DNA from: Scyliorhinus canicula
Taxonomy: Eukaryota
Reading direction: 5' to 3'
DNA: 64,000 bases
Assembly (NCBI RefSeq): GCF_902713615.1
Contig: NC_052174.1
Coordinates: 10,782,514 to 10,846,513 of the forward strand
Shown here: positions 1-64,000 of the stretch, in pieces
Position numbering within the stretch: the stretch's first letter is position 1
How the letters are laid out: every line of letters begins with the position of its first letter
Translations under genes and position numbers: made by a program
The notes under the pieces: model-generated
Told to the model about the DNA's origin: nothing
Seen by the model: only the letters and a program-made list of their open reading frames with translations
The model's database searches: none

Positions 1-46
1 AGGTGGACCTTGGGTTTATAAGTCCATGAGTTCAAAAGATGTATTC

Positions 47-478
47 ATAAGATATAGGAGCAGAATTAGGCCATTCAGCCCATCGAGTGTGCTCCGCCAT
101 TTGATCATGGCTGATCTCATCCAGGCCTCAACTTCACCGTCTTGCCCGTTTTCCATAACCCTTCAAACCATTATCAATTAAAAATCTGTCTAACTCCTCC
201 TTAAGTTTACTCACTGTCCCAGCATGCATCACACTCTGGGGTAGCGAATTCCACAGATTCATAACCCTTTGGGAGAAGCAGTTTCTCCTCAACTCCGTTT
301 AAAATTTGCTACCTCTTATCCTAGGACCATAACCACTTGTGCTGGAATGCCCCACATGAGGAAGCATTCGCTCATGGTTACTTTATCCATATCTTTTATC
401 ATCTTGTATACCTCAATTTGAGCCCCTGTCATTCTTCTAAACTCCAAAGAGTATAGGCCTAAACTGTTCAATCTCTGC
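47..478 (-). mobile_element. CR1/HER1 LINE 3' fragment
   Basis: RLNSLGLYSLEFRRM motif and CR1 3' UTR (ggccattcagcccatcgag). Confidence 0.85.
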
Positions 479-482
479 TTAT

Positions 483-805
483 GGGTGGCACAGTGGTTAG
501 CACTGCTGCTGCACAACTCCTGAGTCCTGAGTTCTATTTCGGCCCCAGGTCACTGTCTGCATGGAGTTTGCACTTTCTCGCCATGTCAGTGTGCGTTTCC
601 TCCGGGTGTTCCGGTTTCCTCCCACAGTCCAAAGATGGATTAGGTGGATTGGCCATGCTAAATTGCCCTTAGTGTCCAAAAGGTTAGGTTAGCTTACTGG
701 GTTACGGGGATAGGGTGGAGGCGTGGGCTTTAAGTAGGGTGGCCTCTCGAAGGGTCAGTCCTCGATGGGCCGAATAGTCCTTCTGCACAATAGGATTCTG
801 TGATT
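483..805 (+). mobile_element. HE1-type V-SINE
   Basis: tRNA-like head, V-domain gtttcctccgggtg..ccggtttcctcccacagtccaaaga, CR1-derived tail. Confidence 0.85.
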
Positions 806-859
806 CCATAATTCTAGCCCCTATTTCCTGAGAGACCAAAATTCTGTCGGTCCCACAGC

Positions 860-1500
860 CTTAGATAAATTCAACGATGGAGTACCCACGACCCTCTGGG
901 GAGGGAACATTCACAGCCCTTTGAATAAAGAAATTTCTCCTCATCTCAGTTCTATATGATCGACCCCTTATTCTGAGACAACCCTTGTTCTTGATTCGCC
1001 AGCCAACAGAAGCACCGATTCTATCGAGCCTCTTTGGAATCTTGTTTGTTTCAATGAGATCACCTGCTTTTTTTTTGATAAAGAAGTTTCTTCTGAATTC
1101 CCGATCGGATTTCCAGGTGACTATCTGACATGGATGGCCTCTTCCCCGCATTCTTCAATCTATTAAGAGCATGCACAATCTTATAGATCTCTGCTAGGTC
1201 TCATTCCCTCGATTTCAGGGAATATAGACCCAGTTTATCCGTCCCTTCATCGTAGGACAACCCCCTGATCCCAGGGGCCAATCTAATGAACCTTGGCTGT
1301 GCCGCCTCCATTGCAAGGATATCCTCCCTTAAACATGGGGACCAAACCTCCCCTCATATTCCAGGTGATGTCTCACCAACACATACACATTTGTAACAAA
1401 GCGTCTTTATTCTGTACCCCAGTCCCTTGACCTGAAGACCAATATTCCATGTTCCTTCCAAATTGCTGGCTGAACCTTCCTTCATTCCATGTACAAGTAC
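860..1500 (-). mobile_element. Degenerate CR1 3' fragment
   Basis: RTEMRRNFFIQRAVN and GDLIE motifs. Confidence 0.75.
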
Positions 1501-1529
1501 ACCCAAGTCTGTACGAACATCCATCTTTA

Positions 1530-1868
1530 CATAGAATTTATAGTTCAGAAGGAGGCCATTCGGCCCATCGAGTCTGCACCGGCTCTTGGAAAGAGCACCC
1601 TACCCCCTACCCAAGGTCAACACCTCCACCCTATCCCCATAACTCAGTAACCCCACCCAACACTAAGGGTAATTTTGGATACTAAGGGCAATTTATCACG
1701 GCCAATCCACCTAACCTGCACATCTTTGGACTGTGGGAGGAAATCGGAGCACCCGGAGGAAACCCACGCAGAGACGGGGAGGATGTGCAGACTCCGCACA
1801 GACAGTGACCCAAGCCGGGATTGAACCTGGGACCCTGGAGCTGTGAAGCGATTGTGCTATCCACAAGG
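1530..1868 (-). mobile_element. HE1-type V-SINE
   Basis: Reverse complement of the head/V-domain/tail pattern. Confidence 0.9.
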
Positions 1869-2107
1869 TCATGGGAAAGCATTTCTTAAAGGATTACAAG
1901 GATTATTAAACCGTACAGAAGGGTATTTAATGTATTCCGATGCAGGACCAGACCCCAACAGTGGCTCGGATACCAGATACCCCAATATCTTATTATAATT
2001 TTGTAAGACTTTGAGGAAAGGAACTAGGAAGTGCTGAGGGTTTTGGCCAAGGGTACAGGCTTGAAAGGCCGAAGGGCCTGTCCCTGTGCCGTATTGGTCT
2101 TTGATAC

Positions 2108-2362
2108 TGTAGTGATATCATGGTTGTGTTGTAATTCGCTGACTAACCGCTAGGAGTCTCATTAGTATATAAGTGAATGTTAGAGTCAGGCGACGTCAGG
2201 TTGACTAGGGAGCCGGAAGAGAGGCTGTTTGTGCATGTTCATACTGTTATTTATCTGTTGTTTGTATATATTTGCCCCACAGTTAATATTAATAATTGTT
2301 TATACAATTTAGCAACAAGTGTTCTTGTAATATAAATCAGGCCATCTGACAAGAACATTACA
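2108..2362 (+). mobile_element. Solo LTR
   Basis: TGTA...TACA ends, internal TATATAA, imperfect 5-bp TSD gatac/aatac. Confidence 0.65.
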
Positions 2363-3339
2363 AATACCTCGCTCCAGGAGTGATTTTATGCAAAAATAAG
2401 GATATGGTTTTTAAACCAAACTTTATTGCGAACACAGTATAAAAATATATTTAACATCATGCAAGACAATATCTTACAATGACTCCTGAAACAATGCTAA
2501 TCAATACAGTGACACAATAACTCAACTGCTATCTTTATTCCCACTGTATGTCCTTTTGAAGTTCTACATTGTTCTCTTCACAAGTTCACAATGCATCCAA
2601 GTTTTGTGTCATCAGCAAACTTTTAACTCTATATTGTGTTTATATTGGTACAGCAGCTTAAATTTATATGGTATCTTTAACTTTGAAGGGTATGTGGGCT
2701 CACGGCGAGTGGTGGGTTTGAGAGGAGGGTATTGGTGGTCATGAGTTGGCATGAGGAGATGATGCGGAGGGGGTAGTGGAGGTTGGTGGCTGTGGTTGAG
2801 GGACTGTGAGGAATGAGGGCTGGAAAGCCTAGAGCTGAATGACACGAGAGGGACCAAGTGGCAGAGGGCCGCGACGGGCCATCCAACCAGCTCGCTTTAA
2901 CACCCTGTAGCCCATGTGTCCACTATTGATTGGCAGGCCTGAGCTCAGCATGCATCCATGTTCCCTGTGCCCCTCCCCCCCCACCGCACCAAACAAGACC
3001 CCGGAATTTGAAGCATCCTTCCCTGAGCCCGGCGCAGTGCACTGGGAATTCTGCTCGCCTACTGAGCAGAAATCCTGACCATTACGTTAGATGGTCCAAG
3101 AATTAGGTTTCAATGAATGCCTTAAAGGGGAAAGTGAGGTAAAGAGAGACACACAGAGTATCAATGCGAGAATTCCATGGCAACAGGAGGCATGGCCACC
3201 AACGGCAAAGGGATTCAAATTTGGGATGCACAAGAGGCCAGAATGAGAGGAGCACCGATTTCTCCCAGGATTATCGGACTCGGCAGGTTACAGAAGCAGG
3301 GAGGGGCGAGATCATGAAGGGATCTGATAAAGATGAAAC

Positions 3340-3860
3340 TTTTAAAATAAAGACGAGACTGATATCAGGAACGGGCGGGTTGTCTGATGAGGGAAGGTTG
3401 GCGAGGTTGGGTTTGTATCTGCTGGGGTTTGAAGAGTGAGAGGCGACTCGATCACAACCTTTCAGATCCTGAGGGGGTGTTGACAGGGGGGGATGTAGAG
3501 AGGATGTTTCCTCTTGTGGGAGAATCTAGAACCGCGCCGGGGGGGGGTCACTGTTTAAAAATAAGGGGGTGGCCCCTTTAAGACGGAGATGAGGAGAAAT
3601 ATTTTCTCTCAGAGGGCGGAGTCTCTCGAACTCTCTTCCTCAAAAGGCCGCGGAGGCAGAATCTTGGAATATTTTTAAGGCAGAGCTGGAGAGATTCTCG
3701 ATTAACGGGGGGTGAAAGGTTATATCAGGTGAAAGGTTATCAGAGGGTCGGCAGGCATGTGGGACTGAGGTTATAATCAGATCAGCCATGATCGTATTGA
3801 ATGGGGGAACAGGATCAAGGGGCCGAGTGGCTTCATCCTGCTTCTAGTTTGTATGTTCAG
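3340..3860 (+). mobile_element. CR1 3' fragment
   Basis: EGRLARLGLY and DVERMFPLVGESRT motifs plus CR1 tail. Confidence 0.8.
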
Positions 3861-4506
3861 ATGTACGTGAGTGATACACTGCTTGACTAGGGAGTTGGTT
3901 CGCAATCATGGGGTGAGGGTGGTGGTAGGAGAACGGGGCTTGCCGACAGACAAGACATGGGCCAAAATTTTCCAGGCCTTTCATGCCGGCAGGAACGACC
4001 GATCCCGCCGACGGTGCCCCTAACAGCCCTCAACCCCGTCCCATGCTCCTCGGTGGCGGAGGGTGCTGGGAATGCGAAACCCTGCAGCCATCAACGGAAT
4101 GGAGGGTTGTCTCCTCCACTGGAACATACGCCACGGGGGACGCGAGTGAGGGAATAGAGAATCTCGTCACCAGCGAACGGCGCTCCTCCGAGAAACACCC
4201 ACTGGAGAATCCGCTCCATCGGCAATAAAAGACACGGTCCCCGCACCAGCAATTTGATTATCTTTGAGAAACAAACCCCTGCCCCGCTCTCCACCATTCT
4301 CCCCATTCACCCTCAGCTTCAAAAACCAAGAGACCCCCCCCCCCCACCCCGCTTGCCATCTTTGCTCCCCACATGTTCCAACTTTTGCAATTTGGTGACC
4401 TGATGCAATTATTCCAAATGTGGGAGCTCGCCTCGCTGTGACGTGGGTTCTCTCCTTCCTTCTGCACTGGCCTCTGTTTGATTGTTGGCCACGTTTTTAT
4501 TCACAG

Positions 4507-4587
4507 ATCCTTTGCCCTGCATGTTCTGCTGTACGGGCCGGGGGGAAAGGATGTTGCGGAGCCGGTTGCTGCGGGAACAGATGCCGG
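4507..4587 (+). CDS. TM4SF5: TM4SF5 internal exon (exon 2), ILCPACSAVRAGGKGCCGAGCCGNRCR
   Basis: ttcacag acceptor and gtaag donor; 81 nt, phase 0/0. Peptide is nearly identical to the recalled TM4SF5 segment AVRAGGKGCCGAGCCGNRCR. Exon 1 lies upstream of the window. Confidence 0.95.
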
Positions 4588-4689
4588 GTAAGACGTACTT
4601 TTGAACTGTCTCCGTTTAGCGTGTGACCGCTTCGCGAATGCCTGGTTGGTTCTCTGCTTTGAAAACATACTGCAATACATAAAAATAAA

Positions 4690-4890
4690 GACTTGCATTT
4701 ATATGGTGCCTTTCTTGACCATTGGATGCCTCGGAGAGCTTAGGAGCCAGTGAAGCGCTTTTTGAAGGCCAGTTGGTGTTGTAACCTGAGGTCAATTTGC
4801 ACACAGCAAGATCCCATGAACATCAACACCACAATGACCTGCTTTCATAATGCTAATGTGAGGGATAATCCATTGGCCCCAGGGAGATAT
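4690..4890 (-). mobile_element. Deu-domain SINE remnant (SacSINE1/AmnSINE-like 3' part)
   Basis: aagacttgcatttatatggtgcctt tail and tgcacacagcaagatccca. Confidence 0.55.
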
Positions 4891-4954
4891 TTCTGAAAAG
4901 AGGAATATGCTGCCGAAGCTTTTCACCGTACACTCATCAGGAGAAATTGCCACA

Positions 4955-5165
4955 TTTTAAACAATTGCAAGAAGTGACACGACGGGTGCTGATTTGCTGA
5001 CAGGTCGATTGGCCTTGGCAATGCCATGAGGGTGTACTCAACAACCCGCGCTCACAAACCCCCAAACAAAACGTCCACTGTTAGATGGGATTCCACAATT
5101 GGGCAGCACTTGTTGAACAATCCGAGTGTGCTAATAGCTGCACTAACAACTCAAAATATGCTCCA
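4955..5165 (+). mobile_element. Penelope-like remnant
   Basis: DSTIGQHLLNNP motif typical of the GIY-YIG C-terminus of Penelope elements; a second copy is at 10393-10680. Confidence 0.55.
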
Positions 5166-6379
5166 CTTTTACCAGCGAATCCAGTCCACGAGTTTACAAC
5201 AACCCTTCAGGATCCCTTTATCTCGAATGAATTCCACTGTTGCAAAAACTCTGAGACCAGCCAATACTGTCTTCCCATTACTGTTAAAATTAGTTTCACA
5301 AACTAAGGACATTCCAAACTTTAGGATTACTTCCAAAAACTTTAGGATTACTTTAGAAACTTTTAGAAGTCTAGCTTCTCACCAGCCAGTTCCTTCTCAG
5401 TTTTGCCTGTGATGGCCATGAACAATATCTTTTTCTATTTCCAGGTTTCTAGAACCAACCGTCCTTCAGTTTCTCTGGAGTTTGCTTTCTTGCACATTTC
5501 TCCATTGTACAACTTTTCCTCTTTGAGCAAAGTTGAGAGGCCTTTCCTCTCCAGCTTTCAACAGCAACTGTTCTCCCTCGCGACCTTCCGGCCTGGTGTG
5601 CAGCCCAGTGAGAGAAGGACGCAAGGGCACCATGTTTCAGCAGGAGGTTTCATAGTTTCCCTGGACCCGTTCAAAATGTATCAAATTTGTAGATCATGGC
5701 CTAGAAAAATATAAAAGCAGGGCTGACGCGACATCGTAGTCAAAACCGGCGTTGTAAATTCAAAACAGGATGACCACTTTTAAACGTCGTAAGTGCCGTA
5801 GGGCCGTTACCCAAAAGTCGCAAAGCCGACAACTGCCTTTATAAATATTGTGGCCTTATGGAGTCCGTGGATCACACGTACGAAAGGTGTTCTGGGTTTC
5901 TTGCAAAACCTCTCACTTCAGATTTGCTTGCACTTCAGTGCCACCCACCACACCCGGTGCGAAGAGGGGCGAGGAGAGAGGAGGGCTTTCCTGTGATCCT
6001 GCTCCTGGCCAAAGTTGCCTATTAACGAGTCCAGGCAATGGAAGGCAGACGGGGGGGGTCCCCTCCGGCCTGAAAGTCTGTCCCTCCTCCGTGGCCACGT
6101 TCGCAGCCGTGTCTCCTTGGAAGGGGAGCATGTGGTGTCTGCTGGCACGGTCGGGGCATCCCGTGCCCGGTGGGCAGCGCGGGGACCGGGGCATTTAACC
6201 CACCCCGTGAATCACATTTAGTTTGGGTGTTTTGAGCTTCCTTTGGTATTTGGTTTTTGTCTGTCGCAATAGCTCTGGAAGGAAGTACAAAAGAGTATCG
6301 TAGATGACGTATTCTCGCCTGTCTGCCAGTTGAACCTCTTTCGATCGACGTAGTTAACTCTATTTGCATTTGCTTGCAG

Positions 6380-6525
6380 ATGCTACGGTCTGTATTCTCT
6401 TCCGCCTTTGGTTGCCTGGGCGCCCTCTATTGTCTCAGCGTTTCATCTGCTGGTTTGGCAAATGGCCCACTGTGTGATATTGGCACTGGAGACTGGCAAT
6501 ACCCCTTCCAGAATTTGGAAACAAG
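6380..6525 (+). CDS. TM4SF5: TM4SF5 exon 3, [48 protein letters not shown]
   Basis: ttgcag acceptor and gtagg donor; 146 nt, ends in phase 2. Matches TM4SF5 TM3 segment [22 protein letters not shown]..GL.NGP.C. Confidence 0.95.
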
Positions 6526-7467
6526 GTAGGTCACAAATTCTGCCAGCCGAACCGTGTTTTGAAGTTTGTCTATTGATTCATTCCGGGCTACAATGATGCG
6601 GAAGGGAGCGGAACGGCGGAAGGTACGGGCAAAAAACGGAGGCTTGTAAAAAATACTTTCAAGGGATGCGGGCGCCGCTAGCAAGGCCAACATTTGGTGC
6701 CCGTCCCTAATTGCCCTTGGGAAGTTGGTGGTGGTGAGACGACTGTCTGAACCGCTGCAGCCCAAGTGCTGTAGGTACACCCGCTGTGCTGTCAGGGAGG
6801 GAGTTCCAGGATTTCGACCCAGCCATGACAAAGGGATGGCCGATAAATCTGCAACTAAAACCAAAGCAGAACTCTGATGGGTATCTGAAATGGATAAAAA
6901 ACAGGGGAAGTTAGAAATACTAAGCAGGTCTGGCAGCATCTGTGGAGAGAGAAATAGAAGCCGGAATTCTCATTCAATTGGGATTCTCTTTTGTCTCTCT
7001 CGGCACAGATGCTGCCAGACCTGCTGCGTATTTCCACCACTTTCCCCTCTTTCATAGAATGCCGAGTAGGGAAGGGAAGGGAACTTGCAAGCGGTGATGT
7101 TCCCCATGCAGCTGCTGCCTAGTCGCTGTGTGGACTGAGATGCTCATTCATTTGTTCCCCACTCCCGCTCCGAATGTTTCCAATCGTCACATTGCCCTGA
7201 GCTCAACGCACCCCGTCACCCGAGGGAAATTCAGCTCCTTCCTTCTCCTGTGTGGGAGATCTTGTGGCGCGGTGGGTAGCCTCCCTGCTTCTGAGCCGGG
7301 AGCTCCCGGTTCGACTCCCACCCCAGGACCCGATGGCCAAGGAAGGTACGTCCACAACACGGCCAAAAACAGATTGAGTGTCAACCTGCAAAACCCCTTC
7401 CCAACGCCCGCCAGTGGTTGGCTGGAAGAGCGGAAGAGATTCCGGGTCAGTCACGCTTGATGTGGAG

Positions 7468-7655
7468 GGGCTGGTTTAGCTCACTCAGCTAAATCGCTGG
7501 CTTTTAAAGCAGACCAAGCAGGCCAGCAGCACGGTTCGATTCCCATACCAGCCTCCCCGGACAGGCGCCGGAATGTGGCGACTAGGGGCTTTTCACAGTA
7601 ACTTCATTGAAGCCTACTCGTGACAATAAGCAATAAAATAAGAAAATAAGAATAA
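7468..7655 (+). mobile_element. Short tRNA-derived SINE (gggctggtttagctcac... family)
   Basis: A/B-box-like head (ggttcgattcc) and gtggcgactaggggcttttcacagtaac tail. Further copies at 13359-13540, 20368-20536, 28418-28595(-), 36250-36392, 50499-50690 and 62355-62537. Confidence 0.85.
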
Positions 7656-8099
7656 GAGTGGCGCCCCTCAAACTATGACCATCTGACAACTGACTAGCGA
7701 TCTCTTCCAGGGACAAAAATCCCCATGGGAACAGATGAAAGTCTGCCTTGTGCGCCACTAGGCAAACAGCAACCTCCCCTGTGTGCCTGGAATAGCGGTG
7801 GCATGAGTGGGCACTATTACCCACATAAGGGCTTCAATTGGCACAGGGTTGGAATTCTAGAGTTGGGTAATTGATTGAATTGTCCACCCCACTCTAACCC
7901 CAAAGCATTCGCCTGGGCCCCTGGATTACTCGTCCATTGGCATTAGCACTACACCACTTGCCCTCCCCCCACCATGTTTGTAAATAGGTAAGAGTGGTGG
8001 GAGGGCAGAACAGGATGTGAATGAGGGCATAAAATAATAATTTTTCACCCCCCTCCTCCCATGTGATGAAACTGATTGAAATCCACCTCTTTTCTCCAG

Positions 8100-8286
8100 C
8101 TACTTATCCAACCAAACTCTGTGGGAAATTTGCAAAAGTCCTCCCAACATCGTCATGTGGAATGTGGTCCTCTTCTCCATTTTACTGGTGTCCAGTGTGA
8201 TCGAACTGGTCTTCTGCGCGTTACAGGTCATCAATGGATGCATCGGGGTTTTCTGCGGAGATTGCCGGAAGAAAGGCAGGAAAGAT
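8100..8286 (+). CDS. TM4SF5: TM4SF5 exon 4, SYLSNQTLWEICKSPPNIVMWNVVLFSILLVSSVIELVFCALQVINGCIGVFCGDCRKKGRKD
   Basis: tttctccag acceptor, starts in phase 2 (compatible with exon 3), gtaagg donor. Contains L6-family WNVxLFS and the TM4SF5-type IGVFCGDCRKK end. Confidence 0.95.
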
Positions 8287-9949
8287 GTAAGGCCTTGTTT
8301 CACGTCATCAGCCTCGATCAGTCATTCTCTTCTCCAAGGGTTTTCACAATGTTACTTCTCCCACTATTCCAGTGCTAGGTCTAAGCTCCATCTTCAAAGG
8401 CACAGAGGGAGGCTGTTCAGCCCATTGGTTCAATGCTGGCACTCTGTAGAGCACCCCAGTCAATCCCGCTCCTTCTCATTCTATTCCTGCGGCCCTGGGC
8501 ATTTACTTCCCTCAGGTCTCTGTCCAATTTCCGTTTGACACAATACCGTGTCACCACCTCCACCACCTTGTCGACACCGAGTTCTAGGTCTTTACCACTC
8601 ACTGCTTCATAAACATTCTTCCCCACCCCCCCTCCCCCTCTGCATTTCTTGGCCCAATTCCTCAATCTGTGTCTCCCCGGGACCTTGTACCATCAGCCAA
8701 CGAGAGCAGCTTATCTTTGTCTACCTTGTCTAAACCTGTCACGATCTTGTACACCTCTTTCAAATCTCCCCTCAAGCTCCTTCGCTCCATGGAGGACAGC
8801 TCCAGCTTCTCCAACCCTAAACACGTAGTTCAAATCCATCATCCCTTGAACCATTCTGGTAAATCTCCCTCCGTCCCCTCTCCAGGAGCCTCACATCCTT
8901 CTCTGATGAAAGTAAGGATTTCAGATATATTATACCATAGGTATTGGGTGCAGTAAGAGTTAAAAGCTGGGGTTAGGGTGTGTATGACTGCTGCAGTACT
9001 GGTTCCAAAGAATACTGGTTTGAAAGATTTTGGGGAGCCAGGGGTGCAATTAAATCACTGTAAAAGCTTGGGCTGATGCAGTTTTGTTTGGATTAAGGGG
9101 GCTCCCTGTGGAGATAATTAGATTTCTGCTTGGTAAGATGATGTAATTACTGGGAGGAACTAAAGTGACGGGCATTTTGCAGGAAAGCAGTTTCGTTGAG
9201 CTTTAGATGAAGCTGTGAGCAGAAGTCAAGCATTTTTTTTCGCACTGTAGTTCAGTTAAAGACATGTCAGTAGATAGATTCATAGTTTCTTTCCAAGCAG
9301 TTCAGAATGTGTGATTGGAAGGTGAGCAACAGGGCAACCCCCTCACCTTCTGAACTGCTTGGATAGAAACTATGAATCTATCTACTGAAATAAGCTGAGA
9401 AGCAGCTTCTGAACAAATACATCCAGAGTTTCTGCAATGTTCTGACAGGAGTCAGATCTTTTCTTTTATAACAGTCTCAGAGAACATCTCTGTACAGCAG
9501 CTATTCCTGAGTGCTAACGGTATTTAAGAGAGAGCTGACCTTTTTTTGTTGTTGTTTGAGTGGGAATAAAGATAGCAGTTAAGGGTTTGGGTGCACATCC
9601 CTCCTTTGGACTCAATATCTCTATTCTGTTTCTTTATTCTGTTAACTGATGTGCGTGCCACTGGCAAGGCCAGTATTTGTTGCCCATCCCTAACTTCCCT
9701 TTCCTCTCGTCGCCATCGCTTGTTTGATCAATCACCTCAAATTGGTGCCATTTTGTTTCTTAGGTGCTCTTGAAATGAGTGGCTCATTCAGCTCTCAGCA
9801 ACAGGGCAACCCCCTCACCCTACCACCTTCCCACTGAAGCCCTGCACATGCCTCTCTTTGGATCATACTCGGGTACCCCTTTTAAAGCCTCAATTAAATC
9901 TCCCTTCACCACACTCTCAGGCAGCACATTCCAGACTAACCATCGGGTT

Positions 9950-11240
9950 ATAGCTGTTTACAGCATGGAAACAGGCCCTTTGGCCAAGCTTGTCCATGCC
10001 TCCCAGTTTCTATCACTAAGCTAGTCCCACTTGCCTGCATTTGGCTCATATCCCTCTATACCCACCCTGCCCATTTAACTGTCTAAATGTTTTTTAAAGA
10101 AAAAAATTGTACCCGCCTCTACCACTGCCTCTGGCAGCCCGTTCTAAATGCTCAGCACTGTCTGTATGAATAAATTTCCCCTCTGGTCTCTTTTGTATCT
10201 CTCCTCTCTCATCTTAAACCTATGCCCTCTAATTCTAGATTCCTCTACCTTTTGGAAAAGATGTTGACTTATACCCTGTACCTTATCTATACTCATTATT
10301 TTATCGACCTCTATAAGATCACCCCTCAGCCTCCTACGTTCCAGGGAAAAAAGTCCCAGTCTATCCAGCCTCTCCTTATAACTCAGACCATCATTTTAAA
10401 CAATCGTAAGTGACACGACGGGTGCTGATTTGCTGGCGGGTCGATTGGTGTTGGCATTGCCATGGGGGCGTACTGAACCAGCCCACGCTCGCAGACCGCC
10501 CAAACAAAACTTCCACTGTTAGATGGGATTCCGCAATTGGGCAGCATTTGTTGAACAATCCCTAGTGTGCCAATAGCGACACTAATAGCTCATAATGTGC
10601 CTCATTTATACATGCTCTAAGCGACATACATCCATACACAGGGACCAGTTCTCTGCAAACAAAAGGAATATGTTCAAGTGCTACGATCCCAGTTGATGTT
10701 ATAATTGGATGTAAAGATCCCAGGATAGAACCTAGGATCTAAAGACCATAATTGTTTTTTTATCAAACATGAAGGAACATATTCACATGACCACAAATTA
10801 GTTTTACTGACAAGAAAAATATTTATTAAACATGGAAAATTGGATTACGCTACAATATCCCATTATTCCCTCCTTAGCTGTTCACACAGATTTTAAAAAG
10901 TCCCAGTCTATCCAGCCTCTCCTTATAAATCAGACTACCAAGTCCTGGTAGCAATCTCGTTGTAGTAATCCACGGGAGGCAGGAGTTCAGTCACCACACC
11001 AATATTTATTTACAATAACGATATTACAGGAGCAGCTACAAACAGTGCTGCTAGCAGTCCAGTCAACTTAAGACTGGCTCACAAAGCCTACACAGGTGAT
11101 TATATGGGCCCCCTTAATGAGCTATCATTGAGGGAGCTCATACTCCAATTGGCCAACCAATAAAGCCAATTGGAGTTCATTACACTCGTAAATCTCTTCT
11201 GCACTCTTTCTAGTTTAACAATATCCTTCCTATAATAGGG
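9950..11240 (-). mobile_element. CR1 3' fragment interrupted by Penelope and LTR pieces
   Basis: PYYRKDIVKLERVQKRFT motif and CR1 tail; an ~40-bp segment is repeated at 10348-10390 and 10896-10938. Confidence 0.8.
10961..11184 (-). mobile_element. Solo LTR (224 bp) with perfect 5-bp TSD
   Basis: TGTA...TACA ends; TSD CTCGT at 10956-10960 and 11185-11189; AATAAA on the minus strand. Confidence 0.85.
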
Positions 11241-11429
11241 TGACCAATCGCTGCAGAAGAAAAGGTTTCGCTTCATTTCGCTGTTGCTTGCTTTACCCAG
11301 CCACCTTAAACTTGGTGCCCTCTCGTTCTCGATCCTCCTGCCAATGGGAACAGTCTGCCCCCCCCCCCCCCCTCTCTGTTTGGCTGGGACCCCACGTGTT
11401 TTTGACAAAAAAACGCCGAATCAGATTTC

Positions 11430-11750
11430 CCCGCCACATTCTGCTCATCAAGGGAAAGCAGCCCCAACCTCTCCAGTCTACGGATCTGACTGAAGTTCCT
11501 CACCCGATTCTCGTGAATATTGACGGAACCCTCTCTCTCTCTCTCTAAAGCCTTCACATCCTTTCTAAAGTGTTGCGCACAGAACTGGAAGTAATACTCC
11601 ATCTGAAGCTGAACCACTGTTCGAAAGCAGTGCATCAGAGGGTCATCACTTTTCTGCTCTCCCCCCAAACATAAAAACACAAGATTCTTGTATGCTTCAT
11701 TATTCGTGCTCTCAACCTGTTCTGCCGCCTGTAATAATTGAGGTGCCAGG
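11430..11750 (-). mobile_element. Old CR1 fragment
   Basis: MEYYFQFCAQHFRKDVKALE and RLERLGLLSL motifs. Confidence 0.7.
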
Positions 11751-12363
11751 CCCCTGTCCTCTTGAAGCACCTTTTAATTTTTGCGGCTACATTTGTGGCT
11801 GATTGTCCCTGGAGAGGGAGCATATGGTGACCATGGGTACTATCAAGGGCCTTATGTACCTGATGGGCACCGCAGGATCTGGGGTGATTTATTGACCCTT
11901 TTAATCCCATTTCACTTTGATGTCTTAAGTTTCAGTTGCTCTTTTTAAAAAAACTTATCACTGAGTTTGTTTCATTGGTTCATTCAAAATAGTCGGAGCC
12001 CCTTTCGAACTTTATCCTTTGTTTTGCATTGTTTATTTGCATTTTTCCAATCAGAATGGATCGCTACATCAAATTTCACCTGCCCCTTGTCCTCTCAAAC
12101 GTTTTCCCAATGTTTACAGAACTTTTATTTATAAATAGCAACATTGTGGGGATGTTCTTCTGTAGTCCTCAGCTACTCAAATGTTGAGCCTCGCTTTGAA
12201 CCCTGAGGTGGTGATCCAGGGGTGATACTCCCTCGAGGAATCTTTAACCAAAGTTCTGTCCCTCTCTCCTCTGTGTGTGGCTCAACGTGTGGCACCTTTT
12301 GCCTGTTGCCGTTTTGAATGCTCGCTTTCATTTTAAACCCCTGCTGTTTGTTTTTTATTGCAG

Positions 12364-12378
12364 GATGACGATTTGTGA
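12364..12378 (+). CDS. TM4SF5: Probable TM4SF5 terminal coding exon (DDDL*)
   Basis: Strong polypyrimidine tract and acceptor (tgtttgttttttattgcag), then GAT GAC GAT TTG TGA in phase 0. TM4SF5 ends with a very short coding exon, but five codons cannot prove homology. Confidence 0.55.
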   Translation, partial: DDDL

Positions 12379-12616
12379 AGGTGCTGGGCCCGAAGCGGTG
12401 ATGAGAAGATAGTTCCTGCTGTAGATTGGTCTGATTTGACATGCCCTTCTGATCCTAGCCAATTGCTTTCTGTTTGGCCTCTCTTCTGTCCCACCTCTCT
12501 CTCCCTCTCTCCCTGTTTTCATTCTTATAGCAGTGACTATGTGGCACTTAATTAGCTCTCAAGAAATTTAGGACGACCCGAGGATGGGAACGGCCCTATA
12601 TAAATGCAAGGCTTTC

Positions 12617-12960
12617 TGGGTGGCACGCTGGCACAGCGGTTAGCACTGCTGTCTCACAGTGCTGAGGACCCAGATTCAATTCCGGCCTCCGATGACTGTG
12701 TGTGTGGAGTTTGTACCTTCTCCCCCCATCTCTGCGTGGGTTTCTTCCGGGTGCTCCGGTTTCCTCCCACAGTCCAAAGATGTGCAGGTCAGGTGGATTG
12801 GCCACGCTAAATCCCCTTTAGTGTCAACAAATGTGCAGGTTAGGTGGGGTTATCGGCATTGGGCAGGGCAGGGGAGTGGGCCTAGGCCGTGGGCTTTTTC
12901 AGAGGGTCGGTGCGGACACGATGGGCCGAGTGTCCTCCTTCTGTACTGTAGGGATCTATG
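12617..12960 (+). mobile_element. HE1-type V-SINE
   Basis: Full head/V-domain/tail pattern. Confidence 0.85.
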
Positions 12961-13214
12961 GAAGGATGACCAGCTCCTATGACATACAATAAGGGACACT
13001 TCGGCCTTGGACCTGGCCAGTGGGGAATTGAGTGTGGTGGTGAGGCCGCTGATAACCATAAGGTTGTGGGCGGCAGATTGGAGTGTTAGAGAGAGGAGGG
13101 GTTGTGGAAAGCATGGTACCAGGCTTGGGTTGGGGGTGAGTTTCATCATGGGTGGGGGATGGGAAGGGCTGGGTAGGGTGATGTTGAGACCATAATCGTG
13201 GGTGGCGATTAAAA

Positions 13215-13922
13215 CGGTTTCTTCCCACAGCCCAAAGATGTGCAGATTAGGTGGATTGACCGTGCTAAAATTGCCCCTTCGTGTCCAAAGATGTACACGT
13301 TCGGTGGATTGGCCATGCTAAAATTGCCCCTTAGTGTCCAAAGAGGGGCTTTAGGTTTGGGCTGGTTTAGCACACTGAGCTAAATCGCTGGCTTTTAAAG
13401 CAGACCAAGCAGGCCAGCAGCACGGTTTGATTCCCGTACCAGCCTCCCCGAACAGGCGCCGGAATATGACGACTAGGGGCTTTTCACAGTAACTTCGTTG
13501 AAGCCTACTCGTGACAATAAGCGATTTTCATTTTCATTTCAAGATGTACAGGTTAGGTGGATTGGCCGTGCTAAAATTGCCCCTTAGTGTCCAAAGATGT
13601 TTAGGTCAGGTGGATTAGCCATGCTAAAATTGCCCCTTAGTGTCCAAAGATGTGAAGTTTAATTGGGTTGGCTGTGCTAAATTGCCCTTGTGTCCAAAGA
13701 TGTACAGGTTAGGTGGATTGGCTGTGCTAAAATTGCCCCTTAGAGTGTCCAAAGATGAGCAGGTTAGGTAGAATGGCGAAGATCAATGTCGTGGGGGGGG
13801 GGGGGGGGGGGGGGTTGTGGGGATAGGGCGAGGGAGTGGGCCTAGGTTGGGTGCTCTTTCAGAGGGTTGATGCAGCATTGATGGGCTGAATGACCTCCTT
13901 CTGCACTGTAGGGGTTCTATGA
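13215..13922 (+). repeat. HE1 SINE with an internal ~53-bp tandem amplification (about 6-7 units), interrupted by a short SINE
   Basis: Unit aaagatgtgcaggttaggtggattggccatgctaaaattgccccttagtgtcc. Confidence 0.85.
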
Positions 13923-14623
13923 AGTGGAAACATCGAAGTCCACTCTGTCGCGTCCCTTCACAAGACCTCAATTACTTCGCCCCGGCATATTGTGGTTCGC
14001 CGCTCTGCCCGAGAAATACCTGAGATCTGACCTCTCCTCCCCTGCCTTTCTTCATCCGTGCCGCCCCAGTTTCGGGGGGGGGGGGGGGGGGGGGGGGGGG
14101 TTCGACTAGGGTTGCTGGTGGAGTTGGAGCTGGGTGGCATGGGCAAGTGTGAGCGTGAATATGTGAGTGGTGTTCGTGAGTTACCGTGGGCAGGATTCTC
14201 CGGCCTTGTCCACGATGGGACCCGCCGCGAGCGAGGGCAGAGAATTTTGATCACCGTGTTTCCATGTGGCACAGTATTGGGATTAAGGCAGGCAAACCAG
14301 ACATACTAAATTCACTGCAGAACAACATTGGGGTCAAGTCAAGAGGTGGCTGATTTTAACTTTCCCTCAATCTCCCCCTCAGCAACCGTCTACTATTATG
14401 GGATGGGGAATCTACCCTGACGTGTTTTCTTTGAATAACAAGGGAGAAGAGAGAATCCTGCATTACCAGAGAAAAGTTGTGAAAAAGGAAAAGTGAAAGA
14501 TAGTCACAACCTGGCAGTGATGATTAATTAGTGTCATCATTGTGGGTTTTAAAAGTTGATAATCCTCAGTGGGCAGTCAAGGTTTATCACTGGTTCTGGG
14601 GCATGTATCACTCTATTGTGTAC

Positions 14624-15238
14624 TCAGCCATCCCAGTATGTCGCCCCTTTCTCAAGCCCCATTTCATTGATACAGAATTCCCGCATCTGTGGGGACAGTG
14701 ATAGATTTACAGACTGTCTTGTGATGGAGGCAGGCTTCGTAGCTGAGCAAGGAAGACACTGGTTTAGACGAGCAGCATGGTCGGCGCAGGCTTGGAGGGC
14801 CGCAGGGCCTGTCCTGTGCTGTACCTTTCTTTGTTCTTTGTTGACACTTTTCACGGCTGATGAACCACCCCCAGACATTGCGAACATGAAAATGTGGTTC
14901 CCCATGGGATCTCTGTAGGGAGCTGTGCCCAAACTCACAAAAAGTTGGTTCCCCTTTCGATCTGCTCTCCAGACGATATCTCGCTTCAGTAAAATATCCA
15001 GGTTACTCTCCAGCAGTTTAATCATGGATCCTTTCTGTATGATACTCCCACCCGGCAGCAACGTGTCGAATATGGTTCTGTTCAGGAATATCGACCGTAC
15101 GTCCGCTGGCTGGAGAGGAATCAGTTCGTAACATTCATCCTCACTTTTCTTCATATTACTGATCGCCGTGCTTGTCAAAGTGGGGACATTAATTGATGGA
15201 AATCGTAGAGAACTCCACAGCTATAGATGAAATGTATC
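14624..15238 (-). pseudogene. NAT16: Orphan NAT16/HISAT-like terminal exon, disabled
   Basis: Peptide LLPGGSIIQ..LESNLDILLKRDIVWRAD..VSLGTAPY..EFCINEMGLE resembles the NAT16 C-terminal domain. tacag acceptor precedes 15238; in-frame TAG at 15223-15221; 88-nt retro insertion; 16-nt deletion relative to the + copy. Confidence 0.85.
14761..14842 (+). mobile_element. Severely 5'-truncated CR1/HE1 3' tail inside the NAT16-like pseudoexon
   Basis: gagggccgcagggcctgtcctgtgctgtac plus (ttctttg)n tail; TSD GACACT at 14755-14760 and 14843-14848. Confidence 0.85.
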
Positions 15239-15883
15239 CTGTACTAATTGCATGTTATTGGGGGTGGGCACTAATTAGGGATCCACTTTTGATTCTGGAA
15301 ATAGAAACAGTTTGAAATGTAATTGGTTGGTGAAAATGTGTACCTCTGTAAATAAACACTTCTAAAAGGGTGTAAATATGGGCTCCAGTTGTATCTTTCA
15401 CCACATGGCTTCCTGGAGTAGAACATCAAGAGAAGTACTGATGGTGGGATGAGAAACAAAAATTAAATATTGATGAAGTGTTGACTGAAAATGATGCTTT
15501 AAGAATCTCTCGCTGTCTCCTTCCTGTAAAATTTTAATTTCTGATAGTTTTTTGTGTCACAGAAATAGTTTACCATGTTACCGTGGCCCAGGCCAATTCA
15601 GTATGCGAAATCGGGGGGTTCCCAAAATAGAATCCAGCATCCGCGGGGGTCCTCGAAGGATTTTCAGAGAGTTTGTGAAACTGGCGGCCCCCACGTGACC
15701 AGTAAACGCCGGGTTCAAACACACAAAACTTTAAAAGTATTAGAGAAATCAAATGGGTCAATCAGAGAAAGGCCTCTCAGAACACCGGATGCTGATAGGC
15801 TGACAAATCAACCAATAAGGCACTTATTCCATCTCACTGTTTCTCGGCAGTATAGCTCGTCGCCAACAGCGAGGCCGAGGTGA

Positions 15884-16215
15884 GGCGGTACGGTAGCAGA
15901 TAGGTTACCACTGTTGCTTCACAGCTCCAGGGTCCCAGGTTCGATTGCTGGCTTGGGTCACTATCTGTGTGGAGTCTGCACGTTCTCCCCGTGTCTGCGT
16001 GGGTTTCCTTCGTGTGCTGCGGTTTCCTCCCACAGTCCAAAGATGATTGGTTAGGTGATTGATAAATTGCTCTCAATGTCCAAAAAGGATAGGGTTACTG
16101 GGTTACAGGGATAGGGTGGAGTTGTGGGCTTAAGTGTGGTGATCTTTCGAAGGGACGGTGCAGACTCAATGGGCCGAATGGCCTCCTTCAAATGGCACTT
16201 TAAATTCTATGATTA
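15884..16215 (+). mobile_element. HE1-type V-SINE
   Basis: Head/V-domain/tail pattern. Confidence 0.85.
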
Positions 16216-18084
16216 TGACTATGGTTCTATGAATCGGCCAGACGATGGGCGGTGGCAAAGGGAGGCTGCACATGGCCTACGTGTTGTAGTGGCGGGGGTG
16301 GGAAGGCCTTGGAAAAGGATGGGGGGGGGGGGAGGGGGCGGTGGTAGCCAGAGCTCTGGGAAGAAGTGGGTGGGAAGAGGGAGTTTGAGCATCGGAAAGG
16401 AGCAGGGTATGGGATTTGGGCCTCTGAGAGAGGCGAGTGTGCGTGTGTTTGTGTATGAGAGAGAGAGGTATGTGTTTGTGTGTGTTACCATCCCAGTTGA
16501 TGTTAGAACTGGACGGGAAGATCCCAGAATGGAACACTGGCTCAGGAATTTGTCATTTAAAACATTGGGCAGGAGTTTCTGCGCGGGAGGCAGAGATAGC
16601 TCAGATTTACCTGGCGCAGGACCTTCTGATCCCCCTGCTATCAAATGGGGTTTCCAGATGAATAGACCCCTCATTGCTAGGGAACCTGGGCCGGGATAGA
16701 TTATCGGCGAGACCAGAAAGTCCCGCTGGCATGAATGGCTGGAAAATTCCGACCATTTTTCTACTAAAATGTAGAAATTGTCTTGGCTTGAGTTGGTCCC
16801 TGACAGGGTAAGGGAATGAGCGAACTGGACTAGTATCAGCTCACACATCGCTGCAAATCACTACGAGCTCCATTTCACAATTTATCCAGCAGGAATAAAT
16901 CATTTATTAAGTCACCAGAAGAGCAATTTTCACCAGTTGGTGCGGAGTGTTTCCACCTCGAGAGAAAGATCCCGAACTTTGGAAAATCTTTAATCGAATA
17001 ACCCCCCCAGAAACAAGATTTACATACCAAGCTGCAGAGAAAAAAAGTTGGTTTGCAGGTGCAGCAGGAAATTAAGAAGGCAAGTAGAATTTGAGGGATG
17101 AAGTTTTAAAACAGGGAGGTCATGTTGCAGCTGTATAGGGTGCTGGTGAGGTCGCAACTGGAGTACTGTGTACAGTCCTGGCTGCCGTACTCGAGTAAGG
17201 ACGTACTGACACTGGAGGGTGTGCAGAGGAGATTCACTAGGTTGATTGCAGAGTTGAGAGGATTGGCTGATGAGGAGAGACCTGAAATTGAAAGCTAATT
17301 CCAGTAATGGTGGCCATGAGGCTATTATCGACTGTCATAAAAATCCATTTGGTTCACTAATTTATTTTGGGTAAGGAAATCTGCCACCCTGACATGGTCT
17401 GGCCTACATGTCAGTGCAGACCCACAGCATCACGGTTCAATGTTAACCTCCCTCTTAAATGATCAACCAAGTCGCTCACATATACCAAAGTGCCACAGAG
17501 ATGCGGAAGTGACTGCAGCGGCTCCTCCCTACTTTCTCAACGGCAATTAGGAATGGAATGTTGATGCTGGACTTGCTAGTGATGCCCACATCCCCTGAAA
17601 GAATGAAACAAAATAATTGGAGGCAGTCAGAATGACCAAGGGGGATATGCTATGTGGGTCGGACAGTGGCACAATGGTTAGCACTGCTGCCTCTCAGCGT
17701 CAGGGACCCGGGTTCAATTCCGACCTTGGATGACTGTCTGTATGTAGGTTAGGGGGATTGGCTGTGCTAAAATTGGTTCTTGGGTGTCCAAAGATGTGTA
17801 GGTTGGGTGGGGCAACAGGGATAGGGTGGAGGCCTTGGTAGGGAGCTCTTTCAGAGGGCCGGTGCAGACTTGATGGGCCGAATAGACTCCTTCTGCACTG
17901 CAGATGGGCTATATGCTTCTCTGATCTCGCCTGTTCCTGCCCCGCAACAAGTGAGATCGGAGAACGTGGCGTCCCAGCCAAACGTCCATTCACATCCAAT
18001 GGGACCGAAGAATCTCACTCGAGCGAGGTCGGAGAATCCCTGCCAAGGAACGCCTCAACCTGCCAGCTGGCTTTTCCAGATTAG

Positions 18085-18716
18085 AAACGGCCAAGTCTCC
18101 AGCAAGGGGCAGGCAAGTTGGTGGAGTCCAAAGTAGGGATGGTACATACCACGTCGTCAACTCCTTCCATGGCCCCTGATGATTTAACTTGAGAAGGTTT
18201 AGGTCCGAACACCACCGACTCGGCAAGTAGTGTACTGGTAGCTGAGATTGGGCCTAGCCGCCCCTTTGCGGGAATGACAAATTCTCTCCTTCTCAAATGA
18301 TCAACATGTATTATAGCTTGACGGCCATGTCGGTCTATGACATAGGATACTGGCCTAGTCACTGCAATGACTCTCCTGGGTAACCATTCTGGTCCTCCAT
18401 CAAAGTTCCGTACACTTACTAAATCTTCTGTTTGAAATGAACTGCCTCTCTTGGCTGTATCGCGGTGGCCTATTTGTGAGGCCTCCCTCCTCCCGACAAA
18501 TTTGTGAAAATGTGGTCAAATCTGGTCCTGAGGCACCTCTCCATTAACAACTCAGTTGGGGTGACCCCTGTGGTGGTGTGCGGGGTTGAATTGTATAAAG
18601 CAGAAGTGCGTGATTGGCTTGTTTCTTCATTGACGCTTTGAGAGTTTGGACAGCTCATTCGGCCAGCCCGTTTGGCGTGGGTTGGTTGGTCCTTATATGC
18701 TGGATCCCATTGGACT
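18085..18716 (-). mobile_element. Gypsy integrase C-terminal remnant
   Basis: YNSTPHTTTGVTPTELLMERCLRTRFD and RPVSYVI...HVDHLR (GPY/F-like region). Confidence 0.8.
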
Positions 18717-19935
18717 TATCAGAGTTGAAAAGTGCGGTTGATATTCATGTTACTATTTGGTGACCTATAGACTACGCCTATCAGGGAGTTTTTCACCTTA
18801 CTATTCCTAATTTCCACCCAAATGTATTCAACCTGATCCTCCATAGCACTGATGCCATCCCTCACTATTGCCCGGATGTCATCCTTAAATAACAGAGCTA
18901 CCCCACCTCCCTTACCATCCACTCTGTCCTTCCATAGTTTGATACCCTTGGATATTTAACTCCCAGTTGTGACCATCCTTTAACCATGTTTCAGTAATGG
19001 CCACTAAATCATAGTCATTCACGATGATTTGCGCCATCAACTCATTTACCTTATTCCGAATACAGCATTCAGGTGAAGTACACTTATGTTGCCTTTTATA
19101 CCTCTGTTTTGAATCTTAACACCTTGATCAGTAACCTCTCCTAAGTTATTTTTCCTCTTAACTTTTCTCCTAATTTTCCTTGTCGTTGAACCCATATCTT
19201 CATGTAACAGCCTGTCACGTCGCTGTCCATTTATGTTTTTACTTTCCGTTTTATTCCTTTTAGTATTACTGGGCCTATTCACTGAGCTCCCCTCAGTCCC
19301 TGTTCCTTGTATTGTCGCTCTTTTTAATTTTTGACTTCTCTGCCTTACAGTTTCGCCCTTACTGGCTTTTGTTTCTGTCCCTGTTTTACTACCTTCCGAC
19401 TTCCTGCATTGGTTCCCATCCCCCTGCCACATTAGTTTAAACCTTCCCCAACCTCTCTAGCAAATAGCCCCCCAGGACATCAGTTCCAGTCCTGCCCAGG
19501 TGTAACCCGTCCAGTTTGTACAGGTCCCACCAGCCCCAGAACTGGTCCCAATGCCCCAGGAATCTGAAACCCTCCCCCTGACCCCATCCCTTCAGCCATG
19601 TATTCATCCTAAATATCCAGTCATTTCTACTCTGACTAGCACATGGCACCGGTAGTAATCCTGAGATCACTACCTTCAAGGTCCGATTTCTTAATTTCCT
19701 TCCTAGCTCCCTGTATTCTGCTTTTAGGATGACATCCTTTTTTTTACCTGTCGTTTGTACCGATGTGTACCACGACCACTAGCTGTTCACCATCCCCCTC
19801 CAGAATGTCCTGTACCCGCTCCGAAACATCCTTGACCCTAGCACCAGGGAGGCAACATACCATCCTGGAGTCTTGTTTGTGACCTGTCTATTCCCCTCAC
19901 AATTGAATCCCCTATAACTTTCATTCCCAGTCCCT
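18717..19935 (-). mobile_element. CR1 5' portion (ORF1 esterase domain and ORF2 APE endonuclease start)
   Basis: IGDSIVRG and DGLHL (SGNH esterase) motifs; GGGVALLFK..IWVEIR..GVVYRSP. Confidence 0.88.
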
Positions 19936-19939
19936 GATT

Positions 19940-20666
19940 TCTCTTCAAGTTCCATCGATAAATGTTCCCACTCTGATAAGTGAGGTGATCAGTAACATGA
20001 AGAAACGTGGGGATGAATATTACGAACCGATTCCTCTCCAGCCAGGCCATGTGCAATCGATATTCCTGAACCGACCCGTGATCGACACGTTGCTGTCGGG
20101 AGAATCATTCTGAATGGAGCCATGTTCAAACCGCTGGAGAGTAACCTGGATATTTTACTGAAGCGAGATATCGTCTGGAGAGCAGATCGAGAGGGGAACA
20201 CACGGGCTGTGAGTTTGGGCACAGCTCCCTACAGAGATCCCATGGGGAACCGTGTTTTTGTGATCGACATGTTTGGAGAAGATTTATTAGCTGTGTAAAG
20301 TGTCTTCCTCTCTCAGCTGCAAAGCCTGCCTCCTTCACAAGACAATGTAATCTGTCTCCTGTCTGTAGGAGCTGGTTTAGCACACTGGGCTAAATGGCTG
20401 GCTTTGAAAGCAGACCAAGGCAGGCCAGCAGCATGGTTCAATTCCTGTACCAGGCGCTGGAATGTGGCGACTAGGGGATTTTTACAGTAACGTTATTTGA
20501 AGCCTACTTGTGACAATAAGCGATTCTCGTTCATTCAAAACCATCACTGTCCCCACAGATGTGTGAATTCTGTATCAATGAAATGGGGCTTGAGAAAGGA
20601 GAGACATACTTGAAGGATCGCTACATCGCAGAGGGGGAAATATCTATAATTATGGCTAAATTATAA
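19940..20666 (+). pseudogene. NAT16: Second orphan NAT16/HISAT-like terminal exon, disabled
   Basis: Clear homolog of 14624-15238 in opposite orientation; ends YIAEGEI...*. The 5' end is cut by a CR1; there is a frameshift near 20097, TAA at 20296-20298 and a SINE insertion at 20368-20536. Confidence 0.88.
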
Positions 20667-20683
20667 TCAGACCAAGCACAGAA

Positions 20684-21025
20684 GGGCAGCACGGTAGCAT
20701 GATGGTTAGCATAAATGCGTCACAGCTCCAGGGTCCCAGGTTCGATTCCCGGCTGGGTCACTGTCTGTGTGGAGTCTGCACGTCCTCCCCCTGTGTGCGT
20801 GGGTTTCCTCCGGGTGCTCCGGTTTCCTCCCACAGTCCAAAGATGTGCGGGTTAGGTGGATTGGCCATGATAAATTGCCCGTAGTGTCCTAATAAAAGTA
20901 AGGTTAAGGGGGGGCTATTGGGTTACGGGTATAGGGTGGATATGTGGGTTTGAGTAGGGTGATCATGGCTCGGCACAACATTGAGGGCCGAAGGGCCTGT
21001 TCTGTGCTGTACTGTTCTATGTTCT
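20684..21025 (+). mobile_element. HE1-type V-SINE (young)
   Basis: Near-identical to 27073-27408(-) and 61648-61985. Confidence 0.9.
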
Positions 21026-22149
21026 AGAACCTGAATGATTTTCCCCCTCCCCCCGCATGCTCGAGACAATGGGGCCCCCTCCTCTAATTCTACTCTGCAA
21101 TCTCAGAGCTCTGCGACCATCTTACTCCAATCAGTCATTCTGACCATGTGATTGTAGGGCGGGACGGTGGGGCAGTGGTTAGCAGTGCTGCCTCTCGGCG
21201 CCAAGGGCCCGGGTGAAGTGGAGGTTTAGCGATGCTACCTCTTACCAGCCTCCCCGGACAGGCGCCGGAATGTGGCGACTAGGGGCTTTTCACAGTAACT
21301 TCATTGAAGCCTACTCGTGACAATAAGCGATTTTCATTTCATAAAAGTCAATAGTTAGCATGCCACTCGACTTCTATTGTTGCAAGTAGGCTTCAAAGGA
21401 AGTTACTGTGAAAAACACCTAGTCGCCACATCCGGCGCCTGTTCGGGGAGGCTGGTACGGGAAGTTACTTTATTAAGGATTGAGATGAATTACACGACTG
21501 AGTAGTCATTATTAACCATTAAACATGTATTTTTAGGACATAGCAGTAATAAATAATCAAATGTGATGTAGGATAGCTAACTTGACCAAAAGGACATTAC
21601 TTCTGACAACCTGTCTTTGTGAAACAATTCAGGGCGCTGGTTCTGATCTGTTTCTCACAGTCAGCACAGGCTGCTAGGATTGTACATAACTGTCAGAATG
21701 AGGATTAATCGTGGGTTGCTTGCGATTCTATTGGGTGTAGTTTAAACATTGCTTGCAATTCTATTGGGTGACGTTGAAACACTGCTTGCAATTCTACTGG
21801 ATAAGTTTTAAAGTAGCAGCTTCAGGGATTGGATTGCATCCAACTGGGGTGGGCTATTGATTTTTGAACGTTGTATAAGTACTGTGTTCTGGTCTTTGTA
21901 CGACAGAACAGGTCTTGGCAGATATCCAGTCTGTTCTCCGTGTACATGTAACAAGCATGATTAAATAGCCATCTTCTCCAGGTTGTCATTGTATTTTTTC
22001 CTCTCTGTACTGAGTTGAGCCACAGGGAATAACCCCACGTGGAAACTGACTCAATACACAGGTCTTGAAACCGCTCCTACATCTCTGGGTCACTGTCCGT
22101 GTGCAGTTTGCACATTCTCCCCATGTCTGTGGGGCTGTCACCCCCACAT

Positions 22150-22755
22150 CCAAATTATACAGGGCCTTCATGAGGCCACACCTAAAATATTGTGTGCAGT
22201 TTTGGTCTCCTTCTCGGAGGAAGGATGTTCTTGTTCTCAAGGGAGTGCAGCGAAGGTTTACCAGACTGATTCCAGGGATGGTGGGACTGTCATATGAAGA
22301 GAGATTGACTAGGTTGGGATTGTTCTCGCTGCGGAGGTGGGGGGGAAGGGGGGGGGGGGGGAGGGGGGATCTCATAGAGACTTATAAAATTTTAACGGCA
22401 CGAGACAGGATAGATGCAGGGAAGATGTTACCAATGATGGGTGTCCAGAACCAGGGGTCACAGTCTGAGGATTCAGGGTAACGAATTTCGGACAGATATA
22501 AGATGACATTTTTTCACACAAAGAGTGGTGAGCCTGTGGAATTCATTACCACAGGAAGTAGTTGATGCTAAAACATTGAATATATTCAAGAGGTGGTGAG
22601 AGAGAGCACTTGGGGAGAATGGGATCAAAGGCGATGGAGAGAAAGCAGGATTAGGCTATTGAGTTGGATGTTCATCCATGATTGTGTTGAATGGCGGAGC
22701 AGGCTCGCAGGGCCAAAAAGGCCTGCTCCTGTCTTCTATATATCTATATATGTAT
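22150..22755 (+). mobile_element. CR1 3' fragment
   Basis: [13 protein letters not shown] and [11 protein letters not shown] motifs. Confidence 0.88.
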
Positions 22756-23006
22756 GTATTTGTGCACATTGAACACCTGTTCACAGAGTTACAACCTCCC
22801 CTGGTGCTCTGTCAGATGGGTGTGAGGGATGGACTGGTCTGGGCTGGCCAGAGAGGAAATGTGTCGCACGTTTGAAAGGAACAAGCGAGTTTGGGCCTAT
22901 GGTTCAAAAAACTCTCCATTATTGAGGGTTTTCCTCACCCCGTGTTCTATATCTGAACACATATTGGATCCAATCAGTTTCCAAAGATTTCTCAACAATT
23001 CACCCA

Positions 23007-23322
23007 GGCAGCACAGTGGCAGTTAACACTGCTGCCTCACAGTGCCAGGGACCCGGGTTTGATTCTGCCCTAGGGTGATTGCCTGCGTGCAGTTTGCAGG
23101 TTCTCCCCGTGTCTGTGTATGTTTCCTCCAGGTGCTCCGGTTTCCTCCTATTGTCCAAAGATGTGCAGGTTAGATGGACCAGCCATGCTAAATTGCCCCT
23201 TAAGTGTCCAGGGATGCGCAGGTTAGTTTATGGGGATAGGGTGGGTAGAGTGCTCTTTTCGGAGGGGTCAGTGCAGACTTGAAGGGCCGAATGACCTTCT
23301 TCTGCATTGCAGATGTTCTATG
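23007..23322 (+). mobile_element. HE1-type V-SINE
   Basis: Head/V-domain/tail pattern. Confidence 0.8.
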
Positions 23323-24839
23323 AATTCACCAACACTGTGAGCAAACCAACCTCACTGAAATGTTGTCTCACTCACGAGGGTTCCTAATCGCTCTCCAAAA
23401 ATCATTGCAATTTGGATGGATTCCACAAAGGTCGACTTGACAGAGTTTCAATCTCAGCTTCTGTAATTACTTTTCCCTGTATGTCTGACTGAAACACAAA
23501 TGCACAAGCACAATTTAACTAGTTTTGTCCCACGAATACTGCTCAAAAGGTTTACCTTCGGCAGAACCAACTGCAGCATGGAGCCTCCAACCATTCATGA
23601 TGCCTTCTCTGATCTTCAGGGATTCTTCGGAGCATTCTTTGGTGCTTCTCCTGAGCCCATCTTTTAAAGTCTGCTCCCAGTTATCCTTTTCCTAATTGGA
23701 ATCTATTTCTACAGTCCACTTCCTTAATGGCGTCCCAGTCTCATCCTGTACGGAGGAGTTCCGGCGAGCAGGAAACGAGATTAAGTACGGCTTCGGCCAT
23801 GCGTTTCCTGCTGAGGTCCCCAATTTACCCGAATGGACATTCGATAGCATGGTGTTTCTCAGCACCCCAAGCACTGGGTAACACCCTGCTAAACATCCAC
23901 GCGCTGTGAGACTCTATTCCCATTTGGTTAGATTGCACCCATTACATACCAACCAATCTGATTGAAACTTTGGATGTGATCTAACGGAAAAGTTTCCAAG
24001 TGTCATTTGTGGCAGGTTTTGCTGGGAGTTTCTGTCCGGTCAGCAAGTTCCCCAATGCTGCTGAACCACTTTTATGGGCCCTGGGCAGGTTCTCACTGGG
24101 CTAGTCCATAATCTTATTCACCGGGGAGCTGAACTCACTGGCCAGACCGGCTCTTCAGAGATCGGGCCACCGTTATGACAGGGTGCCTGATCTCTAAGTG
24201 GGCTTAAGGGTGCCTCACACCCATGGGCTATGTCGCCCCTCACACACATGGGCACTACCCCATATCCGCCGCTCCCCTCAAGTGATGATATCCGGCTATG
24301 GGGTCCCCCTTTTCAGGCCTTCCTGCATTCAGGAGTCCTTCCAGAGTCCCGTTCATAGCCTCCCTCAGCCCCCCCCCCCCCCCCCCCCCCCCGGGGATGG
24401 GCACAGTAAGAAGTCTTACAAAACCAGGTTAAAGTCCAACATATTCGTTTCAAAGCTTCACTAGCTTTGGGAGCACTGCTCCTTCCTCAGGTGAATCCAT
24501 GGGGATGGATAGACTCAGGGTTTCACCGTGCCACCTATGGTTGTCGATCGGTGTGTGAACTGGGCTCCAGGCCTGGCACAGAGGGCTCCGGGTCCCGCTT
24601 CACCGACACTGCCCAACTGCGCGTCCGTCGCCCGCTGCCAGCCCGCATGGGGACGGCCAGTTGTCGATCAGTGTGTGAACTGGGCTCCGGGCCTGGCACA
24701 GAGGGCTCCGGGTCCTGCTTCCCTGACTGAAGGAATCGGCCACGCTTTGGTCCCCTCAACTTGAGGCGTGGCTGGTTGGAGCTGTTAGGACGGGTGTGGC
24801 TGCAGAACACAGGAGATAAACAGAACCCAGCAGCCCCCC

Positions 24840-25470
24840 GCCCAATATGGGCTTCCCGCTCCACCCGGCCAACTGCCACTCGCCGATCAGCCAGTCACAG
24901 CGCAGCGCTCCCTCCCGCTCGCGCTTTGACCCTTGGCCTTTTGAAATTGAGCCCCGCCCACAGAGCTCCGGCGTCGATCAGCCAATCGCACCCCCCCCAC
25001 CCCTTTTCTTTCCCGCGCCCTCCCGCTCCAGCCGTTGGCGCTTGAAAGCTCGCGCGTCGCCGGCCCGCCAATCACAGCGCTCGCTGGCCGAACCACCAAT
25101 CGCAGCCCTCGTCGATCAGCCAATTACGATCCCGGCCGTCCATCCAATCACAGGTCCCGCTGATCAGCCAATCACAGCGCTCGCCGATCAGAGCCAATCA
25201 CAGCTCCCGCCGTGCAGCCAATCACAGCACCCGTGTGCTCCCGCTCGCGCTTCAGCTGTTGGCGTTTGAAAGCCATTGGCGCTCGCGCGTCGCCGATCCG
25301 CCAATCACAGCGCCGCTTTCCTTCCCCCTCCCCCCGCCTCTCGCGCGCTTTCTCTTTGCCGTTGACGGTTTTTCCCCCTCTTGTGGCTCAGTTGCTGCCC
25401 TCCGTCTTCTCACTCGCTGGGCGGAGCAGAGTATCCCTCCCCCATATTCGCACTGCCCTCAAACGCCGTC
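24840..25470. promoter_or_regulatory. CpG-rich island with about 10 co-oriented CCAAT boxes
   Basis: High CpG density; repeated gatcagCCAATcacagc units matching the NF-Y consensus. Confidence 0.55.
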
Positions 25471-25589
25471 TGGATCAGCTAAATGAAGATGATGGAGAGA
25501 CAACTTGGAAAAGCTGAACCTGGAACTGTTGAGGGGAATAGGGGAGACGCCCCTCACTAACAATCAGAAATAATTGACAAAATGAACCA

Positions 25590-26940
25590 CGGGCCGCATG
25601 TGGAAAATAAACTGTCTTTGTGCAGCGGGTGCTTTGGGTGGGGGCTATGCTCGGCGTAGCTCGGAGTCGGGCACTTGCTTCGGGAGTCCTGCGTCGGGCA
25701 CACGGGCAATGTGGCCTACCCGTCACAGCTGGTCGAGCGTGCCCCGATACCTGGGATGTCGGCCTGGGAGAGGACGCTGACGTGGCTACGCCAGTGGAAC
25801 TGCAGCATTTTGCGGAGGCAGCGTTGGTGATATCTCTCCAAGGATTTGAAGTGCCTGCTGTCCATTTTTCTGATACATGCAGGAGGGCGTGGACCATGGC
25901 TGCTCTGTAGACCATGGGCTTGCTGCTGGGTTTGAGATCTCGATCTTCGAATACTGTTCCTCAGGCAGCTGAAGACTGCACTGGCGCATTGGAGTCAATG
26001 TTGGATTTTGGCGTCAATGTCTGCTTGCACCAAAACCCAGGTATGGGAAATGATCCACATTCTCCAAAGGCTCATCGTGGATCTTGATGCAATTTTGCAT
26101 GGCAGGAGCAGCCTGGTAGAGAATCTTTGTTTTCCCGATATTCAGTCTGAGGCCCACTCTCTCATATGCCTCGGTGAATGTGTCAACGATGGTTTGTAGC
26201 TCGGTCTCTGAATGTCGATTGCGCCTGGCCTGCAGGTATTGGAGGTTTACCTGTTTCCAACTTGCTTGGTAGGTTAGCTGCAGGGAGCTTCAGCTGGGAT
26301 GTATCAAAGGCTGTGTCTTGATTGAGGAGGTCATCAAAGTGCTCTCTCCAGCAGCGTTGACTGCCTCTCTGTCTTTAATGAGTGCCTCTACGGTTTTGGT
26401 TCTCAGTGGGGCGGATCCTCGGGTACTCGCAACATCGATGGTTTTGATGGTGCTGAAGAAACTGCGCACATTGTGACTGTTGGTGAGTTGCTGAGTCTCC
26501 TGTGCTCTTTCTACTCACCATCTGATCTTTAGGTCGCAGGTTCCTTGTTGCACCTCGGCCTTCAGTTGCCTGTAGGCTGTTCTCACTTGAACTTTGGTGG
26601 AGCTGCCAGTTCAGGAACACCTTGCGGTCAAGGAGATTCTGTATCTCCTGATCTTTCTCGTTGCACCTGATCAAGAACCCGAATGTCTCCTCGCAGGTGC
26701 TGACTATGGTGGATTTTAATGCGAACCAGACGCTGTGGATGTTCTGTGGCTCTGGCTCATTGGTTGTCGCCAGGTTAGCTGTGAGGCGGCGGCTGAGGAA
26801 CTCTTTCCTCTTGGGATCCTTCAGTCGAGCAACATTGAATCTTCTGCGGCAGAGTTTCTTTGGCCTGTGTTGTTTTGGGGCCATGGAGATGGAAGAGCAG
26901 ATTAGTTGGTGGTCAGTCCTGCAGTCGTCAGTTCTGGTCA
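25590..26940 (-). mobile_element. Degenerate RTE-clade LINE
   Basis: VYRAAMVHALLHVSEKWT and DCRTDHQLI..RRRFNVARLKDP motifs. Confidence 0.75.
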
Positions 26941-27812
26941 TGGCCATTCGGTCCATCAGGTCTGCACCGACCCTTTGAATGAGCACTCTATCCATGTCCA
27001 CTCCCTTCTATCTCTGTAACCCCATAACATAAATGGCACCACCCTGGACACCTAGGGGCAACTTGGCACATTTAGAACATAGAACAGTACAGCACAGAAC
27101 AGGCCCTTCGGCCCTCAATTTTGTGCCGAGCCATGATCACCCTACTCAAACCCACGTATCCACCCTATACCCGTAACCCAACAACCCCCCCCTCAACCTT
27201 ACTTGCACTACAGGCAATTTAGCATGGCCAATCCACCTAACCCGCACATCTTTGGACTGTGGGAGGAAACCGGAGAACCCGGAGGAAACCCACGCACACA
27301 GGGGGAGGACGTGCAGACTCCACACAGACAGTGACCCAGCCGGGAATCGAACCTGGGACCCTGGAGCTGTGAAGCATTTATGCTAACCACCATGCTACCC
27401 TGCTGCCCCTGAGACAATGGAAACCGCTCTGATTGTTTCAAGCTAAGGGATAGAGCTGAAATAGAACATAGAACAGTACAGCACAGAACAGGCCCTTCGG
27501 CCCTCGATGTTGTGCCTTGCAATGATCACCCTACTCAAACCCACATATCTACCCTATACCCGTAACCCAACAACCCCCCCCTTAACCTTACTTTTTTTAG
27601 GACACTACGGGCAATTTAGCATGGCCAATCCACCTAACCTGCATATCTTTGGACTATGGGAGGAAACCGGAGCACTCGGAGGAAACCCACGCAGACACGG
27701 GGAGATCGTGCAAACTCCACACACACACACACACACACAGTGACCCAAGGTCGGATTCGAAGCCAGGTCCCTGGCGCTGTTGGGCAGCGGTGCTAACCAC
27801 TGTGCCACCGTA
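26940..27812 (-). mobile_element. Cluster of three HE1-type SINEs (one partial)
   Basis: Copies at 26940-27065, 27073-27408 and 27462-27812; the last has an internal (CA)n. Confidence 0.88.
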
Positions 27813-28040
27813 CAGGTTAGTAAAGAGTGATGTTTAAGATGGGAAGTAAATGAGCAATGGGAGGGTCTCATAGAGAGATCGTTCAGGTACACACGAGGCC
27901 CGTTCCCACAATGGGGGCTTCGGGGGGAAGGTTGCTGTTTCACCGTCACAATCCCAGTGCAGATTGGCAATCTTACTCCCACACTCTAATCGCCGACTAC
28001 CTCATATTTCCAATGAGTGAAACTTGAAGCAGGAACTTTG

Positions 28041-28080
28041 TGACTCAGAGGCTAGAGTGCGACCAATCAAACCACAGCTG
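28041..28080 (+). promoter_or_regulatory. Candidate promoter of copy A (AP-1 TGACTCA, CCAAT, AACCACA, E-box CAGCTG)
   Basis: Motif cluster about 300 bp upstream of the predicted ATG; all motifs are retained in copy B. Confidence 0.45.
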
Positions 28081-28383
28081 ACACTGTGCCTGAAGGCTAC
28101 CAACCCGACAAATTAGTTCAATCCCTCCCCACACATAGCCACATGCAAATGTCACCCATAAAGTTGCAAATAGGACAGCTTTCGGATATGTGAAGGCAGT
28201 CAGGCAGTTTCTGTTCACCTCCATGTTGAAGGGTCTGCTGTGGCACGTCTCGATTCTGTCTCCTACTTTGACGGAGGAATTCCCGCCGTGTGTGAGGGAA
28301 AATCCCAACATCCAACTCTCTTCCACCAGTTGGGTTGTTCTGATCAGTATCTGTAACACAGGCAGAACCAGGACTCCAGAAAT

Positions 28384-28412
28384 ATGGGTCTGTCTCTCTC
28401 GACTTGTAACAG
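28384..28412 (+). CDS. NAT16-like copy A, predicted first coding exon (MGLSLSTCN-R)
   Basis: aatATGG Kozak context, AG|gtaac donor, phase 2. Conserved in copy B with only a synonymous CTG/CTA change. Confidence 0.6.
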
Positions 28413-29699
28413 GTAACAATAATAATAATTGCTTATTGTCACAAGTAGGCTTCAATGAAGTTACTGTGAAAAGCCCCTAGTCGCCACAATCCGGCACCTG
28501 TTCGGGGAGGCTGGTACGGGAATTGAACCTGCGCTGCTGGCTTTGTTCTGTGTTACAAGCCAGCTGTTTAGCCCCGCTGTGCTAAAACAGCCCCTTAACC
28601 AGTTGTTCTGCCTGAACTGTTTCTATCAGTCCCTCTGCTAACTTTATAAACTCATCGTGTGTCAATGATTGAGATATTTAATGAACTCAGTCTCACAACA
28701 GATGATCTGTGGATTAAAACTTTCATTTTTACTGTGTAAATGAAGGAATCCTGAATTTTGCAAGTATAATTATTTGTACTGAAATGTTCATACCTGTGCA
28801 ATCATTTTTTACTTTAAACTTTAATTTTAATGACTGTCCATAACTATGTTGTGAATGATGAATTCTTGTTTTCTTTGTATCCTCACCACCATCTGGCACT
28901 TGACACGATGATGACGGCCGTCCATCATTCTGTTTGTCTCTTTGCTATCCTTTATCTATTTATCTCTCTCTCTCTCTCTATCGACTGTCTATCTCTGTCT
29001 CTCTATCTATCTATTAAACTCCCAGGAAGAGGAGGTGTGTGTTTGTCCGCAGTAACTGACTCTTGTACGATTGGTTTGAGACCCGCTTGTTTTTTCCGTG
29101 ACTTAAATGATTCGATGTGAAAGAGCAGCTGCTCCCTGAAGCATCTGAGTCCCGGGTGGAGGGGGAGGGGGCGGGGGAAGGTTAGGTAGGGACAGAGCAG
29201 CAACTCTCTAAACTCCCTCATCCTGACATTTCTCACCACTCGGAAGCTGTGTAAAGGCCAGCCCAAAATCAAATTATATCCAACAATCAAACTGCTCAAT
29301 AATTCCCCTTCGGCGGCTAATTCATGGTTTGTTCCGTAGTCACCGCCGACACCAACATGGCCGCCAGCTCTTTGCTGCTGTCAATATGACCATTAAAAGG
29401 GAGTCGGGGCCTCTCCCCCCTGACCTGGGGGTCCTGCTGCCCCCATGTTACACTGAACGACCACTCAGGGTTAAAATTAATTAACACCTGGTAAGTGGCA
29501 GACAGAATGTGAAAAACAGAGAGGTGTGGACCCAGGAAAAGGTCTCTACATTCAAAACCAGTTTAATCACATTTCACTACAGTTGCAACCCATGCTTTGC
29601 ATAAAAGATATTTGAAATTCAGGTTATTCTGCCTGGATGTTTACCCCACCCCTGAGTCAGAAGGGCCTCTCCTGAAACCTGAGCATATAATCCAAGCTC

Positions 29700-29885
29700 T
29701 GACCCTCCTGTGCTACACTGAGAGAGTGCAGCACGGTCAGAGACACTATTTGAGGGTGTGATGTTAACGGGAGTCCCGTTCGCCCTCTCAGGTGGATGTA
29801 AGTGTCCCTCGGTCAATATTTAAAGAGTCGATCCGTTCTCCTGGTGCCCTGAGAAAAACTTGTTACTCAACAACCTCACTGGAGA
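29700..29885 (+). mobile_element. Deu-domain SINE remnant shared by both duplication units (paralog 47075-47240)
   Basis: gagtgcagcac..gtcagag...gccctctcaggtggatgtaa core. Confidence 0.6.
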
Positions 29886-29952
29886 AATATGTTTCCATTT
29901 AATTTGGCTTCTCCTGTTCTGTCATCCCATTCCCACACCCACCTGAATCCAG

Positions 29953-30046
29953 GGCGATGAGGTCTTCTGCGATCCACAGTTACCTGAGAGCACCAGGCAG
30001 GCGACCGATGGGGAGGCCCGGAGTGAGGAGCTATATGACCAGACAG
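29953..30046 (+). CDS. NAT16-like copy A, predicted exon 2 (AMRSSAIHSYLRAPGRRPMGRPGVRSYMTRQ)
   Basis: Pyrimidine-rich tract ending tccag; CAG|gtgggt donor; 94 nt, phase 2 to 0. Joins exon 1 to exon 3 in frame in both copies. Confidence 0.55.
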
Positions 30047-31529
30047 GTGGGTAGTGTGAGCTGCTCTCCCAGACGCTTTTTAACTCAACTGTCCACCTCG
30101 TGACCCAGACGTGATCAACCAAATGAAAATGGTGTCCAAATCCCAGCACCGCACTTCGGGAGGGACGTAGAGGATTCAGAGAGTGTGGGGTAAAGATTGA
30201 CGAGAATGTTTCCGGGGATGTGGGATTTCAGACACAGTGGAGAGGCTGGGATTGTTGGTGGAGAAGAGAGGTTTATGGGGAGGTTTGAGCAAGGTGTTTC
30301 AAAACCATGAGGGGGTCTGAACGTAGTCGAGGTGGAAAAACTGCTCCCATTGGTGGTTAGATCGGAAACCAGAGGGATTGGTAAAAGAACCAGAGGTGAC
30401 AAGAGGAAAACATTTTTACTCAGTGAGTCATTAGGAATGCACAGCCTGAGAGTGTGGAGGAAGCAGATTCAATAGTGGTGTCCAAAAGGGAACTGGATGA
30501 ACACCTAAAGGGAAAAGATTTGCAACATTAGAGGGAACTGTTGTGGGAGGGGGACTAGCTGAGTGGGTCCTGTACAGAGCCAGTGGGGACATGGTGTTCA
30601 TTCTGTCTTTTGACAGCCATGCTGCATAAGTTTCAGGTTTTGATCAACTCCAACAAAACAGAGCCATTCTTCCTTGACATTCAATGGCATCACCATCACT
30701 GAATTCCCCAATTATCAATATCCTGGAGGTTTACAACTGCGTAACATTTATCAGCACCAGCTATATAAATACCAGGGCTATGAAAGCAGTCCAGTGGCTG
30801 GGAATCTGAGGAGAGTAACTCACCCCTGACTCCCAAGGTCCTGTCCATCGTCTACATGGCAAAATTGAGGGGTGCGATGGAAAACTCTCCATCTCCCTGG
30901 ATGAGTTTAGAGTAAAAGAGGCAGCGACAACATGCATATGAAATTGGTCAAGTGACAGGAGGCACAGTGGAGTTGTTAAAAGATGTATTTTCCCGCTGGA
31001 GGAAGGTCAGATGTCAATTTCTACAGGGACCTTTGCTTTTCCCGATCTATATTAACGACCTCGACTTTGGCACAATTTCAGGGTTTGCGGATGAGACAAA
31101 ACTTGGAAGAGTCGTGACCTGTGAGGAAGATAGCGGAGAATGTCAAAGTGACACAGTAAAGTTGGTGGAATGGGCAGATCCTACCGTTCAGTCTCTTCCT
31201 GGTTGTGTTGCTTCCTAAAGGTCACCTCCTCCAGCCTGACATCCCTCCAGGAAATCTCTGTTCCTGCAACCTGAGGCCTCTTGTCCATCTCCTCATCCTC
31301 TGCCCCACTATTGGTGACTGTGCCTCCATCATCCCGCCACTTTCCCCTTACCTCCTTTAGGAACATCTTTGAAAACCTACCTCTTTGTCCAATCTCCTCC
31401 TCCTAAAGCATCCGTCTATGTTTTCCTTGATGACCTTGGGTGGGGGTGGGGGGGGGGGGGGTGGGGGGGGGGGGGGGTGGGGGGGGGGGGTGGGGGGGGG
31501 GGGGGGGAGGAGGTGCGGTAATAGCTCAA

Positions 31530-32208
31530 GCAGTTGGGGAGGGTTGAGATTAATTTGGTGGCGTGATGGAAACCTAAGTAAGGATTCAGAGTAGGGGGAA
31601 GCCAGAACAAGAGAAAAAGACAGCAAGGCGAATAAGCAAAGTGATAGGCAGAGAAATCAAGGGCCTGTGTCAGATAATGACACTAAGAAAATAGTAGGGA
31701 TGGGACAAGGAATGTAGAAAGGACTAGCCTTAAGGTTTTGTACCTGAATGAGTGGAGCAGTCAAAATAAAATGGATGAATTAGTTGTGCAAATAGATGTA
31801 AAGGGGTATGATATGGTTGTGATACGGAGACATGGCTCCAAAGTGACCAAGGATGGGAACTAAACATTGAGGGTTATCCAGTTTTTAGTAAGGACACACA
31901 GAAAGGACAAGGTGGTGGTGTTGCATTGTTGATGAAAGAAGGTATTGATACAATATTCAGGGAAGATATTAGCACAGCTCATGTGGAATCTATCTAGGAC
32001 TAGTTACGAAACACCAAGGGGCAAAAAACATTCGTAGGGGTGGTATACAAACCACCAAACTGCAGCGGTAATGTTGGGAATAGCATTAGACAGGAAATCA
32101 GAGATTCATGTGATAAATGGATGAGATGACTCTGCATATTGATTGGATGAGTTAAATTAGTCAGACAAATAGAGGAAGAATTTCAGGATTGTATCAATAG
32201 ATGGTTTT
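31530..32208 (+). mobile_element. CR1 endonuclease-region fragment
   Basis: TETWL, GGGVALL and GVVYKPP-like motifs with stops. Confidence 0.75.
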
Positions 32209-32209
32209 A

Positions 32210-35200
32210 TATAAGAACGCGGAGCAGGAGTAGACCATCTGGCCCTTCGAGCCTGCTCTGCCATTCAATGAGATCATGGCTGATCTTTTGTGGACTCAGC
32301 TCCACTTTCCCGCCCGAACACCATAACCCTTAATCCCTTTATTCTTCAAAAAACGATCTATCTTTATCTTGAAAACATTCAATGAAGAAGCCTCAACTGC
32401 TTCACTGGGCAGGGAATTCCATAGATTCACAACCCTTTGGGTGAAGAAGTTCCTCCTAAACTCAGTCCTAAATCTACTTCCCCTTATTTTGAGGCTATGC
32501 CCCCTAGTTCTGCCTTCACCCGCCAGTGGAAACAACCTCCCCGCATCTATCCTATCTATTTCCTTCATAATTATATATGTTTCTGTAAGATCCCCCCCGC
32601 ACCCTTCTAAATTCCAATGAGTACAGTCCCAGTCTACTCAACCTCTCCTCGTAATCCAACCCCCTCAACTCTGGGATTAACCTCGTGAATCTCCTCTGCA
32701 AACCCTCCAGCGCCAGTACATCCTTTCTTAGGTAAGGAGACTAAAACTGAACACAATACTCCAGGTGTGGCCTCATTAACACCTTATACAATTGCAGCAT
32801 AACCTCCCTAGTCTTAAACTCCATCCCTCTAGCAATGAAGGCCAAAACTCCATTTGCCTTCATCATCACCTGTACACTAATGTTTTGCGACTCATGCACT
32901 AGGACACCCAGATGCCTCTGCACAGCGGCATGTTTTAATATTTTATCATTAAAATAATAAACCCTTTTGCTGCTATTCCTACTTAAATGGATAACCTCAC
33001 ATTTGTCAACATTGTACTCCATCTGCCAAACCCTGCCCATTCACTTAAACTCTCCAAATCCCTCTGCAGACTTCCAGTATCCTCTGCACTTTTTGCTTTA
33101 CCACTCATCTTAGTGTCGTCTGAAAACTTGGACACATTGCACTTGGTCCCCAACTCCAAATCATCTATGTAAATTGTGAATAATTGTGGGCCCAACACTG
33201 ATCCCTGAGGAACACCACTAGCTACATTGCCAACCAGAGAAACACCCATTAATCCCCACTCTGCTTTCTATTAATTAACCAATTCTCTATCCATGCTACT
33301 ACTTTACCCTTAATGCCATGCAATTTTATCTTATGCAGCAACCTTTGTGTGGCACCTTGTCAAAGGCTTTCTGGAAATCCAGGTATACCACATCCATTGG
33401 CTCCCCGTCGTCTACCGCACTGGAAATTTCCTCAAAAAATTCCACTAAAGTAGTTAGTCACGACCTGCCCTTTATGAACCCATGCTGCATCTGTCCAATG
33501 GGATAATTTCCATCCAGATGCCTCGCTATTTCTTCCTTGATGATAGATTCCAGCATCTTCCCGACTACCGAAGTTAAGCTAACTGGCCTAGAATTACCCG
33601 TTTTCTGCCTACCTCCTTTTTTAAACAGTGTTGTCACGTTTGCTAATTTCCAATCCGCCGGGACCACCCCTAAGTCTAGTAAATTTTTGGAAAATATCAC
33701 TAGTGTATTTGCAATTTCCCTAACCATCTCTTTTAATACTCTGGGATGCATTCCATCAGGGCCAGGAGACTTGTCTACTTTTAGCCTCATTAGCATCACT
33801 ACCTCCTTAGTGATAACAATCGTCTCAAGATCCTCACCTGTCATAGCCTCATTTCTATCAGTCACTGGCATGTTATTTGTGTCTTCCACTGTGAAGACCC
33901 ACCCAAAAAACTTGTTCAGTTCCTCAGCCATTTACATAGAATTTACAGTGCAGAAGGAGGCCATTCGGCCCATCGAGTCTGCACCGGCTCCTGGAAAGAG
34001 CACCCTACCCAAGGATAACACCTCCACCCTATCCCCAGAACCCAGTAACCCCACCCAACACTAAGGGCAATTTTTGGACACTAAGGGCAATTTATCATGG
34101 CCAATCCACCTAACCTGCACATCTTTGGACTGTGGGAGGAAACCGGAGCACCCGGAGGAAACCCACGCACACACGGGGAGGATGTGCAGACCGGTCCGCA
34201 CAGACAGTGACCCAAGCCTGAATCGAACCTGGGACCCTGGAGCTGTGAAGCGATTGTGCTATCCACAATGCTACCGTGCTGTCATCTCCCATTATTAAAT
34301 CTCCCTTCTCATCCTCTGAAGGACCAATATTTACCTTAGCCACTCTTTTTTGTTTTATATATTTGTAGAAACTTTTACTATCTGTTTTTATATTCTGAGC
34401 AAGTTTACTCTCATAATCTATCTTACTCTTCTTTATAGCTTTATTAGTATCTTTCTGTTGCCCCTAAAGATTTCCCAATCCTCTTGTCTCCCATTAATCT
34501 TTGCCACTTTGTATGCTTTTTCCTTCAATTTGATACTCTCCCTTATTTCCTTAGCTACCACAGTCGATTTTCCCTCTTTCTACCGTCCTTCCTTTTTGTA
34601 GGTATAAACGTTTGCTGGGCACTGTGAAATATCACATGGAAGGTTCTCCCCTGTTCCTCAACTGTTTCACCATAAAGCTTTTGCTCCCAGTCTACCGTAG
34701 CCAGTTCTTCTCTCATCCCATTGTAATCTTCTTTGTTTAAGCACAAAGCACTAGTGTTTGATTTTACCTGCTCACCCTCCATCTGTATTTTAAATTCCAC
34801 CATATTGTGATCACTCCTTCCAAGAGGATCCCTAACTATGAGATCATTAATCAATCCTGTCTTATTACACAGGACCAGATCTAGGACTGCTTGTTCCCTC
34901 GTAGGTTCCATTACATACTCTTCTAAGAAACTATCGTGGATACATTCTGTAAACTCCTCCTCAAGGCTGCCTTGACTGACCTGGTTCAACCAATTGACAT
35001 GTAGATTAAAATCCCCCATGATAACTGCTGTACCATTTCTACATGCATCAGTTATTTGTTGGTTCATTGCCCTCCCCACCGTAATGTTACTATTTGGTGG
35101 CCTATAGACTACTCCTATCAGTGACTTTTCACTTTACTATTCCTGATTTCCACCCAAATGGATTCAACCTTATCCTCCATAGCACCGATGTCATCCCTTA

Positions 35201-35392
35201 CTACTGCCCGGATGTCATCCTTAAATAACAGAGCTACACCATCTCCCTCACCATCCACTCTATCCTTCCGAATAGTTTGATATCCTTGTACATATAACTC
35301 CCAGTCGTGACCATCATTTAACCATGTTTCAGTATTGGCCACTAAATCATAGTCATTCATGATGATTTGCGCTATCAACTCATTTACCTTAT
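32210..35392 (-). mobile_element. Long CR1 ORF2 (APE + RT) with frameshifts and an HE1 SINE insertion at 33934-34281
   Basis: MGDFN, SDHNMV, KSPGPDG, RPVSLTS, GVPQGSVLGP, FSDDTK, RPHLEYCVQF and RRNFFTQRVV motifs. Confidence 0.95.
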
Positions 35393-36635
35393 CTGGTAAG
35401 GTAAGAGGTGAGAGGATTTGAGTATAGGAATAGAGATATTTTACTGCAATTGTATTAATCATAGATCATAGAATTTACAGTGCAGAAGGAGGCCATTCGG
35501 CCCATCGAGTCTGCACCGGCTCCTGGAAAGAGCACCCTCCCTGAGGTCAACACCTCCACCCTATCCCCATAACCCAGTAACCCCACCCAACACTAAGTGC
35601 AATTTTGGACACAAAGGGCAATTTATCATGTCCAATCCACCTAACTTGCACATCTTTGGACTGTGGGAGGAAACCGGAGCACCCGGAGGAAACCCACGCA
35701 CACACCGGGAGGACGTGCAGACTCCACACAGACAGTGACCCAAGCCAGAATCGAACCTGGGACCCTAGAGCTGTGAAGCGATTGTGCTATCCACAATGCT
35801 ACCGTGCTGCCCTATAGGGCATTGATGAAGCCAGTAGAGGATATTGTATGCAGTTTTGGTCTCCTTATCTGATGACGGATGTTCTTGTTGTAGAGGGAGT
35901 ACAGCGAAGGTTTACCAGGCTGATTCCTGGGATGGCGGGACTGTCATATGAGGAGAGACTAAGTCAGTTAGGATTATATTCATTGGAGTTTAGAAAAGTG
36001 ATAGAGGATCTCATAGAAACTTGTAAAAGTCTCACAGGGTTATACAGGGTTGATTCAGAAAGAATGTTCCCAATGATGGTGGTGGGGGGGGGGGGGGGGG
36101 GGGGGGGGGGGGTGGCGGGGGGTGGGTGGCGTCGAGTACTGCTTTCTTTGGTAATGAATGCCACAGATTCGCCTCTCTCTGGGTGAAGAAATTTGAAAAT
36201 GGTTATAGTTTGAGGATAAAGGGTAAACCTTTTACAACTGATGTGATGATCAAGCAGGCCAGCAGGACGGTTCGATTCCCGAAACAGCCTCCCCGAACAG
36301 GCGCCAGAATGTGGCGACTAGGGGCTTTTCACAGTAACTTCATTTGAAGCTTACTCGTGACAATAAGCGATTTTCATTTTTTCATTTCATTTTCAAATTT
36401 CATCACCCAGAGAGAGGCGAATCTGTGGCATTCATTACCAAAGAAAGTAGTTGAGGCTAAAACGTGTAATTTCAAGAAGGAATTAGAGACAGCTCTTGGG
36501 GCGAAAGAGATCAAGGGCTTATGGGTGGAAGGCAAGATCAGTGTCTTGAACGTGATGAGCAGCCATGATCATAATGAATGATGGAGCAGGCTAGAGGGGA
36601 TGAATGGCATCCTCCTGCTTCTGTTTTCTATGTAG
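35393..36635 (+). mobile_element. CR1 3' fragment with nested SINEs (35460-35812 on -, 36250-36392 on +)
   Basis: QFWSPYL and [11 protein letters not shown] motifs; CR1 tail. Confidence 0.85.
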
Positions 36636-36914
36636 GTTTCAGTGTTGGTTCTTGCCCAGTTGTGCCCCCGGGCAGTTGTTTGGATTGTGTTTCTCAGTGA
36701 ATGTCGCCCTCTGATAATTGTTGCTGTTAATGTTTGTTGACTCAATCCTCACCCAGTGGCCCAGGCAATGATGTAACAAGTTTCAATAAACTGGGCACTT
36801 TGTGCCTCCGTGCCAGGCAACTCCTGAGGCCCTGGTTCATCACATTCCATCTGAAATTTAAAATCTAAACGTTCGACAGTGATCTTAATCTTTCTCCTTT
36901 GTCGATCTGTCAAG

Positions 36915-37076
36915 TACTCTAAGTCGGACCTGGATTTTGACCTGGCTACAGAGAAGGATTTCAGACAGGTTGAGTCCCTTTTCAGCGATGAGACAGATTA
37001 CATACCGAGCATCTACCATTCCTGGCTTCGAGAGAGAAACCGCGTGGTCGTTCTGGCCAAACGTCAGGGTCAAGTG
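36915..37076 (+). CDS. NAT16: NAT16/HISAT-like copy A, GNAT exon (YSKSDLDFDLATEKDF...DYIPSIYHSWLRERNRVVVLAKRQGQV)
   Basis: 162 nt open, GTG|gtgagt donor. LDF..ATE..F and DY.PS.YHSWL....VVLAKR motifs match recalled NAT16. Confidence 0.9.
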
Positions 37077-37314
37077 GTGAGTTCTGTTGAAATCAGAGGC
37101 CGATTCACTTTTCAAATTGTGGAAATTGTCATGTTCAAAATCCTTTGCATTTTGCATCAATTCATCTGAGTTCACATTCTCTTATTACCATTTACTATAA
37201 TCTACACACAATGCAAATGAAGGTGAAATCACTGTGAAATCAGTAATAAACACATCAATGTGTGTGAGGGATTTCTCTCTGCGGTCAGAGGTATGTCCCA
37301 GTATCTTTACGGTG

Positions 37315-37472
37315 AGCACAGTAAGAAGTCTTACAACACCAGGTTAAAGTCCAACAGGTTTATTTCAAACACGAGCTTTCGGAGCACTGCTCCTTCCTCA
37401 GGTGAACTTAACCTGGTGTTGTAAGACTTCTTACTGTGCTTACCCCAGTAGAACGCTGGCATCTCCACATCA
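37315..37472. mobile_element. Penelope-type terminal fragment in inverted configuration with a 13-bp flanking duplication
   Basis: 32-bp inverted repeat gcacagtaagaagtcttacaacaccaggttaa; TATCTTTACGGTG at 37302-37314 and 37473-37485. A related fragment is at 24401-24495. Confidence 0.7.
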
Positions 37473-38769
37473 TATCTTTACGGTGGGAGAATTCAGTTGG
37501 AAGACGATGGGAGATGTTTAGATTCTCTCTTGTTGGACATGGTCGCTGTGTGACACTTGATTGCACTCATGTTACATGCCCCTTATGATCCCAAGTCTGA
37601 ACGTCGTCCAGGTCTTGCTTCCTCCACGGACAAGCTGCTTCAGCGCGTAAGGATTGGGGAATGTTTTTTAAGTCTTGAATGTAAATTGATAAGAGCAGTG
37701 GTGATGGAGGTCTACAGCACAGAAAAGGACCTTCGGCCCATCACGTCTGTGTCTGGGCCCAGTCTTGAAACCTGGGGAGTAGCACTCCTTCTCCATTCTG
37801 AAATAGAACCGTTCGCCACAAATCTATATTTTCCGTCCCCGAGCCAAATCTGTATTCATTTTGTTATTGAACCAATTTATTCAATAGGTTTCACCACTGT
37901 GAACATCCTGGGAGTTATAAATAGAGAATTATACTGGGAATGAGCAAGTTAAGGTGGTTACCTTTTAAATCGCTGGTTAGGCCTCAGCTGGAGAATTGGG
38001 CCCAATTCTGCGCACCGTGTTGGAGGAAGTTATGGAGAAGGTGCCGAGGAGATTCATATGGAATTTGGAGATGTGGGATTTAGGTTAAAAGTAGGTCCTG
38101 GAAACAGCTGGGGGTACCCGCCTTTGAGCAAAGCAGATTGACGGGGAGAATAAAGAGAGATTTAAAAATTTATCAAGCGATTTGATAAGGGCGAATGAGG
38201 AAAAGCTGATTTGCAATGATTGAATGATCAGTAACCAGAGGTTTTGAAGTGAAGTTCATTGTCTGGAGAGCCAGCTGTGAGGGGAGGGGCGATTCTTTTG
38301 AAGTAACAGATTGTTATGATCTGGAACACGTCGTCTGAAAGGCCAATGGAAGCAGGTTCAATCGGAAGATCCAAACGGAATTCAGATACCTGCTTAAAAG
38401 GGAGAATAGCAGAGCTGTGGAGAAAGAGTAGAGCAACGAGACAACTCCCCGAGCTGGCAGAGGCACGATGGTCTGAACGGCCTCCTTCTGTATGGTTGGA
38501 TTCTATGAGCTTCCATTTCTCACTGTGGGTTGGCTTTTATTTAAAAACAAATGGCCCGTAAAAATCCTGGAAGTCAAAAACTTGTATTACGAGCCCAGAC
38601 TCCGACCCCAAGAGTGGCTCGGTTTCTGGAGAGAAACCCAATATTTTATTTCAATTTTGGAAGACTGCAAGGAAAGGATTCCTCGCTCCATAAGACATAG
38701 GAGCAGAATTAGGCCATTCGGCCCATCGAGTCTGCTCTGCCATTCAATGATGGCTGATATTTCTTGATG

Positions 38770-39820
38770 ACCTTGTCATCACATGATAAGGAAATACCCC
38801 AGGATATGCTTCTTGCAACAGCTCAATTGTTTGACTTTCTATTGGCTTTTCAACCACAGCAGGCATTGCTCCCACCTGTGATCCAGCAATATCATTCCCT
38901 GGGATAACTTGTACCCCTGAAAATGTAATTTCTCTTTTACTCCTACCACTTTTCACCGCACTCTCTAACCTTGCCTTACATAGTGGCACACTATTCCACT
39001 CACCACTAATTCCACATATTACCACCTTTTAATAATAATAATAATTATTGTCAAGTAGGCTTACATTAACACTGCAATGAAGTTACTGTGAAAATCCTCT
39101 AGTCGCCACATTCCGCTGCCTGTTCGGGTACGCTGAGGGAGAATTCAGAATGACCAAATCACCTAACAGCACATCTTTCGCGACTTGTGGGAGGAAACCG
39201 GAGCACCCGGAGGAAACCCACGTAGACACGGGGAGAATGTGCAGACTTCGCACAGACAGTGACCCAAGCCGGGAATCGAACCTGGGACCCTGGAGCTGTG
39301 AAGCGGCAGTGTTAACCACTGTGCTACCGTGCCGCCCAATACTCCTTCCGGACTACATATCTCTTTATCGCTCACCATTAAAGTTTGACTTGCTCCTGTA
39401 TCCTTTAAGCTCTTAATCTCCTTACACTCCATATTGTAGACATGAGTAAACCTTACTCCCACAAATGATTTGGTACCTGCTTTTCCACCAGCCTCTGAAT
39501 AGGTTGTACACTGTGTTGCACCTCTTCCACTGGAACAATGGTTTCTCTTCCCACTTTAATAAACCCGCTAGCTTTTCCTGTTTTGATTAATCTGTCTTTC
39601 CAGTAATTTACTGACACCACCAACATTGCAACTTCATGTGTCCTACTTTATTACAATGAAAATGTTTAGGTTTTCTCGTCTCTCTTCCACTATCATAGGT
39701 TTCATGTTTAACTGAGGCAAACATTCCTTACTTTGCTTTGTGAACTCATTCAACATCATCTGCCATTTCTGCTGCCTGTCTAGCAGTTTTAACCCTTTGC
39801 TCTTCCATTTGAGTTATCAC
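38770..39820 (-). mobile_element. Gypsy gag/protease remnant
   Basis: CFHCNKVGHMKLQC zinc knuckle and KDTGASQTL protease motif; interrupted by a SINE at 39030-39337. Confidence 0.75.
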
Positions 39821-40646
39821 GGGATATGGTATTTTAAAACAAACTTTATTATTAACACAGTATTAAAATATCTTCAACATCAAACAAGAAAATAACTCAG
39901 ATATAATCAATACACTGACACAATAACCCTTAACTGCTATCTTTATTCACACTCAAACAACAAAATCATTTCAGCTCCCAATCCACTTTTAGTCACAGTT
40001 AGCAGACCCAGGGATACTTGTTGTACAGTGATACTCTTTGAGACTGCTTTAAGAGATAAACCTTAACCCTGTTAGAACAATGCAGGATCTGTAGCTGAAG
40101 TCTTCAGAAACTGTCTTCATGGTTTGACTTTCAACTCCCAACTGAAATTAACGGCCTCTTTTCAAAATGCCTGGTTCTCGAGCTCCTCCCATTAGACAAC
40201 ACATTTGCAAGCTTAAGTACAATGTATCTAATTAACCCCACAGGAAACTATCTTAACCCAAATAAAAGTGCATTAGCTCAAGCTTTTACGATGCTTTAAT
40301 TGCATTTCTGGCTCCTAAAAAGTCCAGCTGCCTTGCAAACCTGGATTTATTAATCTACGGCAGGGCCAGGGCAGGTACAAGAAGCTACTGCAGCTGTCAT
40401 ACACATTGTAACACATTCTAACTCAGGCTTTTAACCCTTTCTGTACCAAATATATATAACACGATAGATCTGGAATCCCAACAATCATCACACCTCAAAT
40501 TCTAAAGCAAAACCAAAAATGTCGGCAGATCAATTGCCAAATCTATACTCAGGGCACCTACACTTCAGTCACTCATTATTATTCCATTTGTGTTTCCAGT
40601 GCATCAGCTCAGTGTAAATCCTCCCTGTGTTCCTCTCTATTTCCAG

Positions 40647-40859
40647 ATCGGTCTGGGATCTGCTCTCATTGTGGATGATGGACACACAGCCGTAATTGAA
40701 CTGCTTAAAGTAGCTGCTTCAGAGTGGGGCAATGGAGTTGCCAGCTTGCTTCACCAAAGGTCTATCAAGCTGATAAGAGCGATGTCCTCAGAGGTTCAGA
40801 AGCAAAGTTTTATCACGGCGCTCAAGTTCTACAAAGGATGTTGTGTATTAGGCAAACAG
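40647..40859 (+). CDS. NAT16: NAT16/HISAT-like copy A, acetyl-CoA-binding GNAT exon (IGLGSALIVDDGHT...SEWGNGVA...VLGKQ)
   Basis: ttccag acceptor, CAG|gtac donor; 213 nt open; GNAT motif A variant. Confidence 0.9.
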
Positions 40860-41109
40860 GTACAATTTGCGTGCAGTTATACTCACACACCAGCTATGTT
40901 TCATTGTGTCACACTCCTGTCTCTGAGCTGTAAGGCTGGTGTTCCTACCAGAGATGGAGCATAAAAACCAAAGCTGCCACTCGCAGCACAGTTCGGAGGG
41001 AGTGCTGCACTGTCAGTGATGTTGACTTTTGGATGAAGTGCACTGATTTCCCAAGTGTCTGATCAGTTGAGTGTAAAGGTTCTCATGATGCCTATTTCAC
41101 AGGATCTCA

Positions 41110-41900
41110 TAATAATAGAGTGCAGGAGAGGACCATCGACCCATTGAGTCCGCACTGCGCCTGAAAAACACCTGACCTGCCTATCTGATCCCATTTGTCA
41201 GCACTTAGTCCATAACCTTGAATATTATGACGTGCCAAGTACTCATCCAGGTAGTGCGTTCCAGACCCTCACCATCCTCTGGCTTAAAACGATTTTCCTC
41301 CCAATCCTCCTAAACCTCCTGTCCCTCACCTTGAACTTGTGCCCCCCTCATAACCGACCCTTCACCTCAGGGGAACAGCTGCTCCCTATCCACCCTGTCC
41401 GTGCCCCTTATAATCTTGTCCACCTCGATCAGGTCACCCCTCAGTCTCTGCTCCAAGGAAAATAATCCAAGCCCATCCAACCTCTCTTCATAACCTAAAT
41501 GTTCCATCCCAGGCAACTGGTGAATCTCCTCTGCGCCCCCTCCAGTGCAATCACATCCTTCCTATAGTGTGGTGACCAGAATTGCACACAAAACTCCAGC
41601 TGTGGCCTCACCAAAGTTCTATACAACTCCAACATGACCTCCCTGCTTTTGTAACCCATGCCTTGACTAATAAAGACAAGTGTCCCATGTGCATTTTTGA
41701 CCACCCCATTAACCTGCCCTTCCGCCTTCAGAGATCCATGGACAAACACTCCAAGGTCCCTTTGTTCCTTGGAACTTCCCAGTGTCAGGCCATTCATTGA
41801 ATACCCACTTGTCGTGTTACCTCTTCCAAAGTGGATCACCTCACACTTTCCAGGGTTAAATTCCATCTGTCACTTTTGTAACCATCCCATCTATATCCTC
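41110..41900 (-). mobile_element. CR1 3' fragment
   Basis: MEFNPGKCEVIHFG...RPQLEFCVQFWSPH. Confidence 0.9.
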
Positions 41901-44886
41901 CTGTAAGACAAATGGGGAATTTCACTATTGTCCCTGGAAAAATGTACCCTGAATAAGAAAAATTATCCACTCGTTATCACGGTGTTCTTTGTGGGATCTT
42001 GCTGTGCACACACTGGCTTCAAATTATTATATCAATCTGTGTCTCTCTGTTTTTTACTATGTAATTGAACATAATGTATTCTCCTGGACAAGATTAACAA
42101 ACCCCAGTGCTGATCAACCTCTGCAACGCTGGGAAATTGACCCGAATGATGTTTTTCAGAAACAAACAACCAGAAATATAAATTTCACAGAGAGTCAGTG
42201 AGAGATTCTGTCTGAATCTTTCTCACTGAACAGTTTTAATGAGTGAAGGACAATGACCCATATCTTCCAGGTTTCCCGGCGTCGCATGTAGGGGATATCC
42301 CTATGATGTCCTGGAAATCCCTCCCGGATGTTCCAACGTGAGGGTTTACCCGAAAACCTCCCGGAAGTGCTAACTTCATCTGGACAATTACGCTGGGCTG
42401 GGAATTATCGGACAGACAATGATTTAGGTCACTAACTTCACATGGTCCTGCTAGTTTCACCCTGATAGTTACTCTGAAAGAGTTAGAGGAAAGAAGTCAC
42501 TCCTAACTGCAGAGTAACTATGTAAAAAACCCAAATGCAGAAACCTATCCCTCTTGGACGTAGCCCCCTCCTTCACTCCCTCCCGGACTGACGTCTGCCT
42601 CCCTTCCCCGCTGACGTCCAATTTGGATTGATTGTCACATGTTCTGAGGTATAGTGAAAAGTATTGTTCTGCGTACAGTCCAGACAGATCGTCCCACACA
42701 TGAAAAACATAGCACATACGGTAAATACAGTGTAAATACATAGAAATAGACATCGTGTGAAGCATATGGAATGTAGTGCTACTCAGTAGAGAAGACGCGT
42801 GAAGAGATCAGTTCAGTCCATAAGAGTGTCATTTAGGACATCCAAACTTCCCATCCCGGAGAAATCCATCTCCCTCCCTCCTAGACAGATCATCCCCCCA
42901 AATCCTTCCCCCCCTTCCTGGTTGACCCCCCCACACTTGCCCCCTGCCGTTCAAACCCCTGCCCCCCTCTCAATTGGGTACGAATACCTGCCCCCTCCCC
43001 CCTCGACATTCCCTAATCTTATAATTTACCCTCCCTCTTTATTGCAGCTGATCCTGTAAAAAGGAAGGGTTACTGACCTCTCTGCGCCAGTGGTACTGCC
43101 GTGCCAATCGGTGCCATGGTTCCCAAGATCCGAACTTTACGGACGCTTTTACGAACGGTCAGACCAGGTGTGTTTGACGTTCCTAAAAACGGTCGTAAAG
43201 GGCTTGGACTTCGGCCCATCGGCCAGCTGAGAATCGCTGCTCGCCGTAAAAAAACGGCGGGCAGCGATTCGTGTCGGGAGGCGGGCGTGGGGGGGAGAAT
43301 AGCGGGAGGGCGTCAGACTAGCGTGGCCGTACAAATTTACGACCCCCGCTATTCTCCGCACCGTCGTGAGTGCGGAGAATCGCTCCCCTCATTTTTTAAA
43401 TTACCCGCGATTCTCTGCCCGATTGCAATTCAGGTTTCCGGGAGTTACGATGCTCAGAATCCAGATCATGGTTGAGGTCTTAAAAATCTTGAGGAGTGTG
43501 CACAAAGCCAAAAGCGAGAAAGTGTTCCTGCTCGTGGAAGAACCAAGAACGAAAGAATACGGATTAGAGGTAATTTGTGAAAGGAGCAAAACGACATGTG
43601 AAACGCAGAGGGATTGGTTAGGGTCTGCCTGAGAGTATGGGAGAGGCAGATACAATCGAGCATTCACACGGAATTTAGACTGTTATTTCAAAAGAAAGTG
43701 TTCAGCATCACGGGGAGAAGGTGCGACAATGGCACTGGGTAATTGGCTCATGGGGGGGGGGGGGAGAGCCGGCACAGACAGGATGGGCCCAACGGCCTCC
43801 TTTTGCGCTGTAACAAATCCCTGATTCCATGATGTTAATTAGTGCCCTCTCACTGCGGCCATTGCCTGGAATCTGTGCTTGATGATCATGGGCAAATGTG
43901 GACTTGACCAAGTAGGAGGTCCGTCTCCCATGGATACCGCAGCGGTGGATGACGGGTGTGTGGGAGGACAGAGGGTAGAAGCAGAGAAATAGAATCCTCA
44001 ATGTAGTAAAATGTGATGCAAAATGTCCTTCAGCCTGCAGTGTGACTGAACTTTGCATTGATAAAGTGAGCTAACATCAAAAAGACAATATCAGATGATA
44101 AAATGTAATATAAAGAATAAACGTTTCACAATATTAGTAGGTTATACCAAATACAAAGCAATGTAGGGTAGGAGAAAGGGATTCACAGGATATGGGGCAA
44201 AGAAATAGGCCATTCAGCCCAACCAGCCTCTGCTGTAATCTTCCCAATTCTTGACAATAGTGAGGTTGAAGGGCAGCACGTTGGTGCAGTGGGTTAGAAC
44301 TGCTGCCTCACGGCACTGAGGACCCAGGTTCAATCCCAGCCCTGGATCACTCTCTGTGTGGAGTTTGCACATTCGCCCCGTGTCTGCGTGGGTCTGACCC
44401 CCATAAACCCAAAGTGTGCAGGGTAGCTGGACGTTACATTGACCCTTAATTGGAAAACTTAACATAAAAGAGTGAGGTTTCAGATGGGAGGTAAATGAGC
44501 AATGGGAGGGTCTCACAGAGAGATTGTTCAGGTACACACAAGGTACATTCCCACAATGGGGGTGGGAAATGTTAATGTTAAAATTTCACAATCCCAGTGC
44601 AGATCGGCAATCGTATCGACTACACTCTAATGATCGACGGCCTCACATTTCACCCTCCGACTGTCTGATTCCTGCGCCCGATCTACTCTTTATTCCAACC
44701 TTGTTTGTCTTTCACAAGCCCCAGTGCACCTTGTTTCACCCACCATTTCAATAAAATAGATTTGCATTGCTATAGCGCCTTTAAGCTCAGCAGCCAATCT
44801 ATGCATGGCAAGATTCCACAGTCAGCATTGGGATAATGACCAGGTAATATGTTTCTGGGGATGTTGTTGAGGGATCAGGATGTTTG

Positions 44887-44924
44887 TGACTCAGACTAGA
44901 GTGTGACCAATCGAACCACAGCTG
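44887..44924 (+). promoter_or_regulatory. Candidate promoter of copy B (TGACTCA, CCAAT, AACCACA, CAGCTG)
   Basis: Paralogous to 28041-28080. Confidence 0.45.
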
Positions 44925-45246
44925 ACTGGCACTGTGTCTGAATGCTGCACCCTGCTTCTCCAACCCAACAAATTTGTTCAATCCCTCCCCACGCTTATCC
45001 GCAAGTAAATTTCAACCAGAAAGTTGCAAATAGGACAGTGCCATCTGGTATGTTAAGGCAGGCGGGGCAATTTCTGTTCACCTGCACATTGAAGAGTCTG
45101 CTGTGACACGTCTCAATTCTATCTCCTACTCTGAAGGAAGGATTCCTGCCGTGTGCGTGGGGAAAATCCCAACATCCGACTCTCTTCCACCAGTTGGGTT
45201 ATTCTGGTCAGTATATGTAACACAGACAGAACCAGGACTTCTGAAT

Positions 45247-45275
45247 ATGGGTCTATCTCTCTCGACTTGTAACAG
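45247..45275 (+). CDS. NAT16-like copy B, predicted first coding exon (MGLSLSTCN-R)
   Basis: Paralog of 28384-28412; AG|gtaat donor. Confidence 0.6.
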
Positions 45276-45431
45276 GTAATGAACCAGTTGCTGTGCCAAA
45301 GCTGTTTCTATCTGTTCCTCTGTTAACTTTATAAACTCAGAAATAGTGTGTCAGTGATTGAGATATTGAATGAACTCAGCCTCACAACAGATGATCTGTG
45401 AATTTAATAGAGAATTCAGAATCCTGTAGAC

Positions 45432-45788
45432 CAGGGGTGGGCAAACTACGGCCCGCCAAAGGTATTTCTGCGGCCCACCAAGTCATTAAAAAAAAAAAAA
45501 AAAAATTTTTTTTAAGGTTAATGGGGGGGGGGGGGGGGGGGGGGGGGGGGTGCTGTTGGGTTACTTACTGGTATAGGGTGGATATGTTGACTTGAGTAGG
45601 GTAATCATTGCTCGGCACAACGTCGAGGGCCGAAGGGCTGTTCTGTGCTGTCCTGTTCTATGTTCTATATGAGGCGCCCAGAATCATAACCGGGTGAAGT
45701 AATTATTTTACTTAATATACTATGCGGCCCTTTGTGAATTGTGAATTTCTGAATGTGGCCCTTGCATGGAAAAGTTTGCCCACCCCTG
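45432..45788. mobile_element. Non-autonomous hAT (Charlie-like) element carrying an HE1 SINE tail
   Basis: TIR CAGGGGTGGGCAAACT / AGTTTGCCCACCCCTG; perfect 8-bp TSD CTGTAGAC at 45424-45431 and 45789-45796. Confidence 0.92.
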
Positions 45789-46023
45789 CTGTAGACCTTT
45801 CATATTTACTCTGTAAATGAAGAAAACCTGTATATTGCAACATATAATTATTTGTACTGAAATGCTCATAACTGTTCAATCAAATTTTACTTTAAACTTT
45901 ATTGTAATTTAATAATTGTCCAGAACTATGTTGTGAATAATGAATTGTTGTTTTCTTTGTGTCATCACCATCTGTCACTCACTCACTGACTGACAGAAAG
46001 AAAGAAAGAAAGTCATTCTTTCT

Positions 46024-46162
46024 NNNNNNNNNNNNNNNNNNNNNNNNNNNNNNNNNNNNNNNNNNNNNNNNNNNNNNNNNNNNNNNNNNNNNNNNNNNNN
46101 NNNNNNNNNNNNNNNNNNNNNNNNNNNNNNNNNNNNNNNNNNNNNNNNNNNNNNNNNNNNNN
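46024..46162. other. Assembly gap (139 N)
   Basis: Run of N next to simple repeats. Confidence 1.
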
Positions 46163-47308
46163 ACACATTGTAATTTACTCTTCTGTTTTGTCTGAATATT
46201 GTCACTCACTGTCTCTCTATTTGCTCGGTTCTATCAGTCTCTCTCTCACTTTCTCTCAACTCCAGGTTCTATCTCTCGGGCTCTTTTTCTCCCTCCCTTT
46301 CTCCACTATTTTCTGCTGCCTTTAAACAGTGTCAGTCTGGTCTTCGAGCACACGACTATTCCGTTGATAACGCCAAGCGCTGCTCCACGGGGTAATCCAG
46401 TCAGTAGTGACTGGTTGAGATGCATTTGTTTTTCCCCGAGACTAAAATAATTCGATGTGAAAGAGCAGCTGCTCCCTCAAGCGTCTGAGTCCCGGGTGGA
46501 GAGCGTAGAGGGTTAGGTAGGGACAGAGCAGTAACTCTCTAAACGCCCTTGTCCTGACATATTTTTCATCACTTGGAAACTGTAAAAGCCAGCGCAATAT
46601 AAAATAAAATCCAACAATGAAACTGCTCAATAATTCACCTTCGACGGCTAATTCATGGTTTATTCTGGAGTCACCGTCGACACCAACATGGCCGCCAGCT
46701 CTTTGCCCCTGTCAATATGACCATTAAAGGGGAGCCGGGGCCTCTCCCTCTGACCTGGGGGATCCGCTGCCCCATGTTACACTGAACGACCACTCAGGGG
46801 GTTAAAATTAATTAACACTTGATAATTGGCAGACAGAATGTGAAAAACAAACAGGTGTGGACCCAGGAGAAGGTCTCTACATTCACAGCCAGTTGAATGA
46901 TATTTATCTCCAGTTACAACCCACTTTTTTGCATAGATATTTGCAATTTAGGTTGTTCTGCCTGGGTGTTTCCCACATCACTGAGTCAGAAGGGCCTCTC
47001 CAGAAACCTGAGCATATAATCCAAACTCTGACCCTCACTGACAGACAATGAGTGACAATATTCAGACAAAAACAGAGAGAGTGCAGCACTGTCAGAGACA
47101 TTATTTGATGGGTGTGATGTTAATGTGAGTCCCGTTCGCCCTCTCAGGTGGATGTAAGTGTCCCTCGGTCAATATTTAAAGAGTCGATCAGTTCTTCTGG
47201 TGCCCTGGGAAAACTTGTTACTTAACCAACCTCACTGGAGAAATATTTTTTCATTTAATTTGGCTTCTCCTGTTCTGTCGTCCCATCTCCACACCCACCT
47301 GAATCCAG

Positions 47309-47402
47309 GGCGATGAGGTCTTCTGCGATCCACAGTTACCTGAGAGAACCAGGCGGGCGACCGATAGGGAGGCCCGGAGTGAGGAGCTATACGACCAGAC
47401 AG
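47309..47402 (+). CDS. NAT16-like copy B, predicted exon 2 (AMRSSAIHSYLREPGGRPIGRPGVRSYTTRQ)
   Basis: 94 nt with the same splice sites as copy A; 4 nt differences. Confidence 0.55.
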
Positions 47403-47616
47403 GTGGGTAGTGTGAGCTGCTCTCCCAGATGCTTTTTAACTCAACTGTCACCTCGTGACCCAGAGGTGATCAACCAAATGTAAATGGTGTCCTAATCCCA
47501 GCACCGCACTTCGGGAGGGACATAGAGGATTCAGAGAGTGTGGGGTAAAGATTGACAAGAATGTTTCTGGGTATGTGGAACTTCAGTCACTGGACAGACT
47601 GGAGAAGCTGGTGTTA

Positions 47617-49632
47617 TAATGCATTTAGTGTTGGCGAGTCCACTACTGTTGCAGGCAGGGCATTCCACGCCCTTACTACTCTCTAAGTAAAGAACCTACG
47701 TCTGACATCTGTCCTATATCTATCTCCCCTCAATTTAAAACTATGCCCTCTCATGCTAGCCATCACCATCTGAGGAAAAAGGCTCTCACTGTCCACCCTA
47801 TCTAATCCTCTGATCATCTTGTACGCCTCAATTAAGTCACCTCTTAACCTTCTTCTCTCTAACGAAAACAGCCTCAAGTCCCTCAGCCTTCCCTCATAAG
47901 ATCTTCCCTCCATACCAGGCAACATTCTGGTAAATCTCCTCTGCACCCTTTCCAATGCTTCCACATCCTTCCTATAATGCGGCGACCAGAATTGCATGCA
48001 ATACTCCAAATGCGGCCGCACCAGTGTTTTGTACAGCTGCAACATGACCGCATGACTCCGAAACTCAATCCCTCTACTAATAAAAGCTAACACATCGTAC
48101 GCCTTCTTAACAACCCTCTCAACCTGGGTGGCAACTTTCAGGGATCTATGCACATGGACACCGAGATCTCTCTGCTCATCCACACTACCAAGAATCTTCC
48201 CATTAGCCCAGTACTCTGTCTTCGTGTTATTCCTTCCAAAATGAATCACCTCACACTTTTCTGCATTAAACTCCATTTGCCACCTCTCAGCCCAGCTCTG
48301 CAGCTTATCTATGTCCCTCTGTAACTTGTAACATCCTTCCGCACTGTCCACAACTTCACCGACTTTAGTGTCATCTGCAAATTTACTCACCCATCCTTCT
48401 ACGCCCTCCTCCAGGTCATTTATAAAAATGACAAACAGTAGTGGCCCCAAAACAGATCCTTGTGGCACACCACTAGTAACTGGACTCCAGTCTGAACATT
48501 TCCCATCAACCACCACCCTTTGCCTTCTTCCAGCTAGCCAATTTCTGATCCAAACTGCTAAATCACCCTGAATCCCATGCCTCTGTATTTTCTTGCAATA
48601 GCCTACCGTGGGGAACCTTATCAAATGCTTTACTGAAATCCATATACACCATCTCAACTGCTTAAACCTCATCCACCTGTTTGGTCACCTTCTCAAAGGA
48701 CTCAATAAGGCTTGTGAGGCACGACCTACCCTTCACATAACCGTGTTGACTATCTCTAATCAAATTATTCCTTTCCAGATGATTATACATCCTGGACGGA
48801 ATTCTCCCGTGCGGAATCGGGAAGGCTGCCGTGAACTCGGCCGAGTTTCACGACAGCCTCGGAGGCCGCTCCTCGCACCCTATTCACCCCCCCCCCCCCC
48901 CAGGGGGCTAGGAGCGCCGCTGGGCCTTGACACTTGCATCAAGGCGGCACGCCGAGAATGACGCGATGGGGGCGCCTAAGTGACGTCAGCCGCACATGCG
49001 CAGGTTGGCCGGCTCCAACCCGTGCATGCGCGGCTGACGTCACGACGGCTCGAACCCGCACATGCGCGTTTGCAGTCTTCCCCTCCGCTGCCCCGCAAGA
49101 TGTGGTGGCTTGATCTTGCGGGGCGGCGGAGGGGAAAGAGTGCGTCGCTTTGAGACGCCGGCCCGACGATCGGTGGGCACCGATCACGGGCCAGTCCCCT
49201 CCTGAGCACGGCCGTGCTGCTCACTCCCCTCTCCGCCCCCCATAAGCTTCAAACGAGCATTTGGCGCCACGTTCATGCCGGCAGCGACCAGGTGTGGTTG
49301 GCGCCGTCGTGAACCGGTCGGGAACGTCAGGCCGCTCGGCCCATCCGGGCCGTAGAATCGCCGGCCTGCCGTGAAAAACGGCGAGCGGCAATTCATCCGA
49401 GCGGGGGATGAGAGAATCGTTGAGGGTGCCAGTGGGGCGTGTCTTGAGTCGCCCGGCCCTCCCGCGGTTCTCCCACCCGGCGTGGGGAGCGGAGAATTCC
49501 GCCCCCTATCTCTTATAAACCTTTCCAAGACTTTGCCCACAACAGAAGTAAGGCTCACTGGTCTATAGTTACCGGGATTGTCTCTACTTCCCTTCTTGAA
49601 CAAGGGGACAACATTTGCTATCCTCCAGTCTT
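47617..49632 (-). mobile_element. Young CR1 RT region (329-aa open ORF at 47683-48672)
   Basis: GVPQGSVLGP, FADDTK, RPHLEYCMQFW and GNYRPVSLTS motifs. Confidence 0.95.
48794..49504. mobile_element. GC-rich MITE (Harbinger/PIF-like) inserted in CR1
   Basis: TIR GG(A/G)CGGAATTCTCC; 3-bp TSD CCT at 48791-48793 and 49505-49507. Related ends near 3958-4220, 14190-14250 and 43370-43390. Confidence 0.8.
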
Positions 49633-49639
49633 CTTAGAC

Positions 49640-52400
49640 TTACCTGCAAGTGATCTGCCTGCCACCAGCATTCAGCCATCCTGCAAAATGGACAGCATCC
49701 GCCCGACACCGCCTGCTCCGCATCACCGGTAACCTCGGGGCCAACTGGAAGATCTTCAAACATCACTTCCAGCTTTACCTTGAAGCAACAGACCTGGAAG
49801 CTGCTCCAGATGCCAGGAAGATCGCTCTCTTCCTCTCCATGGCCGGGAACCACGCCATCCACATCTTCAACTCTCTCATCTTGACTGATGGTGAAGACAA
49901 ATCAAAACTCAAGACGGTCCTCCTCAAATTTGACAGTCACTGCGACATCGAGGTGAATGAATGTTTAGAGCGCTATGTCTTCCAACAGCGTTTGAACGGT
50001 AAGGATGAACCCTTCCAGTCCTTTCTCACCCACCGCCGCATCCTTGCGCAGTCCTGTAATTACGGGTCCACCTCCGACTCCATGATCGTTTTCGGCGTTC
50101 AGTTGGCCCCCCCTACGCCAGCAGCTCCTCAACGGTCACCCGCTTGGACACTGGCATAGCGGTCTCCTGGATCGCCCAGAGGACATGTGAGCGCATCAGG
50201 CATGGTATACAGACCCTTGCATTGACCGACACACAAGCCAGGTTGGTCACCTACACGGGAGAACCATTGGACATTGCAGGAACTACGATGACCTCTGTTA
50301 TTTATGGACGCCAGGTGGGGCGTTTCCCACTTACCGTGGTGCACAGCCACAGGCCCAGCCTGTTGGGTGGGGACTGGTTGCGCCATTTGCAGCTGCAGTG
50401 GAAGCACATCCTCCAAACAGGTTCTGGAGGGTTGACGGACGTACTAGGACGGTTCCCAGATGTATTCCAGCCCGGTTTGGGGAAAATAGCCCGTATCAGG
50501 GGCTGGTTTAGCTCACTCGGCTAAATCGCTAGCTTTTAAAGCAGACCAAGCAGGCCAGCAGCACGGTTCGATTCCCGTACCAGCCTCCCCGGACAGGCAA
50601 CGGAATGTGGCGACTAGGGGCTTTTCACAGTAACTTCATATGAAGCCTACTCGTGACAATAAGCGATTTTCGTTTTCATTTCATTTCATTTCCAAGTCGA
50701 CCCAGGAGCCACTCCGCTCTATTTCCGGGTGTGCCTGGTGCCTTACGGTTTGCTCGAAGGTAGAAGGGAAGCTCACTCGTTTGGAGTCCTTGGGTATTAT
50801 CAGGCCTGTCTGTTTCGCTGACTGGGCAGCACCAATTGTACCTGTAATGAAGCCACAGTCGTTTGTGCGGTGACTATAAACTTGCAGTGAATACGGCTTC
50901 CCGGCTTGACCGATATCCAATGCCTCACATAGAGGATCTCAACGCAAAGTTTGCAGGCTGAATCTCATTCACAAAATTAGATATGAGTCACGCCTACCAA
51001 CATTGGAGCTGGACCCTGTCTACTGGCCATATGTAACGATTAATACATAGTGGGGCCTGTATGAATATACACGGTTGTCCTTTGGCGTATCCTCTGCCTG
51101 CGCTATTCTTCAATGCGTCATGGAGGGCATCTTGAGAGGTTTACCGCGTGTCGCTGTCTACTTAGACAATGTTTTGATTACAGGGACGTCGGAGCAGGAA
51201 AATTGGAGGCTGTCCTTAGACGTTTTTCAGAGGCTGGAGTCTGTTTATGTCGTACAAAGTGCGTCTTTCATGTGATGGAAGTAGTCTATCTGGTTTATCG
51301 TGTGGACCGCGAAGGTTTGCACCCCATCGCAAAGAAGGTGCGCACAATTCAACAGGCCCCTGCCCCGACTGACACTTTGCATCTTCGTTCTTTTCTCGGC
51401 TTCATAAACTATTACAGGAAGTTCCTCCCCAGACTGGCAACTACGCTGGCCCCGTTGCACCTTCTACAAAAGAAGAATCACACCTGGGTTTGGGGTCAGC
51501 CGCAAGAAACCGCTTTCCGGCGGGTAAAACAACAATTGTCGTTGTCTGGGTTACTAACCCACTACGATCCTGGAAAGCCTTTGCTCTTCACGTGTGATGC
51601 ATCCCCGTTATGGTATTAGGGCCGTCCTATCCCACAAGATGGAGAACGGGCCAAGCGTATTGACTGCAGCAGAAAAGAAGTACGTGCAGATCGAGAAGGA
51701 CGGCCTGGCGGTGGTCTTTGAAGTGTACCAGTATGTGCATGGCCACCACTTCACTATCGTGACTGATCATAAGCCTCTGCTGGGACTTTTCCGAGAGGGT
51801 AAGCCAATACCGCCCATTGCTTCAGCACGGATCCAGTCCTGGGCTTTGTTGCTCGCTGCCTACGCGTATTCTCTGGAGCCTAAACCAGGGATCCAGATAG
51901 GGAATGTCGATGCACTGAGCCGATTGCCTTTGTCGACCGGCCCATTGTTGACCCCCACGACCGGTGAGGTGGTTGCAACCCTACATTTGATGGAATCCTT
52001 GCCTGTCACGGCATTACAGATACGTGAGTGGACCCAGACGGAGCCAGTCCTGTCAAAGCTTCGGCACATAGTCCTGTATGGTGAGCAGCATAGACAGCTC
52101 CCAGACGAGTTGCGGGCATTTTCCTCCAAGCTGTCAGAATTTAGCGTGGAAGACGGTATCCTCTTGTGGGGGACGCGTGTCATTGTCCCAGAAAAAGGAC
52201 AGGAGCTGATACTGAGAGACTTGCACAATGGGCATCCAGGTCTGACCAAAATGAAAATGTTGGCCCGGAGTTATGTCTGGTGGCCAGGCCTCGACACCGA
52301 CATTGAGAAGGTGGCCGAAAACTGCTCCATTTGCCAGGAGCATCAGAAGCTTCCGCCGGCTGCGCCCCTACATCACTGGGAATGGCCAGGGCGGCCTTGG
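49640..52400 (+). mobile_element. Degenerate Gypsy LTR retrotransposon (gag, protease, RT, RNase H, integrase zinc finger)
   Basis: NWKIFKHHFQLYL gag, LDTG, WAAPIVPV, YLDNV, CDASPYG, TDHKPL, LHNGHPG..YVWWPG..CSIC. Confidence 0.93.
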
Positions 52401-52404
52401 GTAA

Positions 52405-55400
52405 CGTTGTCCGGAACGGCATCCAGTGCTGGAAGAAACTGCACGATCCGCTCAGGGCGGCTAGGGTGAGTAGGTTTCCCCACCCTGCCCACATGCCAGC
52501 ACCCATGCCAGCCACAATGTCTGGGTGCCCTGGCCACTGAGGTTATCATTTATCCAACCCATTGGTTGCATGCGATGGAACATCTACCAATGTTATTGTT
52601 TGTGTTTGTCCCCCGCCCCACAGCCAGTGCCAGAGCCGGTCCCCCCCGCCCCACAGCCAGTGCCAGAGCCGGTCCCCCCCCGCCCCCCAGCCAATGCCAG
52701 AGCCGGTCCCCCCCCGCCCCCCAGCCAGTGCCAGAGCCGGTCCCCCCCCGCCCCACAGCCAGTGCCAGAGCCGGTCCCCCCCGCCCCCCAGCCAGTGCCA
52801 GAGCCGGTCCCCCCCCGCCCCCCAGCCAGTGCCAGAGCCGGTCCCCCCCTGCCCCACAGCCAGTGCCAGAGCCGGTCCCCCCCCGCCCCACAGCCAGTGC
52901 CAGAGCCTCTGCCCCCCGCCCCCCAGCCAGTGCCAGAGCCGGTGCCCCCCCCAGACGGCCGAGCAATGATGGGGAGAGCAGCGCGGACACCAGCCCTCTG
53001 CCCGTGACTCAGGAGACCTCGGAGCTCGGGTCGGAGGTTGACACTGACTTCCCGTCACAGCTGTCTCCTACACCCTCCACACATCGCATCCGGTACAGCA
53101 GGTGGAGGTAGGAGCAGCTGAGGGGCCGGACGGGGGGGGGGGGGGAGCGGAGGGCAGCCCGGCCCCAGGAAGCAGCTGCTGCCCAGATGGGTCCTGAGCT
53201 CCTGGAACATCCAGTCCCAGCCACAGTGGAGATGCAGCCAGAGACCCAGGGACTAGACATCGGGATGCCAGCACCTGCAGGGGCAGGTGGAAGAGTCCAT
53301 CTGCGTGCAGGAGCAGGGGGTGGTGCCGGCCATGTGTACCACCCAGGCCAACACCGCACGGGTGGCATCCGCGGTGGAGGCACTGGACGACGGTGCCAGT
53401 TTTGGGTCAGAGTGTGGAAGGCCTGGGGCATGCTGTGCAGGCGGGGGGCTGAGGCCCAGAACAGGGTTGCCCTCTCACATCGCAGCGGTAGCGTGGCCCA
53501 GTCACAGAAGGCCATGGCTGGCGGCCTCGGCGGTATTACCCAGGCGCTGGCCAGCGTGGCGCAAACACTGGGCAGGGTGGCCCAGTCCCAGAGAGACGTG
53601 GCCCAGTCCCAGAGAGAGGTGTCACATACCCAAAGAGACATGGCCCACTTTCCTGTTCCTGGTGCATCTGGTGGGCAGCGGGCAGAACAGGGCGGCACCA
53701 TGCCACCCAGGACTCCGGAGCAGCAGCCGGGCCCATCCAGGCCGAGTCGCCCCAGGAGACGTGTGCCAAAGGGGACCCAGGTCACAGGGCAGGAATCACA
53801 GCAGGCCAGCTCCACTCCTGCTGTACGGTCTGGGGAACCACCTCGGCGGAGTGTTAGGGCGTAAGGCCAGAAAATTAGACACCAGTTAAGCTGGCATGGA
53901 TGCAGGGCACTGTTTAGTTATAGGGACCAGGAAACACCTGTTAACATCACTGAAACCTGCCTCGGTGCTCTGCTTGATGGGTGTAGGGGTGGGACAGTCA
54001 GTGCTGCCCAGTGGGAGCTGGGGGTGGGGGACGAGTGCAGGCTCCGTGGATGGACCGTGCTCCCCACCCTCCCTTCCTCCCCGGCCGTCCCCAGCACCCC
54101 CGCCCCAGGGATTCGACGGGACCGTGTGATGGGCTGGCCAGCTCGCATCCAGGGATCACCCAGGTGGAAGGTGCTACCGTGGGCATGAGTCAGACATTGT
54201 CTAACGATGTGGAACACGGAGCTCATCACAGAGCGGGCTGTCATCATCCTCCATCCCATGGAGCAAACCTGCTGTCACTGCCAACCCAGTGCCCCCAGCT
54301 CACCGTGTCGCAGGTATGTATCGTGGAGGGGGTGTATATGCGGGTGATTTGGTGGTGTGGGAGGTGAGGGGGTGTGGGTCTGGGATGGTGTTGTCCGTGC
54401 CCCTGGCCAGTAACTCCCCTTCCCCCCCCCTTAGTCGGCGAAATATGAGGCGACGAGGACATCCCATGCGCGCTGTCCCTGACGATGGCGTTGTGCGGCC
54501 TCCCGGGCCCCATGGCCCGCTTATTGTCCCCCTCACCCGCATCCTCCTCATCTGAAGGTGGTCTGCTGTGCGATGTTGTGGAGGACGCAGCAGGCCACCG
54601 CGATGCAGGTGACCCTCCTGGCCTCGTACTGGAGGGCCCCTCCAGAGCGGTCTCGGCATCTGAAGCGCATCTTCAGGACTCTGAAGCAGCGCTCGACCAC
54701 ATCCCTGGTCGCTGTATGGGCATCATTGTAGCGGAAGTCGCCGTGGGTCTGTGGCGTCACAGCCATAACCGTAACGGGTAACCCCTGTCGCCCAGCAGCC
54801 AACCCCGCAGCTGGAGGGGGTGCCCCTCAAACATGTCGGGGATCACCGAGTGAGCCAGTATGAAGGAGTTGTGCATGCTTCCGGGTATCGGGCACAGACG
54901 GGCATGATGCGCTGGGCGATCATGGAGTGGTACCCCTTCCTGCTGGTGTATGGTGGCCTATTATCCGCCGGTGGCCGTAGGGCGACACACGTCCTGTCGA
55001 TCATGCCCTGGACCCGGGGCATCCCGCCGACGGCAGCAAACCCCACTGCCCAGGCATCCTGGTGGGCACGGTCAGCATGGAAATGGATGTACCGTTCCGC
55101 CTGGGAATATAGGGTTTCCGTGAAGGCACGGATACACCTGTGCGCCGATGCCTGCGATATCCTGGCCAGGCCCTCACTCGGCGACTGGAACGACTCCGTG
55201 GCATAGGTCCTCAAACGACATGCGGTTGGGGTACACGCGGGGCCTCATGAGGTGCACCCTTGGCACCTCTTCTTCCTCCTGGGCCTGTTGGGTGGCCACC
55301 CTCCAGCCTGTGCGGCCGCCACCTGCCCCTCTGCAGCCCGTTCCTGTGCTGCAGCCACCTCCTCCTCCCTGAACGGCCTTCAGTCATATTGCCATAGAGT

Positions 55401-55480
55401 TTCTTGCAGAGCTGTGGCCATCGCCACAGCAGCCAGCATCGCAGGTTGATGTCCGAAAGCCATTCTCTGCAGGGGGTGAA
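52405..55480. mobile_element. Degenerate Harbinger transposon: Myb/SANT-like gene (+) converging on a DDE transposase (-, about 54540-55215)
   Basis: QCWKKLHD motif; [23 protein letters not shown] and VVERCFRVLKMRFRC transposase motifs. Confidence 0.88.
52610..52952 (+). repeat. GC-rich minisatellite, ~30-31-bp unit, about 11 copies
   Basis: Unit ccccccgccccacagccagtgccagagccggt. Confidence 0.95.
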
Positions 55481-55559
55481 AGGCCAACATGTTAGACTGG
55501 CGCATACTTTGGGAAAATGGAAGACATTGCCTTCAGTGCAAACTCTGTTCCCTCATCGC

Positions 55560-56150
55560 CAGTTTAATCCCTCCACCTGGCTACTATCTGAGGTTGAATA
55601 CAACTGCTCACAACTTCTGCATCCTGGCCAATCTTGAGCGGAGTATCTGACACCGTATCATTTCCATCATAAAGGCCGTACACTTCCACCTCCGTAACTT
55701 CACCAGTCTCTGCACTGGCCTCAGAGTCCAGCAGCTCTGAAACCTTCACCCATGTTTCTGTCAGCTCCCGACCCGACTATTCCAACCCTTTCCTGGCCGG
55801 CTCCACCCTCCATGGGTGTCAGCTGAGCCTAACCCTCTGTAACCTAACATGTCATAAAGTGCTGCTCATTCACCTTGGCTGATCGATGTTGGCTCCAAGT
55901 TCTCCAGTTGAAAGTTCAGATCCTCCTGTTCAGTCTCTTCTTGGGTGGGTCTCTTCCTATCCTGGTCACCTCCTCCAGCCCAACATCCTTCCAGGAAACC
56001 TCTGTTCCTGCAACTCGAGCCTCTTGTGGCTCTCCTCATCCTCTGCCCCACCATTGGTGACTGTGACTTCCACCATCCAGACACTTTCCCTTTAACCCAC
56101 GTCTCTTCCTTTAGGAACATCTTTGAAAAACTATCTCTTTGTCCAATCTC
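55560..56150 (+). mobile_element. Old L2-like LINE 3' remnant (partly shared with 31190-31430)
   Basis: cttccacctccgtaac.., gaaacc.tcaccca and gactattccaa segments typical of L2 RT ends. Confidence 0.55.
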
Positions 56151-56284
56151 CTCCTAAATTATCCTTCTATGTTTCAGTGTCGGTTCTTGTCCAGTTGTGG
56201 CTCCGGGCAGTTGCAAATTAAAATTCAAACCTCGTGACACATTCAGCAATTATCTAAATCTTTTTCCTGTATTGATCTGTCAAG

Positions 56285-56446
56285 TACTCAGAGTCAGACC
56301 TGGATTGTTGCCTGGCTACAGAAAAGGATTTTGGACATGTACAATCCCTTTACAACGATGAGACAGATTACATGTCGAGCGTCTACCATTCCTGGCTGCG
56401 AGAGAGAAACCATGTGGTCTTTTTGGCCAAACTCCATGGTCAAGTG
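56285..56446 (+). CDS. NAT16: NAT16/HISAT-like copy B, GNAT exon (YSESDLDCCLATEKDF...DYMSSVYHSWLRERNHVVFLAKLHGQV)
   Basis: 162 nt open; same boundaries as copy A; gtgagt donor. Confidence 0.9.
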
Positions 56447-56687
56447 GTGAGTTCCTTTGAAATTAGAGGCCAATTCACTTTTCAAATTCTGGAAATTGAC
56501 ATGTTGACAACCATTTGCCTCAATCCTTCATGATTATTTTAAGGCCATTTTGTGTTTGATGTGGAAGAGCAGGTCATAGAATCTCTCATAGAAACTAGGT
56601 GCCGGCGGAGCCCATTTGGCCTTTCAATCCTACTCCATCATTCATTATTTGTTAATATTGTTATTTTAACAGATTTCCAGTGTTCAT

Positions 56688-57218
56688 AGTGTTCAATTCT
56701 GGTCGCCACACTACCAGAAGGATGTGGAGGATTTAGAGAGGAGGCAGAAGAGATTTACCAGGATGTTGCCTGGTATGGAGGGCATTAGCTATGAGGAGCG
56801 GTTGAATAAACTCGGTTTGTTCTCACTGGAATGACGGAGGTTGAGGGGCGACCTGATAGAGGTCTACAAAATTATGAGGGGCATAGACAGAGTGGATCGT
56901 CAGAGGCTTTTCCCCAGGGTAGAGGGGTCAATTACTAGGGGGCATAGGTTTAAGGTGCGAGGGGCAAGGTTTAGAGGAGATGGACGAGGCAAGTTTTTTA
57001 CACAGAAGGGTAGTGGGTGCCTGGAACTCGCTGCCGGAGGAGGTGGTGGAAGCAGGGATGATAGTGACATTTAAGGGGCATCTTGACAAATACATGAATA
57101 GGATGGGAATAGAGGGATACGGACCCAGGAAGTGTAGAAGATTGTAGTTTAGTCGGGCAGCATGGTCAGCAGAGGTTTGGAGGGCCGAAGGGCCTGTTCC
57201 TGTGCTGTATGTTCTTTG
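56688..57218 (+). mobile_element. CR1 3' fragment (young)
   Basis: RGDLIEVYKIMRGIDRVD motif and tail. Confidence 0.9.
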
Positions 57219-57239
57219 ATAATTTTACATATAAAGCAC

Positions 57240-58830
57240 ATATATACAATTTTACATACAATTTTCCACGCACCCCTTCTATCGGCCCTTCCCCCTCACT
57301 GCTCCCCCTCCCTGCTCACCTCCTTCCCCGAGAAGACACCAAACTCTTCTCGGAGCTTTATGATTATTTTAAGGCCATTTTGTGTTTGGTGTGGAGGAGC
57401 AGGTCATCCGCATCGAGTGAAACTCTGTGCTCTCTGACTCCTCTTTGGGTGCCCCTCCAGCCTTTGGCGTCTCGCAGAGCGATTGCCAGGGATTCAGTTG
57501 CCAGGGCAAACAGTGGGGTGGTGGGGGGGATATCAGGCAACCCTGCCTTGTGCAGCTGGAAGCATTCAGAGCTGGTGTTGTTGGTCCGAACACTCACCTT
57601 GGGGTCGTTGTACAGGAGTTTCACCATGAGGTGAACCCTGTCCCTGACCCAAACCGCTGCAGCACCTCAATGAGATTAGAATTAGAATTAGAACAGTACA
57701 GCACAGAACAGGCCCTTCGGCCCTCAATGTTGTGCCGAGCAATGATCACCCTACTCAAGCCCACATATCCACCCTATACCAGTAACCCAACAACCCCCAT
57801 TAACATTACTTCCATTCGACTCTGTCGAAGGACTTTTCTGCATCTAGGGAGATGATCACTGGTGTTCTCTCCCCGGATGGGGTCTGTATCGCATTCAGCA
57901 GCCGCCTGATGTTTGCAGTTGGCTGTCTACCCTTAAGAAAACCCGCCTGGTCCGCTGCAACCACTTCTGTTCTCCAGTCTTCTAGACAGGGCTTTTGAAA
58001 GTATCTTCGCATCCACATTGAGCAGCGAAATGGGTCTGTATGATTTGCATTCCGTTGGGTCTTTGTCTTCCTTGGGTATCAGCGATATCATGGCCTGTGT
58101 TAACGTTGGAGGCCGGACGCCCCTTGCTAGCGAATCTGCAAATATTTCTCGTAGGTGCGGGACCAGGGTTAGTGCAAATCTTTTATAGAAGACCGCCGGG
58201 AACCCATCGGGTCCCAGTGCCTTCCCCACATGGAGTTGGTGCTCTCCATGACCTCTCCCAGTCCTATTGATGCTTCCAGCTCCCTCCGACTATCGTCACC
58301 CACGACAGGCATGTCCAGTACATCCAGGAACTGTTTCATCCCTGCGTCAGGAGGTGTACAGTCCCTGGTAGAAGGCTTCAAATGCTTGGTGGAGCATTTT
58401 TGGTTCGGTTACCAGTCCGCCTCTCCGATCTTTCACCTGTGCTATTTCCCTCATGTCTGCCTCCATTTTCAGCTGGTGAGCCAGCAGGTGGCTTGCCTTT
58501 TCTCCCTGCTCGTAGAAGTCCCCCGTGTCTGGCGGAGTTGATGCACTGCTTTCCTGCTGGATCGCAGATTGAAGTCAATTTGTAGCTTTTTCCTCTCCGC
58601 CAGAAGCTGTACGGTCGGGGCTTCAGAGTATTTTATGTCGACCTCCAGGATGAAGTTGATCTGCTGCTGCCTAGCCGCCCTCTCCTCCCTGTCCCTACAT
58701 GTAGGCTACAGTCTCTCCCTTAATCACCGCTTTCAGTGCCTCCTTCTGGCAGAAGACGTTGTTGGTTAAGAAGGTCATGTCCAGCCTCCACGTGGGGCGC
58801 TGGGCATGACCGGTCTCCAACCTCACATCC
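57240..58830 (-). mobile_element. L1-clade LINE RT fragment
   Basis: GKALGPDGFPAVFYK, YRPISLLNVDAKIL, DQAGF, SLDAEKSFDRVEW and ADDLLL motifs. Confidence 0.9.
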
Positions 58831-59721
58831 ATGTGCGGAGTGTAGGAGCGTTTCCAAGGCCTGGGTATTGAGCCAGCTTTTACATGGGGTTCCTCTCTCA
58901 TAGTTATGGCTTAGCTTAATAAACAGCTCAGCAGACACACATCAACCTGGTTAAGATGGCTTTATTATTCCAAGCTTGGTTTCATGTACATGGAGAAAGA
59001 TCTGGATAAATGCCACGATCAATCTGGCTAACACTGATAAAAACACACTAATTATAGGATTATTAATATAAATCAATAGCCCACCCCAGTTGGACTTGAT
59101 CCAATCCTTGAGGTTGTCACTTCTATATTATCCAGTAAAATTTACTTTAAGCAAAATGATGACTTGTGATCAGCTCATGATTTAACCCCATCCTGCTACC
59201 TGTTGTTCACCAGGATCTTGTGTCCATTCTAAAATTGCATTTCTGACATTCCCATCCTACGTGTCGCAGTCAATTCCTGTCCACCTTATTATTCATCCAG
59301 GGGCAGGATGCCAAAGCTGGCGTCCTCTTCACACCATGGATTGTTTGAGACGGGATATTGGGGCCACTGATAAAAACTGTTTACTGACCACACAATTCCG
59401 TTTGTCTCAAAGGCATGGGCAAGTTAGTTAGCTTAAATCCCATCATGCATTGTGGCCACTGCTTGTAGAAAGAGTTTAAAATATTTATTATTGCTATGTA
59501 CTAACATACAGGTTTAATGGTTAATAAGGATTACTGGGTGTACTTTCCATGATTGATCTCAATCCTTAATAAACTAACTTATGTAGAACTATTCTAGTGT
59601 TTTCCTAACTATTCCGTTTTAGGAGGCCTCATCTCTGGACACCCCCTTCACGAAGCATGGTCGGAGATGACTATTGCGGACTTTCTGGAAGCACTGATTT
59701 AGGACACTATCTCAGAATCAA

Positions 59722-59988
59722 CGTTGTCACTCTCCAACTTGATGAAAAATTCTTTCATGTTATGGTCATTCATCCCCCAGGGGTCCAATGCAACTAGATT
59801 ACCAATGATTCCTTTCTCATTACACAATACACAGTCTAGGATGACACGTTCTCCAATTGCTTCCTCAACGTATTGGTCCAGAAAACCATCCCATATATAC
59901 TCCAGGAATTCCTCCTCTATAGTATTGTGACTAATTTGATTTGCCCAATCTATATGCAGATTAGAGTCACCAATAATTACAGATGTTC
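59722..59988 (-). mobile_element. CR1 endonuclease fragment
   Basis: VIIGDSNLHIDW, EEFLE and SNDHNM-like motifs. Confidence 0.7.
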
Positions 59989-60009
59989 AGTGTTACACAC
60001 ACTCTGACA

Positions 60010-60490
60010 CCCGACACATGCACCCAAACACAGAATCACACACAACACACATAAACACAATCACACGCAACACACATAAATGGATCACATACAACACACA
60101 CACAGAATCACACACAACACACAGAATCACACACAACACAAACACAGAATCACACACACAGAATTACCGACAACACACACACAGAATCACACATAACACG
60201 TTCACAGAATCACACAGAACACACACACAAATCACACACACACAGAATCACACACAACACACACACATAATCACACACAACACACACACATAATCACACA
60301 CACACACACAGAATCACACACAACACACACAGAATCACACACAGACACAAACATAATCACACATGCACAGACACAATGATATACACACACAAAGATACAA
60401 AATGCACACAATCACATGTACATCACACACACACACGTCACACAAACAATCACATCCTTCACACATACACACATAGATGCACAAATCCAC
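60010..60490 (+). repeat. CA-rich simple/minisatellite (acacagaatcacac)n
   Basis: Directly visible. Confidence 0.95.
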
Positions 60491-61647
60491 ATATCCATTT
60501 TAAACATTGCGCATACGATGTTTCTTCTTGAGATGATACTCATCTCTCTTTGTCTCTGTGGAGATTTCAATCAACTTCTGTAAACTTTAGAAGTGTCCTT
60601 GTCTGTAAACAGGGTGAGGTCCCTGAGCCAAATCTGTATTCATTCTGTTCCTGTCGGGTCTCAGCCGGAGAATTGCCGAGTCCGTAGCATGGCGGCAGCC
60701 TGCAACATGGTGCCGGCAGCGGGCAGGCCCGGCCTGCCAAATAATGCCCCTACTTTAGCCAGGCTTGCGACCCCCAGACCAGCCCCCACAGTGCCCCTGG
60801 CAAAGGCCCCCTGCCCGGGGATCGCCTCTCTCCCAACTGTGTTGGCGCTGGACTGAATCCGCAGCCGTCATGCCGAGTTCCCGACAAATAATAGCATGAG
60901 AGACCCCCGTCGTCGGGAATTCGGCCGGTCAGGGGCGGAACATCGCGAAAGTGGAACCGACCCTGATTTTGGCACCAATGTTGATTCTCTTTGAGATACT
61001 GAAAGCAAAACTTCAAAATAATAGCGACTCCAGATTTACAAAATAAAAGTCATTTCAACAAAAAGCCTTTTTAAAAGTAATTTTCATGAAGGATTTCTGA
61101 CGGCTAAACTTCTTTTCTCTAATCAGTCAAACGGGAATCCTTATCTGGGTTTAGCCCCTTACTTAGTTTTCTGGTCCTAATTCTCAGCTGAGACCTCCTT
61201 GATTCATTCAGGAAAGTATCAGACACTTAACAGGTGATTGGTTAATTAGATATTAATCAATTGCTCCAAATTAATTAACTTTCCCACGACTCTGGGGCCG
61301 CACGGTGGCGCCCTGCTGCCTCATGGCGCCGAGGTCCCAGGTTTGATCCCGGCCCTGGGTCACTGTCCGTGTGGAGTTTGCACATTCTCCCCGTGTTTGC
61401 GTGGGTTTTGCCCCCACAACTCAAAGATGTGCAGGGTAGGTGGATTGGCCACACTAAGTTGCCTCTTAATTGAAAAAAATCAATTGGGTACTCTAAATTT
61501 TTTTTAAAAAACTTTCCCATGACTCTTGTCCCATGTTCAAACTCCCTACATCACGTCTGGTCTCAGTTACAAGATTGTTTCAAATTCGTTGAATGTACTC
61601 TCACATCACTTACTTGTAGTACATTACTCGCAACGTTTGAAACAGTC

Positions 61648-61985
61648 GGGGAGCACGGTAGCATGGTGGTTAGCATAAATGCTTCACAGCTCCAGGGTCC
61701 CAGGTTCGATTCCCGGCTGGGTCACTGTCTGTGTGGAGTCTGCACGTTCTCCCCGTGTGTGCGTGGGTTTCCTCCGGGTGCTCCGGTTTCCTCCCACAGT
61801 CCAAAGATGTGTGGGTTAGGTGGATTGGCCATGCTAAATTGCCCGTAGTGTCCTAAAAAAAGTAAGGTTAAGGGGGGGTTGTTGGGTTACGGGTATAGAG
61901 TGGATACGTGGGTTTGAGTAGGGTGATCATGGCTCGGCACAACATCGAGGGCCGAAGGGCCTGTTCTGTGCTGTACTGTTCTAAA
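61648..61985 (+). mobile_element. HE1-type V-SINE (young)
   Basis: Full pattern; a shorter variant is at 61294-61505. Confidence 0.9.
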
Positions 61986-62147
61986 TAGTTCTTCTAAATA
62001 GTCATGGACAGTATTCAAAAGTTTAGCCTATTTTATAACTTACTACAAATTTCTACAAATTCAATAATTTTCAAGAATCATTTTATTTTCCAGTATATTT
62101 TAGTAATATATTAAAGAACCCCCACCTATAATTGTTGAATCCAACAA

Positions 62148-62700
62148 GGGTCATAGTTTGAGGATAAGGGATTTTAGGATTGAGGTGAGGAGGGATTTTC
62201 ACAGTAACTTCATTGCAGTGTTAATGTAAGCCTACTTGTGACAATAAAGGTCAGTTAAAAAAAAGGTCTTCACCCAGAGAGAGTGGTGAATCTGCAGAAT
62301 TCACTACCACAGAAAGTAGTTGAGGCCAAAACGTTGTGTAATTTCAAGAAGGAATGGTTTAGCTCACTAGGCTAAATCGCTGGCTTTGAAGGCAGACCAA
62401 GGCAGGCCAGCAGCACGGTTCAATTCCCGTACCAGCCTCCCCGAACAGGCGCCGGAATGTGGCGACTAGGGGCTTTTCACAGCAACTTCATTGAAGCCTA
62501 CTCGAGACAATAAGCGATTTTCATTTTTCATTTTCATATAGCTCTTGGGGCTAAAAGGATCAAGGGATATTGGGGGGGGGGGGGGGGAAGGCAAGATCAG
62601 GGTATTGAACTTGATGATCAAGGCCACGATCAGAATGAATGGCGGAGCAGGCTCGAAGGGCCGAATGGCCTCCTCCTGCTCCTATTTTCTATGTATGTTT
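62148..62700 (+). mobile_element. CR1 3' end with nested SINEs
   Basis: ttcacccagagag..gtgaatctg and gggccgaatggcctcctcctgctcct tail. Confidence 0.75.
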
Positions 62701-62774
62701 CAATTCCCATACTGGCTGAGGTTATTCATGAAGGACCACACCGCCTACTCAACCTTGGTCCTCGCCTGAGGTGT

Positions 62775-63157
62775 GTGAGGTGTTGGCTAGTATAGACTTG
62801 AGAGATGAACAGACACTTCCAACACTTATGAAGGTTCAACTCAATTTTATTAACTACTTCTAACTAACTAACACACGATGACTGTGGGTCTAAATGATGC
62901 TAACTTAAACTAGAGACCTGAGCCTTGTCCGAACCAGTTGATTCTCTCAGCACGTGGTATAAGTCTGCTGGGCTGGATGAGTTCCTGTTACACTCAGAGG
63001 CAGCACCCAGAATGAGCGGGAACCGTGGTGCCCTCTGCCTTTATAGTGTGTGTATTCTAACTGGTGATTGGCTGCGGTGTTTATACATGTTGATTGGTCC
63101 CTGTGTGTGTCCATGAGTGTGTGTCTGCACCATGATATACTGGTGTATATTGTGAGA
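62775..63157 (-). mobile_element. Probable solo LTR
   Basis: Interrupts another repeat; TATAAA and AATAAA on the minus strand; ends are degenerate. Confidence 0.45.
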
Positions 63158-63277
63158 GTGCGGTGACCCTCAGGTTAAATCACCACCAGTCCTCTCTCCC
63201 CCTTAAAGAGGAAAGCAGCCTATGGTCATCTGTGATAATGGTGACTTTAACTTTTTTACTTACCTCTGTGTTTCCAG

Positions 63278-63490
63278 ATTGGTCTGGTTTCTTCTCACAT
63301 TGTGGATGACGGACAGACAGTCCTGATGCAATGTGTAAAAGTAGCTGCTTCAGAGAGAGGCAAAGGAGTTGGACGGCTGATGTACAAACACATTGTTGAG
63401 CTTGCAACAACAAGGTTCCCGCAGCTGAAGAAGCAAAGTTTTGTCACAGATCACAAGCTCGACAGAGGACTTTGTGTATTAGGCACACAG
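63278..63490 (+). CDS. NAT16: NAT16/HISAT-like copy B, acetyl-CoA-binding exon (IGLVSSHIVDDGQT...SERGKGVG...VLGTQ)
   Basis: tttccag acceptor, CAG|gtac donor; 213 nt open; intact ERGKGVG motif A. The terminal exon is presumably beyond the window. Confidence 0.92.
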
Positions 63491-63624
63491 GTACAATTCG
63501 CCTCCAGCTATACTCTCTCACCAGCTGCAATTCACTGGGTTTCACTATTGTCCGTGAACTGTAACGTTCTGGGTTTGTGATCCGACCAGAATTACATAAT
63601 TAAAACAAAAGCTAACATTTGCTG

Positions 63625-63992
63625 CCTGGGGAAAGCGGGCAGCATAATCAAAGACCCCTCCCACCCGGCTTACTCACTCTTCCAACTTCTTCCATCGGGC
63701 AGGAGATACAGAAGTCTGAGAACACGCACGAACAGACTCAAAAACAGCTTCTTCCCCGCTCTCACCAGACTCCTAAACGACCCCTTTATGGACTGACCTG
63801 ATTAATGCTATACCCCTGTATGCTTCACCCGATGCCGGTGTCGATATATTTACATTGTGTACCTGGTGTTGCCCTATTATGGGTATTTTCTTTTTTCTTT
63901 TCTTCCCATGCATTAAATGACCTGTTTCAGATGCTCGCAGAAGAATACTTTTCACTGTACCTCAGTACACGTGACAATAAACAAATCCAAAC
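63625..63992 (+). mobile_element. Rex1/Babar-type LINE 3' end
   Basis: KAGSIIKDPSHPAYSLFQLLPSGRRYRSLRTRTNRLKNSFFP; the same tail is on - at 42620-42830. Confidence 0.8.
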
Positions 63993-64000
63993 CAGTAAGG

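Follow-up and report, generated by a model that had tools for sequence, protein, structure and literature searches.

The question raised by this locus, a 64,000-nt window of the Scyliorhinus canicula genome, is whether its exons related to NAT16, the histidine N-acetyltransferase (HisAT), belong to ordinary HisAT genes, to genes acting on another substrate, or to pseudogenes. The window contains two exon sets on the same strand, units A and B, together with two inverted copies of a terminal exon, both of them dead. We consider it probable that it is part of a birth-and-death array of tandem HisAT/NAT16-like genes, here called D-type, with an altered acceptor pocket from which histidine has most likely been dropped.

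Exon organization of the window

A D-type gene comprises five coding exons, with e1 and e2 encoding a short N-terminal peptide, e3 and e4 the acetyl-CoA-binding first GNAT domain, and e5 the whole second GNAT (Hisat_C) domain. Exons were located by tblastn using a full-length Heptranchias relative as query, and their borders were set from splice sites. The first-pass annotation had described two NAT16-like exon sets and two dead terminal exons, which we recovered with four coding exons per set and not two, all open and with AG acceptors and GT donors. The features are as follows.

15220–14624, minus strand: dead copy of e5 (NAT16 structure match, E 8.6e-6; Hisat_C positions 4–86 of 124; tblastn match 15211–14633)
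19931–20645, plus strand: dead copy of e5, acceptor intact (tblastn matches in three frames; frame views)
27822–30249, plus strand: unit A 5' module, i.e. upstream region, e1, intron 1 and e2 (tblastn, splice sites, module comparison)
28384–28412, plus strand: unit A e1, starting MGLSLSTCN (tblastn, splice sites)
29953–30046, plus strand: unit A e2 (tblastn, splice sites)
36915–37076, plus strand: unit A e3, alpha1–alpha2 region, DETDY segment, three-residue deletion removing Tyr74 (NAT16 structure-sequence match)
40647–40859, plus strand: unit A e4, beta4–alpha3 core, IELLKV for VEGLRV, and WGNGVA for RGKGVA in the acetyl-CoA motif
43048–43059, plus strand: cryptic final coding exon of XP_038642678, Leu-Ile-Leu-stop (protein ends GKQLIL; gene span ends at 43059; acceptor and codons read)
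44467–47602, plus strand: unit B 5' module, i.e. upstream region, e1, intron 1 with gap, and e2 (tblastn, splice sites)
45247–45275, plus strand: unit B e1 (tblastn, splice sites)
46024–46162: assembly gap inside unit B intron 1, at distances of 748 nt from the e1 donor and 1147 nt from the e2 acceptor
47309–47402, plus strand: unit B e2 (tblastn, splice sites)
56285–56446, plus strand: unit B e3, YNDETDY (tblastn; identical to P0057 residues 33–86)
63278–63490, plus strand: unit B e4, MQCVKV, intact RGKGVG cofactor motif (NAT16 structure-sequence match)

When compared to the human NAT16 crystal-structure sequence (9EMO/9EMD), the translations of unit A e3 and e4 matched with E values of 5.5e-10 and 0.006, that of unit B e4 with 3e-5, and the minus-strand terminal exon with 8.6e-6. 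Both terminal-exon relics furthermore matched Pfam Hisat_C (PF24066) at 7.9e-15 and 1.9e-9, with scores of 55.3 and 38.0 bits, above the gathering cut-off of 27. The motif changes quoted earlier were all present in these alignments: in place of IYGGLDY stands a segment that is shorter by three residues and ends in DETDY, VEGLRV is replaced by IELLKV (unit A) or MQCVKV (unit B), and QDWQPY by QKGSMI and LNGAMF.

Unit A corresponds to RefSeq protein XP_038642678 (P0001, 152 aa) and unit B to XP_038642680 (P0057), both from a single 16.13-Mb scaffold. Unit A is not a complete gene; the entire second GNAT domain is absent from it, and a search between 40860 and 45250 found no e5 remnant. Its branch in the tree is 0.29 long, compared to 0.05–0.1 for other members, and its cofactor motif (WGNGVA) carries R131W and K133N, deviating from the R131-x-x-G134-x-A/G136 pattern with V126 that characterizes acetyl-CoA binding. 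Because of the missing terminal exon, the long branch and R131W, unit A looks like an old paralog that has lost e5, a truncated copy in decay.

A different role for unit A, which we find quite improbable, would be that its e1–e4 form a variable 5' cassette that is joined, past the unit B exons, to an e5 farther downstream used in common, so that the array would combine a single second domain with a choice of first GNAT domains. Its four open exons have canonical splice sites, and the e4 donor (GTACAA) equals that of unit B despite the old divergence; among paralogs, conservation is highest in e5 and lowest in e4, the annotation of the canonical catshark HisAT gene lists two alternative terminal exons, and terminal exons are duplicated in S. 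torazame. Such a splice would, however, span about 24 kb and leave out four good exons, and unit B carries an e5 of its own about 1.2 kb past e4. No annotated isoform joins exons across units, the sole unit A model ends in the cryptic exon, and the two cofactor-motif substitutions and a branch three- to six-fold longer also speak for a decaying copy rather than a cassette.

Unit B is apparently an intact gene. Its e5 lies beyond the window by about 1.2 kb and ends at ~65253 on the window scale, judging from the RefSeq gene span, and PF24066 (Hisat_C) is present in the precomputed annotation of P0057. The RefSeq model begins inside a retrotransposon ORF and not at e1.

The assembly gap is crossed by no reading frame, and its flanks are colinear with unit A intron 1 in the same orientation (28720–28900 with 45797–45979, and 29076–30249 with 46415–47602). 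This gap, with its low-complexity flanks, invites the explanation that faulty assembly, for instance uncollapsed haplotypes or a mis-join at the gap, produced the two units or the inverted pair of e5 copies, which is hardly credible. Units A and B differ by 16–29% in exons and by about 35% in the introns flanking e3/e4 and carry different transposon insertions, a divergence far above the allelic level. The e5 relics are likewise just 82% identical, and the colinearity of the gap flanks also argues against an artefact.

Of the two relics, the one on the minus strand has an insertion of ~85 nt, a frame-shifted middle and a stop ahead of the last beta-strand. It is still open as a 184-aa ORF, and its branch in the e5 tree measures 0.38 (median 0.08). 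The plus-strand relic is disrupted by a frameshift near 20100, by a stop in frame and, at ~20364–20531, by a SINE-like insertion that is accompanied by a change of frame and matches a dispersed ~170-nt repeat. Together they form an inverted repeat with 81–92% identity and pair in the e5 tree (support 81/87); these inverted upstream copies are probably the remains of a further unit.

Acceptor pocket, cofactor site and predicted fold

In the 2025 structures of human HisAT, Tyr74 and Trp246 sandwich the imidazole of histidine, Trp246 being the sole second-domain residue contributing to substrate binding and conserved even in an archaeal homolog; the Gly123-Leu124 beta-bulge provides the oxyanion hole and a carboxylate contact, and Tyr79 binds the substrate carboxylate (PMC12219266). 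The previously flagged motif changes coincide with three of these histidine-binding elements, namely Tyr74, Trp246 and the bulge. Throughout the D-type sequences, among them those of units A and B and the two relics, Tyr74 is deleted (three residues gone) and position 246 is Gly or Ala, leaving no aromatic sandwich. In 15/15 non-D sequences, which range from lamprey to human, position 74 is Tyr or Phe and the Gly123-Leu124 pair is present, and Trp occupies 246 in each of the 14 covering that position (human row partial). The bulge is Leu-Leu in unit A and Cys-Val in unit B, and basal D members keep Gly-Leu; the effect of these changes is uncertain, as the contacts are made by the backbone. In unit B, Cys-Val could mean that catalysis was lost rather than specificity changed.

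The cofactor site was found to be better conserved. Outside unit A, every D member retains R131, G134 and V126, apart from an Ile for V126 in one Heterodontus copy, and position 136 is mostly Ala or Gly (Leu in two); the RGKGVG of unit B agrees with the acetyl-CoA pattern in full. Tyr79 is retained in nearly all D members. Hypervariable columns among catshark paralogs include the pocket positions G123, L124 and D163, so that 3 of the 7 pocket columns fall among the 15 hypervariable of 316 (hypergeometric p = 0.003, in a test chosen post hoc).

An AlphaFold model of the unit B product (P0057:33-344; pLDDT 91.2, pTM 0.88) has the double-GNAT fold with a putative acyl-CoA-binding N-terminal domain, and its best PDB matches in a structure search were 9EMP, 9EN3 and 9EMD, at TM 0.90 (0.90/0.85 against 9EMP). 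As both the fold and the cofactor site are kept, D-type proteins are probably still acyl-CoA-dependent N-acyltransferases. Their acceptor pocket would have been rebuilt through the deletion of Tyr74 and Gly/Ala at 246, with positions 123, 124 and 163 varying from paralog to paralog, so that histidine is most likely no longer accepted. Judged from the lost binding residues, a new acceptor is likely; the substrates are probably other amines, possibly a different one for each paralog.

The first peptide adds a further feature. In both units e1 begins Met-Gly-Leu-Ser-Leu-Ser-Thr-Cys, and MGLSLSTCN fits the permissive N-myristoylation pattern G-{EDRKHPFYW}-x-x-[STAGCN]-{P}, the ATG having A at −3 and G at +4. 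The MGLSLSTC start is shared with three other S. canicula models and with S. torazame, and Heptranchias has MGISLSTC. D-type proteins may thus be membrane-anchored via N-terminal acylation.

That D-type proteins could be ordinary histidine N-acetyltransferases, with immaterial pocket differences, appears very improbable. Their RefSeq name, 'histidine N-acetyltransferase-like', would agree with it but is automatic, and fold, cofactor site and, in nearly all members, Tyr79 are kept. On the other hand, no D member has either of the two residues that stack against the imidazole, Trp246 is conserved down to the archaeal homolog, non-D sequences keep these positions, and the same scaffold carries a canonical copy in which both residues are present. 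A literature search found no publication on D-type genes.

More serious, if still unlikely, is the view that the whole window is pseudogene debris, with unit B also dead and the Scyliorhinus D array consisting mostly of decaying copies annotated as genes. Besides the truncated unit A and the two dead e5 relics, several features of unit B point this way: it is as far from the e3–e4 consensus as unit A (11/63 columns each), it departs from the D-clade consensus at 4/32 otherwise invariant e3–e4 columns, it carries E122Q and G123C, its introns are rich in LINE, LTR and Harbinger insertions, and its RefSeq N-terminus comes from a retrotransposon. Furthermore, the homologue search results, transcript-derived Logan proteins included, contained no transcript match of D type. 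However, the four in-window exons of unit B show open frames and canonical splice sites, the e5 annotated for it is complete and shares 94% identity with the P0050 e5, R131, G134 and V126 are kept, and the model folds at pLDDT 91. Exon identity between A and B (84% and 71%) is well above that of the flanking introns (63–66%), and the e1–e2 peptide is conserved as far as Heptranchias, which favors unit B as an intact gene.

Comparison with characterized double-GNAT enzymes and NAT8

The unit B model superposes on human HisAT/NAT16 (9EMD, 9EMO, 9EMP, 9EN3; Myllykoski et al. 2025, PMC12219266) with TM 0.90, an rmsd of 2.5 Å and 30% identity. The exon logic is the same, with e5 encoding the second GNAT domain, and D-type proteins keep Tyr79 and Phe63 as well as, except in unit A, the acetyl-CoA contacts R131, G134 and V126. 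Apart from the absence of Tyr74 and Trp246 and the variable bulge, they differ from the human enzyme in lacking four residues after position 165 and two ahead of the IDMFG segment, and in a C-terminal tail longer by 5–7 residues. The two-exon N-terminus is new, and human NAT16 is cytosolic.

The next-best structural matches to the unit B model were the N-myristoyltransferases NMT1 and NMT2, also double-GNAT enzymes (TM about 0.55, 10–13% identity). Like these, and unlike HisAT, D-type proteins lack the hairpin Trp and have residues past the last strand; the place of HisAT Trp246 is taken in NMT by the C-terminal carboxylate (PMC12219266). The D-type tail is in contrast short and modelled with low confidence (pLDDT about 63), giving no support for its entry into the active site.

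The rodent NAT8-family (Cml) tandem arrays encode membrane-bound GNAT acetyltransferases and resemble the D-type array in that a small-molecule N-acetyltransferase has expanded in tandem within one lineage, with membrane association, putative for the D-type, as a further shared trait. They differ in having a single GNAT domain, in belonging to another clade, and in being anchored by a transmembrane segment and not by lipid. In sequence, NAT8 ranks among the nearest human relatives of the first HisAT domain (PMC12219266).

Phylogeny and history of the array

Both units were placed in a D clade (support 100/100, stem 0.58) whose members, in this sampling, are exclusively sharks: Heptranchias, Heterodontus, Cetorhinus, Carcharodon and two Scyliorhinus species. 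This clade stands apart from a canonical elasmobranch clade (100/100) that includes S. canicula P0082, found on the same 16.1-Mb scaffold. Units A and B are consequently no one-to-one NAT16 orthologs, as had been suggested; a grouping of copy B as such an ortholog with histidine specificity had been named as what would refute the original proposal. The canonical HisAT (P0082, 'histidine N-acetyltransferase isoform X2') has orthologs in at least 20 sharks and rays and groups with bony-vertebrate NAT16/HisAT (support 89/63). It shares family and domain order with the D-type, lies on the same contig as D-type genes also in S. torazame, Heterodontus, Heptranchias and Carcharodon, and is 33–37% identical to unit B, and it keeps Tyr74, Trp246 and G123-L124.

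S. canicula has at least seven D-type gene models, S. torazame at least five and Heterodontus three or four; none were found in rays, though canonical HisAT is present there. Homologue search and trees thus uphold the proposed lineage-restricted, tandemly expanded subfamily with dead members. The premise that NAT16 is normally single-copy did not hold, as NAT16-like paralogs occur in gar and teleosts, and additional copies in coelacanth, lungfish and amphibians. A constrained tree with a chondrichthyan-only duplication was not rejected (AU p = 0.345), and the data are compatible with either such a duplication or an older paralog as the origin of the D clade.

Within the window, the 5' modules of units A and B are 86–93% identical, introns included, compared to 63–66% for the introns flanking e3/e4, and dN/dS between the units in e4 is 0.79, a value that weighs against the favored reading. 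The 5' module (promoter, e1 and e2) has probably been homogenized or re-duplicated in recent times, and the e3–e4 parts are old.

Exon anatomy of units A and B and of the terminal-exon relics

The structural and evolutionary evidence gives good support for reading the window as one section of a tandem array that is restricted to sharks, comprising one apparently intact gene, one truncated and decaying copy, and two relics. Translated pieces of the window matched the human NAT16 crystal-structure sequence (E 5.5e-10 to 0.006), and the three motif changes relative to human NAT16 that the first-pass annotation had quoted are visible as described in these alignments. The RefSeq model of the first of two same-strand exon sets (unit A) is P0001 (XP_038642678, "histidine N-acetyltransferase-like", 152 aa, S. 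canicula), which is 98% identical to the exon-3 translation from the window and whose gene lies on the 16.13-Mb scaffold of GCA_902713615.2. The full-length Heptranchias perlo relative P0002 (360 aa) was used as a tblastn guide, with splice sites read directly, and revealed units of a five-exon design (e1-e5).

Coding exons located by tblastn and splice sites
28384-28412 (e1), 29953-30046 (e2), 36915-37076 (e3) and 40647-40859 (e4), plus strand, unit A
45247-45275 (e1), 47309-47402 (e2), 56285-56446 (e3) and 63278-63490 (e4), plus strand, unit B

Each of the eight exons has an open frame, the splice acceptors are AG and the donors GT, and e1-e4 amount to 166 codons in each unit. Exons e3 and e4 of unit B are identical to the corresponding part of its RefSeq model, P0057 (XP_038642680, 344 aa), and the gene span of that model places the terminal exon of unit B approximately 1.2 kb beyond the window end. 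Residues 1-32 of P0057 are encoded by the pol ORF of an LTR retrotransposon lying within intron 2 of unit B (at 51639), and the first exon of the XP_038642680 model looks like a mis-annotation; the conserved e1 (45247) and e2 (47309) are the likelier true start. An assembly gap (46024-46162), whose real size may differ from these coordinates, lies within intron 1 of unit B; the gap flanks are colinear with intron 1 of unit A, their order is consistent, and no coding frame spans the gap. Unit A lacks e5: sensitive protein and DNA searches of 40860-45250 gave only noise, and the RefSeq model closes with a cryptic exon encoding Leu-Ile-Leu-stop (43048-43059).

The Hisat_C Pfam threshold, for the second GNAT domain encoded by e5, was passed by both terminal-exon copies in the window. 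These two relics form an inverted repeat of 81–92% identity, arranged head to head approximately 4.7 kb apart. The plus-strand relic has kept its acceptor; its reading frame shifts near 20100 and changes at a SINE-like insertion (~20364-20531), and there is an in-frame stop. The minus-strand relic retains a 184-aa ORF; it contains an ~85-nt insertion, part of it is frame-shifted, and it ends before the last beta-strand. In a tree of e5 sequences the two relics pair (81/87) on long branches of 0.15 and 0.38, compared to a median of 0.08. Searches for e1-e4 remnants upstream of unit A (1-28300) returned only noise.

The window also holds two dispersed repeat families and several transposon fragments. 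The ~340-nt family accounts for much of the DNA that separates the NAT16-like exons, one copy of the ~170-nt repeat interrupts the plus-strand e5 relic, and the LINE and Harbinger fragments represent independent insertions in units A and B.

Repeats and transposon remnants
7466-7634, 13359-13532, 20367-20531, 28427-28595, 50498-50674 and 62355-62525, ~170-nt SINE-like dispersed repeat, copies 81–96% identical
484-804, 1526-1866, 12623-12950, 15884-16221, 20678-21026 and 27073-27408, ~340-nt dispersed repeat, first copies (both strands across the family)
27461-27811, 33935-34281, 35467-35812, 39142-39337 and 61648-61983, ~340-nt dispersed repeat, further copies (both strands across the family)
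34555-35079, minus strand, LINE endonuclease fragment
47683-48672, minus strand, LINE reverse-transcriptase fragment
51594-52469, plus strand, together with 49650-50159, within intron 2 of unit B, pol remnant of an LTR retrotransposon that includes RNase H and integrase zinc-binding domains
52610-52951, proline-rich tandem repeat (period ~67 nt) with several open frames, immediately 3' of the integrase of the LTR element
54548-54802, minus strand, Harbinger-type DDE_Tnp_4 transposase fragment

Mosaic ages and phylogenetic placement

The two units do not share a single age along their length. The 5' modules of unit A (27.8-30.25 kb) and unit B (44.5-47.6 kb) are 86–93% identical, introns included, with 96% identity in the e1+e2 coding sequence. 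Around e3 and e4, the introns share only 63–66% identity, compared to 84% for the e3 and 71% for the e4 exons, and comparing the two units gives dN/dS values of 0.38 for e3 and 0.79 for e4. These exon and intron identities indicate that e3 and e4 are old paralogs held above background, and that the module comprising the promoter, e1 and e2 was recently duplicated or converted. Positive selection on e4 had been considered as its 71% identity seemed low against "intron" identities of 83–87%, but that high intron identity is confined to the e1-e2 module and the introns adjoining e3 and e4 are only 63–66% identical; the explanation was therefore rejected in favor of mosaic ages.

In a phylogenetic tree of 51 rows (LG+C20, lamprey root), units A and B nested in the Scyliorhinus part of a divergent HisAT-like clade (the D clade; 100/100 support, long stem of 0.58) containing only shark sequences and distinct from the canonical elasmobranch HisAT clade. 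The lineage-specific subfamily that had been proposed from the sequence is thus recovered, and unit B groups within it rather than as the ordinary NAT16/HisAT ortholog, the canonical copy of S. canicula being P0082. The canonical elasmobranch clade (100/100) encompasses sharks and rays, including P0082, which is encoded on the same scaffold as the array, and adjoins bony-vertebrate NAT16/HisAT (89/63). Forcing the D and canonical clades together cost 1.4 log-likelihood units (AU p = 0.345), and the D clade may have originated either from the canonical gene inside the cartilaginous fishes or as an older paralog. Protein-database searches, covering proteins and not genomes, returned no D-type proteins from rays, chimaeras or orectolobiform sharks. 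Within the D clade, ortholog pairs are common to S. canicula and S. torazame, with extra duplicates in S. canicula, and the Heterodontus expansion is separate; unit A is the earliest branch of the Scyliorhinus group (branch 0.29).

Duplicated terminal exons were also seen elsewhere. The canonical S. canicula gene (P0082) has two annotated alternative terminal exons, each giving a 318-aa product, and S. torazame P0068-P0072 comprise tandem terminal-exon copies, some with Cys instead of Trp246 (human HisAT numbering). The locus seems prone to duplicating its terminal exon.

Active site and predicted function of the D-type proteins

In human HisAT, the histidine ring is stacked between Tyr74 and Trp246, its carboxylate contacts Tyr79 and the Gly123 amide in addition to Tyr74, and its amine contacts the carbonyl of Thr160; the oxyanion hole consists of Gly123-Leu124 and the cofactor is bound by Arg131, Gly134 and Ala136 (PMC12219266). 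Trp246 is the sole residue used from the second domain, and even an archaeal homolog has conserved it (PMC12219266). Among the aligned sequences outside the D clade, 15 of 15 carry Tyr or Phe at position 74 together with Gly-Leu at 123-124, and Trp is found at 246 in all 14 covering that position. In all D members, Tyr74 has been removed by a three-residue deletion and position 246 is Gly or Ala. Every D member except unit A retains Arg131, Gly134 and Val126, apart from Ile at position 126 in one Heterodontus copy; the cofactor motif of unit A instead has Trp131 and Asn133. Position 136 is mostly Ala or Gly, with Leu in two members.

Three of the seven pocket columns, Gly123, Leu124 and Asp163, rank among the 15 most variable of the 316 columns when ten Scyliorhinus paralogs are compared (p = 0.003, in a test defined post hoc), and so does Asp162. 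Mean identity between these paralogs is lowest in e4 (74%) and highest in e5 (86%), whereas canonical orthologs display the opposite pattern.

The AlphaFold model of the unit B product (pLDDT 91, pTM 0.88) superposes on human HisAT with a TM score of 0.90, though its six-residue C-terminal tail is poorly modelled (pLDDT ~63). D-type C-termini (e.g. residues 307-312 of P0057) extend 5-7 residues beyond the canonical HisAT end, directly after the last strand. As strands beta6 and beta13 of HisAT are swapped between the two domains (PMC12219266), the first domain of unit A alone is unlikely to fold into an enzyme.

From these features we infer that the D-type proteins are probably still acyl-CoA-dependent and no longer histidine-specific, and that they are possibly acceptor-diversified and possibly lipid-anchored. 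The acceptor pocket would have been opened through the loss of Tyr74 and Trp246 and then diversified between paralogs at positions 123, 124, 162 and 163, and the array could yield varied N-acyl amines or N-acyl amino acids, or its products could acylate peptides. A short tail at the C-terminus might fill the Trp246 space, much as the extended C-terminus of N-myristoyltransferase enters the active site at the place held by Trp246 in HisAT. The full proposal, in which the D-type proteins are shark-specific, lipid-anchored and active N-acyltransferases with an opened pocket diversified in each paralog, varied products and a tail perhaps replacing Trp246, is regarded as unlikely.

Human HisAT/NAT16 was not identified and structurally determined before 2025, in work that does not discuss paralogs (PMC12219266), and literature searches on NAT16/HisAT or N-acetylhistidine in sharks returned nothing relevant. 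The physiological role of HisAT and the cause of its histidine preference are still open questions, on which the shark genes bear as a natural experiment: a canonical copy is found beside expanded relatives that have kept the fold and cofactor site, have lost exactly the two aromatics holding histidine, and vary at other pocket positions. If active, the D-type proteins would reveal how a double-GNAT acceptor site can be retargeted, and possibly shark N-acylated metabolites as yet unknown; if inactive, the array would be a clean example of birth-and-death decay. In either case, the RefSeq name "histidine N-acetyltransferase-like" is automatic and no guide to function.

No transcript-derived protein across the e4-e5 junction was found, and the sole non-RefSeq match was the e5-only protein P0144 (160 aa). 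It is encoded on a 1183-nt JGI metagenome contig, presumably shark host DNA within the metagenome sample, and represents a D-type terminal exon with 83% identity to that of unit B.

What the first reader, a model, noticed from the sequence alone, without database searches (positions are those of the whole stretch)
28384..30046. Predicted novel N-terminus (MGLSLSTCNR...) with N-myristoylation consensus spliced onto a NAT16-like enzyme
Seen in both copies: a 29-nt exon (good Kozak, only a synonymous difference) and a 94-nt exon splice in phases 2 and 0 into the GNAT exon with no stop. MGxxxS fits the NMT consensus, followed by Cys8 and an Arg-rich stretch that could be a second membrane signal. 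Recalled human NAT16 starts MKLE, without Gly2. Inference: a membrane-anchored paralog. Caveat: all 4 exon-2 differences between copies are nonsynonymous in this frame, and another open frame exists.
Basis: partly seen in the sequence, partly recalled or inferred. Interest (0 to 1): 0.7.

Follow-up and report, generated by a model that had tools for sequence, protein, structure and literature searches.

The report
Conserved myristoylation-type leader on shark HisAT-like genes
Two small upstream exons in a catshark cluster of NAT16/histidine-acetyltransferase-like genes really are spliced and coding, and give the enzyme a 41-residue flexible leader that starts with a strongly conserved lipid-anchor (N-myristoylation) motif, although the lipid itself is untested and the gene copy at these coordinates is truncated.

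Summary
The window is Scyliorhinus canicula. Both tandem units carry a 29-nt exon (ATG, A at -3, G at +4) and a 94-nt exon that read in frame into the GNAT exon. Spliced contigs from public runs of two studies show the 28412>29953 junction, and every contig stops aligning at the 30046 donor.

- The same leader, MG[L/I]SLSTCNR followed by an Arg-rich stretch, heads RefSeq models of paralogs in S. canicula and S. torazame and of Heptranchias perlo.
- H. perlo DNA has the same exon lengths and phases.
- The first 10 codons give dN 0.07 against dS 1.3.
- The other open frame carries a stop in H. perlo.

The leader is found only in this shark clade. It is predicted disordered and fits PROSITE PS00008. 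N-myristoylation is therefore the best reading (about 0.55) but is unproven. An acid-free, Arg-rich mitochondrial presequence is a real rival.

Three caveats apply. Copy A, the given coordinates, has no Hisat_C exon and has lost the Arg of its acetyl-CoA motif. The leader is already in RefSeq predictions for paralogs, though not for these two genes. The clade lacks the histidine-stacking Tyr74 and Trp246, so it is probably not a histidine acetyltransferase. The scan noted this cluster before, on the same window.

The parts
28179..28383 (+). Copy A 5' leader (minimum extent). It contains an upstream ATG at 28223 in weak context. That upstream ORF runs in another frame and ends at a TGA overlapping the exon-2 ATG. 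The upstream ATG is absent from copy B.
   Evidence: Contig X1 record 1 covers 28179-28409. The upstream ATGs are listed. The A/B/H. perlo alignments show a partly conserved leader.
28384..28412 (+). Copy A coding exon 1. It encodes MGLSLSTCN plus 2 nt of the Arg10 codon. It is the first in-frame ATG after an in-frame stop 30 nt upstream.
   Evidence: Spliced junction. Of 7 minimal changes among four sequences, 6 fall at third codon positions (P=0.0046). dN 0.07 against dS 1.3 versus H. perlo.
29761..29797 (+). Alternative 5' exon (ATG at 29761, donor gtaagt after 29797). When joined to exon 2, its reading frame stops at the TGA that overlaps the exon-2 ATG.
   Evidence: Contig X6 record 30 shows the joint 29797>29953. 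RefSeq XP_038642678.1 (P0001) starts with this exon. The stop is my reading of the sequence.
29953..30046 (+). Copy A coding exon 2 (94 nt). It encodes an Arg-rich, acid-free stretch with the conserved core IHSYLRAPG and an in-frame ATG at its 5th base.
   Evidence: Contigs from four runs cover it and end at 30046. H. perlo has an exon of the same 94 nt in the same phase.
36915..37076 (+). Copy A exon 3, the start of the N-terminal GNAT domain.
   Evidence: Matches human NAT16 structures 9emd/9emo at E=1e-9. 100% identical to P0001 residues 25-78.
40647..40859 (+). Copy A exon 4 (GNAT motif A region). The acetyl-CoA motif reads WGNGVA instead of RGKGxA. dN/dS against copy B is 0.75.
   Evidence: The role of Arg131 is taken from PMC12219266.
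43048..43059 (+). Tiny non-homologous terminal coding piece (LIL-stop) used by RefSeq XP_038642678.1. Copy A has no Hisat_C exon.
   Evidence: tblastn finds no exon-5 homolog between 40860 and 45247.
45247..45275 (+). Copy B coding exon 1 (same peptide as copy A, one synonymous difference).
47309..47402 (+). Copy B coding exon 2.
56285..56446 (+). Copy B exon 3.
   Evidence: 98% identical to P0056 = XP_038642680.1.
63278..63490 (+). Copy B exon 4. Exon 5 lies beyond the window end.
   Evidence: 100% identical to P0056, which continues with a full Hisat_C part.

Best explanation
Exons 28384-28412 and 29953-30046, and their copy-B twins, are the true first two coding exons of a shark-specific clade of tandemly duplicated NAT16/HisAT-like double-GNAT genes in Scyliorhinus canicula. 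They add a 41-residue disordered leader in front of the GNAT fold.

Shown:
- The exons are transcribed and spliced together.
- The first ten residues, MG[L/I]SLSTCNR, are under strong purifying selection between catsharks and a cow shark. The rest of the leader evolves fast but stays Arg-rich and almost acid-free.

Inferred mechanism:
- The initiator Met is removed, and N-myristoyltransferase acylates Gly2 co-translationally.
- Cys8 may then be palmitoylated.
- The lipid, together with the basic stretch, holds the enzyme on a membrane. Canonical NAT16 is cytosolic.
- Alternative 5' exons and the in-frame exon-2 ATG give isoforms without Gly2, so lipidation would be switchable.

Copy A itself ends after exon 4 and is most likely a transcribed, decaying partial duplicate. 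Copy B and several paralogs are full length.
For: Splicing: contigs X1 (328 nt) and X2 record 14 join 28412 to 29953 with GT..AG. Exon 2 is held at 0.7-1.0 of its sampled words by five runs that hold only 0.07-0.11 of the 1.8-kb genomic stretch.

Frame and conservation:
- The same leader heads RefSeq models P0049, P0052 (with an in-frame 4-residue deletion) and P0059 of S. canicula, P0048 of S. torazame, and P0002/P0043 of Heptranchias perlo.
- The H. perlo locus L001 has a 29-nt and a 94-nt exon in the same phases.
- Exon 1: 6 of 7 minimal changes fall at third codon positions, P=0.0046. dN is 0.07 against dS 1.28.
- The ATG is the first in-frame start after a stop, with A at -3 and G at +4, in all three DNA sequences.
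- The other frames of exon 2 carry stops in H. perlo.

Motif: G2-L/I-S-L-S6-T fits PROSITE PS00008 in every sequence. The pattern itself is from my own knowledge.

Place in the protein: residues 1-38 of P0049 have pLDDT below 50, while the double-GNAT body is confident (mean 80).

Clade-specific: a search with the leader alone finds only shark HisAT-like proteins. Canonical NAT16/HisAT starts MKLE or MKID and is cytosolic in human cells (PMC12219266).

Isoforms: P0068, P0050 and P0044 start at the exon-2 ATG, and P0053 and P0067 use other first exons. Contig X6 joins 29797 to 29953.
Against: - No lipidation or localisation data exist. PS00008 is a permissive pattern, and no dedicated NMT predictor could be run.
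- Cys8 lies further from Gly2 than the usual palmitoylated Cys3-6 (my own knowledge).
- The basic residues are Arg spread over 40 residues rather than a tight Lys cluster. With 0-1 acidic residues and a conserved phi-x-x-phi-phi element (IH[S/T]YL), the stretch looks like a mitochondrial presequence.
- Exon 2 outside its core has dN/dS of about 1.4.
- Between copies A and B, exon 2 is no better conserved than its intronic flanks, at about 95% each.
- Copy A has an upstream ATG at 28223.
- The 30046>36915 junction was not read directly.
- RefSeq models of copies A and B themselves do not use exon 1.
- Copy A lacks the Hisat_C exon.
Confidence: 0.55

Rival explanations
1. The leader is translated but works as a mitochondrial, or other organellar, targeting presequence. 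The Arg-rich, acid-free 30-40 residues bind TOM20 through IH[S/T]YL and are cleaved near VRSY|T. Gly2 is then either not acylated, or its acylation only tunes targeting.
For: K+R is 6-8, D+E is 0-1 and S+T is 8-11 in 41-48 residues. The phi-x-x-phi-phi element is conserved in catshark and H. perlo. The sequence evolves fast while its composition is kept, as presequences do. The leader is disordered and sits directly before the fold. Isoforms starting at the exon-2 ATG keep the whole Arg-rich part. Myristoylated proteins that go to mitochondria are known: CYB5R3 (PMC2133939) and SAMM50, TOMM40, MIC19 and MIC25 (PMC6235283).
Against: The peak hydrophobic moment is no higher than in shuffled sequences (shuffle p 0.12-0.38). 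Many Pro and Gly residues break the helix. An R-3 type cleavage motif is clear in Scyliorhinus but not in H. perlo (my reading). A presequence does not explain near-identity of the first ten residues at dN/dS of about 0.05. No TargetP- or MitoFates-type predictor was available.
Confidence: 0.2
2. Most protein starts at the in-frame ATG of exon 2 (MRSSAIHS...). Exon 1 then serves mainly as 5' UTR or regulatory leader in vivo, or the leader is a disordered extension with no targeting role.
For: RefSeq isoforms begin at the exon-2 ATG (P0068, P0050, P0044). In copy A, the ORFs of the upstream ATG at 28223 and of the alternative exon both end at a TGA overlapping that ATG, which is a layout that allows re-initiation (my reading). 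An alternative 5' exon is joined to exon 2 in contig X6.
Against: Codon-position bias and dN/dS of about 0.05 in exon 1 require translation of exon 1 in this frame over long evolutionary time. The context of the exon-1 ATG (A at -3, G at +4) is conserved in all three DNA sequences. The upstream ATG at 28223 is not conserved in copy B.
Confidence: 0.15
3. The two exons are non-coding 5' UTR, or are read in the other open frame of exon 2 (GDEVFCDPQLPE...).
For: A Heterodontus RefSeq model (P0045) reads the homologous stretch in the other frame.
Against: The other frame has a TAA in H. perlo exon 2. In the catshark it cannot be entered from exon 1 without meeting a TAA (my reading of the sequence). 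P0045 is a 468-residue model with an implausible N-terminus.
Confidence: 0.04

Closest known systems
Human NAT16 / vertebrate HisAT (histidine N-acetyltransferase; PDB 9emd, 9emo; PMC12219266)
   Same: Same double-GNAT family. Paralog P0049 matches 9emd at E=1e-42 over residues 43-351 and carries Pfam Acetyltransf_1 and Hisat_C. The acetyl-CoA motif R131-x-x-G134-x-A/G136 is kept in copy B and the paralogs.
   Different: Canonical proteins start MKLE or MKID within the first GNAT exon and have no Gly2. Human NAT16 is cytosolic. The shark clade has two extra 5' coding exons. It lacks the histidine-stacking residues: Trp246 is Gly in 12 of 12 sequences, and a 3-residue deletion removes the Tyr74 position. 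Identity to teleost HisAT is only 34-37%.
NADH-cytochrome b5 reductase (CYB5R3)
   Same: A soluble-type enzyme fold with an N-terminal MGxxxS-type myristoylation motif, where the lipid decides membrane targeting (PMC2133939). From my own knowledge, an alternative first exon yields a non-myristoylated soluble form, as the isoforms here would.
   Different: Unrelated fold and reaction. CYB5R3 also has a hydrophobic anchor after the motif. The shark leader has none (maximum Kyte-Doolittle mean over 15 residues 0.2-0.8) and is Arg-rich instead.
N-myristoylated mitochondrial proteins SAMM50, TOMM40, MIC19, MIC25 (PMC6235283)
   Same: An N-terminal myristoylation motif that arose within a vertebrate lineage and is conserved between species. 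It was tested there by G2A mutants and metabolic labelling, which is the experiment needed here.
   Different: These are structural or import proteins, not GNAT enzymes, and the lipidation of the shark proteins is untested.
RefSeq 'histidine N-acetyltransferase-like' models of sharks (for example XP_038642938.1 of S. canicula, and the H. perlo isoform X1)
   Same: They carry the same leader, MG[L/I]SLSTCNR plus the Arg-rich stretch, and the same exon 2/3 junction.
   Different: The RefSeq models of the two genes in this window use other starts. XP_038642678.1 (copy A) uses the 29761 exon and a lengthened exon 3. XP_038642680.1 (copy B) starts inside an intronic retroelement ORF at 51639-51734.

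Membership tests
NAT16/HisAT family (double GNAT) | N-terminal GNAT domain homologous to NAT16 | tested here: met
   Exon 3 matches 9emd/9emo at E=1e-9. Exon 4 gives a weak match on its own at E=0.02. Paralog P0049 matches at E=1e-42. Pfam Acetyltransf_1 is found in P0001 and P0049.
NAT16/HisAT family (double GNAT) | Acyl-CoA motif R/Q-x-x-G-x-G/A (human Arg131, Gly134, Ala136) | tested here: inconclusive
   Kept in copy B (RGKGVG) and in all 12 shark paralogs examined, except that P0002 has Leu at position 136. Copy A reads WGNGVA, so the Arg is lost.
NAT16/HisAT family (double GNAT) | C-terminal Hisat_C (second GNAT) domain | tested here: inconclusive
   Present in copy B's RefSeq product P0056 and in the paralogs. 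Absent from copy A: there is no homolog between 40860 and 45247, and RefSeq ends copy A with LIL-stop at 43048.
Histidine N-acetyltransferase (by function) | Residues that sandwich the histidine imidazole (human Tyr74 and Trp246) | tested here: not met
   Trp246 is Gly in 12 of 12 shark-clade proteins, and the Tyr74 position falls in a 3-residue deletion. Both residues are kept (Tyr74 as Tyr or Phe) in the ten non-shark HisAT/NAT16 sequences aligned, which include sturgeon, coelacanth, lungfish, lamprey, gar and teleosts. Residue roles are from PMC12219266.
N-myristoylated proteins (NMT substrates) | Initiator Met followed by Gly2, with this ATG as the used start | tested here: inconclusive
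   Gly2 is present, and the ATG is the first in-frame start in good context in three DNA sequences. The coding signature of exon 1 is clear. Actual initiation in vivo is not shown, and alternative starts exist.
N-myristoylated proteins (NMT substrates) | Sequence pattern G-{EDRKHPFYW}-x(2)-[STAGCN]-{P} (PROSITE PS00008), with Ser/Thr at position 6 | tested here: met
   GLSLST and GISLST match in all four sequences tested. The pattern itself is from my own knowledge.
N-myristoylated proteins (NMT substrates) | Covalent myristate on Gly2 that is lost in a G2A mutant | not testable with these tools
   Needs metabolic labelling or mass spectrometry.
Mitochondrial matrix-targeting presequence | Net positive charge, few or no acidic residues, rich in hydroxylated residues | tested here: met
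   K+R 6-8, D+E 0-1, S+T 8-11.
Mitochondrial matrix-targeting presequence | Amphipathic helix | tested here: inconclusive
   The peak hydrophobic moment does not exceed that of shuffles (p 0.12-0.38). AlphaFold gives no helix in residues 1-38. A phi-x-x-phi-phi element is conserved.

The most novel reading that the evidence does not exclude
Sharks evolved a clade of lipid-anchored double-GNAT acyltransferases from the cytosolic histidine acetyltransferase. The clade gained a two-exon leader carrying a myristoylation motif, with a possible palmitoylation site at Cys8. It also lost both residues that hold histidine. It would therefore acylate a different, membrane-proximal amine. Alternative first exons would switch each paralog between a membrane-bound form and a soluble or mitochondrial form.
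Probability: 0.2. Interest if true: 0.6.

Novelty: new variant of a known kind. Interest (0 to 1): 0.35.

Why it matters
NAT16/HisAT was only recently shown to be the cytosolic enzyme that makes acetylhistidine. This locus belongs to a shark-wide, tandemly expanded offshoot of that family. The offshoot carries a strongly conserved N-terminal lipidation-type motif and has lost the histidine-binding residues. If the motif is used, a soluble metabolic enzyme has been turned into a membrane-tethered one with a new substrate, and a G2A/labelling experiment plus a substrate screen would test this directly. On the practical side, the result corrects the RefSeq starts of two catshark genes and flags copy A as a truncated duplicate.

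Tried and rejected
- **Other open frame of exon 2.** Rejected: there is a TAA in H. perlo, and the frame is closed by a TAA through exon 1 in the catshark.
- **Comparing copies A and B alone to judge constraint.** Uninformative: about 250 bp of intron on either side of exon 2 is as similar (about 95%) as the exon itself. dS for exons 1+2 is 0.03, against 0.36-0.46 in exons 3 and 4, which suggests a young or converted 5' tract.
- **Reading the exon 2>3 junction from reads.** The only read-laying run covered 28000-30300. The letters beyond 30046 in X5, X6 and X2 were not printed.
- **Searching for transcript-derived protein fragments across that junction.** A search with P0049:1-95 returned only P0001.
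- **Fetching DNA of paralogs and orthologs.** No gene on record for P0049. For P0067, P0054, P0045, P0057 and P0044 the genes were found but no DNA was served. Only the H. perlo locus came back.
- **Amphipathic-helix test for a presequence.** Not above shuffles.
- **Shared downstream constant exon for copy A** (the idea in note s1-243633). No exon-5 homolog follows copy A inside the window. RefSeq ends copy A at 43048. Splicing into copy B's exon 5 could not be tested.
- **Literature.** No paper was found on shark HisAT-like genes or on a lipidated NAT16 relative.
Full report
**1. What is in the sequence**

The coordinates are right. Exon 1 (28384-28412, 29 nt) begins with an ATG in the context agaaatATGG and ends at a gtaaca donor. 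Exon 2 (29953-30046, 94 nt) follows a ...tccag acceptor and ends at a gtgggt donor. A second unit has the same two exons at 45247-45275 and 47309-47402.

Joined to the GNAT exon at 36915 (copy A) or 56285 (copy B), both units read without a stop. Exon 3 is 162 nt (36915-37076). Exon 4 is 40647-40859 in copy A and 63278-63490 in copy B. One search placed copy B's exon 4 one base off; searches confirm its corrected register, but copy B was not re-spliced as a whole.

Exons 3 and 4 are NAT16-like. Exon 3 matches the human NAT16 crystal-structure sequences 9emd and 9emo at E=1e-9.

**2. Which genome and which genes**

A library-wide search with exon 3 returned P0001, which is 100% identical, and P0002, a 360-residue relative.
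- P0001 is RefSeq XP_038642678.1. P0056 is XP_038642680.1. Both are named 'histidine N-acetyltransferase-like [Scyliorhinus canicula]' and lie on one 16.1-Mb record.
- P0001 is copy A. P0056 is copy B: exons 3 and 4 are 98-100% identical, with a complete C-terminal half encoded beyond the window.
- Neither model uses exon 1. P0001 starts at an ATG at 29761 and lengthens exon 3 upstream. P0056 starts inside an intronic retroelement ORF at 51639-51734; the ORF has RNase H and integrase domains.

**3. Transcription and splicing**

Five runs hold 0.7-1.0 of the sampled words of exon 2 but only 0.07-0.11 of the surrounding 1.8 kb. That is the pattern expected of spliced RNA. Their contigs were laid on 28000-30300:
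- X1 record 1 (328 nt) covers 28179-28412 joined to 29953-30046, with GT..AG ends.
- X2 record 14 shows the same joint.
- X5, X6 and X2 records cover exon 2 with 0-1 mismatch and run on for 73, 44 and 10 letters beyond 30046. The donor is therefore used, but the partner exon was not printed.
- X6 record 30 joins an alternative donor at 29797 (gtaagt) to 29953.
- X2 record 9 is a third paralog or allele. Its exon 1 differs from copy B by two more synonymous changes.

These runs are only guessed to be RNA. Intron removal at canonical splice sites is the argument that they are. Depths are low (3-11).

**4. Is it coding, and in which frame?**

Copies A and B alone cannot answer this. About 250 bp of intron on either side of exon 2 is as similar between copies (about 95%) as the exon. 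Other sequences decide it.

(a) *Protein models.* The same leader heads RefSeq models of paralogs P0049, P0052 and P0059 (S. canicula), P0048 (S. torazame) and P0002/P0043 (Heptranchias perlo). The first ten residues are MGLSLSTCNR, or MGISLSTCNR in H. perlo. The cores IH[S/T]YLRAPG and PGVR are also shared. P0052 has an in-frame deletion of four residues. Cetorhinus P0054 starts inside the same frame of exon 2.

(b) *H. perlo DNA.* Locus L001 has a 29-nt exon and a 94-nt exon with the same phases.

(c) *Exon 1 substitutions.* Across four sequences there are at least 7 changes, and 6 are at third codon positions (P=0.0046). Between catshark and H. perlo, dN is 0.07 and dS is 1.28.

(d) *The other frames.* The second open frame of exon 2 has a TAA in H. 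perlo, and the third frame has stops everywhere. In the catshark, the second frame read back through exon 1 meets a TAA.

(e) *The start codon.* The ATG is the first in-frame start after an in-frame stop, with A at -3 and G at +4, in all three DNA sequences.

Outside its conserved core, exon 2 evolves fast (dN 0.42, dS 0.29). It stays basic and nearly acid-free.

**5. What the leader looks like**

- In an AlphaFold model of P0049, residues 1-38 have pLDDT below 50. The double-GNAT body is confident: mean pLDDT 80, pTM 0.78.
- The leader has 6-8 Arg+Lys, 0-1 Asp+Glu and 8-11 Ser+Thr, and no hydrophobic segment. It fits PROSITE PS00008 at Gly2, with Ser at position 6.
- A search with the leader alone finds only shark HisAT-like proteins.
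- Canonical NAT16/HisAT proteins of lamprey, gar, sturgeon, coelacanth, lungfish, teleosts and mammals start MKLE, MKID or similar, directly before the GNAT fold.
- Human NAT16 fractionates with the cytosol (PMC12219266).

**6. Most likely mechanism, and its rivals**

*Best reading (0.55).* The exon-1 start gives a Gly2 protein that N-myristoyltransferase acylates. Cys8 is a possible palmitoylation site, and the basic stretch would help membrane binding. The near-identity of ten residues over the galeomorph-squalomorph split is what an NMT recognition segment would show, and what a mere spacer would not. Isoforms that start at the exon-2 ATG (P0068, P0050, P0044) or use other first exons (P0053, P0067, and the 29797 donor) would lack the lipid.

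*Main rival (0.2).* The leader is a mitochondrial presequence. Its composition, its fast evolution, a conserved phi-x-x-phi-phi element and an R-3-like VRSY|T site in Scyliorhinus all fit. However, amphipathicity is not above shuffles, and the site is unclear in H. perlo. The two readings are not exclusive. Myristoylation directs CYB5R3 to the outer mitochondrial membrane (PMC2133939), and SAMM50, TOMM40, MIC19 and MIC25 are myristoylated (PMC6235283).

*Weaker rivals.* A start mainly at the exon-2 ATG (0.15), and non-coding or other-frame use (0.04).

**7. Limits for the copy at the given coordinates**

- Copy A has no Hisat_C exon. tblastn with full-length paralogs finds exon-5 homologs only at 15211-14630 (minus strand, with an insertion) and at 19925-20645 (plus strand, split over three frames). 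Both lie upstream of copy A, and there is none between 40860 and 45247.
- RefSeq ends copy A with a tiny exon at 43048 that encodes LIL-stop.
- Exon 4 of copy A has WGNGVA where the family has RGKGxA. In human HisAT, Arg131 binds the CoA analogue.
- Its dN/dS against copy B is 0.75, compared with 0.38 for exon 3.

Copy A is therefore most likely a transcribed partial duplicate. Copy B and several paralogs are complete.

**8. Comparison with what is known**

- Family membership in NAT16/HisAT is clear for the clade: E=1e-42 to 9emd, with Pfam Acetyltransf_1 and Hisat_C.
- Membership in 'histidine acetyltransferase' by function fails a tested feature. Trp246 is Gly in 12 of 12 shark-clade proteins, and the Tyr74 position falls in a 3-residue deletion. 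The ten non-shark sequences aligned keep both (Tyr74 as Tyr or Phe).
- A second shark subfamily (P0019, S. torazame) lacks the leader.
- No paper on these shark genes or on a lipidated NAT16 relative was found.
- The leader is present in RefSeq predictions, so the sequence is not new. The reading of it, and the corrected starts for copies A and B, are.

**9. Verdict**

Myristoylation and membrane anchoring are plausible but untested. This is a new variant of a known enzyme family, of moderate interest. Earlier first-reader notes on this same window (s1-243633, s1-243504) agree on the truncated copy A and on the birth-and-death cluster.

Noticed in passing
shark HisAT-like proteins P0049, P0056, P0002 and others; alignment A5: In all 12 shark-clade proteins, the residue aligned with human Trp246 is Gly, and a 3-residue deletion removes the Tyr74 position. 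These are the two residues that stack on the histidine imidazole. The acetyl-CoA motif is kept. The clade is probably not a histidine acetyltransferase.
   Followed up: partly
window 40860-45246 and 43048-43059: Copy A has no Hisat_C exon. RefSeq XP_038642678.1 ends it with a tiny exon (cag|CTGATCCTGTAA). Whether exon 4 can also splice into copy B's distal exon 5 was not tested.
   Followed up: partly
window 19925-20645 (+) and 14630-15211 (-): Two orphan Hisat_C terminal exons lie upstream of copy A. The plus-strand one is split over three reading frames. The minus-strand one has an in-frame insertion of about 40 residues. They look like remains of further copies in a birth-and-death cluster.
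   Followed up: partly
window 51594-52469 and 47683-48672 (copy B intron 2): The intron holds retroelement ORFs with RNase H and integrase zinc-finger domains on the plus strand and a reverse transcriptase on the minus strand. RefSeq XP_038642680.1 takes its first 32 residues from 51639-51734 of this element, which looks like an annotation artefact.
   Followed up: partly
window 28223 and 29761, with the TGA at 29958-29960: In copy A, the ORFs that start at the upstream ATG 28223 and at the alternative-exon ATG 29761 both end at a TGA overlapping the in-frame exon-2 ATG (ATGA). This layout could favour re-initiation and give the isoform without Gly2. The upstream ATG at 28223 is not present in copy B.
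   Followed up: no
window 29725-30250 versus 47075-47603: A tract of about 500 bp around exon 2 is about 95% identical between the copies, and dS for exons 1+2 is 0.03. Exons 3 and 4 have dS 0.36-0.46, and other flanks are 82-87% identical. This suggests gene conversion, or a younger origin, of the 5' part.
   Followed up: partly
window 29970-30000 versus L001 4347-4377: The core of exon 2 (GGATCCACA.TTACCTGAGAGCACCAGGCA) is almost identical at the nucleotide level between catshark and Heptranchias, synonymous sites included. Exon 1 shows many synonymous changes over the same distance. An extra constraint at the RNA or DNA level is possible.
   Followed up: no
window 8155-8538 (+): An ORF matches the C-terminal end of the Pfam L6_membrane (TM4SF) family at E=5e-11. 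It is probably the last exon of a neighbouring TM4SF gene.
   Followed up: partly
window 52525-53111: A GC-rich (about 64%) stretch with long overlapping ORFs on both strands, made of a proline-rich repeat (PQPVPEPVPP-like). It lies inside the retroelement-bearing intron of copy B.
   Followed up: no
window 46024-46162: A run of 139 N in intron 1 of copy B. It was left as it is.
   Followed up: no
Heterodontus francisci locus of P0045: The HisAT-like gene there lies next to a DAGAT-family gene. From memory, human NAT16 lies next to MOGAT3, so the shark cluster may sit at the orthologous NAT16 locus.
   Followed up: no
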